64,000 bases of DNA from Bispira polyomma (taxonomy: Eukaryota): assembly GCA_965649765.1 (NCBI GenBank), contig OZ287750.1, forward strand, positions 67,580,001 through 67,644,000, in the 5' to 3' direction. Positions 1 to 64,000 of this stretch are shown piece by piece. The translations under genes and the position numbers were made by a program. The notes below the pieces were generated by a model. That model was not told the DNA's origin. It saw nothing but the letters and a program-made list of their open reading frames with translations, and did no database searches. Each line of letters starts with the position of its first letter. Positions within the stretch are counted from its first letter, which is position 1.

Positions 1-854
1 CTCCTGTTTTACCTATTATATATTGTTATATTATAACTGCTCCATTGTCATAGAAAACTACATGACAATTGAACAAATTCAAAGCAATTCAAAGCCAACT
101 GTACTGTAGCCCATTTGCTAGGTTACAGACAACCGCACTCTAGAATATTTAGTGGAGTACACAGCCACGCTGAAAATTAATTCTATTAGTGTTGAATGAA
201 ATTACCCTCTCATGTTATTAGTTAAAAATAATCTTTCTCAGCACACACTGATTACCATAATTGTACAAAAAAAGTATATTTCGATTTCTTAATTAATATA
301 AGCACATAATTAGTAAGATCAGTATTTACTGCCTATCACCCAAACTTCGACTTCTGTGCAGGACGAAAATTGCAATTAGTACTTAGAAGTCTTCTGTTTG
401 TGTAATAAGAAATTTTAAGTAAATTTACCAAATTTTACAGTGTGAACGCAGGGTTAGAGGCCAAGCTAGCATGCTAATGTTATATTTTATGTTTTATCAT
501 CGATAAAATTGAGGGTAATATTTGTATAATATCTAATAATGTCCCCAAACTACATTTCTATAGTTAGAAATTAATCAGATCCTTCCTTTTCACAGTTGTA
601 AGTTGTAAAGGTAAGGGGCTTTACAGCTCACTTCTGATGCTGACTTAATACAACATTTCAAATTTGTACTACCATAGTGGCTTAACTTCTCAGTTCAAGA
701 CAATTCCATAGATATTTTAGATATAGATACTCTGTTGTATTCAAATTTATATGCAGCACATTTATCTACTAATTAATCTGGTATTTAAAGCATTCATTAA
801 GCTTTGTTTGCTGCTGTATTACAACCAACCAGAACTGTCACTGTGCTAACTCAA

Positions 855-1033
855 GACAGAGGCGTGAGGATGACCATTTATCAACGTATCGCAGGTTCTT
901 TAGCCTGCCACTTGGAAAAGGCACATTTTTCTTGGTCATCTGGTTCACTGTGTATATGTCTGTACATAGTCTCCCCAGCATTGAACCAGATCTTCTGTGT
1001 ACCTAAGTGAGTGTGTTACCCTCTAGGCCACAG
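855..1033 (-). mobile_element. Degenerate tRNA-derived SINE (body possibly Deu-domain-like); related fragment at ~22845-22900
   Basis: Minus strand tgtggcctagagggt (A box) and ggttcaatgc (B box); body tgaccatttatcaac...ggttctttagcctgccact is shared with 22855-22897. Confidence 0.55.
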
Positions 1034-3630
1034 TGCCAGATAGGACCTTATCCCTAAAGGTAACCTGCCACTTACATGATGAATGTGACCACAGTCTGCC
1101 CTCTAATCCTTGATTATTGTTATCTCTCTGGTATTTTGTGAACCCTGTACAAACCAGTTTTGTTGCAGGCTGTCACCATCATGTGGTATGCTTTCTTATT
1201 ACAATAAGCATCCTTTCCTAGGAAGGTATACATATTGTATGGAGAAACTTATTTAAGTCTCAGGCAAGATTTTGAACACAGGACTCAAAAGAAAGTGTTT
1301 TGTACTAGAATTTTTGGCAATGGTCAACAGGTGGGACTTGATGTTTTGGGAGCCATCACTGTTTCTGTTGTTTTTCTTAAGGTAGTTAGATAAAAGATTT
1401 TTGCTGTAATATGTTATGACTAGTTATTAAATTTAGCGTACATGTTAAAATAAGAAAAAAGGTAATATGAGCATGTCATATGAAAACAAACTTTTATGTC
1501 AGTTTGTGTAATTTGATGGACAGTGAGTTGAAGTGTTGGGAATGGTACTACCAAATGAAGAAAACCACAGAAACCAGTAATTATACAAACATTATGTCTA
1601 AAAGATACCCAATTAGAAAACACAAAAGAAAATTCTGCTGGCTTTTGACTTGTTTATTTTTCCTCATAGCTCAACATTTTCTTAAAAGTCAGACATTTTT
1701 TCTTCAGATTTTGTTTGACTTCAAACACAGACTGGTGATAAATGTGTAAGAGACAGAGCCAAGGGGGTTGTAAACAGTTTTTGGGTGTAAATGGAGTGGG
1801 TTGAAGTCTTTAAATTTGTGAAAATGGTTCTCAACCTTGTGATTATAGGTTTGTGACAGGGGGTGTACTGTCAATGGGAATGTGGACAAGTCATGTTTAT
1901 GCAGAAGACGGTTCTTTATGAATTGAACTTTAGGGCATGTTTAAGGATACCAATAAATAACAGTATGTTAAGTATAGGCTGAAGAACCCGCCAGAAACCT
2001 ACTTTAAAATGAAATGTGTGTAATTAGCTTGGAATCTGTTGGGCAGAGATATTTAATGGGCTATACATGAGTCTAGTGTGACTTTAGCATTTTAAAAAGT
2101 AGATGGTTGTACCTTTTTCATGACTTATAAATACTGGGCTACAGATGTAGTAACTTTAAAAAGTGATTTCAGGTAGCTTTTGGAGAAATATAATATCTCT
2201 GTCCAATTTGTGCTTTTAAAACATCTTGAGCATTTAGATCTACTGATTTAAATTGGTATTTGAGTGTTAAACTACAGTTATTTCAAGTATATACCATTTA
2301 AATGTTAATGATTATCATTGTCCTCTCCTCTCGCTAGTCCTTCTACTAATCCCCCCATCCCCTGCAGTAATGGTCTTTACAAACTGGCAGAAAGCAAGCA
2401 TGCCTAAGGTGAGTTAATATTTTAGAAACCAAACACGCAAAGACCAGCTTATGTTAGGAAAATATGTTCTCATTTGTACTCTCTTTGTGAAACATTTTGT
2501 AATATATGATAAAATTTAAAAAAAAATGTATCATGTATGGATACACTTCTAATATTTCCTCCCATGTATATCTAAACACTGCGTCAAGTTGCCTATGCTC
2601 ACCTGTACTTACATTAAATTACCACTTACATCATACTAGTTTGCTTTGATCATACTAGTTTGCTTTGATCTTTTGATCAAAGTTTTTATCAAGACTTGTA
2701 TATTCTCCCAGAATGACCTGCTGCAGCTTTTACTAATCATGACCATTATTCCCCTCATTTACTGGTGGTCTAATTTCCACTACCTGTAATTACCTGCATG
2801 CTCTCAGGTTACACACCCATACCTCTTTGCTTTGTTCTAATGTCACCACTTGCACAGTGGGTTTCTTAAGCCTCAAATCATTATCTTTATCTGACAAAAA
2901 GATATTTATGTTTTTTTCTGAACCAGACTGATCATTAATGGGTGAGGTAGGTGGACATCAGTGTTAAAGGTAGCAGTGGGGAGTCTTAATTAAGATGATT
3001 GACTGAGTAAAGGGTCGAATTAGTGCACAACATCTACTGATGCTGTAATACCATCGTTATGATCCACCCATCTTCTATATAGTTACCAAATATGTGTAGG
3101 TTATGTACGAAAGTATTGGTTCGTTTAACCTATCCGATCATAAATCCACCAATTTACCACATCAATAAGTAAGTTTACAATGGGCACTACTGTACAAGTA
3201 AACAGAACTTCTTATTTTAAAAATAAAATATGGAAAACTACTAATAATAAATAGATTCAGATACATTTTTTGTACATCCAAATTCCAGGTTTAAGTTATT
3301 TAGGTGATTACAAAAGAATCTTTTAAGTATGGCTACATTCTATTTATTGATTATTAATTGTTGTTTCAAAGATATCAAGTTAAACTTTTAAATGATTATA
3401 TTAGAGGCTACTTTGTACTTGTCCATTTCTTTCAGTATATTCCAGATTATATTGTTCTGCTCATAGTTTCTTAAAATCAAGACTGGCTAAAACTTTCATT
3501 TTATTATCGTTGTTGTAACTGGTCCAATAAATGAAGTTATTCAAAGTCAATAGTAATGGTAATTAGTGGCAAAGTGCTATAAACATCTGTGGGTATTACT
3601 TTTGCTGTACTATTTGTTTTCTGTTTTTAG

Positions 3631-4191
3631 GAATCACCCAAACAGTCATTCCTGTGGATCCTAGAGAGGGAGCCACCAGTGTACTTTTATGGCACTATCC
3701 ACGTCCCATTTACCCGGGTGTGGAAGCACATTCCTCACAATGTGAAGCAGGCATTCCTGCGGGCAGACCAAGTCTACTTTGAATTAGATCTCCTGGACAC
3801 TAAGACAGTCTCTGCCCTGGCCTCTTGTCAGTTACTACCTCAAGGTCAAGTGCTCTCTAACATTCTACCTAAGGAGATGTACCGCCGACTGAGGCGCCAC
3901 CTAGACTATGTCAGGGACATGATGCCAGGTTGGATGACTACAGAGCAGCAGAGTCGTGGACTGTACGCAGACTATCTGTTCCAAGCCATCACAAGTAACT
4001 GGGAGCGTATGCGTCCCATTTGGATCATGCTGATGGTGAGCTCTCTGACAGAGAGTGAGATTCAGGCCCGAGGTGTGCCTGTCTTAGACTTGTACCTGGC
4101 ACAAGAAGCTCAGAGACTGGGTAAACAGACAGGAGCTGTGGAGCAGGTAGAGGAACAGTGTGTCCCACTCAACGGACTCAATATTTCACAG
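3631..4191 (+). CDS. TRABD2: TIKI metalloprotease exon A (first exon in window; TraB/PrgY-like catalytic domain, N-terminal part)
   Basis: Pyrimidine tract + AG (tttgttttctgtttttag) ends at 3630; donor cag|gtaagc after 4191; 561 nt, phase 0/0. Translates [31 protein letters not shown]...VYFELDL...[24 protein letters not shown]...[12 protein letters not shown]...[20 protein letters not shown], which are hallmark TIKI motifs. Confidence 0.96.
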
Positions 4192-4351
4192 GTAAGCCTG
4201 TCCCACGCAATGGAATCAATACTTCACAGATAAGCCTGTCCCACTCAATAGACTCAATACTTCACAGGTAAGCCTGTCCCAAGCAATGGACTCAATGCAC
4301 TCAATGCACTCAACAGACTCAATACTTCACAGGTAAGTGTGTCCCACTCAA
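4161..4351 (+). repeat. 38-nt tandem array spanning the exon A donor (~4.5 copies)
   Basis: Unit tgtcccactcaacggactcaatatttcacag|gtaagcc starts at 4161, 4199, 4237 and 4275. Confidence 0.95.
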
Positions 4352-5819
4352 ATGTACACATTTGGATTGTCAGGATTTTTGTTCACTTTGCACTTCTGAT
4401 CTTTGTCATGTGTTTTTACAATGTACCATAGACAATGTCTAATATCTCCATTTTTGCCTAACTTCTAGTTATGGCTTCCATTTATACAGAAATACAACTT
4501 AGTTACAAAAACATGTATATGCAGACATCTGTTAAAAGCCCCAAATGTGACAATTTTTGTGGTGTATTATATGGACTTAGTGTTATTTATGTCACAAAAG
4601 AAACTTGTTTGTGCAAATATGGTTTCTTCTTGATGTTATGAAATTATTACAAGGATATAGGAAAACAAGTGGATCAAAGAGGGGGTGAGGTTTCTGTGTA
4701 AGAGCTCCTGTACATGTATTTGTGGTGATATGTTTAAGGACACCACTACATCTGCTGACTTGGTTTATTCCTTCTCTAGTTCAGGTTATGTGACACAATA
4801 TCCACCACAGGTTGTTGTCACAATGGCCAACTCTTCAAAGAATGTTCACTCTTGACTTCTCCATTTCTGTGTTTGAGTTGTTGTCTAATGAAATCTGATC
4901 TGAGTGAAAGCACTAGTGCCTTGTTTGTACTTCAGAAGTGATGTTCTGAGAGTGTGTAGATCAGAGTAAGAATCATGGTAACAATACTGACTATGTCTGC
5001 AGTGTAGTACACTTTAGTCAGCAAGTGTCAGGGACCACCAGTGGCGTTGGCTTTAAAGGAGTTTTCTTAATAAAGTATAGAGCTCATAGTCATTGAATTC
5101 AAATGTTGTCTGAAGAGATAACTCAGACGCATCACTGTCTTTGAAGTCTTCATTCAAACTCTAACACTTATTGACTCATTTTTTAAAAAGTCTAATGAAA
5201 GTTTTTGACGTCAGTTTTTGGCACCGTAGTCAATGAATAAATATGATACGGATTATGGTTTTAATTGATCAAATAGGCAGATATTTTTCTTCTGATAAGT
5301 GTTAAACTATACACAAATTTGATACATATAAATATGTGTGAAAACTGTACAGAATGTTAATTCACACTTATCTTGATGTGGTGAAGTGGTTCTAAAAGAA
5401 AACAATAGACAGGGTATTGTGGAGGTCTAAAACTGGAAGTGGCATTGTTAAGGTTTAATCTGGAGCTGTCAAGGCTTTCTGAGGAGACAGAGTCGACTTG
5501 TGATCATGTGAGAGCTTTCAGTTCACTGTATAGACTTCCTTAGTGAGAACAGACCCCCATTGTACACAATGTCATTGTTATGTAGGCAGAGTTTTTCTAA
5601 AGGGCTTATTCTCTACCTTGTCACCTTTCGAGTTTACCTCTGTGTGGTAGGAATTGGTCATCTGGTGTAACAGCTAATATCCCCCCTGTGAAATGTCTCA
5701 CCCTCTCCCTACAGGGAGTATATTCTGTAAATAGATTTGTAAGATTACCTCAACAAAGCATTCAGCATTGTGTTAGAGGCACCAAATTCCAGGGGCACCA
5801 TGTCCTAGCTATAAATCCC

Positions 5820-6113
5820 AAGTATACCCCACTAAGATGACTTCCTAGGAGTTTATCACACAGTCTGTTAGGGTAACCTAGCCATACATTCTCCTGAATG
5901 TCGAGTATACCACACTGAGATGACTTCCTAGGAGTTTATCACACAGTCTGTTAGGGTAACCTAGCCATACATTCTCCTGAATGTCAAGTATACCCCACTA
6001 AGATGACTTCCTAGAAGTTTATCACACAGTCTGTTAGGGTAACCTAGCCATACATTGTCCTGAATGTCAAGTATACCCCACTAAGATGACTTCCTAGGAG
6101 TTTTTCACACAGT
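5820..6113. repeat. 83-nt minisatellite, ~3.5 copies
   Basis: agtataccccactaagatgacttcctagg... recurs at 5821, 5904, 5987 and 6070. Confidence 0.95.
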
Positions 6114-7217
6114 AGACAGTCTGCCTAAGACTTTTGTTGGGAAGCTTTCTCCCTTTAAACTAATGCTGAAACCTTGGTTTAAACTGTAGTGACAATGACC
6201 ATCATGTATTTCATTATATATGTTAAAACGTTTACAGTAGGCCTGATGACTGTTAAACAGACCATCAGCCAGAGTGGCAAAGAAGTTTTAAAGATCTCTT
6301 GGATTACAAAACATGCTTCTCATGCAGCTTTTTAACCAATTCTGGGAACTGTCAAAGTCTTATAGAACTCAACCAATTCAAACAATACCCAATTCTGTTA
6401 TGACATGAATCTCTGCATTATATATTGGCAATGTCTATTGAAGAATCAGAAAGAGGTCCTGCTTTTTCTGATCCTTCAGAATGTATTATCTTGTCTAACT
6501 TATATACATAAATACAGTAAAACCTTTATTATCTCGACATCTTGGGGAACAAACTTTTGTTTGGATAACAGAACGGAATGTTCATATACATGTAATAGAA
6601 ATTGCATTTCTCTATAAAACGTTAAAAAATATAATTTGCGGAGTGTACAAATGTGTAAATATTTAGATATTCTAAGTTTGGATAATAGACTTACATATAC
6701 ATGAAATAAGTAAATTAGTTTTAAGGCACATTTTGTTCAGGAACTTTTAACAGTGGACTTTTAAACTATATTTAAGTATAACGTTTTTGTCCAATAAGAA
6801 GCAGTTTGTATGCTATGTTTTTGTGTTATTTCTTCACTCTTTGAGAACTGAGAAGATTGTTATCACAGTTTTCAAGTGCTAGCTAAAATTAAACCTTGGC
6901 TTTCAGATAATTCAGGCTAAAAATGAAAGTCTATTTGACTGACCCTGTGTGACTTGTTTAGTATGACCTCTTTATTGACAGAGTCTGGTCATTGAGTGAC
7001 AGTCTAAACCTGTGTACCCAATAAGTGTAGCTTTGGTCATGTGTAAATATTATAAATGTACCAGCTCAAGTTCTTACACAGAGTGTGAACATCATAGATT
7101 GGACTGAAATCTCTGTAATCTGTTTAACTCTAAACAATGAAGACCCCAACAGACTGGTTGAAATTTGATTTGCCTGATTTCAATATCTTTTCAAGACACC
7201 TCATGAGAAAGTAGCCC

Positions 7218-7314
7218 GGGGCCGTATTCACGAAAGGACTTAGCCATGTCTTAGGCTTAAATCAGTATACTTTTGTGCTAGATTTAAGCCTAAGACATGG
7301 CTAAGTCATTTCGT
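7218..7314. mobile_element. Short hairpin derivative of the GGGGCCGTATTC MITE family
   Basis: acgaaaggacttagccatgtcttaggcttaaatc is near-perfectly complementary to gatttaagcctaagacatggctaagtcatttcgt; the left end matches the element at 27376. Confidence 0.8.
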
Positions 7315-7909
7315 CCTATGTGGCAGTGGGAGGTGGGGGAAACCTTAAAAAGTGTTCCAAGCAAAGGTAGAATTTTAATGAAAATGTGTTTAAGAAAAAT
7401 AATTCTTTGTATATGTCACAGGGCAAATTAAAATCCAGGTAGGTTTTAAATCCGCCTAAGGTTAATTAAATTTCTAATCCCGCCTAGACAAAATCAAAAT
7501 TTTAATCTCGCCTGGGCGGATTTTACCTCGGTGGTTTAGAGATAATAATCCCGCCTCCCATCTCTGCAGTTGTGGGTGTTTGAATCTCTACCCACAGGGG
7601 CATGTGGTAAAGTTAACAGTGAACTAGTGTTTACAGTTGAGGAATCTTGACCAACTAGACTATTCTGCTTTCATTCCGGCATGTTATGATACACTTATTG
7701 ACAGCATCCTTAAATATAAACTTAATTCTGAATCTTAAAGAAGAAGTTGTGGGTCACTATCAAACAATAGGAATGTAAACTGTGGAATGGGTTGTTAGAA
7801 TTTTTACAGGGTAGTTGATAAAAATGTAACATAAGTTTTGCTCTCTAAGTTAAGTGTACAGCCACACTTTTAGATAACATCTCTGAAACAATAGAAAGTA
7901 GGATTGGTA

Positions 7910-8084
7910 CAGTTAAACCCCTTTAAGTAGAACTCTGTCAAGTCATTTTCCTTGTTATATAGAAACAAATTTGAAGTCCAATGCAGACCTTATTATTTCA
8001 AACCTACCCTGTTAAGTGGAAATCCTGCTTAAGTAGAGGTATTATTCTGGGTCCCTTGAGGTTTGACTTAAAGGGGTTCAACTG
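7910..8084. mobile_element. Tc1/mariner-pogo-type MITE with TA target duplication; related copies at ~8620-8790, ~15225-15419, ~22145-22552, ~30138-30322, ~59010-59177
   Basis: ta|cagttaaacccctttaagt ... acttaaaggggttcaactg|ta (19-bp TIR, 1 mismatch); internal gttaagtggaaatcctg and cccttgaggtttga recur in other copies. Confidence 0.85.
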
Positions 8085-8870
8085 TATATTAAAATCAAGC
8101 TGTTAGGGGATCCTATGTTATTACATGATATCACACACTGTGACCAGAAGACATGAGTCTGTATTGATCATTTAAACTCACAACAATCTCAAAATGAGAC
8201 CTTTGTTAAATAGCTCCTAGTCCACAGGTCTCTGACTAGTTAGTTTGTAGAGACAAGCTGTCTTACCAATGGCGCCCAGTGCTACCATTGTTAAAGCCAA
8301 TTTTCTAGGCCAGACACCATCTTTAAGGAGTTATAAGATTAAAGTGTCACACAAAGTGGTTTCCCTAATGGAATTTTTGCTGCTACATTAAATTAGCAGC
8401 ACAAGGAAGTGTTGTGGTTTGCATCACCTCATGTGAAGCAGCTTTTGTTGTCAAAATGTGTTATATTTCAAAAAAAATGTCAAAATACTCCATATGTAAG
8501 TTATATGGAGCCACAAAATTAACAGGCAACTATTTACCTTTTATGAAAGCAAGCACGGTGACCTGAGGTTAAAACATTTTTTCCAATACATGCTGTAGAT
8601 TGTACTGTGTCATAAAATACAGTTGAGCCCCTTTAAGCTGAACCCGAAGGGACCATTCACAATGTCTATACTTAAGCAGGATTTCCACTTTACAGGATAA
8701 ATTTTAAAAGAAAATGCCTTTGTGGGAATAAAGATGTTTCTCCACATCGAAGGAAAATTAACTTGATAGAGTTCTACTCAAAGGGGTTTGTTTTGACACT
8801 GTTTTCAGCCTTATGATTTCATTTCCACAGGTTAGTGTTTTGTAAAGCTTACCTTCAGTTGCTATATAAA

Positions 8871-9711
8871 AGCCAATTGCAGACTGAAATCGGCGCAACG
8901 CGACGCGACACAGCCCTTGCCGACGCGATACTACAGCAAATATACCTTGCTTGCACGCCAAAAGCGACAGTACACAGCAATAATCTATAAACAAGTATTA
9001 AAATACTCACATACACCACACTATTAATATTTGTTTAAACTCCAATCAAGTTTAAATATTGTTATGGCTTTTATAATCACATATTTAAATACCAATTTAT
9101 ATTTAAACTAAGACTTAGGTGATTTCCAGAGTTAGTATCAATGTCATTATCAATTATAATCAATTGCAGTCAACTAGGAAAGTTAGGTTTTTGGTATAGG
9201 CCTGTGTCAACATTTTTTTATCCCTGCTGAACTTTTTACATTGCAATTGACCATTAATCTTGGCTATACAAGACTCCCCTTTTTCTTACAGTGTAATTAG
9301 TTCCATTGTGTAATAACACATAGTTATATAAATTTGTAAAGATAATTACTATCCGTCCATATTAATGAAAATTAGGTAAGTAATGCAATTAGGAATTCAA
9401 AATTCAAACCCTCCCTCTAGAAATGGCAATTAACGATTGAGGAGTAAAAATTTGTGTTGAACATTGGGTAGCAATTGTCACTAATTGAAATTCTTTTAAT
9501 GGAGAAATGACTAGCCAGTATAAAAAACTATTATTAAATTATTTCTTCAGCATTTCTGTGAATGACTCAGGCACGACATGACAAAAAATAGAGAAATTTC
9601 TATTAAAAAAAAACCAGGTCGTATCAGGGCGTGTCGCATCGGTTTTATTGTACAATTGCTGGTTATTTTATTAGGTTTCTATTTTTTTGCCGTGTCGATC
9701 TGCAATGAGCT
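8871..9711. mobile_element. Non-autonomous TIR element, Harbinger-like
   Basis: agccaattgcaga ... tctgcaatgagct imperfect TIR; CpG-rich subterminal cgacgcgac / gtgtcgcatcgg motifs. Confidence 0.6.
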
Positions 9712-11683
9712 AAAGCCTACCCGTAAAAATCTGTAGTGTCTGAAAATATTTGTAATAGTAACTGTATGGAAAGCATATTGATTATAGCACATGCATGTAT
9801 ATATAGATATTGGGGTTTTGTAATAATACAATAAACACTCTTTTATCTGAAATACTGCTGGAAGAGCAAGATTTTGTTTTTTAGTTAAGGTTCATGAAAT
9901 AAAAGAGGCATTTTAGTATAGACAAAAGGAAAACATAAATTTGAGAGAATGAAAAGGAGTTTATAAATCAAATATTTAAATACTAGAAGTTTAGATAATA
10001 GGTATTTCTACTGTATGTAAGAGGGAGAGCCTAGGATAGTCGGTTCTACAGCTGACAATTCTTGTATATCATTATTAGCACAGTGGCCCCTTTGTGCAGA
10101 AAAGGTACAAACATCTACAACAGAATTTGTACACTGCCATGTAGATCACAGAGGACTATCTAAATTAAACCTTACATCTGCAATATGTAGGATCACTTTA
10201 TTTTAATACAAACCGAGTTTGCTTTAAGCTATTTGTGCAAATGTATAGCATATTTAGCTGTTATAATTCTTGGTAGAGATGAAAGCTTGTTTCCTGCAAT
10301 CTGTGCTAAAGGAAGCAGAAAATCATTTCCCCTGACTAGCTTTTAAAACACAAACACAGCAGGGAAATAGCGGGAGAATGGTAAAGTGATAACAACATGG
10401 CACTTGAGTACCAACTTCTGAGCAATTCCTCTAAATAAACTGATCTCCAGTTATCAGCCAGCAATCAGCAACCTCCATCATAGCAATAATCTCTCTGATG
10501 GAATTTTAAACACTGAGTAATAAATGCGGAGGTTAGGCACTGTACACTTTGATGTCTCTCCCACCCTCATAGTAAATTACAGCAAATTGCCGGAAAAAAT
10601 GCTGGAGCAATAACCATAGGCACTAAATACAAACACTGGTAAATAGTGAAAGTTGGTGGAAGTTAAACCTTCAGTGCCACAGTTTTTAGTACCAGCAATA
10701 GTATTTTTGAGAGAATCCTATAAACTGCTTAGTACATACTTCATGTGTGACATGACCCCATTGTTAGTACAATCTGACTGGTGTAACCTGTATCACCCTG
10801 TACGTCATCTCACCAATGACAAACAAGGTTTTCTTTTTTCGAGATAATCTAGATATCTGAAATTGGTAGCAAGAAGAAGGATGCTACAATGCCATTTTTG
10901 AGTTAGGTTTATGAACAGGTTCTGAAAGGATCCAGAAAAGGTGTAAAAAATACACAAAAAATGCAGCATCCTGTTGTTTCTTATGTACCTAGTAGACCTA
11001 CATGTGAAATGCTAACATAAAGTTCTCCATGTGGCAAACATTCTTCATTAACAATAACAGAAAAAACTCTGTATTTATTAGTATCTTATGTTACACGTTG
11101 TACAAATACTGTATTTATTCCTATTATAAAAAAGAATCCCACACAAATAAAGTCCCAGCAGTTTGTGTTTATGTAACAATAGATGGGCTATTGAATTGTA
11201 ACTTGTTCAGGTTAAACTAAAACTACATTGTGTTCATCCACAGCAAACTAAACATCTTAGTGCCTGAATTCCAAGGATGACCTACAGGATTAGGGAACTT
11301 TTAATTAGCCTTGTTAGCTGCAGAGATTCCAATAAAATATTGATGTTTATTTTATCTTCTTTATTACTACATGGGTTAGCAGTGGCAGCTAGTGCAGGTA
11401 TTTATTTTGGCCTTAGGGTTACACTCCAGCTGTTTAAAGTCTCACCAGTTTGAGCAAACCATATTATTAAGGAAATAATTGTATGTGGTAATAGTTGGTA
11501 TGCCAACCACATAAAAGTAGGTGACTGTAATCAGGACATGACAAAGATTAATGAAAAGTTTGGGAAACTAGAATCTATTACAGTTTTAGATACCTTATAC
11601 AGATTTCCCAATTTGTATGTATAATCCATGTAATCCAATTACATTTGACTAGCTTTGTGTGGAAGATTAAACCTATTAGAATG

Positions 11684-11890
11684 TTACCTTTGCCATGAAG
11701 GTTATGTTTTTGTCTGTTGGTGTGTTTGTTCCCTGCATTACATAAGAATAGGATTGATATAAAATTTGATGGAGGGATGGGACATGGGGAAAAGAAGAAT
11801 CCATTAAATTATAGAGCCATTTTTTTTGTGAGGTTTTGGCACTGTGTCATCTTGGCGAGGTCATGTGGCCTATTAAGTGGCCCTAGAGTT
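11684..11890 (+). mobile_element. Short degenerate Helentron-type non-autonomous element (HINE/DINE-like)
   Basis: 5' ttacctttgccatgaaggttatg, microsatellite-like tgtctgtt, 3' cttggcgaggt complementary to the 5' motif, then a short hairpin and agtt. Confidence 0.55.
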
Positions 11891-13315
11891 TCAAATGAGG
11901 CTTTTAGTTCATGCAAGTCTCTTTAAATGACTTATTTTTGCCTCTCCACAATTGGTGCAGATAATCCTGAGATTCTCTCTGTACCTATATACATAGCTTA
12001 CTCACTTCAAATCAGCGCCTACAAGCAAACTAAGGAGTCATATGAGTATAAAGTATGAGTAGCCCAATACTACTGATTAAACAAGGCTGATAAAGCTGTT
12101 ATCATGTGCAGCACAGGTTTTACCATTCATTTGGTATTGATGAAAAGCTTGGTTCTGGTTAAGGGTCAGTGCAGTATCAAGGTGTGTGCTTTGTAGGCTG
12201 CAAGAGAAATTGGGTAAATCTCTGGCCACTTTAACCCTTCTCAATGATGGGTGAATGGAAGCTGGAAATCTCTATACTCATTCTGTGTGTAAAATGATTG
12301 TCTGTGTTCTATAGTTTTTAGGAAAGACAAGAATAAAAGTTTGAATCCATCACAAGATAACATGTGTAACATCCATATATTTGAGAATGTTAAAGAGGCT
12401 CTATAACACCATAAGTAAACCTTCAAACAAGAGTTTATATGATTAAGAATGCCAAGTATGTTTAGTTCAATCGGATCTAGAACTGGCAAACATGTACCTA
12501 GCTGTGGCTTGTTCTTAGTGATAAGATACAACAAGACTTGAAGAGCAAAAAAACATGTTTCTGGTTTTTTCACTTTGTTAAGTCATTGAGGATCTAACAA
12601 AATACAACAACTTGGTGAAAGCATGAAAAGCTACTCAGTCAAGATGTACTATGGACCTAGCCTTTCTGCAGGCTACAAAGGTGGTAAAATACTTCATGGG
12701 CAGTGTGTGTTGGTCCTTAGTGCTATCACTTTAATAAGACTGATGCAAGTTTGATGTCACATATAGTTACCTGTTGGAAACATTCAGATATTTAGAATTC
12801 TATCAAAATGCTGTGACTAACTGATCAATAGAAGTCCATTCTGTATCCAGTAGTAGTGGGCAAGGCTAGTGTTGTCTATATGATTATGTGTAGATGAATG
12901 GCTCACTAATTTGCCTAGCTACTGGTTCTTACCCTTAAGATCACAAGTTTTATATTCACCCACACAGTTGGGAAGCTGCTGTGTTGATTAATATTCCATA
13001 TTACTTGACACATACAAAAGGCTTAGATAATACATGTATATGAAAGAAAGTAGGACCATTATTTGGTTGCTATCATCAGTTTTAAAAGTGATGGTGATCA
13101 CAAATGTGTTATTTCTGTGTACTGAAGGAAATGGCTTCAAAAACAGATAACATGAGGAAGTCTTTAGGAGAGGAGTGATTATCTGACAGGACTTTAGATG
13201 TATTAGTTGTCTGGAAAGCTGAGATTAGGAGTCTGGGTCACTCACATACAGCTGTCTATTAAGTCTTCAGTTTGCAGAAGTTCAAACCCACAGGTCACAA
13301 ACACCTGTAAAACAA

Positions 13316-13545
13316 TCTAAACATTGAACATGGTACCAAATACCGTACAACCTCTGTTATATAAACATTGAACATGGTAACAAATACAGTACAACCTTTG
13401 TTATCTAAACATTGAACATGGTAACAAATACAGTACAACCTCTGTTATCTAAACATTGAACATGGTAACAAATACAGTACAACCTCTGTTATCTGAACAT
13501 TGAACATGGTAACAAATACAGTACAACCTCTGTTATCTGAACATT
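13316..13545. repeat. 44-nt minisatellite (~5 copies) that includes a pogo-type MITE terminus
   Basis: Unit aacattgaacatggtaacaaatacagtacaacctctgttatcta; period 44 (13321, 13365). Confidence 0.92.
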
Positions 13546-16504
13546 TTGGAAAAGCAATAATATGTTTGGATGACAAGAGGTTTCAAACTTTACAAGAGGA
13601 AGGAGAATGTATGACATTGGGAAAAAAATGAGAGCATAAGGTTAAATAATCATAAAACAGAGGTTTGGATAATAGAATGCCCATCTTTATTTAAGAATCT
13701 GCATATTGAGGCACTTACAAAATGGAGTCGCATGGTCATTGATTGGAAACTAGTTTAAATCTCTGACTATTACATTGTACATATATACTTGAAGCTTCTA
13801 GCAGTCTTCAGACTTCAGAAAATATCTACAGCAGCCTGATGGATCTTCTCAGGTACAATACTAATGTACCTGAACTTAAAACCCCTTTGGAACATTACTA
13901 GTTTTCCATGATGCTATAATAAATTCTCCCATGTATGCCATACCAGTAGAATAGCAACGATGTATCTGTCATTTTTTTTGTATTATTTAATACTTTTAAA
14001 GAAGTACTACAATCCCTTTTATTTTCTTTAGGACATTTCTAATAAACTAATTTACACATTTGAGATTTTAAACATTGTATGTCAACTGACAATCATTTGT
14101 AGATGTTGGCATCTGTTGGATATATGTAATTCAAATCCAAAATAACTTTAAGGAGAATTTATCTTGTACAGAGAAACTTGACTCTGCATCAGAAATGTGT
14201 AAATTGGACATACAGGGGTGTTATTGTCCTGATAAAAGGCTTAGTCAAAACACTTGGCTAGTTCAATGTTTAATTTTTAACATCAACAAAAACAATGTGG
14301 GCAGTTAAAGTAGAAGTGTGGTTTGTGTGAGCTTGTGGTGATGAATGTGTGTGTGGATTATCTCTGTATTTGCTGCCCTCTTGAACACATCAGAAGGCAG
14401 TAAGAGCCCTCTGTGGACCACCAGATGATGATCCTTTACCTGACTTCACACCACAACTAGTAATTGGTAAACCTGCTGGAAGGATAACCCCATTTTACTG
14501 GACGCAAGGGGAGTGGGACCGACTTCAGTACAAGTACAATTTCCATTGCTATAACAGTGAAATGAAGAAGACAACTTGTCTTTGTTATTGTCAAGTTAAG
14601 CTGTATGAATGTAAACAGAAAGACACATCTTGCCCTAGCTTTAACCTTGTCTTTACAGTTACATGAACTTATTTCTAATGCTTTTTGTAAAATCACAAGT
14701 TTGAATTTCTTCATATATTGATCATTAGTTAAATATGACTGCATTTTCCACACTATCAGTGCTTTTTCAAGCTTTTCTGGGAACATAACAGCTACCTCAA
14801 ATGGCTTTATATGACGATACAATATAGTATTCTAAAGTTTAAATTCCAAAATAATCATACAGTTTTGCTTTATGGAATTTCATATGTAGCAAAAAACATG
14901 TTATCTAAAGTTAAACATACAAGTTTGACACATTACTTACTTTATGTGATGGGTGTTTAGATTACCATTAGCTTATGTAATTACACTGAAAACGATTAGT
15001 ATTGTATTTGTCTATTCGATAGATCATTCCACTTATTTTACACCTTATTTGTGCATATAGGTATGTAAATGGTATTAATAATGAGTGAAATATATAAAAG
15101 CTAAATATGGTGTTGTTACAAACCACTAATGTGTGGACTAATTTGTTAGTACCTCTAGACAATGAGCCCAACTGATATGTCAAACCCAATTTAGTAACGG
15201 TAACATATATCCTAAACCTTTTCTGTTAAACCCTTTTTAACTCAAACTGCAGTCAAACCCAAAAGTTAGGCCAATTTCTCTTTTTTGTGAAGAAAAATAT
15301 TTTACAGTCCCACAAAAGGCTTCTCTTTTAAAATCTACCTTGTTAAGTGGAAATCCTGATGAAGTAGACCTAGGCATTTATCCTGATCCCTTGAGGTTTG
15401 ACTTACAGCAGTTTAACTGTATATTATATTGTAGTAAATAAGTATGTGCTCTTCTGAAGGTGTGGGCTGAGAGAGTTTGCTGTAAACTTATGTGACTACC
15501 AGAATCATCTGAATCATCTAGGGTAGGAGGATTGTGAGGGAGGATGGTGAGCAGGTAAAGTCGCCCAGGGGCTGTCAGCTTTTTATAGTTTGTGTGTTGT
15601 TGTTTGAGAAGGTTTGAGCTCACTGTCCAACTTGTCTCTGGACTTTGTCTTGGTGTAGACAGAAACCAGTAACACAGCCAAGTAGTTGCTTTGTCACCAG
15701 TTGGTAATTATAGCCAGAGTGTACCACCCAAGTAGTACCTTTGTCGCCAGTTGGTAATTATAGCAGGTGGAAAGACACAGTTTGTAATCCATTCTGGACA
15801 ATGTCCCTGGAATTAAATTCACAACTAATATTTGCATAGAAAGATTTTAATGCAGTGTAAATTTCAAGAACATTCAGGAAATGTTTATGGCATTTGAGGC
15901 CTCCAATGCAGATAAAAAAATGAAAACCTGTTTAAAACTGTGTTGAAAACATCAACTTTGGGTCCCAAAGTATGAAACTGAATCTTAAAAATTATTGCGT
16001 ACATTGATTTATTAAATGTACAAATCAGTTCTTCAATCAACAACTATTTAAATCAGCTTACTAGGCCTTATTTCCATGGGTCTGTGTACATGTCATCTTC
16101 ATTTCCGAGACTACAGGTATTACAGACTTCCTGATTTTTTTACAGGTACCTTGGGGCCTAAGGATGAAAATTATTTATGGCGCCCATATGAGGCTATAAC
16201 CTGGGTCTACAAAAAATTTCAGAATTTTTCTTATCTTTCCTGTACTAACAGCATATTCTTTCACAATCTTCGAATGAAGGGATCAGGCCAAAAGTTTTGC
16301 AAACATATACCTTACCACATATATTTAAAAAAAATGTTTTTTTTTAAATTTATAAAATGTCAAATATCTCATTAACCATTGTGTTTGGACACATTGAATG
16401 TATTATGGTCATATATAAAACAGGGTCAGATGCACTGATTTGATCATATAGGAACACAGGGTCAGAGAATCTTATGCACTGATTTGATCTGTGATCTTAG
16501 TTTT

Positions 16505-17385
16505 ATTAAGCGTCCCTTGCGGGACGCTTGTTTGTATACAGGAGAAAATTCACGCGGAAATGGCTGCCGGCTCCCGCTTTTTTTATTGGCTATAGCTCAG
16601 CAACCACTAGGCAGATTTTCTTCAAATTTGGCACATGTATGCAGTAGCCCTGGGACAAATTTTTCAATATTGTGTCATCACATTTCGACCTAACAAGAAA
16701 AGTCACATGACCAAAATCCAGTTTTTAAAGGGGTGTGCTTGTCTGGATAATAACTTAAAAAGCGCTTCACCTATTGTCATAAAATTTGGTAAATAGGTTT
16801 CTTATATAGATTTCGGGACAACATTAACTTTTGGAATTGATCCGATACAAAATGGCCGACTTATTAACGATCAATTAAACGTTAAGATTTTTCGAAACGA
16901 TGAAAATGAAAAATTCTTAATATCTCCGAAACGGTGCGAGATAGACTGATCTGAATTTTGGGCCCAGGGGGGTATACTTAGTTATATGCAACTTGCATTT
17001 TTAAAAATTTTAAATTTTTTTAAAAATTCTAAAACTTTCTAAAATTTTCAAAAAAGTCAAAAATATTCAAAAAAGTCAAAAATTATCAAAAATCCTAAAA
17101 TTATTAAAGAAGTCTATTTTTTATTTTTTTGCAATTTTCTTAAATTTTTTTTGGCAATATTTTTTTAATTTTTTTTTTTTTTTAATTTTTAGAAAAATCG
17201 CTTTGTTGCCATTTTTGCTGGCCAACTTGAATTTATGCATTTAAAAACGTGTTTATCTCGGAAATGGTGCCAGATGGAGCAATTTCGGCTAAATTTTGGG
17301 CCCGGAGGGTACATGCAGAAAATTGCTCAATGTCTCATTGGGACGCTTCGTTTTTGTTGTGCAAAAACAATTTCCTTTCATTTGC
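16505..17385 (+). mobile_element. Helentron-type non-autonomous element (AAGCGTCCC family)
   Basis: 5' ttaagcgtcccttgcgggacgctt hairpin; 3' gggacgctt + tttttg/caaaaa stem-loop; internal tatctcggaaa(c/t)ggtgc..gat motifs; same ends as 47341-49800. Confidence 0.75.
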
Positions 17386-18339
17386 AAAGCAGTACTCTAT
17401 TTTTGATTTTTTTTCCCGTATTTTGTGTCATATCTCAAAAGTAGTGATAAACTTGCTAGGATATCTCTATAATCTCAGTAATAAGGTTCAAAGCCATACA
17501 GATTTGTTTCAAGATCACTTTTATGAACCAAAAGGGTCAATTTTTATGTGTTTTTTTAAACTTCTTTTACTTTGGTTTTACAGCCTTGGAATTTATAGAG
17601 TGTATATGATGAAACCAGAGTTAGCTAGGTATTATTTTAAAGGTCTCAAAAGCTAGATTTGAAACATTTTAAAGGTCTACAGGCTTAATTTAGAAACATT
17701 ATATTGGTCTGTGGGCTGAATATAAAAACATTTTAAAGGTGTGCAGGACTAGAATTAAAAATCAGGAAATTTGTTACACTGCTTACATATGACCACTGAC
17801 CTTGTTTTCAAGGTTGAAGTAATGACCATTGACCTTGCTTTCAAGGCTAAAGTGAGGTCATAAAGGTCAATTTCTTATATGTTTTGTGTTTGTTAACATT
17901 AAATTATAATAACTGAAAAAACAACAACTAAACTTATTACCTTGGGTTGAAGGTTAAACTGTAATCACTTTCCGATAATCTGTCTTGTACCTAAAAAGCA
18001 TTAACAGTACTGGGAATTCTAATAAGGTTTGCTAGGTTATATCTTTATGGCTAAACAAAGTTACTGGTAAGGTTTTGTAGCATGTATATCTGTTTTAAGG
18101 TCAATTAAATGGGTCAGTTTTCCTGTTTTTAATATGTGTAATATTTCTTAAAACATTGCTTTGTATCTGTCGAGGCTGACAATATACCCGTACTAGGCAA
18201 TTAGCTCTTATTTAAGATTTGATACTAGTTGTTGGTTTTAATCAATAAACCAAGAACCACTTAAACATGTTTTCAATTTACAAATCACTAGGTTCATGCT
18301 TAGTGAGACCTCAGGAAGACCAGTGCTGTAGTGTGTCAT

Positions 18340-18725
18340 TGTATCTGAGACTCTGTACTGAAGGCTTTATCGCCTCTTCATTGTTACTGTCTTCTGGTTA
18401 TTGTAAATGTAGGTTTATAGTCTGTTATCACCCATGAGAAGGCCTCATCTGTCTTCTCTGTTTACACCCACAGCCTGGGTTCTTCTATTTGTCAACCAAT
18501 TGTTCACTCTTAGCTCCCTGATGGAGCATACTAGCCATACTGCCACATATTGCTTAGGGACTAACAGCCATAAGAAGCCAGGTACCCATTTATACACCTG
18601 GGTGGAGAGGAGCAATTTTGTGTAAAGTACCTTGGCCAAGGGTACAATCTCCAAGCCCGCAGCAAGGATTGAGCCTGGGATTCTCTGATCTAAAGTCAAA
18701 CACTTCACCACTAGGCCACAGAGAG
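18340..18725 (-). mobile_element. tRNA-derived SINE with CORE-like central domain
   Basis: Minus strand tgtggcctagtggtg (A box), ggctcaatcc (B box), then ccttggccaaggtactttac...ccacccaggtgtataaatgggtacc. The 3' boundary is approximate. Confidence 0.7.
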
Positions 18726-19209
18726 TACATTTTATTTACCACCCACCTCTGTCAAGACTGTAAATGAACACTCTGTGTAAGACCAAGATGATAGGGCTGT
18801 GACAGAGTCTTCTCTGTTAAATTCTCTGTAATCAAATGATAACTAGTTTGAGCTGCATCCAATCCCAGGAAGAAGCCTCTCTTTACCATGCTTGTCAGGA
18901 TATGTTTTGTCTTCTTCTTATGTAAGGATTCCATTCCCCATGGTTATATATGTCCTGTTTATAGCCTTATTATGAAGACATACATCAAGAGTAAGGAGCT
19001 GTTTTATAATGACAAACCTGTCAGAAGGAAGTCTGTTGTGATGCTTGGTGAGATATCACAGGTACTAGCTCAGTTGTAATTTAGAAAGGTACAGGTTATT
19101 TATCCTTTACAGATCCATATTTATAAACCATAATGCATGTGAAATAGTGCCATTTCAGTACTATATATTGTGTTGAGTAGTTTTGTTTCTATCCATAGGT
19201 CTCTTTCTG

Positions 19210-19717
19210 GATTCCCTATGATTTTGCCACACATTATTTTGCCACACAATGATTTTGCAACACTTTTTACAGGGGGTATGATTTTGCCCTATTATCCCTT
19301 GATTTTTCCACACTTTTTTCTTATATTTTAAAAGTGTTTTTAAATTGAAATTTTTTAAAAGAATATATTTTGGTAGAGTAAAAGTTAAAGTTTTTACAAT
19401 TGCTTTGATAAATATATCATAAGTAATCCATTTACCTAACCAAAGTGGAGAAGCCATTGGTTTTATGGAGAAGCCATGTGTGTATCATTTATTTTTTTTC
19501 TGTACAAAGGGACTTTTTCTTTTTTTTATTACCTGTAATACAATTTTCTTTTTGAAAAAGTAATTTTAGTGTAATAACTCCCCCCATAAAAGTGTGGTCA
19601 AATCAATGGATAATAGGGGGAAAAAAAGTGTGGCAAAATCAAGGGGTAGTAAGGCAAAATCATACCCCCTGTAAAAAGTGTGGCAGAATCATTGTGTGGC
19701 AAAATCAACGGACACCC
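19210..19717. mobile_element. Foldback/MITE with ~100-bp inverted repeats built from gattttgccacac motifs
   Basis: 19220-19320 is the reverse complement of ~19620-19708 (cactttttacagggggtatgattttgcc / ggcaaaatcataccccctgtaaaaagtg). Confidence 0.85.
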
Positions 19718-22190
19718 TCTTTCTGATAGGCCTGCCAGTGTGGCTTTGTAAGTCACTCTCTGACAAGAGATAAGCACCAATCAGCTGTTGCCCCTCACAT
19801 ATCAGCTACATTAAAACACACAGGCATAGTTTGCGGACAGATGACTTCTCTGTAAATATTGCTGATTCTTTTAATGAACTTCTTTAAAAACCAGGCTATT
19901 CTTTTTGGCTCTACTTAAGGTTAGCAGACACTGACAGCAATTCTAGGCTACCAGTTGGCTATAATGTGTCCTATTTCAAGGGGCTGATTGTTGACAGGAC
20001 AAAGTGTAGTGTGTACTTGGACACAGGATTCCGTGTTTGTCCGTTGATCAATTGGAGTGAGTGCACTTGTTGACCCCTCAGTGTTTGTGTTGATTCTAAA
20101 TATGTTAAAGTTCCCTCTGTGTGTGTGAACTTTATACAGAGCCACTAGATGTGTTATATTAACTCTGGGTGCCTCTCAGCAATTACCTTTTACATATCTA
20201 TCTTATCAAAGACTATCTCAATCTAAAACACCTGATTGAGTGTCATTAAATACCACAGGCAGGAACATGGTTCAATTAAATATGACACAGAAAAGTTAAA
20301 AAGATACCCACTTCAGCTTTTGATTGATGAAATAGCTCAACAAACTCCTTTAACACCTGGTCATTATACCTTGTATGTTATGGTAGAAATTAAAATATGA
20401 CAGAATTACAAAACCTCTTGATAGAAATTGAAATATGAATTTGAAATTCTGTCCAAAGTACATGTATTTGACAAAAAGTGGAATTTTAATTTTTGTTGAC
20501 AGAAATTAAATCCTGCTCATAAATGATTAAGATTTCACATTTTTTTGAGAGTATTTAAAAAATATTAAACAATAAAAATAAACTCTAGGATAAACTTAGA
20601 TTACACTGTATTTTATAAATTGGTTCAACCGTGCATTTTGAAAATTGTTGTCAAGGCAGAGAGGATGACTGGCTTGGTTCAGGGATTGAGTGTGTTGAAG
20701 TCACAGCCTCACAGGTTAGTGTCAGACACAAGTCACTGTAAACATATAGATGGCATGCCAAGTTACTCAGGACATAATTTAAAGGAAAAATTTGAACATG
20801 TACCTGTTTATAAGTACATTGTATCAGTGCTACAGATTTGAAGGTCAACATTATTATGTTTACCAATTAAAATTCCTAATCCTAATCTTGTGATAAAACC
20901 AAAGCTTTATTGGATATATGTTAATCATTTACTTTTCAGCACTCATAAAATTAAAGTACCATTATGAACCACTTAACATGCACTAAGTGTTGAATGCAGA
21001 TTTAAAGGTTTTGAATGAGAGAGTTACTGTCTGTTGTTGTATTTGGATAAAAGATGTGAATTAGTATACATGTCATCTGTGCAATGTAAAATGCCATCTA
21101 TTTCTTTTAAATTTGAGCTTGAATTTAAAGTTTGACAAGACTGTGATTATTGGGTTAAGTAAGCCATTGACTACAGAGCTTAGGTTTGAAGACATGAAGT
21201 TCAGTGTTAATGTTAGAAATACTGTATGTCAAGAGGTATATTATAGCCATGTTTTACCGAGTAATGGTCTTTCTTCAGTATATTGTATGTAGTCATTGAC
21301 TTTAATGTATAGACCAAGTGCCAACAACCAGTAACGTATTGTCCTTCTGAAGGGAACATTTGAGCAATGTCACGATTTGACTTTACTTTGACCTTTCTAG
21401 TTGACCCTGCCCTAAAATTCTTGTTTGTAATCTATCTCAGAGACTAATGTTCAGAGGAAGTTGATATTTGGTACACACAATCATGTGGGCATTAAGCTGT
21501 CACCTCACTTTGACTATTAACATTGGAGAAAAATACTTGTTCTGACTGAATATCCAAAAATGTTTGTCACAAGAAATTCACATATATTTCAAATAATCGA
21601 TATGGGGTTCAGAAGTAAATGTTATGGTCTGACCTGATTTTGATCTTTGACCTTCGACTGATAATGGTATTAAAAGGGGTGACATTCTTGACAGAATGAA
21701 AATTCAAAATGTACATGTACTTGAATCTGTATACAAAGAAGAAAGTATTATTGATATGTGAACATATCTGTTAATAAAAATACTATCTAGCATCAGACTA
21801 GCCAACTGGTGTGAGTTGTAGGTGGTGTGTTGCCTTCAGGAAACTGTCCAGGTACTCAGTAGAGCTGTAGCTGACTTCTAAGACTTATAAGACTGTTCCC
21901 TGCAGTACCAGGGACAACCCCCTAACCAGTCCTTTCACTGTTCATCATCAAAAGGAGCTCCCAATCCATTGCTCAGAAACTAGCCTTCTTCAGCCTTTTC
22001 TTTATTTTAGTTTGTCCTTTTCCAGGTTCAATTTCTCTTTTATGAATCGTCTATCATTTTGACGAATCCTTTATTTCCAAAGCTTTATCATGTTCAAATT
22101 TTGGAAACTATATTCAGCATGAACTGCCAGCATGTAAATATAATAGTCAAACCACTTTAAGTAGAACTCTGTTAAGTCAGTTTGATACTC

Positions 22191-22438
22191 CTGGGCTGGT
22201 ATTCTCGAACGTATACTCAGCTCCAACTCATACTCAACTCAAATCTGGATTCTCTATAACTCTGGATACGGTAAATATATCTAAAATCGGACTTGATATT
22301 TGAATTCAGGGTTAAAAGCTCTATTAAAATGAATGGTCACAAGTATAGATTATTTCCAAGTACAATGATTTCTACATGGCCTGTAATTGAGTTGAGTATG
22401 AGTTTAAGCTGAGTATACGTTCAAGAATACGGCCCCAG
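22191..22438. mobile_element. MITE with ~50-bp TIRs nested inside a pogo-type MITE
   Basis: ctgggctggtattctcgaacgtatactcagct...tcatactcaactca pairs with tgagttgagtatgag...agctgagtatacgttcaagaatacggccccag; host element halves flank both sides. Confidence 0.85.
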
Positions 22439-24054
22439 GTACTTTATAGTTGAGCTAAAGCCTTTTCTTTTAAAATCTACCGTGTTAAGAACAAATTCTT
22501 CTGAGAGAGATGTTTTTCATATTTGGGACTTGACCAAAAGGGTTTGAACTGCAGGCAAGAATTCACAACAGTAAAGACACTAAAGATTTCCAGAAAGTAT
22601 TATAAGCAGAAATGTATTATAGACATACAATAATTTGGGTTGACTATGTTCTCATTCCAAAACAAAATGGCTGACATTATCAGATATTTGATAGTTGATT
22701 AGAGCTCATTTAAGGCAAACGTGTGCAATAATAATAATAATGTTCTCAAACTTTGATACATGTACATAACTTCATCAAAAAGAATATTAGGCATCTGGCC
22801 TTTGATTTGGCCTTGATTCTAACAAACAAAATGACTGAAGAGACAGGCTTGAGCATGACCATTTATCAACTCCCCAAAGGTTCTTTAGCCTGCCACTGGG
22901 GATAGGAGTCAATGACAGGAAACTGCCAATTTATGTGGTCCTCCCAACCACTATGTATCTAACTAAGGATTAGTTGAAAGAATCAGATGTGCATTTTTAT
23001 TGCATTGTTGTCAAGTCCAGCAGAATTGCTGCTAGAAGCTAGTTGTACGCCTTAGTAAAGCTAGTGTTTTAAGGAGTTGCAATCCCTGGCACTCAGCACC
23101 TGAGCAGGCCTATTGGGTGTCTGATCTCCAGCAAGGCCTGGCTATTTCATACACACTTGCAGTGAGACTTTGGTGTTGGATGTGTGAGGTATTTGTGTTC
23201 ATCTTCTGTAGCTTGTTTATTGTTAGTTTTGCCTGAGTCTGCAGCCAGCTGGTACACACAGGTTTCCGAACCAATTCCAAGTTTTAGGTTTGTCTGAACC
23301 TCAAGGCTTTGTGTCCTCCTAATCCTGGACATAAAATTACTTCTTCTTAACCAGTTTTTAGCAGATCCAATTTCAAACTCAATCATTACATGCAATTATA
23401 AGTACAAATATCAGAAATAAAAGTGCTGAGAACTCTGATGCATACTTGTGATTGTATGCTAAGTCTAAGCACAGATGGCTGATGCTTGTGTGGTATGTTT
23501 GTACTGTTATGACTGTCTTCAGTCTCCTCTCATTAATATCTACTCTTATTGACAAATTACCATCAACAGCTGGTCCTTACAAGGTTTTCAAATCTAGGTA
23601 GGCTCACTGTGTGTTGTGTACATTTGATCAGTGAATAAGTAAATACATGTGTGTTATGTATATATTCTATCTTGTCTTGTTGCTTTCCTTTAGTACACTT
23701 ACCATATGTAATAGAATCTATTCTCCAACTTTTGACCTCACAAAATGGTTGGATCTTGTGCCTTCTCTGTCACATGGTGTTTAAATGAATATTTCTGCTC
23801 TGTAAGCAGTATTGATACTTCAGATCACAGTTTATCAAACCTTTATTATCAGAACAGCTTAGAAGGCTAAGAATTTGTTAATTGGTCCTCAAATTGGTCC
23901 AAAACTGTAGAAAAAGAAACTTTGCAGAAAATAAATACGGTTGTGAAGAATTAAAGAAGTGGATTAATTAAGATTGTATCAGAGAAACCCTGCAGTATAT
24001 CACATATATATGCAACTCTTTTATCTCTGTTTGTTCTGTTTGTATATTGTGTAG

Positions 24055-24185
24055 GTATTGTTTGCTCTGAACCAGACGTTAGGACAACATGAAAGTGTGA
24101 GGTGGGGACTTAACAGTACACCTTACTCAACAGAGGAACTCATAACGCACTACAACTGCGGACAGTTGGATACAGTCCTCATAAG
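24055..24185 (+). CDS. TRABD2: TIKI exon B
   Basis: Acceptor tgtatattgtgtag|; translates [43 protein letters not shown] (conserved V.FALNQTL..HE and Y.TE.LI.HYNCG); donor aag|gtaata; 131 nt, phase 0/2. Not present in the ORF track. Confidence 0.94.
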
Positions 24186-24990
24186 GTAATAGGCTAGATG
24201 GTAAGAATACAGTCCTCATAAGATAATAGGCTGGATTGTAAGAATACAGTCCTTATAAAATAACAGCTAAATACAGTCCTTTTAAGGTAATAGGCTGGAT
24301 GGTAAGAATACAGTCCTCATGAGGTAATAGGCTGGATGGTAAGAATACAGTCCTCATGAGGTAATAGGCTGGATTGTAAGAATACAGTTCTTATAAAATA
24401 ACAGCTAAATACAGCCAGATACAGTCCTTATAAGGTAATAGGCTAGAGTGTGAGAATACAGTCAGATAAAGTCCTTATAAGGTTACAGGCTAAAGTGTGA
24501 GAATACAGTCAGTTACAGTCCTTATAAGGTAACAGGCTAGAGTGTGAGAATAGAATCAGATACAGTCCTGAGGCCGATGTGGCCTAGTGGTTAGCAAGCA
24601 TTGCGCTTCACAATCACTGGTCTCTTACCTCTGGGCGGCGTGAGTTCGAATCGCGTCGATGCCTATGTGGGAAAGGTGGTACTTCCTTACTGTGGGCCGC
24701 TGGTTTCTCTGCATAACCTTGACCGACTGTATGCAGTGTTTCCTCCAGCGTTTCCAACTACCCGTCCCAATATAACCTACTAAAAGGTACTAGAGTGGAC
24801 GTTAAATATCCAAATTCAAATTCAGATACAGTCCTTATAAGGTAACAGGCTAGAGTGTGAGAATACAGTCAGATACATTTCTTATAAGGTAACAGGCTAG
24901 ATTGTGGGAATACAACCAGATAGAAACTTTAAAAGGTAATAGGCTGGATTGTGAATACCACCAGATACAGTCCTTATAAGGTAGATTATG
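24170..24990 (+). repeat. 37/47-nt tandem array spanning the exon B donor, interrupted by a SINE
   Basis: Unit atacagtcctcataag|gtaataggctggatggtaaga, roughly a dozen diverged copies. Confidence 0.93.
24570..24821 (+). mobile_element. Full-length tRNA-derived SINE (Meta-domain-like) with 14-bp TSD
   Basis: A box tggcctagtgg, B box gagttcgaatc, tail (caaatt)2, TSD tcagatacagtcct at 24556-24569 and 24822-24835; second copy at 55422. Confidence 0.88.
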
Positions 24991-26966
24991 AATACAGAAG
25001 CCATAGATATATTTCCAAGTCTTTTTTACATTTAGCACCATCCAAAAAGTGAGATAACAATGGACTAGAATAACACTCTTTATCTTCTAACCATACCCGG
25101 TAACATGCAACATTATAGCTTTAGTCTCTGAAAAAACTGGTCACAAATTCTTAATTCCATTAAATCACCCAGACATGTTTCCACTAAATATAAAACGTGC
25201 TATGGCTAAGGATTCAAAGAAGATGTTTGTTTTGGCCAGAATTTATGTCCTGTCAATCATGGTATACAAGTGATCTATAATGTGCTTTATAGGTGTATAA
25301 GACTAAAAGTGTGTGGATTTTCTTAAGTAAGAAATCTGTGTAATAGTTGAGTCTGGAGATATATGTAGTTGATTACTACAACAGACGCCTTGCCAGACCA
25401 ATTTGTTCTGGAAATAAGGTTAAGTGTACATGAGTTATTGCAGAGGAAATGGGTGTAAGCAAACAGCAATATATCGTTAACATGTAGATCTGGTAGTTTT
25501 ACTGCAGGAGATTGATGTAAATTACTTTCCATATTTATTGTAAGTTCTGATAATTAAACCCATGTTAGAAATGTGCAGAAAATGTACTCCTCATTAGTAT
25601 AATCAGCAGGCATGTGAAGTATAATTTTAAACTGCAATTTGTATTGAAATCTCTACTGAGCGCTGTATCTACTTACTTTCTGGACATAGAGGTTTTCCTT
25701 CCTGTCACATATCACTTGGTGTGATTGCAAGTTTAGAGTAAACTTAAAAGCATTTCCATTATTTTATTGTGTACAAATGGTTCTCTACTATTGTTTCTGA
25801 TCCTAATACCTGGTCAATAATCAAGGTTAAACATGGCCAATAACAGGTCTGCAAACTGGCATTAATAAAAGTTGTATAATTTGAAATAAATATTATATGC
25901 AATATCACTATTGCTCAAATTAAGGCTTTAGTAACGTAAACACACAAATAAGTAGCCTGTAAATTATACCTCAGTTACGAAAATATTTCAATCATAAGTA
26001 TCCACTATGGCAGCCTTAAAATATGTCTTTAGTGAACGTTTTAACCGTTTTTATATGCAAAGACCATTTGAAACTTTAAATTTGAAATCTATTGTGAAAC
26101 GTCATATTTGTAAACAATACTCGCAAATAGCCCCTTCTATTGTGACACAGTATGAGTATTGATCCAGCATATATAAAGATATGATATAGGCTACTCAACT
26201 TTAGAAATCGTGTATATTATTTTGTATGATTTATTTTTTTTAAATATGTTTTCATATATTTTGGAAAACATAAATGTAACTCAATGTTGAATTTGTAATA
26301 TTTTAACTTTGTGTATTTCGGAAAAATTAACAGGGTTTATTGAAGTTTATTGAAAAATTAATTCATACAAAATAATGCTGAAGTTTTTGGTTATCTTGTA
26401 GTATGCAATATTGTAGTATTGATTAATTTCTTTATGTGTAATGTGTCACGTTTGTGAGGGGTGTACCAAGACAAATATTCATATTTTTCTTACAATGTTA
26501 CACTTGTTGTATGTAATCTTGTTTTCATAAATTGTTAAAACTCTTAAAATCTAACTTAAATTGTTATATAATTCTTCCTTTATGAGTTTCACTCATCATA
26601 CAGTAAAACTTGTGTTTAAAAATTCATTGAGGCCTTCATTACAAAAATAATGTTTCTTGACAGTTTTTTTTTATAGCGTGGTTTAGCAGCTATGGTTTTT
26701 GTGTTTATGTTGTTAAAGCCTCAAGCAGACAATGGTGAGATGAGAGACATAACTCCATCATACCATACACCATACTATTGTAGACCAACCTGAACAACAA
26801 AGACACACTTTAATCAACTAGGTCACATATTTTTTTATCATGTAGGAGTGAATCCTTATGGTTTATTATTAGCTGGAGTTGTAGAAAACACAAACTGACA
26901 ATTTACCAAAGTCTTTTTTTTATATTTTTATTTTTTCTCCTCCAAAGTACAATTACAATACAAATT

Positions 26967-26969
<3 letters not shown>

Positions 26970-27004
<35 letters not shown>
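26970..27004. repeat. (TA)n microsatellite
   Basis: Uninterrupted ta run. Confidence 0.95.
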
Positions 27005-27005
<1 letters not shown>

Positions 27006-27375
27006 TTTAATGTATACTGTTTTACAAGCAAATAATGTGAGTATTTCATTTTAAAAATAATTTAGTACAAAAACTGAACTGATTAAATATTATCGAATAA
27101 ATGTTCCCATAATGACCATATTTTGGGAACAGGTGTTTGATTTTCAATAGTTAATTATTCCATGTAAGCTGTTTTAAACTTCTTTTAAAACACATATATG
27201 TTTATATTTTTGTAATTTGTTGCACAATAGAAAATGTATTTCTCAGCTGTCAATATCATTAATTAATTTACCAAAGTTGGTCAACCTTTATTTAGATGTT
27301 AACTGTCACTTGAATCAACATAGCAGAAAACTGTTTCTTCAGATCTTCCTACACTGGTCCCATTTTGTGGATACT

Positions 27376-28077
27376 GGGGCCGTATTCACTAACAGACTTA
27401 GCCAAGTCTTAGGCTTAAAGTTAAGATTTTTGTGTTAACTTTTGGGGAAAAAAGACTTAGACAAAAGTCTTAGTCTTAGCGGTATTCACAAAGCAGCTAA
27501 GTCTAAGTTTTAGCTTAGCCAAGGGCTTAACTTTAAGACAGGTAGGGAGTGGGCTTAACTTTATAGTAAAAAGTCTCAGAGTTTTCACACAACTTTTACA
27601 AATAAAACATTGCAAATTTGCAGTCCATAACAAACTATAAATGTTTAACTTTGATATTATGATATCAAATAGCAAACAATTCTTACCGTAACCTTTGATG
27701 AGTCAAACAAAAAGTAGTATAATTCCTAACATATTTTGAATCATATATTCTTTGAAGGGGACTTAGCCAGTCTTAAGTCTAAGTCCAATGAAATAAAAGA
27801 ATTTCTTATTTAATGATGTTTTTTTACATTGGGAAGTTCATATAGGCCTAAATAATTATATAGTATATTAGTGTGTGTAAAAATCTAAATAATATTTTGT
27901 ATTATTGTAAATAGAACAATTTAAGTTTAAGACTTTTGTCTTACCATAGTCTTAGCTAAGTCACCTTTTGTGAATACCATTTTAAGACAAAACTTAGCTA
28001 AGACAAAAGTCTTAGATTTAAGACTGGGCTAAGCCTAAGGTTTGACTTAGTTTAAGACCGTTAGTGAATAGGGCCCC
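27376..28077. mobile_element. ~700-bp MITE, GGGGCC termini (PIF/Harbinger-like)
   Basis: ct|ggggccgtattcactaac ... gttagtgaatagggcccc|ag; inner pair ggtattcacaaa/tttgtgaatacc; many cttag/ctaag subterminal motifs. Confidence 0.85.
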
Positions 28078-30383
28078 AGGGAAGAGTGCATGAGTACAAC
28101 CAGGATTATGAGAGTCTATAAATAGATTAAATACTACTCTATAGGTGTACTAAATCAGACAACTAGGCACATTAAGATAAGCATGCTTACTGGTATTATG
28201 ATAGCAAAAGTTTATCTTTCAATGATAACTCCTCCATTTAGAACAGAAACAGATTGAACATTATTTTGATTAGCAGTGTTAGTACTTACTAAATACAATT
28301 TATATGTAGTTCTATAAACTTGATTTGGCACTTAAGGTACCACTAAACTTATATATTATGTTAACTGAAACAGTAAACCCCCCACACTGAGCCTCACTTA
28401 ATGTCATAACTTAATGCCATTACAATCAGATGTCAGAGTCTATGTCATCAGTATAGTGTGTTTATATATATAACCCTAAACCCCCCACACTGAGCCTCAC
28501 TTGATGTCATTACAATCAGATGTCATTACAATCAGAGTCTATGTCATCAGTGTGTTTTTCTAGGACACCTTTTGTATGTCTTTACTCCCCCGCATTGCTT
28601 CCATCAATGAAGGTATGTTGTCTTTGCCCAATCACCTCTGAACCTTTGTGGCTATAGGTTGTCATTTCCGGTAGTTTGTGTAATCATGCGGGTCAGAAAC
28701 GTAAGTCTATCATTCATAAACCATGCTGTCAAATGTCCATTACACCACCGAAATGTAATAACTACCATACCTATGGTGGATTGAATAAATAATAAAGCCA
28801 CTTATAAGGTTTAGGTTACGTCAGATAAACCAATTTGTGTTCATTTTTATACCTTTAAATTTGTTATGCCATGACAAAATCATTTTGTCATCACCATATT
28901 TGTCACCAAAATGACATGATTATCTCTTATTCCCACTGTAAATTAGTTTCAGAAGATTAAAATAATATTTTGTATCTTCATGGCTATGTCTTTTTTTTCA
29001 ATGTACATAATTAAAATTCCTACCAATTTCGTAATGAGTTTAAACAGTATGTGTATTGTAAAGGTAAATACATGTACATGTCAATACAATTTGCACTTGC
29101 ATAATCAGTAGTATTCTCAAATATTGTAATTCTTTTGTTCCAATGAGTTTCATGTAATCAGTAAAACTGTGTAAGAGTATAAAGTAATGTATTAAGTTAG
29201 AATGTTTGTAAATATGCCCACATCTGATTAGTGGTGATCCTCACACGACATACATTTACAATGTAATTATTGTCCAAAACATTTTGTAATGAGTTATATT
29301 AGATTTAAAAAGATTTGCCTGCAAACTGATAATTATTTATTTTCTCGGTCTTAGAAATAATGAGAAAATGGAACCTGATCTGTGGCCTTTTGTGAGTCAT
29401 TGCAGGGATACTAAGATAGACATTGTAATTAGTCTGATGAAATGGGTGTACCCTGCCAACTAGACTTTGTGTAATTACATAAAGAGACAAGGTCAATAGA
29501 TAGCAGGTTAAGGTTACCTTAATCTGGTTTCACATCTATTATAGTAGTAAGATCAGTGAGGACATCTTTTGTTAATGTATCTAAGAGAGTAGATTTTGAT
29601 GAAGTACTTAATACTGTTTTCTTTAAAGAATCATGTAAATGAAGACATAGCACTCAAGTCTTCTGTATTCTTGTGAAACAGCACTTGTTTAAGGTTGATA
29701 ATATATATAGTAGTCTGTTTGGGAAGCTTACTATTTCTTTAAATTTATTTATAACCTATTTAGGCATCTAGACTTCTGAAGTAATACAATGTCCCCAAAT
29801 ATTCACTCTTGGTATAACTATATTGCCATACAACAAAAGTTTAGAATTTCATTAAATATATGCTAAATATGAACATTAGTCTGTGCTTTATTTGCAGATA
29901 ATTAAAAAAAAATATATGTACACAAGTAATATATTAAAATATTATTAAATCCTCAAAGCTTTAGTTTTAAGATCCTTAACATTTTATTGCACTATCATGA
30001 ATCCACACAACCAGTACACTTTAAGTGCACTTTATTTAATAGATCTGTCATAATGAAGTGATTTAAGTAGAGTTTTGTTGGTTCCATCATGTTGTGACTA
30101 ATTTGTTATGTTACCAATATGTGATTACAAATGTATAGAGTCAAACCTTTCAGCAGAACTCTGTCAGTCAAGTTCTCTTTACTGTTTATGTTGAAAACAC
30201 TTTCTCGCCCTACAAATGCCTTGTAATATCTACCCTGTGGAGATCCTGCTCTAGTTGAAATCATTCTTAAGTGGAGGTATTTCTCCTGATCCCTTGAGGT
30301 TTGATTCAAAGGGGTTTAACTGTAAACGAATAGGACAATTTATCACAGAGTTCCTAAAAGCTTTTTATTGTTTCTTTTCGCAG

Positions 30384-30583
30384 TCACAACACTGCTCAAG
30401 TGCCCAATCTAGTCGTTAACGTGAACCACACGTCACATGAGAGCAATCTAGTCATGGCTCGGGAAATCGACCACTACTTCCGTGAGGAGCTTATCTACAA
30501 ACGCAACCAGCGCATGGCCCACCGTATCAGCCGTCTACTCAGGAATCACCCAAATCAAAGCTTCTTCTTTGCCTTTGGAGCAG
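30384..30583 (+). CDS. TRABD2: TIKI exon C
   Basis: Acceptor tttcttttcgcag|; SHNTAQVPNLVVNVNHTSHESNLVMAREIDHYFREELIYKRNQRMAHRISRLLRNHPNQSFFFAFGAG; donor cag|gtaaga; 200 nt, phase 2/1. Confidence 0.95.
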
Positions 30584-30780
30584 GTAAGACTTAACACAGC
30601 TTCATGTTTTATCTTCCACTTTAACCTAGTAACTCAGAGGACCTGGATTCAGTTCCATTTGGGGAATTCCCAGGCACTTACAAACACCTATCTCCAATTA
30701 AAGACTAGTGCACTTCTCCACAAGTACCATTTTCGCCAAACCATTTACAATTTGCTATAGTGATTTGTTTCCTCCTTATA

Positions 30781-31810
30781 GATAAATAGATAGATAGATA
30801 AATTTTTTATTATACTGACACAATGCTTTACAAATATATTTTACAAAATACAATGGTTAAAAAAACATAGCACTCAGCCAAAAAGGCTTATAAGTCAGCT
30901 TTACAATCAAATACAAATTTATACGTGTGTGAATACCTTAACAAATCAACATGATCAAAAGTAGCAGTAGGAGTACCACATTATCAGATTAAATACTTTT
31001 TGTAAACAATTTAGATTTTCTTAATTCCCAATTACCGCATAAAAATTTAGCAAATTTGTTCAGATTTAGATTACTAAAAGACATCACCTTATTCATTATT
31101 CTTTGGAAATTAGATGAGAGAAATCAACATTAACATGTTCCCTTATATAGTCAAAGAAATTTTTGCTGTTATAATTATACAATGGGCAATCAATAAGAAA
31201 GTATTGTTTGTCTTCCACAATTCCCAAATCGCAGAATGTACATGTTCTACTTGATAACTCTTTTTTCTTGTATCTACCCATCTTCACTGCTAGCTTAAGT
31301 GTTCCTGATCTTAACTGGACAATGAGAGACCTTCAACATCTTTTAAGATTCTGTGACACCTACTGTTTCGTTTCCAGGTGACTTTATTATTTTGAATATA
31401 TTCTTAATTTTGGTTTGGTTACTAAACTTTCTTGCCAGTCACAATTATTCAAAACAGTTTTTTTCGCATACTCCAAGTCAACAGCTTTTCCTAAAAATAA
31501 ATTTTCCTGCAGATTCAATTCAGTCAATATTTTTTCTATGTCGCCACACCAACTGTTATTAGAGATATTCTGTAAATCAAATTCAAAAATGTTGTATGTC
31601 AGTCTCTCATTGTCCGTTTTAACTGGTCTATTATAGAATTTAATGACATTAAGATACATGTGTATCTTCTATATTTAGGTTGTAGCCATCCCATGTCCCC
31701 ATGTAAAAAATCAAGTGCAGTTTTGAGATGAACACCTAGAAAGTGGCGAATTGCTCTGTTTTGGATTTTATCCTTATATTTTGTTTTAATATATAACTGT
31801 CTCCACACAC
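30781..31810 (-). mobile_element. 5'-truncated, frameshifted non-LTR retrotransposon (ORF2 C-terminus; RTE-X/CR1-group-like)
   Basis: Minus-strand fragments KIQNRAIRHFLGVH...LHGDMGW, KPKLRIY and MGRY...RTCTFCDLGIVEDKQYFLIDCPLY (LINE C-terminal Cys motif); 3' tail aataaa + (tcta)n. Confidence 0.85.
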
Positions 31811-32339
31811 ACAAACACACTGTACTATTTACGATTGCGATAGTTTTTGCTCCTGGAACGGAAATTTTTGCATTGTACAGAAAAATTGCCCAGAGGTGGT
31901 GTCATAAGCAATAATAAATCTATTAAAAGTCTTGAAAGACAATACCAAATTGTACAGAAAAATTGCCCAGAAGTGGTGTCATAAGCAATAATAAATCTAT
32001 TAAAAGTTTTCAAAGCCAATACTAAATTACAATATTTATCGCAAATAGTACAATCGTACATCGCCAGATGGTACTTATGTAGACGTACACTCAAGAACCT
32101 TTGGGATGTTGATATTCCTCAAACCTCTGTCCATGTTTATAACATATCAAACCTTAAGCTAGTCTAAAATGTAACTAATAAGGGATTTAGATGTTTATTT
32201 ATTGTAGTATATTTTTGAAAACTTTAAAAAGTACTGTGTAAGTGAGCGTTTCCTTGCAGGCAACTTTCTGAGGCGACCAGCCGACGTCAATTCCGTTATG
32301 AAGTGTTTAACAATTCTATCAGTTTCATTGAGTTATTAC

Positions 32340-32579
32340 CAGTGTTTCCATGTGACCAATGCCGACAGGCCGCATGCAGGCAATGCCAGGCGATTTTTTT
32401 GGTACCAGGAGCGAAAAAAATCGCCTATCGCCTTGTAAACATTGCTTTTTTTTTAAAACTTGATACATAATTTCCTTCTAAAATTGGCTGTACAATTGCT
32501 TGTGTGTAAACGCAAAATTGTGGATTGCCGTCGGCCGCTGCCTGATTGCCCATTGGCAATTGCTGACATGGAAACACAG
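32340..32579. mobile_element. Small TIR element (hAT-like CAG terminus)
   Basis: cagtgtttccatgt ... acatggaaacacag; CpG-rich interior; no clear TSD. Confidence 0.6.
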
Positions 32580-34664
32580 ACTAAGTCCTAAGCTCAAATC
32601 ATTACCAGAAAACCATCTGTGGTTGGAAGGTATGACTTACAAGATGCAATGTAACATCACAGATTAGTTTCTTTTTTACTCAAAGTGATATCTGCCATGT
32701 ATCTTGAATAAAAGGTGTTTATTCTATTAACTATAATTTTCACTGGTTATTCTGTTGTGTTTGCTATTATTAGGTTCAAACTTTTACCAAAATCTCTATG
32801 GCAATGCTGAACACAAAAATACCAAATTGCAGCTTACTTTAGAGGAACTTCATCACAAATGCTTCCTGGCACTACCTTTAACTTGGAAAGTGTGGCAATC
32901 ACTAAAAATACTGTCTTAAATGTGCCAATTATGACAGGGTATTGTGTGTATGCAACTAATTCGCATTACCCAAGTCAGTTTAAAGATAAATTGCTACAAT
33001 ATTTACCAACAAACTAGTAAGGTATTTGTACTGTACATTTGTATTTCTAAATTTATTGATAGACTCCTATGATAAAGAAACAAAATTATCATTATGTATT
33101 GCCCATGAACCCCCCCCCCCCCCCCCCCCCCAAGAAAATTGTTGCCATTCTGGTGTAATTACTGTCTAAACCAGCATCCTGTGTGCCCCTAATAGCTCTC
33201 TTACCTTCCTTTTTCATTTCCTATCATATCAGAACTTCACCATTAGTTTGTCATAATTAGATGTCTTTAGAAAACCAACAATCACGCTACCTTGAGACAG
33301 ACCCCCAAAGGCAAATGCTTTTGTCTTGAATTTTGATTGACATATTCCAGGTATGTGTCACATAGTCCTTTTTGCCATGCGTTGTGACTCTTTTTAAATG
33401 GCAGTCTTTTGATACAATTAACATGTGTGTCAACACACAACCTACTGAGTAGAAGAAATACACAAATACAGAGCTCTTTAGTCAATGCCCATTTTGTGTA
33501 AAGGTGACATGCTAGTCCTAACATGGTCCTTGTGATAAGGATTTACTCTATAAGTCAAAGTGTTAGTTAAGGTGCGGCCTAACAAATGCTTCCCTAAGAT
33601 CACACTTAACAGGGTTAAACTGTAGCACATATTTGCTATGATCATTAGTCATTTTTTCAATAAAGAATTTCTGTAGATAATAATTCTAATTTGATCATCT
33701 CAGACTCTTCTTATAGTCTTTGACATGAAACATTGAACAAGTTTAATTATAGAATTATGAAATATCTGTAATTTACCACCAAGTTCATTATAATAGTTAT
33801 TTTTAACACTGACAAAAGACAAACACATTTCTGACTGTTGCACCACAATAACATGTTACTCTGTAATTAGACTTGCGATGGTAAAACCGGAAAGGGTCAG
33901 GTAGCCCAGACTGTGACTATTATAGGTAAATGTTTACTGTCAGCCTGTCAGTAGGTACAGCCTTTTTGTTAAATGATTTTTGGTATAAAGTCTAGATATC
34001 AAAGAGTTTTCCTTAAGACTGTCATCAGCAAGAACAAGTGCACCATTGGAGAAATCAAAGCCCATTGTGGGGTTCATGTTTGGACTTGAGCTAACTTTAT
34101 AAATGAGTTAAAGATTGGTTGGTCAAAGTGCATAAACTTTCCTTTCATCTCTTAGAGAATATGTCAGGAAGAAAAAACACAAGAAACCACAGGAACACAA
34201 TGTGTGAAGTATACATGAGCTTTGAGGAAGTGTTGGTGGAGACTTCTGGGAGGGTTGTTACAAGTATGACACTGTACTGAGGTGAAGCAGGGCTTTGTAG
34301 AGGGCTTCTGTGACCAGGATATGGTCAAAGACACACAGATCAGCCAGTGTAGTACTGAATCACTACACCTTGAGAAGCTCTTAGAGGGAGACATCCACAC
34401 ACTGACTAAACACCCAGATGCTGTGTAATGGTGTTTGGCCAGCAAACACTCCAGCAACATTGAAACAATTCCCTTAGAGAAGTCCTACCTTAACTGTGGC
34501 CTTACCTAAGGCGCCATTATCTGGTAAATTCCCTTGAGAATTCACACTCGAACTGTGGCCTTGATTGGTGCCCTATTATATGGTGGATTTTTATTGGAGA
34601 AGTCTTTCTTAAACTGTGAGCTTGACTGAGGCTCCAATATATGGTTTAGTTCAGGTTATGTTCA

Positions 34665-35220
34665 TTATGTTCATTCAGTGTGTCTACAGTTATAAGTTTG
34701 ACAGGTGGTTACTTCTGATTAGAGCCTTAGTCCAGGTATAAGTTTGACAGGTGGTTACCTCTGATTAGAGCCTTAGTCCAGGTATAAGTTTGACAGGTGA
34801 TTACTTCTGATTAGAGCCTTAGTCCAGGTAAAAGACTAATGTTCATTCAGTGTGTCTACAGTAGGTATAAGTTTGACAGGTGGTTACTTCTGATTAGAGC
34901 CTTAGTCCAGGTATAAGTTTGACAGGTGATTACTTCTGATTAGAGCCTTAGTCCAGGTAAAAGACTAATGTTCATTCAGTGTGTCTACAGTAGGTATAAG
35001 TTTGACAGGTGGTTACTTCTGATTAGAGCCTTTGTCCAGGTATAAGTTTGACAGGTGATTACTTCTGATTAGAGCCTTAGTCCAGGTAAAAGACTAATGT
35101 TCATTCAGTGTGTCTACAGTAGGCATAAGTTTGACAGGTGATTACTTTTGATTAGAGCCTTAGTCCAGGTATAAGACTAATGTTCATTCAGTGTGTCTAC
35201 AGTAGGGATGAGTTTGACAC
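34665..35220. repeat. Higher-order minisatellite (46-nt units plus 37-nt spacers)
   Basis: Unit gtataagtttgacaggtggttacttctgattagagccttagtccag; spacer gtaaaagactaatgttcattcagtgtgtctacagtag. Confidence 0.93.
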
Positions 35221-36427
35221 AGTGTGGCCCTCTGTTTTATTGCTTTGACTTTGGGTTTGTCCTCAAGGTTATTTTGGTTGCAGTGACTTCTGAACTGAGT
35301 GCGTGCAAGCCGAGACCTCTCTACTGTGTCTTCAAGTGCTCCTCACTTTGTCCTTGTGATTCTCTCATTATTCACCACCTTTTTTGACTAAAGTTGGAGA
35401 CATAGGTTTACATTTCAAATACTTGGCAAATGTTTCCATGTTTTGAACTTAATCGCTGAAATTGAGCGCCTTTTTAAGTTTAAATTTGAATGTTTTGGGA
35501 GGTCAAAAAGTGACATTAATAATATTTATATGGTAAATACACACCCAGACACACACACCTTTATGTACTTTAAAATGTAACATGTTGGATGACACAGATT
35601 ACAAAAAACGAAAGCTCTTGAGTCTGTTAAAGTTCCTGAAAATCACAAAAATTAGTGCATAGTCTTTCGTAGGTTCTATTAAGTTATACAATCCATGAGT
35701 AATCGAAAAAGTGGAAGCCAAGCAAATCTTAGTGAAAAAAACCCCAAACTCCTATGAAGTAGAAATTCATTATAATAGAGAACTGTTGTTTATTTCTTAG
35801 CTTGGTTTTTCACATTCTCCACATTATACAAACCAATTGCTTCTCTTCTCACAAGTTATTCTCTACCATGAGGTGTTCAGATAACAGAAAAGTCACACTT
35901 TTTGCCATTCTGTTTTAGATGTGGTGAGTGGATATCGGCTAATTTAACTTTGGAGAGTTCTTTATAGAAGTTCTGAAGAGTACAAAATACAAAGTTGTCC
36001 CAATGTAATCATCATTAATGTTATGTTACATAGGGATGACAAAAAAGTCACTTTAAGACAATTACTTTAAGAAAATATAAAATGTGAAACCTCTATGAGG
36101 ATGATATAACATTTACATTATGCATGAATGGGCCCATATTTCTTTGATATCCTTCTGGTATATTCTCTGTATCCAAACAGCATATGTAGTTTATCTGGTA
36201 AAGCCCAAATGTCAGCTTTAATCATACCATCTGAGATCAAACTACAGTCCACACAATATGTACATCATAATATTGCCTACAAAAAACTTTCCATACAAAC
36301 TACTGCTGGATAGTTTCAGGAATAAATTGATTGTAATGAGATTATGTACATGCTCATTTGATTTGTACTGTTGAGATCCTTGATGTACAGTTGTATACAC
36401 ATATACATGGTAGAGGAGATGGTCTGA

Positions 36428-37185
36428 AGACTGGTGGTTGAGGGAGGGGTACACTCCTTTGATCTTATCCAACTCTTCAGACCGGTGGTTGAGGGAGGGG
36501 TAGACTCCTTTGATCTTATCCAACTCTTCAGACCGGTGGTTGAGGGAGGGGTAGACTCCTTTGATCTCATCCAACTCTTCAGACCGGTGGTTGAGGGAGG
36601 GGTAGACTCCTTTGATCTCATCCAACTCTTCAGACCGATGGTTGAGGGAGGGGTAGACCCCTTTGATCTTATCCAAATCTTCAGACCAATGGTTGAGGGA
36701 GGGGTACACTCCTTTGATCTTATCCAACTCTTCAGACCGGTGGTTGAGGGAGGGGTAGACCCCTTTGATCTTATCCAACTCTTCAGACCGGTGGTTGAGG
36801 GAGGGGTAGACCCCTTTGATCTCATCCAACTCTTCAGACCGGTGGTTGAGGGAGGAGTAGACCCCTTTGATCTCATCCAACTCTTCAGACCTGTGGTTGA
36901 GGGAGGGGTAGACCCCTTTGATCTCATCCAACTCTTCAGACCGGTGGTTGAGGGAGGGGTAGACCCGTTTGATCTCATCCAACTCTTCAGACCGGTGGTT
37001 GAGGGAGAGGTAGACTCTTTGATCTCATCCAACTCTTCAGACCGGTGTTGAGAGAGGGGTAGACCCCTTTGATCTCATCCAACTCTTCAGACCGGTGGTT
37101 GAGGGAGGGGTAGACCCCTTTGATATCATCCAACTCTTCAGACCAGTGGTTGAGGGAGGGTTAGACCCCTTTGATCTCATCCAAC
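36428..37185. repeat. 51-nt minisatellite, ~15 copies
   Basis: Unit ttcagaccggtggttgagggaggggtagacccctttgatctcatccaactc. Confidence 0.97.
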
Positions 37186-38110
37186 ACACAACATAATCAC
37201 AGGTCAGGTGTCTATCTAGTTTAATGGGTTCAACAAATAAGCTGCTTCATTTAGCCAGGAGCCTAATCAAACTTATCTGTGGTGTACTGAGTCTTACTTA
37301 ACCTCAAACTTCACCAGGAATTTAAGGCTGGCACACTGCTTAACAGACTCTCTGCAATGTGGTAGATAAACTTGTCTCAATTACTGCTCTAACTTAGTGC
37401 ATCTAATGATAAATAGATATAAATGCATTGTTCATATGTTTTTTTGTTTTCTATTTGGTGACTACATCACTATATGTGGTTTTGTTTTTAAAGATACAGG
37501 AGCAGGGTGTGTTTATTGTTGAAGATGTTCAGGCCTGTTGGCAAAGCACTCCATGGCAGTCCTGTGTGGTGACAAAAAGCGAACCCTATCAAATAAACAC
37601 AAATATTTATTGTTCACTAGAACAAGTGTCAGTAAATAAGATTGGCTGTGCTTGTGTCAACTCACAGCCACCGTTTGTTCTTTACCGATACACTACCCTT
37701 AATAAAGTGTGGGAAGTGGTGTGGCCTCTAAAAGTCAGATGTACTTTGCATGAGGTTTTTTGTGTATTTTAATAAAGAAATCTCATACACTGCTACATAA
37801 GGTTTGACCAAGGATTATACATGTTTTCCACTGGTTTAATAAGTCTACATAAAACCTCTATTATGAAAACTTCAGTTATCAAAACACTTATACAAACTTT
37901 GGTCTTCCAAATTTTATGTTTGGCGGTTGATTTATTTTAAAATACTGTTCTATTTTATGAATCAAAGAAAATGAGTTTTGTTTTATTTTATAAGCTGGAT
38001 ATTTAACTGGGATATAACATGGATATATAAGTAGGATATAAGCTGGATATATAAGTGGGATATAAGCTGGATATATAAGTGGGTTATAAGGTGGATATAT
38101 AAGTGGGTTA

Positions 38111-38732
38111 TGTCCTGGTCACACCTACACGTTCTAGAGCTACGTTTGTGTCACGTTGTGTTCATTTTGAAAATGTTTTGAAACGTAGTAGAAAGTGAGG
38201 ATCCCTGGTGCATTCGTTCCGTGACGTTGATTAACAGATGGTATCGTTCCAGAAACGTCTCTGTTTCATCTTCTGTGTGTAATGTTTCAAACTGTTTGAA
38301 ACACTACAGTCACAGCTTCCATTTCTCCCCGTTTCTCTGTTCGTCCCCGAACGTTTCCGGAAGTAGCATAGATGTATCAGTAAGTAGCTATATGTAGTAG
38401 TAGGTAGCGAGGAAGTCCCAGTAAGTAGTGAGATCGTCTCCGTTAGTCGAGAAAGTTTCACTAAGTAGCAGAAGGCAGCAGAATGCAGCCATAAGTAGCA
38501 GTACATTAGCTCTACGTAGTAGTAGGTAGTGATATCCTACCAGTAAAGGGTCTGTTTTTTGCCCCCTCTTCGTGTGTACAAGTACCAACATCATCACAGA
38601 AGGTCATGAAACGTCACAATCGACTGCACCTTTATGGAAATGACGTCACTTTGATACAAAACTGCCACATTTTCAGTGTATATCACTTAGGTACGTTGGG
38701 GGACGTTAGCACGTGTAGGTGTGACCAGGCCA
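38111..38732. mobile_element. Non-autonomous PIF/Harbinger element with TTA TSD, inserted in a (taagctggata)-type low-complexity tract (37990-38850)
   Basis: tta|tgtcctggtcacacctacacgt ... acgtgtaggtgtgaccaggcca|tta; 19-bp perfect TIR core. Confidence 0.88.
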
Positions 38733-39411
38733 TTATAAGCTGGATATAAGCTACATATTTAAGTGGGATATAAACTACATATATAAGTGGGATATATAAC
38801 TGGGATATATAAGTTAGATATAAGATGGATATAAGCTAGAAATATAAGCTGTAAATGTTTTCATCCTTTATCTTAACCTTACCTTTCTCAAAGAGAAGGA
38901 TTTCTTGTCCAGGACACTAATTTCCTGATTTTTAATGAATTGAGGTCTCATGCGGCATAGCATTTTTTAATGATTATTCCAATCCCAAACTATTTGCGGA
39001 GGTGTATCTGTGTCCGTCTCTTATCACAAGTAGCCTTCTGGATACAGTGTATATCATTGATATAAAGCTGTGATCATGTGAAGTAGATAGAGTATCTGTG
39101 ACCAGTAGAAGACATGGTAACTGTTACAATAAGAACTGTACAGAAAAGACTTCAGAAGCACTCCACACAAGTACTGATGCCTTTGAAGTGAACAAAGGGT
39201 GTCAGTTTTGTAACAGTTTACTAAAGGAGGCCATAACTTGCTACTTCAAGAGTCAGAAAAAAATATACAGGACTCTCACTGAAATACAGGATCTAGAAGA
39301 CCTTTAGACTTGATTTGTGTACCACAGAAGATTTTGATTTATGAGGATTTTGTTTTGGTGCAGACAATCAAACGATATATTACTATCACAGCCTTTCATT
39401 GTGGTCTCTAA

Positions 39412-39763
39412 TGGCCCATTCATATTGCAACCAATCTGGATATACGGATTCATTCGTTGGTTCTTATAAATTACCATAAACATTCACACTGCAACAAATC
39501 AGGATAATGATCTAGAAATTTGGTAGGGGTCAAAAGTTGCACAAATCTTTTTTCTAATTTTTTACACGAATTGTTGAGGGAGATAAATAAAAGCAAGTGG
39601 AAATGAAACAACATCATCTATAATATAAGAAAAAGAGTTATGTGTGCGCATGATTCGAGCAAATATTTTGGCTGTGTATGTACTGCAAGTGTATAAAATT
39701 CGGTTTTGTGTATATTGCCGAATTCTTTGATAAATACAGATTGGTTACAATGTGAATGGCCCA
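39412..39763. mobile_element. Harbinger-like MITE
   Basis: taa|tggcccattcatattgcaaccaatctg ... cagattggttacaatgtgaatggccca|tta (27-bp imperfect TIR, TWA flanks). Confidence 0.8.
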
Positions 39764-40202
39764 TTAAAGTTAAATAAGAAAATAGATATGTGGATCTACT
39801 TCTGATGGTTTTATTGTAGACAACACTCTGGTAGAATTACAGTATCACCTCTGTTATCCAAACTTCTATCATACAAATATTTAATTTTAAACTCAATTTT
39901 ACTGTTCGAAATGTATATTTTCCTATTGTTTCATCCTAAAATATTTCATTTATGTTATAAACCTTCTTTTATATAAACAAGGTGTTCCGATCATAAGTGG
40001 AAACCTGACCATTGTAGAGCAGTTTAAGGTGTTAACGCACCGTTCACATATTGACGGTATTGTAAGTGGTACTAGAAGGTACCGGAAGCTCTTCTAACTT
40101 GTCTTTCCTCCTATTACATATATAGAAAACAGATAAGAGTAGACTATGCTTGATTAATTAAAAGACACAGCAGCATGACAATATAGTTTGTTGTATTTCT
40201 AG

Positions 40203-40296
40203 GTCACTTTGTTGGTAATAACACAGTACTGGACATTCTAAAGGCCAAGAATTACCATGTGGTCAACACCCCAGTCAACCAGGAGGCTTACTTAGG
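40203..40296 (+). CDS. TRABD2: TIKI exon D (completes the GAGH metal-ligand motif)
   Basis: Acceptor ttgtatttctag|; GHFVGNNTVLDILKAKNYHVVNTPVNQEAYLG; donor agg|gtaggt; 94 nt, phase 1/2. Joins exon C to give FAFGAGHF. Confidence 0.92.
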
Positions 40297-40469
40297 GTAG
40301 GTGGCTAGTTTAACCAACACCTTAGTCAACCAGAAGGCTTACTTACGGTATGTGGCTAGTTTAACCAACACCTTAGTCAACCAGGAGGCTTACTTAGGGT
40401 ATGTGGCTAGTTTAACAAACACCCCAGTCAACCAGGAGGCTTACTTAGGGTTGGTAGTTGGTTTAACCA
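40264..40469 (+). repeat. 51-nt tandem array spanning the exon D donor (4 copies)
   Basis: Unit caacaccccagtcaaccaggaggcttacttagg|gtaggtggctagtttaac starts at 40264, 40315, 40366 and 40417. Confidence 0.95.
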
Positions 40470-40557
40470 GAAATTAGCCCCATTTGTGATCAAGTGTAAG
40501 ATTGCATATTTTGTACCAAATGACCTCTTATTACCAGAGCCAATTTTTACAGTTCGT

Positions 40558-41346
40558 ATGTACTGCATGACTACATTATACCACACTACCTCCTGTATTA
40601 CAGCTAAGTGTATAAGGTGAGCAGTCATCCTGTACTGCATTACTACATTATACCACACTACCTTCTATATTACAGCTCAGTGTATAAGGTGAGCAGTCAA
40701 CCTGTACTGTATGACTACATTATACCACACTACCTTCTATATTACAGCTCAGTGTATAAGGTGAGCAGTCATCCTGTACTGCATTACTACATTATACCAC
40801 ACTACCTTCTATATTACAGCTCAGTGTATAAGGTGAGCAGTCAACCTGTACTGCATTACTACATTATACCACACTACCTTCTATATTACAGCTCAGTGTA
40901 TAAGGTGAGCACTCATCCTGTACTGCATTACTACATTATACCACACTACCTTCTATATTACAGCTCAGTGTATAAGGTGAGCAGTCAGCCTGTACTGCAT
41001 GACTACATTATGCCACACTACCTCCTGTATTACAAATCCTCCTATAAGGTGAGCAGTCAGCCTGTACTGCATGACTACATTATACCACACTACCTACTGT
41101 ATTACAGATCTTTCTATAAGGTGAACAGCCAACCTGTACTGCATGACTACATTATACCACACTACCTTCTATATTACAGCTCAGTGTATAAGGTGAGCAG
41201 TCAGCCTGTACTATTATACCACACTACCTCCTGTATTACAGATCCTCCTATAAGGTGAGCAGTCAACCTGTACTGTATGTGTACATTATACCACACTACC
41301 TCCTGTATTACAGATCCTCCTATGAGGTGAGCAGTCAACCTGTACT
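40558..41346 (+). repeat. 72-nt tandem array spanning the exon E acceptor (~11 copies)
   Basis: Unit gtactgcatgactacattataccacactacctcctgtattacag|atcctcctataaggtgagcagtcaacct. Confidence 0.95.
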
Positions 41347-41442
41347 TTTGGCAGACCTGGGTACAGACACAGCCCCTGTCATCATTACCACAGGAAACTT
41401 TGACTACCTCAACCCATTCCAGCAAAAACGACCTCGTCACAG
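41314..41442 (+). CDS. TRABD2: TIKI exon E (variable linker)
   Basis: Acceptor cctcctgtattacag| (last copy of the 72-nt array); SSYEVSSQPVLLADLGTDTAPVIITTGNFDYLNPFQQKRPRH; strong donor cag|gtaaga; 129 nt, phase 2/2, in frame with D and F. The acceptor could instead be 41242. Confidence 0.75.
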
Positions 41443-41589
41443 GTAAGACTAAGGTGTTATAGCTCAGCTAAACCACCCCTCAATTGAACCCTTTTACTTC
41501 TAATGGCGCAGTATTCCCCTGTACTGAAGGAAGTTATTGTGTAACAGTAAGAGTCATTAAATAAAAAGATTCTAGATATTTCCAAATAG

Positions 41590-42199
41590 CCTAATGCTTA
41601 ACGAATCATGGTGAATAGGAAAATCGCCGGACTTGATTATTCTTCATTCCTCAATGCTCGCCAATCCTCGATATTAGGCTGCGATTATTTTGGAATTTTG
41701 AAACTGTCGCCATCATTCGCCGTCTTTTTTTCCCAACTATAATTTCGCCATGGTTGGTAGCACCTCCTTTGTAGTGGTAGCTTCCTTGTAGCCTCACTGT
41801 ACAGATATTTGCCTATATGTCGCCATGCCTCGTCTATCTTATCCATGTTCTTTGTTCACACATTCACAAATTTTGATGGCGAATGTCGGCAAACCTAAAA
41901 TTTGTCTGGTTGGTAGCACATTCTTCCTAGTTGGTAGCCAATTCTACTTAGTTGGTAGCCATTTCCTTGTGATGCTTCACCATTCTTCCCTATTCCCTTT
42001 CTCCATCCATTGAAGCCTATTATTCGACCCTTGTGGTGGAGTCAGGTCTATCATCGTAATTTACGCCAATATAAAAAAAACAAAAATAGACCCCGCCCCT
42101 TTTCACGGAGAATGATGAATAATCAAAGTTGTCTCTCATTCTCCAACATTCTCCATCATACTCGTAGCACCCTCTCCACTGTGTGACACAAGCATTAGG
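41590..42199. mobile_element. Probable non-autonomous TIR element
   Basis: cctaatgctt ... aagcattagg; CpG-rich interior with repeated tcgcc and ttggtagc motifs. Confidence 0.5.
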
Positions 42200-42474
42200 T
42201 TTATTTTTAATCTTAAATTACTGAAGGAAAATGAAGCAATGTGATTGGGGTGTCAACTGTTAGCTGACAGAAATCGTTATGAAAGCTTACTCTAATTAAT
42301 GAAAAAATCTTCGAAACCACTGTTAATATTGCTTTGTTTTACACATTGTTACAAGAACCAGAGGTGAAGAACATATTGCTGATAATAACCTGAAGTCTTT
42401 AATATTTGGTATATAATATTATGTTATTTTAATCTGTAGCCTTTATAATTTTCTTTGGTTTTCTATTCCAATAG

Positions 42475-42597
42475 ACACAGAAATAATAGGCGGCGGAATC
42501 GAAAGCGTGAACGTACTCGAAAAGAACAAACAACAAAGTACAGTGGACTGAAACGTCCTCGTTTTAATGATCTCTGGGTGAGACTGTACCCTACCAG
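42475..42597 (+). CDS. TRABD2: TIKI exon F (polybasic stretch + FNDLWVR motif)
   Basis: Acceptor ttttctattccaatag|; RHRNNRRRNRKRERTRKEQTTKYSGLKRPRFNDLWVRLYPT; FNDLWVR is recognisable from vertebrate TIKI C-terminal regions; donor cag|gttagt; 123 nt, phase 2/2. Confidence 0.9.
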
Positions 42598-43300
42598 GTT
42601 AGTGCTATAAACTAAAGACTGTACTCTACCAGGTTAGTGCTATAAACTAAAGACTTTACCCTATCAGGTTAGTGCTATAAACTAAAGACTGTACCCTACC
42701 AGGTTAGTGCTATAAAGTAAAGACTGTACTCTCCCAGGTTAGTACTACAAACTAAAGACTGTACCCCACCAGGTTAGTACTATAAACTAAAGACTGTACC
42801 CTCCCAGGTTATTGCTATAAACTAAAGACTGTACCCTACCAGGTTAGTGCTATAAACTAAAGACTGTACCCCACCAGGTTAGTGCTATAAACTAAAGACT
42901 GTACCCTATAAGGTTAGTGCTATAAACTAAAGACTGTACCCTATAAGGTTAGTTCTATAAACTAAAGACTGTACCCTCCCAGGTTATTGCTATAAACTAA
43001 AGACTGTACTCTACCAGGTTAGTGCTATAAACTAGAGACTGTACCCTATAAGGTTAGTGCTATAAACCAAAGACTGTACCCCACCAGGTTAGTACTATAA
43101 ACTAAAGACTGTACCCTCCCAGGTTATTGCTATAAACTAAAGAATGTACCCTACCAGGTTAGTACTATAAAACTAAAGACTGTACCCTACCAGGTTAGTG
43201 CTATAAACTAAAGCCTGTACCCCACCAGGTTAGTGCTATAAACTAAATACTGTACCCCACCAGGTTAGTGCTATAAACTAAAGACTGTACCCTACCAGGT
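42581..43300 (+). repeat. 35-nt tandem array spanning the exon F donor (21 copies of the exonic part)
   Basis: Unit agactgtaccctaccag|gttagtgctataaactaa; last copy starts at 43282 and continues cag|gtaagc. Confidence 0.97.
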
Positions 43301-43803
43301 AAGCTTTCAGCTATGTTATAAGACTCACTTCAAACATAATTATAGCCAGCTTTTGCCTATGCCACAGCCATGGGCAAAGATAACACCATAAACATATCAA
43401 TTATGACCATGGCAGTGATGTTGGCTGTGATGTGTCACAGTAGCACAAGATTGCAATTATTATCAAGAAAGATGCTTACACATGTTTTTATAAATAAGAA
43501 GTTTAACATGAGGAAATAACGTCTAATTAATCATTTCTAGAGCCGTACCTTTCTATCAGTACCAAAACATGACGGCCAGCGACACCTGCAACCCCTTAAA
43601 TACTCTTGCCTTTTAATATTAAAGATAATATGTGCAAAAGCTTAAGGAATGGTGTTTCTGTGTACTATTATTCCAAATAAAACTACCTCAGTATCAGTAG
43701 ATGATCTATGTATTACAACTATTGCTTACTAGAGCTGACCACACTGACCTATGTATCACTCTATCTGACCACACTGCTATATTTGTTTTTTTGTGTGTTG
43801 TAG

Positions 43804-43990
43804 CTCTTCTACTCCATTCCTGTATCAGCATGATAAACCTGTAGCCTGGACAACCACGTCACCACGGTTACCAGAGGCTGGAGATGACAATGGCGAGTAC
43901 CTGCTCTACAGCTCCATCTCCACCCCTACATCTTGTTATAGGCCAGTTGTGATAGCTTGGGCTGTAGTGTTATGTGTGGTCAACCTATAG
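43804..43990 (+). CDS. TRABD2: TIKI terminal exon G (hydrophobic C-terminus, GPI-signal/membrane-anchor-like)
   Basis: Acceptor tttttttgtgtgttgtag|; phase 2; SSSTPFLYQHDKPVAWTTTSPRLPEAGDDNGEYLLYSSISTPTSCYRPVVIAWAVVLCVVNL*; ends in a hydrophobic run with no cytosolic tail. Confidence 0.85.
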
Positions 43991-44164
43991 ACATGAGTCA
44001 GGTACTACACCTCAAATAGCAGCATACACACCCAGCTGAACAACTCTAATACTCCTGTATCCATGAGCGCACCTTGTCAGCTGTCTGGACTTGCCTAAGT
44101 CTTTAAAGTGATGGTGTGCATTGTGATTTGCTTCCTTGCTTGTCTGGACATTCAAACTCTTTCC

Positions 44165-44430
44165 ATTTAGCCGATTGCCAAGGGACGACACTCTTGTTTG
44201 TTATATGGACTATGGGGTATTGTTCTCCCCCAGGAAGCCAAGGAGGTTCAGATTTGGTACAAATATTCATTAGGGGGTATAGGTGTGCAACGTTGTGTGA
44301 TCTCATTTTGACGTTTGACCTTTAAGCAATGACTTAGACCTAAAAATATTGTCTGTCTATTTCTCAGAAAATGTGACATAGAGCAAGTTCATACTTGACC
44401 TAAATGTAGTATGTATACAGGTATTCACGT
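44165..44430 (+). mobile_element. Degenerate Helentron-type fragment just after the TIKI stop (similar fragment at ~21340-21700)
   Basis: atttggtaca...tttgacctt...gacctaaaaat...tatttctcaga motifs are shared with the 21340-21700 region. Confidence 0.45.
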
Positions 44431-44564
44431 TCATCACAGCCTCTTTAGTCACCAACACATTCATCACCATTTACTTCTTTGGGTAATACAAAAATTAAAA
44501 TAGTGACAAAATTGACCACTGCAAGATTTTTTTGAAAATGGTGGTGACGATATTGATGGTGCCG

Positions 44565-44852
44565 TTCTCCCAGAACTGTGCATTTTTAAGTGCAGTGTAT
44601 AAAAGATGTGTATGAACTGAGAAGCAGAAGTAAGATTGTATCTCTCACAATAGTGTAATCCCTGTGGTTAACCCAACTGAATGCATTGATTATTTGGAAT
44701 TAATGTTTCTCCCAGAACTGTGCATTTTTAAGTGCAGTGTATAAAAGATGTGTATGAACTGAGAAGCAGAAGTAAGATTGTATCTCTCACAATAGTGTAA
44801 TCCCTGTGGTTAACCAGACTGAATGCATTGATTATTTGGAATTAATGTTTCT
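44565..44852. repeat. Near-perfect 142-bp tandem duplication
   Basis: ttctcccagaactgtgc... at 44565 and 44707; the copies differ at aacccaact vs aaccagact. Confidence 0.95.
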
Positions 44853-45134
44853 GTAATTTCTTGGTAATTTTAATGATATATATTTCTGTTCAGCTGTACA
44901 TGTATTTATAGATGAAGGTGACATTAACATCTGATGACAATCAGTTCTAAAATACTAATAAGGTGTTGTTGGCTAATTCTTCATGTTTCTGTACTATCTG
45001 CATCCTACTAGAAGGTTGAATGTAAATGACAAGAACACTCCATAATCTCTGGAGCATCAGATCACTGATAATTTACGTCTCATGACTGTGTACATAGCGT
45101 TTGATGATCATCAGTGTTGTCAAGTTATACAACC

Positions 45135-46408
45135 ACAACCAGCACTATAATGCTAGTGTTACATTTGTCTGAATACAACCAGCGCTATAATGCTAGTATT
45201 ACATCTGTTTGAATACAACCAGCGCTATAATGCTAGTATTACATCTGTTTGAATACAACCAGCGCTATAATGCTAGTATTACATCTGTTTGAATACAACC
45301 AGCGCTATAATGCTAGTATTACATTTGTCTGAAAACAACCAGCACTATAATGCTAGTATTACATCTGTCTGAATACAACCAGAGCTATAATGCTAGTATT
45401 ACATTACATCTGTTTGAATACAACCAGCGCTATAATGCTAGTATTACATCTGTTTGAATACAATCAGCGCTATAATGCTAGTATTACATCTGTTTGAATA
45501 CAACCAGCGCTATAATGCTAGTATTACATCTGTCTGAATACAACCAGCGCTATAATGCTAGTATTACATCTGTTTGAATACAACCAGCGCTATAATGCTA
45601 GTATTACATTTGTCTGAAAACAACCAGCGCTATAATGCTAGTATTACATCTGTCTGAATACAACCAGCGCTATAATGCTAGTATTACATCTGTTTGAATA
45701 CAACCAGCGCTATAATGCTAGTATTACATTTGTCTGAAAACAACCAGCGCTATAATGCTAGTATTACATCTGTCTGAATACAACCAGCGCTATAATGCTA
45801 GTATTACATCTGTCTGAATACAACCAGCGCTATAATGCTAGTATTACATCTGTTTGAATACAATCAGCGCTATAATGCTAGTATTACATTTGTCTGAAAA
45901 CAACCAGAGCTATAATGCTAGTATTACATCTGTCTGAATACAACCAGCGCTATAATGCTAGTATTACATCTGTTTAAATACAATCAGCGCTATAATGCTA
46001 GTATTACATCTGTTTGAATACAACCAGCGCTATAATGCTAGTATTACATCTGTCTGAATACAACCAGCGCTATAATGCTAGTATTACATCTGTTTGAATA
46101 CAACCAGCGCTATAATGCTAGTATTACATCTGTTTGAATACAACCAGCGCTATAATGCTAGTATTACATTTGTCTGAAAACAACCAGCGCTATAATGCTA
46201 GTATTACATCTGTCTGAATACAACCAGAGCTATAATGCTAGTATTACATTACATCTGTTTGAATACAACCAGCGCTATAATGCTAGTATTACATCTGTTT
46301 GAATACAATCAGCGCTATAATGCTAGTATTACATCTGTTTGAATACAACCAGCGCTATAATGCTAGTATTACATCTGTTTGAATACAGCCAGCGCTATAA
46401 TGCTAGTT
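45135..46408. repeat. 40-nt minisatellite, ~31 copies
   Basis: Unit tacaaccagcgctataatgctagtattacatctgtttgaa. Confidence 0.97.
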
Positions 46409-46567
46409 TTACTAAGTCTACACGAATGGGAACTAAAATGACTAAAGAACACAAAATGGGAACTAAAATGACTAAAGAACAATCCTCATGAAAGTCTTTA
46501 TTACATGAGTGCATTATGAATATGCTGCTGTTATAAATAGCTGTCATATTGTTGTGAGATAGTCTGC

Positions 46568-46820
46568 TGTCACAGTGTGCTCATATGTAGGAGTTCTATA
46601 GAAGGAATTGAAGCAAGTCGCCATGTCACAGTGTGCTCATATATAGGAGTTCTATAGAAGGACTCATATATAGGAGTTCTATAGAGTCTTGAACCAAGTC
46701 TCCATGTCACAGTGTGCTCATATATAGGAGTTCTATAGAGTCTTGAACCAAGTCTCCATGTCACAGTGTGCTCATATATGGGAGTTTTATAGAAGGAATT
46801 GAAGCAAGTCTCCATGTCCA
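46568..46820. repeat. ~54-nt minisatellite, ~4 copies
   Basis: tgtcacagtgtgctcatatataggagttctataga... at 46568, 46624, 46705 and 46759. Confidence 0.9.
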
Positions 46821-47340
46821 CACTGACAATACTGATTGTATTGTATTGTACATTTTTAACGCGTCTTATTGATGCTAGGGATCTTCTAAGGTGCAACATC
46901 AGAATCAATCAGCCAATAGAAAAATGAAGACATGGTTAATGATTTCTGGGCCTAAAGGCTTTACTTTCACCCATGTACACACTGTGGGTATAGTGCTTTT
47001 TACTCCAGAATTTAAATGGATAAAAATCTCCCCCAAAAAGTCTTCTCCCTCTCTATGATTTTCCATTAAAAACAAAGTGACTTTGTTAGTTGTGAATTGG
47101 TTTAATATTGACACTATGTAATGGCCTCTTTTTAGTAGACAACTTGCAAGTCTACTTAATTTGTGTACACTTTAGTAGGATTTTGATCATGTAAGAAGGT
47201 ATGCACTTTGTAAATGTAACTTTGGTCATATAATTGCTTTGCAATAGTGAAAAACAATAGTTAAACCTTGTATCAGTGGTAATCCTAATTCCTATTGCTG
47301 GTACGTATGTTGTGTAACCATTGTACTAATGGTAATCCTA

Positions 47341-49800
47341 ATTAAGCGTCCCTTGAAAAGGGCGCTTATTTGGTTTCACCCCTGATTTCCTCGCTGCCGC
47401 CGCCTGTTATTCATCTACTTTTTGATTTTATGTATCAGGTAAAAATTTCACAGTTCTAAGTCCAGTACTCAATGAGTACTGAGTAATTCAAATGAGTATT
47501 TTGCTCTATTTTGATCTATCTTGCACTTTTATCAACTTTTCTTTTGAAGTACTTGTCATAGTTCAATGAAATTTGGCGTGCACATTGCAAATACCAAAGC
47601 ATAGATGTCTGTAAATTTTGAGATCAATCTGGTGATAATTAACTTATTGACAGGGTCGATCAATCATACAAAATGGGAAAAAAGTGTTGATAGGTGCCTT
47701 TTTGAGCGTGTGAGGATTTTTTTTATTTTTAATCTTAGACCAGTATATGCAGCGCGTAACTTTTAAAGAGTAGCCTGAATTTTTATTTATTTTTGACCCC
47801 ATCCAAAAATATGCGATCGTTACTGAAATTAAACGATTTAAATTTCAAAAATTTTGAAAATTCAATTTTTTATTTAAACGTCCGTTATCTCGGAAACGGT
47901 GCCAGATAGAGCGATTTTGAGCTCATTTTCAACCCACAGGGTTAATTTTGCTCATATGTAAACTTTCAAAAAATTTTCAATTTTGGCGGCCATCTTGAAT
48001 TTCTGCGTCTTTTTTGAAAATGTCTGTTATCACGGAAACAGTGCTAGATTGAGCAATTTCAAGCTCATTTTTGACCCACAGGGTTAATTTTGCTTATATA
48101 TAAATTTTCAAAAGTTTTCTATTTTGGTGGCCATCTTGAATTTCTGTGTCTTTTTTGAAAATGTCTGTTATCGCGGAAACGGTGCTAGATAGAGCAATTT
48201 CAAGCTCATTTTCGACCCACAGGGTTAATTTTGCTTATATGTAAACTTTCAAAAAAAATTTAATTTTGGCGGCCATCTTGAATTTCTGCATCTTTTTCGA
48301 AAATGTCCTTTATCTCACAAACAGTGCTAGATAGAGCGATTTTGAAATCATTTTCGATTCACAGGGTTGATTTTGCTCATATGTAAATTTTTAAAAAATT
48401 GTTTGATTTTGGCGGCCATTTTGAATTTCTGCGACTTTTACGAAAATGTCCTTTATCTTGGAAACGGTGCTAGATTGAGCGATTTCAAGCTCATTTTCGA
48501 CCCACAGGGTTGATTTTGCTTATATGTAAACTTTTGAAAAAATGTTTGATTTTGGCGGCCGGCTTGAATTTCTGCGACTTTAACGAAAATGTCCTTTATC
48601 TCGGAAACGGTGCTAGATAGAGCAATTTCAAGCTCATTTTCGACCCACAGGGTTGATTTTGCTTATATGTAAACTTTGAAAAAATGTTTGATTTTGGCAG
48701 CTATCTTGAATTTCTGCATATTTTTCGAAAATGTCCTTTATCTCACAAACAGTGCTAGATAGAGCGATTTTGAAATCATTTTCGATTCACAGGAGTGATT
48801 TTGCCTATGTGTAAACTTTTGAAGTAATTTTCGATTTGAGCAACCATCTTTAATTTCTGCGTCTTTTTAGAAAACATCTGTTATCTCGGAAATGGTGCTG
48901 CAAAGAGTGATTTCGAGCTTATATTTGACCAATAGTGCTAATTCTGCTTATATGTCAACTTTTAAACAATATCAAACCTTGTACACTAAACAATTTCATT
49001 ATTATTTCAACTTTAGGGACGCTTCATTTTTGTTATCAAAAACCGTTTCCTAGTTCCTATTGCTGGGACATATGTTGTGTAAACCTAACAGTTCTAAGTC
49101 CAATACTCAATGAGTTCCGAGTACTTCAAATGAGTATTTTGCTCTATTTTGCTCTATCTTGCACTTTTCAAATAATATCGATTTTAGGGGCCATCTTCAA
49201 TTTCTGCGTCTTTTTTGAAAATGTTCATTATTTCGGAAATGGTGCTAGATAGAGTGATTTTGAGCTTATTTTCGACTTGTAGGGTAATTTCTGCTTGTCT
49301 GTAAACTTTTCAAGAAATTTTAAATTTTGGCGGCCATCTTAAATTTCTGCGTCTTTTTTGAAAACATTCGTTATCTTGGAAACGGTCCTAAATAGAGCCA
49401 GGGTTTATTCTGCTTGTATGTAAACTTTAAAAAAAAAAATTGACTTTAGAGGCCATCTTAAATTTCTGCATGTTTTTCAAAAAAGGCATAAACGGTGCTA
49501 AATAGAGTGATTTTGAGCTTATTTTTGACCCAAAGGGTTAGTTTTGTTGATATGTAAACTTTTCAAAAATTTTTTCAATTTTGGTGGCCATCTTAAATTT
49601 CTGGCTCTTTTTCGAATATGTTTGATATCTCGGAAAGAGTGCTAGATAGAGCAATTTCGAGCTCATTTTGGACCCATAAGGCTGATTCTGCTTATGTGTA
49701 AACTTTTCAAACAATTTGAAACCTTGTACACTAAACAACTTCATTATTATTTCAACTTCAGGGACACTTTGTTTTTGTTATCAAAAAACGTTTTCTAGTT
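47341..49800 (+). mobile_element. Helentron-type non-autonomous element carrying a ~142-bp satellite array, with a duplicated 3' end
   Basis: 5' ttaagcgtcccttgaaaagggcgctt hairpin; ~12 units with ggcggccatcttgaattt and tatctcggaaacggtgctagatagag (period 141-142); 3' gggacgctt + stem-loop + ctagtt at ~49016-49055 and again at ~49761-49800. Confidence 0.85.
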
Positions 49801-50055
49801 CCTATTGCTGATACATATGTGGTGTTACTCTGACTAAGAGATTATGTTACTTGTTTTTAAAGAACACACTGACCACAAACTTTATGTATTGTTTGCAGTA
49901 CCAGGTTCAGAATGTATTCTGTATCTAGGTTTAATATAATATTATAGATCATAGAATTATTAAAATAGTAATCTACCTCAGTTCATGTGAGTAATTTAAA
50001 TGTTACTTCATGTAAAGTACCAATATATTGTGAGCACTGTGTGATTGTAAAAAGC

Positions 50056-50061
50056 AATAAA
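50056..50061 (+). promoter_or_regulatory. Candidate TIKI polyadenylation signal
   Basis: AATAAA followed by a GT/T-rich tract (ggttgt...tgttttttattgt). Unverified; earlier ATTAAA sites exist. Confidence 0.3.
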
Positions 50062-53000
50062 TATTTATTGGTTGTAACCCTGTTTTTTATTGTCAATGGT
50101 GACTCACATATACTGTAGATTGTGACATTCTGTATGTGCTAAAACATGTCCTCCTGTAAGGTAAAGTGCTGACATTGCTTAGTACTGGATTTCACGAGCT
50201 GGTTTGGTGTAATCATTTACACAGAACATGTATGGCTGATTCACTTTTAATGGATCCAAACCTAAATGTGGATCTAGATGCTTATTAAACCAGCTCAGAC
50301 ATTCACACATGTTTATTTAATGTTTATCCATCTGACCCACGTGACACATATCTTGTTTTAATGTTTCACACCAGAATGTACAAATCATTCAGTCCTTTAC
50401 TATGACAGGATGATACAAAATGACTAAAACTTTCAGTCATTTCACATAATGCCTAAAACCAAAGTCATTTCGCGTAATGACTAGAATTTCTAGTCATTTC
50501 ACGTAATGACTGAAATTATGGTCCAGTCGTTCTGTGTAAAGACTTTAAACTACAAGATATAATTTGTTATGTAATTACAAGATATATCTAGTAATTACAA
50601 GATAGCTGTTTCTAGTAATTACTAGATATATCTTGAAATAAGCTGTATAAGCTTCTGTACATACCACTACATTGAGGCTAATTTTGTCAAACAACTCCAG
50701 GCTGTGTAGAATGGAATTTAGGCCTGTAAAACTCACTGTATTATACATTCTGAATTATAAATCAAGATAAGTGGCAATTTCTGTCTCAAGATAACTTCCA
50801 GGACCTACTCCCTCTTAAACCTGTTCTAGCCAGATCGGGTGAGACATCTGATTTGGATTAATAAGGTTGTCAGCGTCAACTTAATAACGTCAGCTCTACT
50901 AAGGATGGCAGAGCTATCTACAGTATGCTACAGCTATTTCTTACACCTTGGGGGACAATTGACAGGCTCCAGTTATGTTGAAAGTAAATTGCGGTGGCAT
51001 TCATGTTAAGGGGACATTATGACGGTATTATAAACCACTATAGGATGACTTTGTTAGTCTACCATCGTCTTGACCAAGTTATGCAGCCTTTTGGACTTGT
51101 CGTTGGCATTGTTGGCTGTACTATGATTGCTGTCTTAGAGAATTTGTAAGATGTAGTTAAGTCATTCTGTTCCTGTATTAACCATCCTAAATATATATAC
51201 TCTGGGCAAGTATTTAAATAATATTTCGCTTGAAGAGAAGAAACTGATAACAAAAACCAGTCAGTATATTATTAGTGATTCAAGTCTGATAAAGTATGAA
51301 CTCAACGCAAGCCTCAGTGGCTGTTTTAATATACACATAGACAACAATGAACTTGTAGTACATACCTTTCTTCAGTTGGATAATTAGTATAAATTACGTC
51401 ACATGTTTGGCTGAGTGATATAAAGATAAATTTAAAGCAGAGCTTTATACAAAGTATGATGCATAAGCTAAAAGAACAGAACTTAAAAGAAATAAGAAAA
51501 CAAAAGTTTTGTGATAACAGTCACAATGTAGAACAGGGAAAACCGCACAAAAATGCTCCCTTATTATGTCATTAAATTGTTACCTTTAGTAATACTGTAT
51601 GACAATATGCATAATGTTAAACCACTATATGTAACGCATAATTATTAACAATTCAATTGTATGATATGAAGTAAATTAAGACAATACGTGTAAATATTGT
51701 CTTCTACTGATTTTCGTCATTTTGTGTTGTGACAAGACTCCCATTTCAGCCATTGAGTGAAGTGACTGACAGTTTTAGTCATTACATAAGGACTGATTTC
51801 TCAGGTTGTCAGTTGTACAGTGGAGGAGCTTTAGTTCCAGAAATGCAGACACAGACCAGATTCAGATGTAATGGAGTAGTTTATGATTTCTATCTGAATC
51901 TCATACTGTACTCTTATAGATAACCTCACAAAGCCAGCATTTCATGGACGTGGCCCCTCTATTATTTAGGCCTTAATATAAATTACAGATAATTTTACTA
52001 ATCAGAACAAAATGCAACAAAACAAATATTGTTAAATAAATAGCCCATTAAATTTTAAACAAATATTTTCTTGTGAACATTAACTATAAATAAAAGTTTT
52101 CTTAAAAATAGACATAAAATTTTATATTGTTTTAAGGTAAAAAAAATGAGCGATGTATCTCCAGATAATAGTTTATCTAAAGATTTGAATATTTACTTGA
52201 TGTTTGAGTTGAACAGATGTTTTCTGTGAGCTGAAAGAGTCTAGGGGGCGGGGGGTGGGGGGGGGGGGTGCAAGCAACAACAACTGGAGTTCTTATGATT
52301 ATTGAGCTGCAGTTGAAAACTAATTGTTTTTCTTGGTTTACTATTTACTTGGCTGTAACTTTACTTCAGCAGTGATAAGCTTGTTTATTTTCACAATACA
52401 TAGTTTCTTTCAAGTGCTACTGTTGCCTAGCAAAACACAACTCTAATTCTTGTTACTTGCCAGACTTAGCTTGTCCACATGTGAATTACAAAGGCTGCAT
52501 TCTACATATTAACGGTTGTCTATATTCTTACATGTAATTGTTCCTTTGTAGACAAGTATCAAATAATCAGATATAAAGAAAATTTGATTAAGAGTTTCTC
52601 TGGTAATATTAATAAATCTTTAACTTTTTCAATTGTGAACTAGATATAAAGTAATGTTCAGAATGTTTGTATGATGTTGGTTTTATTGAGTGTATACATT
52701 TACAGGATCTCACATCTTCTTATCATTTCTCTGTTAGACAATTCAACATGTTGTATCATTCACTAACTCTGTACCAGGCAGTGAGGAGAATCTTAGTGGT
52801 CCTTAACCTTAATCTCCTCAACTCACTGTGAGAGAAGTGTCCTCTAGAATCAATTAGGACACAATGGACATCCTACACTGTATACCATTAGTCATTGACA
52901 GTATGTGACCTAGTGTCGGTCTGGTCACTAGTATACACTCTATTAGGACACAGCTTACACAGCAGTTGAGTTTTAGTTGTACAGAGAACCCCTACCAGTA

Positions 53001-55421
53001 ACTTACTAACATACACACAGCTCTACATTTGTATACAGTAAACCCCTTCTTACATAATACCAGACTGAATGCGTGTCTGCCTAAATGAGAGTGGACGTGA
53101 AGTGTTTGGAAATCTGTTATTTTCGTTTCACACCCCAACACTTTCTCTAATTTCATAGAAAACGTGTTCCATTTTTACCACTTTCCAATGTTCTCAGTGT
53201 TTATAAGCAAATGTAGCACGCGGTGCACAAAGTAAAAATAACCTTTGTGTTGTAAATAATATGAAACAAGAAATGTCTTTGAAAAACAAGTGCTTGATTT
53301 TTAAGAAATTGCGAATTTGAAGATGGATACCTAAATACCTCAAGAATAGAGTGTCGAAAAGGCCACACTGTTGACTTTCTCATGGTGAAAATATGAAACA
53401 GATCTGCAGAATAAAATCCGTTCCAGCGATGTTCAGCAAATTTGCTGAAACTGCAAGCAATAATTTTAAAAATAATTGCAAAAGACATTGTCCTTTATAA
53501 GCGCAGTTTTACCTTCTGACCGGTGCATTAAACTCCCTGAATCCAGTTTTCGATATGCTGACCACACATTCCAAGGTTGTACAGCAAAGACAGATGTAAA
53601 ACAGGAAAATTACCCACAAATGTGAACCTATTAACTCCTTTCTGTTTGCTACAAACCTTAGCAGATATATTCCTGCAAGTTTAATGGAATTTTATGTCCT
53701 ATGTTTTAGAAATATATATCCTCATGACCCCAATTTGACCTTTAAACGAAGGCCATAGTTCAAATCAAAGAAAGTCAGAAACAGTGCCAAGCTAAAAAAG
53801 GGCCGTAATTCCAGAATCGTGCCGAAAAATATTGGAATTTAGTAGATGTGTAATAAAATCTTTATCTTGAACAATTTCAATCAATTATGTATTTTCACTC
53901 ATTCTAAGTGTATTTCTATCCCGGGTCATTGGGGAATGAATAGTCGAAACTTAAAAACAATGTCTAATGCCTGTTTGAAACCACGTGTAATGTTTGTTTA
54001 AATGAAGTGGTGAGTCTCCCTATTTGCAGGTGTGCTAAGAGAGGGTTCTAATCTGAACCACCACATCAAGTAGCATTGGCCAGCCTCTAAATATACATGT
54101 GTGTACAGAGAGAGCTCTAACCTGAACCACCACATCAAGTAGCCTTGAGCAGATTCTTAATATACAGTATCTACTGACTTGTGTGGATAGCTCTCTACTT
54201 ATCTACAAACATCACCACTTGTAAACTAGGGTAGCTGCACTATTCTTAACAGTTTGCACTTTGCACCAGTGTGCTATGATGTCATATTACAGTGTCTCAA
54301 CAATCCAATAGGCCCCAGTTACAAAGTCATACTGTTTATGTATAAATAGTGCCATATGTAATACATTTACTTTTTGACATTATTGAATAAATATTGATTA
54401 CATTTGATTCTAAAGAAGATTAGAAGACTACATACACTAATAAGTGTGTACTAAACTTGTGGCCTAAATTTTGGTTTTTATTTATTGTCACAAGCTTTAT
54501 TTTGATTTAGAACAAATTCAAATATGTACCCATGTACTACAATGTAATGAAACCGTCTTATAGGCAACGTGATATTTCGTCTGTGAGTATACCTGAATTA
54601 TAAGAGCACATTATGACATTCAGGCGTGTATTCTCATAACTAAAGTTCATTGTTATATAGCATTGTTATATAACTAGAGCCGTTGACAAGGCTACTACAC
54701 TTCACCAAACAACAAAGCTATTTCTGTTTTTTGTTTTTTTTTGTTAATCCTCTTTTATTCTAGATGTTAGTTCACCTGATGTGTCTATCAAAGACCAGGT
54801 TTTTACCTACATGTTAAGAAACCCCACTGCCCTTTAAACTATGACATGCAATCATCTTTGTGAGTCATTACCAGCTCACTAGTTTGTTCAGAGACCCTAT
54901 CATCACAGTCTAAAGCCCTTGTATAAACAAAGACCAAGCTTATTCTGGCAAAAGTGACACTGAATGATTTCAATGCGTTGTCACTCTATCACTGGTGAAA
55001 AAAGGAAGTTTTCAAAATTATTCAGAGAAATAAAAAAAAATGTCTTTGTATTTATATTTATATACATGCAGAGAATTATAATACAAAAATGTCCTACAAT
55101 ACAGGTATGGTTTTTTTAGGGATTTAATAATACTTGAAAAGAACGTCTGATTAACGTCTTACTTTTATTAAACATACACTTCTTCAGAGATACAATAAAA
55201 AATGTGAATTCTTATTCACTGCACATTTATCAATTATACTAAGGAAGTCCAAACTTGCCCCAAAACCAAAACTAGTCCCACTTTAGGTACGGCTATAAAA
55301 ACAACATCTGAGTCTCACATTCTACCATGTTCCAGCTTTTCTGAACCTTACATGTGTGGTTTCTAGGTCGTCAGACTTACAACAGGGTGGGGTGCATCTT
55401 AAGGCATCACACACCCTTCCA

Positions 55422-55611
55422 GGGGAACGCGGTGGCCTAGTGGTTAGCAAGCATTGCGCTTCACAATCACTGGTCTCCTACCTCTGAGATCGGCTGGCTT
55501 GGGTTCGACTCCTGTTGACACCTATGTGGGAAAGGTGGTAGTTCCTTCCTGTGTGCAGCTGGTTTTCAGTGCAGAACCTTGGTCAAGTGTATGCAGTGTT
55601 TCTTCCAGCTT
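55422..55611 (+). mobile_element. tRNA-derived SINE, same family as 24570 (3' end missing)
   Basis: gtggcctagtggttagcaagcattgcgcttcacaatcactggtct identical to the 24570 copy; B box ggttcgactcc. Confidence 0.85.
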
Positions 55612-56094
55612 CATGTTTCAGGCTAACACATCATTTTGTTATTGGGGTGGAAAAGTCTAAAGTTGAAATGCTCCTTGGAAAATGTATTATCTGCAGTGAC
55701 AATTCCACTAGATCCTAGAAACAGTTCATCCTGGGATAGCCTGGAGTGAATCTTGTATGATTTTATCTTGTCAACCACTTTGAGAATCAACGCTGTAATT
55801 ATGGACAGCTCTCATTTTCACGCTGGCGTTGCGATTTTAGTTGCAACCTGTTGCGATAAAAATGTTCGTTCATCGCCAACCATATGCACTTTTTAGTCGC
55901 GGTCAGCCTTCCAAATATGGTCATGCCACATATGAGGGAGAGTGTAACACGATCATCACACGATGGTTGGGAAGCTACACGACCCTTAAATTTATGAGTG
56001 CATATGTAAGGATCTGTTTCGGCAACCATGTAAGAGTGCGTATTTGACAATCGTGACATGATCTTAATTGTGTATTGTTTATTATGCCGAGGTC

Positions 56095-57030
56095 TGGAAA
56101 TGCCCGCAGACACTGGACGAATGGAAGGCCATTGTAACACAGTTTGCCTCTTGATAGAATTTCCACATGCCCTAGGCTCAATTGACGGGAAATAGGTAGC
56201 CATATAGACTTGCTTACAAGTCTTTGCTGTTGGTGAAACACTGTATGCCTGTATGACTGCATTTTACAGAGTTCTCATTCTGTTCAAAAGGTGACAGCAC
56301 CAGTATTTTTATAACTGCCAGCTTCTTTATTTTATCCCAAAAGTAATTCTTAAAGAGATATAGACAATAAGTCATAATGCCATCATGGAGGGACCTTGTT
56401 CAAGGTCTAGTAGCCATAAAATGCCCTAAGAATAGTAGTGCCCTATACTATAACTATAAGCTCCTCTGATGCCCAGATCTTCAATGCCTGCCAGCTGAAA
56501 GCTACCATTGACGATGAGAGTATCAACTTTCCAGCAGATGCAGCTCTACCTGGTGATGTCCAGCCTATGCCCTATTTTTAATAGAAAATGATGCATTTGC
56601 ACTCAGAAAGTGGTGCATGAAACCACACTCATGTTAAAATCTCTCACACGAGTGACTCATCCTTAACTACAGATTATCAAAGGCCCATAGGACCGTGGAG
56701 AACGTCTTTTGGATATTGGCCCATAGATTTGGCTGTCTACAGACAGAAGCAAGAGCCAGAAACACTAACCACCATAGTCTTGGCCTGCTGTACCCTGCAC
56801 AACCTCGTAAGGACAAGCTACCCAGGAATCCATGGAGGAGGGTAACTAGACGTGGAAGATGATGGAAACCAACAGGTGGTTAAGGGGGCTTGGAGGCAAG
56901 GGATGGTATTGCTTGACATGGGCCAAAACCGAGTCCGAGCTTCAGAGGCAGCCAAATTGCAGATGGACTACCTCACTGTCTATGTCAACTCAGCCGTGGG
57001 TTCGGGTTCTTGGCAGAACCACATTATCTG
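56095..57030 (+). pseudogene. Decayed PIF/Harbinger (HARBI1-like DDE) transposase, element 1
   Basis: Hand translation across stops and frameshifts: CPQTLDEWKAIVTQF..FPHALGSIDGK; SSDAQIFNACQLK...MPYF..NDAFALRKWCMKP; NYRLSKAHRTVENVFWILAHRF; IVLACCTLHNL. Confidence 0.88.
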
Positions 57031-57645
57031 ATGCTGCCAGCTCATTGGCCCTTTTAATAAGGGCCATCTGAAATAATCACCCAAATCATCCCAGAACATG
57101 TGTTTAAAGCTTTGTGTTGTTATGTCCGGTTTAAAGTGCTTTTAGTCCCTTTGTGTCCTCTGATAATGTCCTACTTTATGAAGTTGTCAGGCCAATAGTT
57201 TGTTTGTTTGTCTTTTAAACCAAATACTTTTTGTTGTGATAATTTGGCCTTTTTAATTATAAGGTGGTAATTCAAAATCTTAAAGTTTCATAAGTTCAGC
57301 AATTATTACCTTTTGATACCCCACTCTTCCAACAATTTTCCAATATTATTTAATTTTTTTTTCAGGTTGTAGTGAAAAGTGAGATTCCAAGAGGTGATTA
57401 GATATTGCCAGGGAGAACCAAGAACTAATCCAAGATTATAACTGAAGGGCTTGAATTTAATTCGGAAAGCCAAGCTTTGAGCCTTAATAAGTTCATGAGG
57501 TCAAAGTGGTAAATTTATTTCTAGGTAATTTGAAGGTGGACAACACAATTTAACTGGAAAACATTTCTTTATTCTCTAAAATTTACATCTTTTTGGCATA
57601 ACATAAAACAAAACAGTTTAATTAATATGACTGTTCACTGTCCCT

Positions 57646-58570
57646 CTAGACCTGTTTCCTAATGTCTGGTACTATGGGGGCATCTTGGTATTGTAGCTGC
57701 GCGGGCTGCAGCTGCGACATTGGGAAAGGAGTATGTGATATCAGCATAGGGAAAGGAGTATGTGATATCAGCACAGGGAAAGGAGTATGTGATATCAGCA
57801 TAGGGAAAGGAGTATGTGATATCAGCACAGGGAAATGAGTATGTGATATCAGCATAGGGAAAGGAGTGTGTGATATCAGCATAGAGAAAGGAGTATGTGA
57901 TATCAGCATAGGGAAAGGAGTATGTTATATCAGTACAGGGAAATGAGTATGTGATATCAACATAGGGAAAGGAGTATGTGATATCAGCATAGGGAAAGGA
58001 GTATGTAATATCAGCTGCTGCTACTGTAGCATCATCTGCTGGTGATGTGGAGGCGGCTGCTGGTGGAAGACAGTTACTTTTTGTTGGTGTGGCTGGGGGA
58101 CTGCAAAGGGGGGCAGTGGCTCAAAGCTGGGCGTTTAGAGCTGCCTGATGCTCTGCCTCATAACGGCTGTTGCTCTTCTTGACATAGCCATAGTACACAA
58201 TTACCACGTCTCTTTCAAAGGGTATCCAGAGGTCAGGGTAAATGTTTTGTTGACCGCTTCGCGTGAGCCACTTCCCCCAGTGTGGGATGGCGTCCTTCAC
58301 CTTCTTGTCCTCTTCTCCTGTTGCTGGTGCTGCAGCTGGGACCCCATGAAGTGCTTTATGGTTGATTTGTTGCGCTTGGCATTGCTGATCCCCTCATTAA
58401 TGGTCTGCAGCAGCTCATCCTTCCTAATGGAGCGGTCTGCCGGTCAGGCCACCACAGTCCATCATCGAGCTTGTCCAACAAGCGTCACAAATTATCTCTG
58501 GAGGTTCCTTGACAGCAAGCAACAGTGGCATCAAATTTTCCAACCCATCCTCAGTGTAGTCCGACATCAT
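57646..58570 (-). pseudogene. Probable remnant of the second (Myb/SANT-MADF-type) gene of Harbinger element 1
   Basis: GC-rich coding-like segment convergent on the transposase, with Gln/Pro-rich C-terminal region; same layout as element 2. The domain itself is barely recognisable. Confidence 0.45.
57722..58014. repeat. 27-nt minisatellite, ~11 copies
   Basis: Unit gggaaaggagtatgtgatatcagcata (minus strand reads MLISHTPFP). Confidence 0.95.
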
Positions 58571-60131
58571 GAACATGTTATCAGTGTCATATTTTATAGA
58601 GGGTTCGAGATGTGCAGGGACATTAGCTACCAGAACATGGGCACTCCTAATCCTGTGATGCCTCATGACTCTCACGACACTTAGCCCACTCAGCACACAT
58701 ACACAACCACTACAACCACTTAGTCACCAGCCACCACGAACACCTCGACCTCAGACATATAGACGACAGCCTCTACTCTCCTCTATCAGTCCCAGTGTGG
58801 ACCACCATAAAAGACCCTTTTCAGGGCCACCCGAATCATCCAAAAACAATGTCTAAGTAGGAGGAGACAAGAAGCAAACTCTCCCCCATATAAATTATCG
58901 CACATACACACAAATGGAAAAATAGTACCCCCACCCTCCCTCGCCCCCACACAATTAAAAAAAAAAATTTGAAATGTCGAAATCTTCCAAACAGTTATTA
59001 CATGCACTTGAACCCCCTTCAAAGTTGAACCCCAGAGGAGCGGAGAAAATAACCTCTAATTAATCAAGCTTACTACTCAAGCACATTAAAAATTTAAAAA
59101 CTGTAGTGGGTCTAAAAAGACTGGTCTTCACATAAAGGGGAGTTGACTTAACAGAGTTTAACTTGAGGGGTTTTCACAAGAAAGAGGGGTTGATTTAATA
59201 ATAGGGGAGAGACAATTACTGGAAAATTTTTGGTGAACTTGGTTGAGGTCCACGTGTGGAGTGTTCCCGTGCTTGCAAAGCATCTTGGAGATTTGAAGCA
59301 CACAGCAGCCATACTGTTTGGACAACTTGTTTTCTTCTGTGTCCTGGGAGCACTGATGTTGATATTTAGATCTTTAATTTATGGGAATATGAAGGAACAC
59401 TCCCTCCTTGTTGTACTGAAGCTCTTGTAGACTCTGGTGTTTCCATTTTTAAGTGTTTACTATAAGATGCCGGTCTCTGACTTTGACCGGGCTCCACTGC
59501 TTCTGGGGTTTAGGTACTAAAACAGGCGTCTGTTGTACCCAAAGTATCTCCTTGCTGCTAAAAGGTTTTATGGTTGTAACTTTGAGGTGAGTAGTGCCTC
59601 CCGCCCTGGTTACCCTGGCATGGGTAGGGTGTGATACCTGTACAATCCCTACAGAGGAGTAGGGTGACTGAGTATGGTGACTGACATGGGTGAGCCACTC
59701 TGCTGGGACCTGTATAGCGTTTAAATAAAAAAGGTCTGTACTAAAGAATTACCTGGTACAAAGTGATGTAGGTTGGTGAGTATGCATCCGGTCTAAGCAG
59801 AATGCAGTTAGCAATCATGGTCAACATGTCAATTGTTAAATATGGGCAAGTAGCTTGGCAAAGGGTTACAAAGATACGATGTGCGACAGCAATGCTGTCA
59901 TCTTAATGGTGCTGTTCCACTATCACAAACGGTCGGGGAGAAGCCCTGATTATGCAATAATAAGCAATCCTTGGCATTTTGAAAAAAGAGCAGGAATAAA
60001 TGCGTCACCATGACTTGTAAGATAAGTAGTACTACAGCCCCAATAAGTTGTTTACATTATGATCGATTGGCCTGATTCATCTTTATGATCACATTTTTAA
60101 GGAGGCAAAAAGAAGCACTAAATATACAGCC

Positions 60132-60780
60132 TTGGCATTAGCTCAGGTGGCCAGAAGACGAAGAGGAAGGCCAAAGTTCTGGATAAAGCCATGGCTCAGG
60201 GAAATAGCAGAAATTGGACACTACACCGCACTCATGCCATGCCTGGAGCTGCAAGATCTACAGTCGTATCGCAACTTCCCCAGGATGCCCCCTGACATAT
60301 TCCAGCAGATGGATAGGAGGGTGGGGCACAAGATACAGAGACACACCACCTGGTACAGGAAGGCACTGGCCCCTGGACTCAAGATAGCCTTCACTTTGAG
60401 GCGTTTAGCTACTGGGAAGTCCTAGAAATCACTGCGGTACTCATTTGTAGTAGGCAAGTCAACCATAACCAAGTTTGTGCTACAAGTTTGCCAGGCCATC
60501 ATCGACGAGTACCATGAAGAATTCCTTAAATGCCCCACCAACCTCGACTACTGGAATAAGGTTGAGTCTGTGTTCCAGAATGCGTGGAACGTTCCTAATG
60601 CCCTGTGGGCCATAGACGGCAAACACATTGCTATGAAATGCCCGAGGAAAGGTGGGAGCGAGTACTTCAACTACAAGGGGTACCACTCAATTGTCATGCT
60701 TGTCCATGCTTGTAGAAGGGCATTACCGTTTCCCGTGGGTTGACATAAGTTCAAACGACTCATGCTCGGATCCGCAAACA
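60132..60780 (+). pseudogene. Harbinger transposase N-terminal half (stop at 60423-60425, frameshift, 3' deletion)
   Basis: FWIKPWL...YRNFPRM...KIAFTLRRLATGKS*...VCQAI...WNVPNALWAIDGKHIAMKCP...YFNYKGYHSIV...WVDISSNDSCSD. Confidence 0.92.
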
Positions 60781-61199
60781 ATGTTTTGGGATGTTTTTGG
60801 GGACCTGAAAATGGCCTTTTGTTGTCCCCAATGGGACTGATGAAGAAGGAGGAGCAGGAGGAAGAGAGGCTGGTGTCTACACGTCAGTGGTTGTAGTGCA
60901 GGTGCTGGATCGTGGCTCAGTACTAGGGACGACTTTGGTTAGAGTGTTCAGGGTGGAATCTGTTTGCTGTGTATCCGGATTGAGAGGTGAGGACTGTTCA
61001 GGAGTGTCTATATTCTGGTAGCTGAGATTGGCAGTCACTCCCTTGAAACCCCTGAGGAGAGATGAGGCAGTCGAGGCATTCATGTCTGATACTCATTCCA
61101 CTGATGCAGGGTTTGTGCACTGGTGGCTGGTGCTGGCTATGGTGCTTCCAGATGTTATAATAGATGGTACGGTGTGTGGCACCTGGACTGTTGACTGCA

Positions 61200-62204
61200 G
61201 CCTGATAGGTGAGGGCTGAATAGGTCGTTGCTGGTTGTTGGTCGTTGCTGGTTGGGATTGCTGGTTGTGCTGTTAAGGTACAAAGGTGGGTGGAGGCATC
61301 TGGTATTGCATCTGGGGTTGTGCCTGGTACTGCTGATGCTGCTTGAACTGTTATTATTATTATTATTATAATATTACTGCTTGTGGTGTTATCCCCTGGT
61401 CCTGGATAGTGACAAGGTTGAATGTCTCCCTGAAGTGGTTGAAATGTTCATCTGGCAATTTCTGGGTCTCTAATGTCAACCATTTGAGAAATGCCCCCTG
61501 GTTCCCTCAGTCTTGGGCTTGATGGCCTCCTTGAAGAAGACTGAGATAGTCCCAAGGAATCCTATCAGCAATGAAGACTCCAGCTCTGTTTCAGCACCCA
61601 GGTCTGTGCCCGAGAGTTGGTGATTCTACTGGAGCCACATGCAAAGGTGCGGATGCGACGGGTCTAAAGCCAGCTGTTCTCGAAACATGTCGTATGATAT
61701 GAGGTTTCAAAAAGTCAAAGGTGCTGCCTCTCTGTTAACTCAAGAGGTGCCTGGCCGGACTTCCGGATGCTTAGCTTGCCATAGATAGTCCTCTGTGATT
61801 AAAACCACTTCTTCCATGTCCAATCCCTTGCCCAAGCAGAACTCCAGCCACAACATGTCTTTAGCCTGGGTGTCTTTGTATTTTGGATCTCTCTTGTTGT
61901 ATAGCCATTCATGGTCCACCAGAAAGTCCACCAGTGCCTCCTCCTCTTCTGCATCACTCAACATGACTGTAGGCTTGGTCTGTTTACTCAGTATGGAAGC
62001 CACCTCTCCATCCCCAGCTGTGTCAGCCTCATCCACCTGGGCTGCCTCCTGCTCAATCACCAGGGTCTGTGAATGTTGAGAAAGCTGTGTCTCAGGGATG
62101 ACAAGGGGCTTTGCCACTTTAAATTGTCGGTTTATTTCATCCTGTGCCTCCACATGCTCCTCTACCCTTCTCTTCCTGGTCTTCCTCTTTGGTTTTGGTC
62201 CCAT
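61200..62204 (-). pseudogene. Harbinger second protein (Myb/SANT-like MADF domain), frameshifted
   Basis: MGPKPKRKTRKRR (NLS-like)...LSDAEEEEALVDFLVDHEWLYNKRDPKYKDTQAKDMLWLEF, a MADF-type pattern; Gln-rich tail near 61200-61350. Confidence 0.8.
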
Positions 62205-64000
62205 AATGCTTAAAATTTTCTTATTGTAATATTGTATTCTCAAAAAACAACACAAAGTCCTATTCTCAATAATAATCTCAACAATATTCTCAATAATAAT
62301 CTCAATAATAATCTCTGTCTGTAGAATTGTTGATAGTTGTGATGTCTCCAAGATACTGTGGCTGAATGAATGCAGATCACTGTCACGAGAATTACATACC
62401 CTCAGGCCGCCTCCCAAAATGCAAGCCGACCAATAAGATTTTGCGCCCAAGTTATCTTTTGACATCCTGATCTATCGTTTCACTCTGCGACCTATCTTTT
62501 GTTCCTCAGAGTTATTTTTTCAATCGGCTGACGCCAATGACTTATCTTTTGTTTGGCCCAACCTATCTTTTCGACCGGGGCTTCCCTAACGACTTAATTT
62601 TTGTTTCCCCCCGAGTTATATTTTCAATCAGGGGCAAACACAGGATCTATCTTTGACAAATGACAGGATAACTCTAAGGTGAAAGGATAACTCGTAATGT
62701 TCCCCAACCTATTTTTATGACAAAAAGATAAGTTTTCAAACAATTTAGGGAAGATTGAAAAGATAGCTCTTTACAAGATAACGATAAATAGTTAGTGGGT
62801 TACGATTGGCCCAATTTATTAATCGGCCATGCCACCCATATTCGCCACTGTTTGTTTGAAAATCTCTGCAACCTCAGCCATTGGAAATGAATTGGGTTTG
62901 TGTACTGGTGGCTGGTGCTGGCTACATCGGTTCCAGATGTTATAATAGATGGTACAGTGTGGAAACGATAAGTCGTTGTAACCCCCCGACCGCCCCGATA
63001 ATTGCCCCGATCTTATAATAGTAATGATTGGGGGCTATGATTAGCATGGTGGAACAGGGGTAGGAAAAAGCCTCAGCTTTTGATGACTCTGGTGTCGGGT
63101 AGTGTAGTTTCATATTACATGTATAATGCGAGCTAATTTGGATTTATCAAAAGAAGAACGTCAAAATTTGGCATTTTCCAAATCCACACCTACCATGACA
63201 AATTTAGGGGAGTAAAAATCTGGCACTATACCGGTAACCTCTAGCTAGCCGGTCCGGGCCGAAGTTCCAATCACCGGCAGTCTTCCATCCTTGCCAGTCT
63301 TTGAAAGATGCATCTCTCCTGGCATGATGAGAACCTTTGGTTCTGTCCAATTTGGCTTCAGTCTACTATCCAAAGCCCCAGTCACACAGTCCTACCGACT
63401 CTTTAAAGAGCTGCTGCAAGCAGAAAAATGTAATAGGTTGCAGAAAGGCTTTTGTAATCTTTAAACTCTCTTGTGTTCGATCCGTGGAGGTTGCTGGAGG
63501 TTCTGCTAGATCCTTGTTGATCCTGAATAGGTTCTGCTCGTGCAGTGGTTACTTCGGTTACAAGTGATTTTTCTGTACAATCCAGATGGTTGCTCGAGGT
63601 CTTTGATTTATCTCCCTCTAATCTGCGATAGGTTCCTTAGAACGTGCCACCTCCGTGCCACAGCTATCTTAAATCTGTCTCCCACCAGTCTGAAGATGGG
63701 TTGTCAATCAAAAAAGCAATATTTGCTGATCTCGGCAAGACGTTGACTAATGCCTAATCGATTGTGCAAACAATCCCGGAGAAGTGTCACCACTTGTCGC
63801 CGACATGTCTACCATTAAAGGAAAATCCCTGATGGCTATTCACTGATCTCTATTAAGTCTCTAACCGGTCTGTACTTAATCCCTGAGTGGTCTCACCACT
63901 TATCACCACATAAGATTCCTAAAGTCAATATCACAGCTGAGGTTGAGGGTACTGGCACCATTGTACCAGAGGGTCACCAGAGAGTCCAACAGGCGCAGGT

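Follow-up and report, generated by a model that had tools for sequence, protein, structure and literature searches.

Splice-junction-spanning minisatellites in a TIKI gene and other genes of the annelid Bispira polyomma

Results

A seven-exon TIKI gene

The analysed window is a 64,000-nucleotide stretch of the Bispira polyomma genome (contig OZ287750.1); all features described here lie on its forward strand and are numbered from its first nucleotide. An amphioxus or echinoderm host was rejected: mitochondrial AGA/AGG are translated as Ser and AAA as Lys, and among named DYRK2 matches the best is to the annelid Ridgeia (79%, versus 72–76% for most named molluscs). The host gene was identified by exon-by-exon search as a TIKI/TRABD2 metalloprotease, based upon its TraB/PrgY/gumN domain and best named matches to TIKI1/2. 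A model of seven exons, A to G, is frame-consistent, and every phase joins. Pfam TraB/PrgY/gumN matches exons A and C. Exon A (3631–4191, 187 codons) encodes the N-terminal part of the domain and ends at the donor CAG/GTAAGC; it is supported by Pfam and by an orthologue, L077, from a relative (ERZ22147071) that aligns with 78% nucleotide identity and has matching acceptor and donor boundaries. Homologues of exon B (24055–24185) continue from ..SQ to VxFALNQ at the corresponding point. Exon C (30384–30583) corresponds to a homologous open frame with matching boundaries and is array-free at both ends. The GHFxGN motif of exon D (40203–40296) agrees with homologues, and exon F (42475–42597) bears the conserved FNDLWV motif. 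Exon E (41314–41442) is predicted from the gene model; the exon-by-exon search found no homology support for it. The last coding exon, G (43804–43990), also rests on the gene model and encodes a hydrophobic C-terminus that we take to be GPI-signal-like, as in TIKI proteins.

Five splice junctions lie in separate tandem arrays

The original prediction was that the donors of exons A, B, D and F and the acceptor of exon E each sit in a tandem array whose unit is part exon and part intron. TRF recovered all five, with periods of 38, 37 (compound with 47 and 27), 51, 72 and 35 nt, and a TRF-independent junction test called exactly these four of the six donors and one of the seven acceptors. The intron background of that test was 1.8%, and placement of this kind is therefore not random (P(≥5/12) = 1.4e-6). 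The arrays hold between 4 and 21 junction copies each.

The donor A array (4161–4344) has a 38-nt unit of 31 exon and 7 intron nt, with donor copies after 4191 (the real one), 4229 (dead, AT), 4267 and 4332. The donor B array (24170–24995) is compound, combining a 37-nt unit (16 exon and 21 intron nt) with 27- and 47-nt variants in 13 junction copies; in three of the 12 intronic copies GT has become AT. Inside it lies a SINE-like element (24570–24822), with a tRNA-like head judged by eye, flanked by a 13-nt direct repeat (24557–24569 and 24823–24835); as the array unit itself includes this repeat, it does not establish a target-site duplication. The donor D array (40264–40469) contains four copies of a 51-nt unit (33 exon and 18 intron nt), all with GT intact. 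At predicted acceptor E (40559–41346), a 72-nt unit (45 intron and 27 exon nt) provides 11 acceptor copies, one of them dead, and a 6-nt direct repeat, TGTACT, is found at the two ends of the array. The donor F array (42581–43300) has a 35-nt unit (17 exon and 18 intron nt) and 21 junction copies, all with GT intact, the terminal copy running on into a different intron start (GTAAGC). Among intronic copies, GT was intact in 2/3 at A, 9/12 at B, 3/3 at D and 20/20 at F, and AG in 9/10 at E.

The predicted independent origin of the five arrays was confirmed: their units are mutually unrelated (shuffle p 0.05–0.86), and in a genome search the F unit matched at the TIKI locus alone; a single mobile element or satellite family was rejected on these grounds. 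Their predicted share of about half of all arrays held for long arrays (period ≥25, ≥3 copies, ≥100 nt; 5/10 at TIKI junctions), whereas among all TRF arrays with period ≥15 it was 5/20. That the real exon is always the outermost copy is borne out for the four donors. Read-through past donors A, B, D and F hits a stop codon ahead of the next intact donor, so that, judged from the frames, use of the first donor is forced for a full-length protein. For exon E it is not forced, since splicing to the next acceptor copy, at 41242, would also keep the exon open and in frame while lengthening it by 24 codons. None of the units in the five TIKI arrays contains the start of the next exon, and a spliced-RNA template was rejected on this ground.

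Copies within arrays diverge by 5–15%. The array at exon A was recovered intact and free of differences within a single unitig in three DNA runs from two samples; these runs are probably the assembly's own source. A single haplotype was seen in the unitigs (contigs drop variants). No array was found at the orthologous exon-A donor of the relative, the one orthologous site compared. The relative's locus contains an element related to the SINE-like element of the B array, and its contig has a multicopy insertion ahead of exon B.

Junction arrays in other genes of the genome

Thirty-nine further exons were picked blind to repeats, with junctions defined by profile end and splice score; the sample is small and comes from two gene families. 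Donor arrays were present at 11 of the 39 (12 with L063) against a flank background of 1.9% (P=1e-10), the enrichment beyond one gene that had been proposed as a check. About a quarter of sampled donors thus carry junction arrays, and about 70% do not; at eight further kinase donors there were none. Acceptor arrays numbered three in the same 39 exons, fewer than donor arrays (12 vs 3, p=0.02), and their enrichment over background is doubtful. A pattern search for acceptors (738 vs 141) was discarded, as the motif also occurs in a dispersed 31-nt satellite. The four of six TIKI donors fit the rate in other genes (12/39, p=0.08), so the arrays are not special to TIKI, and a TIKI-specific or Wnt-regulation function was rejected.

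Within the final 80 exon nt, array starts number 4.1–4.4 per kb, about five times the 0.7–0.9 per kb of introns (P=6e-6), while the first 100 intron nt show no more than the background rate of independent starts (2 in 4.1 kb). Exon ends are likely to be subject to a mutational bias. Array density was 0.52 per kb around multi-exon genes and 0.09 around mostly intronless kinases. Duplicated units measure 26–127 nt and begin in the last 10–75 nt of coding exons; their intron parts span 5 to about 90 nt, being ≤10 nt in 6/16 donor units and ≥16 nt in 4/4 acceptor units. Direct repeats were found at the unit joins of L017, L019, L022 and TIKI B, E and F, and several other joins show just 1–2 nt of microhomology. 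The unit of L017 is wholly exon-like and begins GTAACC, which suggests that its first-place donor may itself stem from duplication.

The recent, near-identical myosin paralogues L006, L008 and L007 carry 12, 16 and 24 junction copies, indicating germline copy-number change, and paralogues have copy variants in common. Young two- or three-copy duplications are also frequent at donors (L026, L030, L064, L074). Transitions are more common at CpG sites in arrays (14% vs 8%), and GT in intronic copies is altered less than matched bases (3/206 versus about 11 expected); in both counts the copies are not independent. At the level of the window, the test of GT conservation fell short of significance, with p=0.08 by cells and p=0.14 by arrays. 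Donors with and without arrays did not differ in strength (score 4.9 vs 4.4, p=0.49), nor did their exons in CpG, GC or length, and compensation of weak donors and a preference for CpG-rich exons were rejected. Selection for frame-preserving units was likewise rejected, the proportion of donor units that are multiples of three (about one third) being at chance level.

Discussion

Judged by their sequence, the TIKI arrays are mirage minisatellites: the unit spans a junction, is locus-specific, and repeats the splice signal in many intronic copies. The original prediction knew of no named system, but one exists. The term is attributed, where it is cited in PMC3087553 and PMC3902484, to Canestro et al. 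2002, and amphioxus mirages are described in Adh3, the globins BflGb6 and BflGb9, troponin C and PGBD5 (PMC3087553, PMC3902484), their origin being called unclear (PMC3087553). As in TIKI, the amphioxus unit spans a donor or acceptor boundary, with the splice signal repeated into the intron, and units are gene-specific with diverged copies (81–100% in BflGb6). Copy number is variable there, as among the annelid myosin paralogues. The amphioxus cases in those papers are single loci in a cephalochordate; here the host is an annelid, around a quarter of sampled donors across genes are affected, and correct splicing is predicted from reading frames. Human equivalents are found in F7 intron 7 (37 nt), CBS intron 13, IFI6 (6-16) intron 2, LMNB2 (100 nt) and PDGF intron 4 (81 nt) (PMC1557585). 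In these the first monomer lies across the donor and later ones form 5' pseudo-sites, with unit size and copy number similar to those in TIKI. They are isolated cases (PMC1557585), in contrast to four donors in one gene, and first-site use in F7 was proven by experiment (PMC1557585), whereas in TIKI it is inferred from reading frames. A third comparison is intron gain by tandem duplication (the Rogers model), for which internal tandem repeats at boundaries have been reported (PMC2812944). There too, duplicated AG/GT-like sequence supplies new splice signals (compare L017), but the outcome is new introns, and the arrays here extend existing ones. In the sequence of the window, nothing beyond the alternative in-frame acceptor (41242) points to a repeat-derived intron or exon. 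The literature covered, which excludes most subscription journals, yielded neither a genome-wide account nor any case from annelids or molluscs.

We favor, with a probability of roughly 0.6, an interpretation of the arrays as neutral mirage minisatellites: duplications that start in exon tails, are tolerated through first-donor use, and then expand and decay. Short tandem duplications begin in exon tails at about five times the intron rate; they may often form between 5–7-nt direct repeats, in the manner of replication slippage or flap- or gap-repair errors, and our preferred trigger would be exon chromatin, that is, the nucleosome- and methylation-marked exons of expressed gene bodies. The frames show that duplications within the exon are purged, whereas one whose far end lies at least about 5 nt past the donor leaves the first donor intact. 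If the spliceosome picks the most upstream donor, as shown in human F7, the mRNA would be unchanged and the duplication neutral. Duplications across an acceptor would have to preserve the pyrimidine tract and would set a rival AG upstream, so that fewer should survive. The short intron parts of donor units and long ones of acceptor units are as this survival filter predicts. As with other minisatellites, the arrays then expand and contract, and they decay through point changes and insertions, as seen in the copy-number differences, the dead copies and the SINE-like insertion.

The original prediction offered two causes, a mutational process coupled to splicing or transcription and retention for function. 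For the former, the bias toward exon ends stands as likely and the coupling is doubtful. Splicing-coupled mutagenesis, with polymerase pausing, R-loops or the 5'-exon intermediate triggering duplication and the 5' splice site setting one breakpoint, is on balance unlikely. It would accommodate the strong donor bias, the 6/16 donor units whose far breakpoint falls between +5 and +10, the several arrays ending no more than a few nt from their final donor copy, the higher array density around multi-exon genes and the lack of events at eight stop codons (a small sample). However, donor bias and short intron parts are predicted by selection alone, spliced RNA is not the template, and intron parts vary widely in length, microhomology accounting for several short ones. 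Purifying selection and first-5'-splice-site use together account for the confinement of arrays to the intron side and for most of the excess at donors over acceptors, with no special mechanism required. Equal origin everywhere followed by unequal longevity, in which exon-anchored arrays are re-seeded from a selected master copy and outlast free intronic arrays, is improbable. At F, the consensus is identical to the exon throughout its exon part, while its intron part departs from the intron start that follows the terminal copy and is probably older, a contrast that suggests renewal from the exon end. Yet young duplications are also frequent at donors, and contraction to one copy would remove anchored and free arrays alike.

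A functional role, in which rows of U1/U2AF sites would support exon definition, assist telescripting or serve regulated unproductive splicing, seems slightly more improbable still. Most copies keep GT, GT changes fall below those at matched bases, and some pseudo-sites are used in the human CBS and IFI6 arrays. Against this, array-bearing donors are not weaker, near-identical paralogues differ two-fold in copy number, dead copies and a SINE insertion are present, and the orthologous donor and most sampled donors carry no array. An assembly or annotation artefact is very improbable and largely refuted, in line with the original prediction, by copy divergence, variants common to paralogues, the SINE inside one array, confirmation of both exon-A ends by the orthologue, and the intact exon-A unitig; the weight of the last is tempered by the probable identity of the read runs with the assembly source, and of the five arrays, the long ones being B, E and F, the read check covered the one at exon A.

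A bolder reading, rather doubtful, is a germline mutational process in this annelid lineage that is tied to exon recognition, through coupling to splicing or to exon chromatin. It would duplicate exon ends at a quarter or more of donors, be weak or absent in the relative, and be able to substitute a newly made donor for the working one (F, L017). If true, the spliceosome or exon chromatin would itself act directly as a mutagen at a local scale, and the genome would be the system in which to trace the cause of mirages.

The kind of array is already known from amphioxus and a few human genes; what is added is a measured frequency across genes in an annelid. By extrapolation, one genome of another phylum would hold many thousands of independent mirage events, and the array-free orthologous site in the relative gives a comparison at one site. 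It can now be tested whether exon ends attract short duplications, and for what reason; how far the first-donor rule extends beyond mammals; and whether such arrays are a source of renewed splice sites or of new introns. The TIKI locus is a dense example of the genome's pattern and no more, and in practice the arrays can mislead both gene prediction and read mapping in the Bispira polyomma genome.

Junction arrays in the TIKI gene

The assembly comprises 75 contigs (1.035 Gb), and the window lies on contig C3 and contains no N. An exon-by-exon search returned TIKI1/2 as the named homologues of the gene, for which seven plus-strand coding exons with compatible phases at all junctions were predicted. 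Exons A (3631-4191, ending in phase 0) and C (30384-30583, phase 1) have Pfam TraB/PrgY/gumN matches. Exons B (24055-24185) and D (40203-40296), both ending in phase 2, match homologues, as does the FNDLWV motif of exon F (42475-42597, phase 2), and exon G (43804-43990) joins in phase. Exon E (41314-41442, phase 2) is predicted from frame and splice signals, and an in-frame join of exon D to exon F that skips it is also possible. A TIKI signal-peptide exon was looked for and not found. A possible small upstream exon at 2369-2408 (cag acceptor, ATG, AAG|GTGAGT donor) fits exon A in phase; it carries no signal peptide and has no match in the relative ERZ22147071.

Five TIKI junctions lie in arrays detected by TRF whose units span the exon-intron boundary: donors A (31 exon plus 7 intron nt, four junction copies), B (16 plus 21, 13 copies), D (33 plus 18, four copies) and F (17 plus 18, 21 copies), and the predicted acceptor of exon E (45 intron plus 27 exon nt, 11 copies). 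A separate junction test required a 16-nt window over the position to have a tandem copy towards the intron but not towards the exon; these five were positive and every other TIKI junction was negative. As 1.8% of intron positions show this event, the chance of five or more positives among 12 junctions is P=1.4e-6. Both methods agree with the original prediction of arrays at four of six donors and at acceptor E. The five units are mutually unrelated, as had been claimed, and the F unit matches a single locus in the genome. The exon-A array is present without differences in single read-derived unitigs from three DNA runs on two samples, probably the assembly's own source. Junction arrays had also been put at about half of the arrays in the gene, which holds for long arrays but not for all TRF arrays with a period of at least 15, of which they are one quarter.

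At donors A, B, D and F, read-through reaches a stop ahead of every later intact donor, so full-length protein requires the first copy. The frames therefore bear out the earlier statement that the real exon is the outermost copy for these donors but do not decide it for E, where the neighbouring acceptor copy at 41242 likewise yields an open frame. Every E-unit copy within 40604-41340 has an acceptor and, 13 nt downstream of it, a donor-like AG|GTGAGC. This pairing resembles a micro-exon cassette, and the motif is also found within exon E; the 72-nt unit keeps one frame without stops across 216 codons. Long minisatellites away from modelled junctions lie at 5819-6113, 13315-13545, 34687-35219, 36428-37185 and 45135-46412. 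Unannotated exons may exist, as the unit at 34687 includes a donor-like CAG|GTATAA and that at 36428 an acceptor-like CTCTTCAG.

Frequency beyond TIKI

Myosin head and aldehyde dehydrogenase exons were sampled by Pfam score, blind to repeats, with junctions set by profile ends and splice score and near-identical paralogues collapsed to one. By the strict test, 11 of 39 donors carried an array (95% interval 17-48%), or 12 if locus L063 with its short exon part is included. The background rate, in which other exons' arrays are counted, is 1.9% of flank positions (P=1e-10 for donors). The enrichment over random placement implied by the original prediction was thus found beyond TIKI, whose four of six donors do not depart significantly from the sample rate (p=0.08). 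Three acceptors in the same 39 exons carried arrays (P=0.04), and donors and acceptors differed (p=0.02). None of eight long kinase exons, whose donor calls are less certain, had a donor array; adding these lowers the pooled donor rate to about one quarter.

On a per-base count, the final 80 nt of exons hold 12 array starts against an expectation of 2.3, an approximately fivefold excess (P=6e-6). By the same count acceptors stay at background (3 versus 2.9 expected), and independent starts are not elevated in the first 100 intron nt past the donor. Genome-wide, three CAGGTAAG motifs at 15-45 nt spacing gave 1,218 matches versus 192 for the reversed motif, these being overlapping matches, not arrays, with the first 100 falling in about 20 unrelated arrays. 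The junction arrays are real and far above chance.

A dispersed 31-nt satellite that starts TTTTACAGCCACC and occurs many times on C1 and C2 also turned up in a genome-wide pattern search. Near-identical intronless kinase frames of 411-418 aa form a dispersed family (loci L038-L062) on at least 10 chromosomes, perhaps transposon-borne.

Breakpoints, copy number and decay

The near breakpoint of the units lies 6-73 nt within the exon. The far breakpoint lies 5 to about 90 nt beyond the splice site at donors and never less than 16 nt beyond it at acceptors, as expected if surviving duplications must retain a working site. Direct repeats of 5-7 nt occur at the joins of window arrays B, E and F and of loci L017, L019 and L022; the remaining joins have repeats of 1-2 nt. 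A myosin gene segment is present in triplicate on C8, C11 and C13 (L006, L007, L008), and one 53-mer donor array in it has 12, 16 and 24 junction copies; since the flanks are 94-99% alike, copy number must change rapidly.

Copies decay through GT to AT changes and, in array B, a SINE insertion. Transitions affect 14% of CpG bases and 8% of other C/G, in copies that are not independent. In the GT of copies, 3 of 206 bases were changed where about 11 were expected; a window-level test of this constancy was not significant. In array F the first copy reads GTTAGT and the terminal copy continues into GTAAGC, and the L017 unit is exon-like along its whole length with a terminal GC site, which suggests that arrays can rewrite the working donor.

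Comparison with a relative and other features of the genome

Exon A of ERZ22147071 is 86% identical in amino acids and 78% in nucleotides, with the same acceptor and donor; at this one junction examined, the relative has no array. Collinear non-coding blocks common to both TIKI loci (1713-2097, 4797-4952, 5353-5553, 10290-10550, 11234-11444, 12112-12196, 12492-12648, 13145-13311 and 14136-14488) are candidate enhancers; that at 10290-10550 is 87.6% identical across 267 nt, above coding exon A. A 143-nt satellite at 47876-48970 is kin to a 169-nt satellite abundant in the relative. By eye, open-frame fragments at 56600-57030 and 60063-60740 resemble PIF/Harbinger-type transposases, and minus-strand fragments at 31099-31900, in the intron between exons C and D, resemble the terminal portion of a LINE reverse transcriptase.

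The mitochondrial code of this genome reads AGA/AGG as Ser and AAA as Lys, which rules out an amphioxus or echinoderm host. On the mitochondrial contig C75 (L032), rRNA genes lie directly upstream of cox1 on the opposite strand, and past cox2 come a non-coding stretch containing a long inverted repeat and, after it, an atp8-like start, an arrangement unusual among annelids. Among named matches, the intronless DYRK2 is closest to Ridgeia piscesae (79%), followed by a chiton (76%) and most other named molluscs (70-74%), and an annelid host is accordingly very probable.

Mirages and their possible origin

The original prediction knew no named system of this kind, but boundary-spanning repeats were termed mirages in amphioxus Adh3 and also occur in globins, troponin C and PGBD5; donors and acceptors are both affected, splicing is apparently normal and the mechanism is described as unclear (PMC3087553, PMC3902484). 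Human F7, CBS, IFI6, LMNB2 and PDGF have the same arrangement (PMC1557585). The TIKI arrays share all the sequence-level defining features of amphioxus mirages, a structure that is already known.

The initial duplication may be made by microhomology-guided slippage or repair and then expanded by unequal exchange. In human F7 the 5' site used among identical ones is that lying furthest upstream, even in preference to stronger pseudo-sites (PMC1557585); by analogy, such first-site choice would make donor arrays neutral, and neutrality is the most likely reading. One hint opposing it is the GT constancy of the copies, which could instead reflect their renewal from the first copy, itself under selection. 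Selection only removes events, so that a bias in mutation or in longevity is required to explain why starts are in fivefold excess in exon tails. Exon chromatin is the favoured candidate for the cause, although exons with and without arrays show no difference in CpG, GC, length or donor strength. Neither a genome-wide mirage count nor an annelid case was found in the literature searched, which excluded most subscription journals. With mirages at such high frequency in this genome, the question of their cause becomes testable.

Follow-up and report, generated by a model that had tools for sequence, protein, structure and literature searches.

Tandem copies of the exon E acceptor in a TIKI gene of a likely annelid, probably an in-place duplication of the 'mirage' type

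The stretch of DNA analysed here, 64 kb long and referred to as the window, carries a gene for a TIKI protease, of a family that cuts Wnt, with a TraB/PrgY/gumN domain (PF01963). TIKI proteins are membrane-anchored. The domain and the motifs GAGHF and FNDLW, present in this gene, are also those of the TIKI (TRABD2) metalloproteases of Pfam PF01963. Exon A is 66-71% identical to the best 120 of 763 homologues, and most of those are named TIKI1. Placed with tblastn and splice signals, exons A to G give an open frame of 473 codons from exon A on, with a hydrophobic tail. The assignment to TIKI and that of the exons, proposed already in the initial annotation, are supported by the PF01963 domain, by tblastn and by the frame. 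In the TIKI tree, the row of the window, shortened to 330 residues, forms a long branch, and the lineage was judged from DYRK2 instead. The coding exons are as follows.

3632..4191, + strand: exon A, first part of the TraB/PrgY/gumN domain (tblastn, splice signals)
24055..24185, + strand: exon B (tblastn, splice signals)
30384..30583, + strand: exon C, with an array at neither edge (tblastn, splice signals)
40203..40296, + strand: exon D, ends in phase 2 (tblastn, splice signals)
41314..41442, + strand: authentic exon E, 43 codons (129 nt) in phase 2-2, with the strong donor GTAAGA and, within the exon, a cryptic donor at 41327
42475..42597, + strand: exon F, basic stretch and FNDLW motif
43804..43990, + strand: last coding exon G, hydrophobic C-terminus, stop at 43988-43990 (placed by frame, not by homology)

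Exon E alone has weak similarity to homologues, with E=0.25 for the best phmmer match, a chiton protein. In an alignment of 16 homologues, it pairs with the corresponding part of the proteins of molluscs and Lingula. Between the TIKI isoforms X1 and X2 of Haliotis rubra, the difference at the exon E position is a single block of exactly 43 residues, and this is the size of exon E when read from 41314. From this 43-residue cassette, 41314 is likely the ancestral acceptor, and the counterpart of exon E is a cassette in the abalone annotation.

The acceptor of exon E stands at the end of a tandem array, with the following features.

40559..41346, + strand: acceptor mirage at exon E, 72-nt unit in 11 copies, bounded by TGTACT (TRF, unit alignment)
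40605..40607, + strand: in-frame TAA of unit 1, met from acceptor 40604
41207..41268, + strand: 62-nt unit (10-nt deletion), in which the GTGAGC donor at 41255 contains the TGA 41256-41258

TRF reported the array at 40559-41346 with a period of 72, 11.1 copies and 89% matches. The acceptors end at 40603, 40675, 40747, 40819, 40891, 40963, 41035, 41107, 41179, 41241 and 41313, with a spacing of 72 nt and a single exception of 62 nt. AG is intact in nine of the ten extra copies, and the copy at 41035 has AA. A GT lies 13 nt 3' of the acceptor position in 11 of 11 units, as GTGAGC ten times and as GTGAAC once. The position of the array, the acceptor ends, the AA at 41035 and the single short spacing had been described in the initial annotation, together with the GT 13 nt after the acceptor, and all were reproduced by TRF and unit alignment. 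The same annotation had read the 13 nt as a micro-exon followed by a donor. This needs correction, as the repeat unit consists of the end of intron D-E and the start of exon E, and the supposed micro-exon with its donor is the first 13 nt plus the next codons of exon E. The GTGAGC donor of the units is thus exon E coding sequence that was copied along, and it is found also inside the authentic exon. An inner donor of this kind within the first 33 nt was recorded in 2 of 112 sampled exons.

The array is bounded on both sides by TGTACT, a 6-nt microhomology, and its column identity is 92%. Units 2-6 and 9 have common variants that are absent from the authentic unit. All nine matches to an 18-nt motif of the unit in the 1.04-Gb genome are at the TIKI locus. 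The array is a locus-specific tandem duplication and not a product of chance, and by its sequence it appears young. A dispersed or mobile origin of the unit was ruled out, since the motif is confined to this locus. Just 5' of the array, an acceptor-like AG is located at 40551-40552, and in-frame reading from it arrives at TAA 40605. RNA structure hiding the exon E acceptors gave no signal (z=+0.84).

Three DNA runs (X1, X2, and X3) were compared with the array. They come from one study, possibly from the assembly's own sample, and their short contigs collapse the array. Contigs across both ends of exon E are unspliced, with no splice joints, which identifies the runs as DNA. Contigs of all three runs are about 10-12 times deeper over one unit than over exon E; this value is not a copy number, and it makes an assembly artefact an unlikely source of the array. 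A contig of X3 matches across the junction of the 10-nt deletion without difference, with only 26 letters on one side where the rule was 31, and the junction is covered by no contig of X1 or X2.

Of the 13 splice sites in the TIKI gene, 5 are overlapped by arrays: the donors of exons A, B, D, and F and the exon E acceptor. The donor arrays are listed below.

4161..4345, + strand: donor mirage of exon A, 38-nt unit; later donors at 4229 (GT lost), 4267 and 4332
24170..24983, + strand: donor mirage of exon B, with units of 37 and 47 nt and a break at about 24570-24820
40264..40469, + strand: donor mirage of exon D, 51-nt unit in 4 copies; later donors meet TAG 40298
42581..43300, + strand: donor mirage of exon F, 35-nt unit in 20.5 copies; later donors meet a stop at 42608

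In all four donor arrays, the full-length protein is obtained from the exon-nearest copy only, and the later copies lead to a premature stop. The donor copies at 4332 and 43298 outscore the authentic donors of the gene. In the exon F array, the last donor copy is GTAAGC and is followed by unrelated intron, and all earlier copies read GTTAGT or GTTATT; in the array (42598-43310), either filler DNA supplied the first donor or the last unit has been truncated. The insert at 24570-24820, which splits the exon B array, is non-repeat sequence with a start that looks tRNA-like by eye, and it is a possible SINE. If the extra units of both arrays are subtracted from intron D-E (40297-41313), 154 nt are left, which is less than any of 117 introns inferred in the genome. 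Mirages may lengthen short introns; the other mirage introns of the TIKI gene are long.

How common such arrays are was estimated from 134 exon loci of myosin, kinesin, aldehyde dehydrogenase, HECT, and SNF2 genes. After 11 long or multi-stop matches and 11 near-copies were dropped, 112 exons with 224 edges were left. Arrays running outward were found at 29 of 224 edges versus 83 of 2464 shifted flank positions (Fisher p=1e-8), with approximate exon edges, with other exons included in the flank controls and with a gene shared by some sampled exons. In 20 fixed 10-kb stretches, the value to be set against 29/224 edge-anchored arrays was 47/3840 positions. By eye, 22 of the 29 edge arrays carry a splice site in the unit (15 donors and 7 acceptors), six stop short within the intron, and one spans a stop codon. 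The TIKI gene is richer in arrays than the sample, with arrays at 5/13 splice sites versus 22/224 exon edges (p=0.006).

The array at the stop codon belongs to a HECT gene, locus L087 (G000:C6:803691-806882), and has a unit of 75 nt, a hint that arrays may be seeded by coding edges of any kind. Kinase loci were excluded from the splice-edge count. They served to tell an effect of the exon edge from one of the splice site: in single-exon kinase frames, arrays are at 1 of 26 ends, too small a sample for a decision, with 13 distinct frames from 30 loci. Many of these frames (L142-L166) are near-identical, about 411-418 codons long and scattered over contigs, and a mobile element may carry them. 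Three myosin genes that are almost identical and lie on separate contigs (L007, L008, and L009) have a common 53-nt donor mirage, with 12, 24, and 17 copies, respectively, inside the loci, which indicates that the copy number changed after duplication. Tandem repeats make up 13.9% of the window and 3.9% of the 20 fixed stretches, the latter with periods of at least 10, and gene bodies seem to be richer in minisatellites. Broken reading frames at 60063-60740 of the window resemble what we take to be a DDE nuclease of the Harbinger type.

The sizes of introns were inferred from adjacent matches in four tables, with some long or repeated rows omitted. Of the 117 introns obtained, the shortest has 267 nt, the median is 908 nt, and none is under 250 nt, with the limit that short in-frame introns may hide in merged matches. 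A ladder of micro-exons, or a gain of introns, would need mini-introns of a size that is spliced in this genome, and those between the exon E units are 59 and 49 nt long. A ladder of 13-nt exons and 59-nt introns is thus unlikely, and exon definition is to be expected. Splice sites were scored with a rough matrix trained on the sampled exons themselves. Acceptors 41314 and 41242 tie at 5.4 bits (21st percentile), and the remaining copies have 3.9-4.0 bits (13th percentile). The real donor of exon E at 41443 is strong (94th percentile). The inner donors are at the 72nd-79th percentile, and the GTGAAC copy is at the 30th. With a weak authentic acceptor and strong inner donors, competition of splice sites at exon E is plausible.

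Reading frames between exons D and F were followed for 71 acceptor/donor pairs, and nine of them reach the normal stop. Two of the nine use acceptors 41314 and 41242 with the real donor, and the other seven are exons that end at 41254, measure 75+72k nt, contain no stop and keep the frame into exon F. The gain of 24 codons in frame by acceptor 41242, predicted by the initial annotation, was found (497 versus 473 aa from exon A on). Its unit of 24 codons stood as well, though not the statement that the unit is stop-free, which fails in unit 1, where acceptor 40604 meets TAA 40605-40607. For the same reason, reading through from the earlier acceptors to TGA 41256-41258 is right for seven of the eight with AG and wrong for 40604. 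The 10-nt deletion had been presented as a gate of the frame. This part was not upheld, because TGA 41256 lies inside donor 41255, and splicing at that donor would remove the stop. With seven of the nine frame-keeping pairs passing through the deletion unit, the deletion opens frames as well as closing them. By its reading frames, the locus does not match a poison exon, in which the alternative choice leads consistently to a premature stop, given the nine pairs that reach the normal one. None of the 27 pseudo-exons that leave authentic exon E in place, with 250 nt of intron or more ahead of it, is in frame.

A regulated switch under selection would use the choice of acceptor and the deletion to produce full-length TIKI, transcripts for decay or an anchorless protein with a Tyr/His tail, with ladders of 13-nt micro-exons in addition. 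The 24-codon unit, the read-through from seven of eight earlier AG acceptors to TGA 41256, the uncommon inner donor (2/112) and decoy dinucleotides that vary less than their neighbours agree with it. Against it, units of 3n length occur in 9 of 27 arrays, the chance rate, so that the 24-codon unit of exon E is what chance gives, and the stop can be removed at donor 41255. The read-through exons would have 262-838 nt, compared with a 95th percentile of 276 nt in the sampled exons; the introns of 59 nt compare with 267 nt for the shortest one inferred; and single 13-nt inclusions hit a stop within a few codons. The same architecture is moreover common in the genome (22/224 edges). The reading of the array as a frame-gated switch is not supported, and a selected switch is hardly to be expected at all.

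The seven stop-free exons could also be taken for an in-frame repeat cassette. Acceptor 41180 or 41108 would be joined with donor 41255 to a 75- or 147-nt exon that replaces exon E, the product would be an anchored TIKI with a repeat stalk, and the deletion would act as the opener. Both are normal exon sizes, donor 41255 is strong, and the frame into exon F is kept. Such a cassette nevertheless would have to use the weaker acceptors and leave out authentic exon E, it depends on a deletion in one unit of a young, 92%-identical array, and no such stalk is present among the 16 aligned homologues. It is regarded as very improbable.

In 27 arrays from the sampled loci and the window, GT or AG is broken in 8 of 212 copies. 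Eight distinct variants of the decoy dinucleotides were counted versus 20 expected from base-matched neighbours (Poisson p=0.002) and about 17 expected from the nearest three positions per side. This count includes distinct variants among copies only, in ungapped windows of 19 arrays with at least three copies, and the arrays were picked by eye for carrying a splice site. The low variation goes against a purely neutral reading as a lead, not as a finding, and the same pattern could arise if copies were re-seeded again and again from the authentic copy, which is constrained. A more far-reaching proposal is that mirages are made preferentially at splice junctions and their decoys are kept by selection, for example as additional landing sites for U1 or U2AF across long introns, and that the exon E array is a copy-number rheostat on a conserved cassette, with in-frame repeat-stalk isoforms made through the 62-nt unit. 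This proposal is improbable. If it is true that decoy sites are under selection, the reading of such repeats would change.

The array is most readily understood as an in-place duplication, a mirage, which likely arose by microhomology slippage and is likely tolerated, with the last acceptor used or the exon skipped; this is held to be probable. Slippage at TGTACT may have started the tandem duplication, and the presence of this hexamer at both ends is the mark expected of microhomology-primed duplication. Unequal exchange may then have raised the number of units and kept them alike, and repeat turnover likely produced both the 10-nt deletion and the 24-codon length by accident. Long introns would impose exon definition, and the weak acceptor at 41313 would pair with the strong donor at 41443 across the 129-nt exon. 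The upstream copies would have only a donor 13 nt away or would give pseudo-exons that mostly shift the frame. By the rule of nonsense-mediated decay known from vertebrates, rare use of upstream copies would be cleared. According to PMC9225289, exon definition prefers sites closest across the exon; for acceptors, upstream sites are favoured in general and exon definition no more than lessens this bias, which counts against use of the last acceptor. Exon E included with its 129 nt or skipped would most likely be the main products.

A tolerated array could still leak. Decoys and inner donors would then divert part of the splicing, and copy-number alleles would differ in the ratio of TIKI isoforms or in dose, without regulation. 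The authentic acceptor, weak and tied with its neighbour, and the strong inner donors are consistent with such a modifier, as are the symmetry of exon E and the skipping of its counterpart in an abalone isoform. Pseudo-sites are used in human 6-16 and CBS in the excerpts of PMC1557585, and in those of PMC10078293, human tandem-repeat length is associated with splicing. On the other side, the RT-PCR data from amphioxus suggest no interference, as far as the passages of PMC3087553 go, and with arrays at about 10% of exon edges, the genome must usually ignore them. Leaky, copy-number-dependent splicing is considered rather unlikely, and the tolerated mirage is preferred.

Several properties place the exon E array among mirages. 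Its unit spans a boundary of a real gene, most AG are kept, it is locus-specific, and its inner units are homogenised. It therefore appears to be an ordinary mirage, a repeat type already known from amphioxus and human, and this locus singly is one more mirage of little weight. What carries more weight is the number for a likely annelid, with mirages at about 10% of exon edges, edge arrays at 4-10 times the control rate and no short introns in the genome. The excess of edge arrays suggests that mutation or selection ties the birth of minisatellites to exon edges, and arrays at boundaries are a warning of false exons to gene annotators. In the literature search, with most subscription papers outside it, 'mirage' was used by name for amphioxus only, and no genome-wide annelid count was found.

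Amphioxus mirages are described from Adh3, the globins BflGb6 and BflGb9, troponin C, and PGBD5, and splicing of these genes is reported to stay regular in the passages of PMC3087553 and PMC3902484. In these passages, as at exon E, an intron-exon boundary is repeated in tandem, AG/GT is retained by most copies though not by every one, and inner units are more alike than the end unit. BflGb6 is of the acceptor type like exon E, with an intron 3' end and an exon 5' part, and the exon E unit falls within the 10-160 bp reported. Unlike the amphioxus mirages so described, the exon E units also carry a strong donor 13 nt after the acceptor. The frequency of arrays was counted here against controls, and such counts are not part of the amphioxus passages. 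The host also differs and is not a cephalochordate. For its DYRK2, the best named match is the annelid Ridgeia with 73% identity, and Branchiostoma has 58%; Lineus and a chiton, both with 68%, are below Ridgeia, and further records reach up to 95%. The host is likely an annelid. Within the TIKI family, the repeat sits outside the catalytic domain, at the 43-codon stalk exon.

In the model of Rogers, as given in the excerpt of PMC3087553, introns are gained by duplication of an AG/GT proto-splice site. The exon E unit holds AG|GT, and new exon-intron pairs are possible in principle. They would have introns of 59 nt, far below the inferred sizes, and no gain is shown.

Human VNTRs that span a boundary are listed in the passages of PMC1557585 for F7 intron 7 (37 bp), 6-16, CBS, LMNB2, and PDGF. 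There, the authentic donor alone is used in F7, LMNB2, and PDGF, and neighbouring pseudo-donors are used also in 6-16 and CBS. In the F7 type, the end unit spans the splice junction and identical pseudo-sites are left in the intron, which makes it the counterpart of the TIKI donor arrays. According to the same source, the choice among identical splice-site copies has been studied for donor arrays, in human F7. The human VNTRs are donor arrays with measured splicing, whereas exon E has an acceptor array known from its sequence, and it offers a natural substrate for the choice of acceptor among near-identical copies, less studied than the choice in donor arrays such as that of F7.
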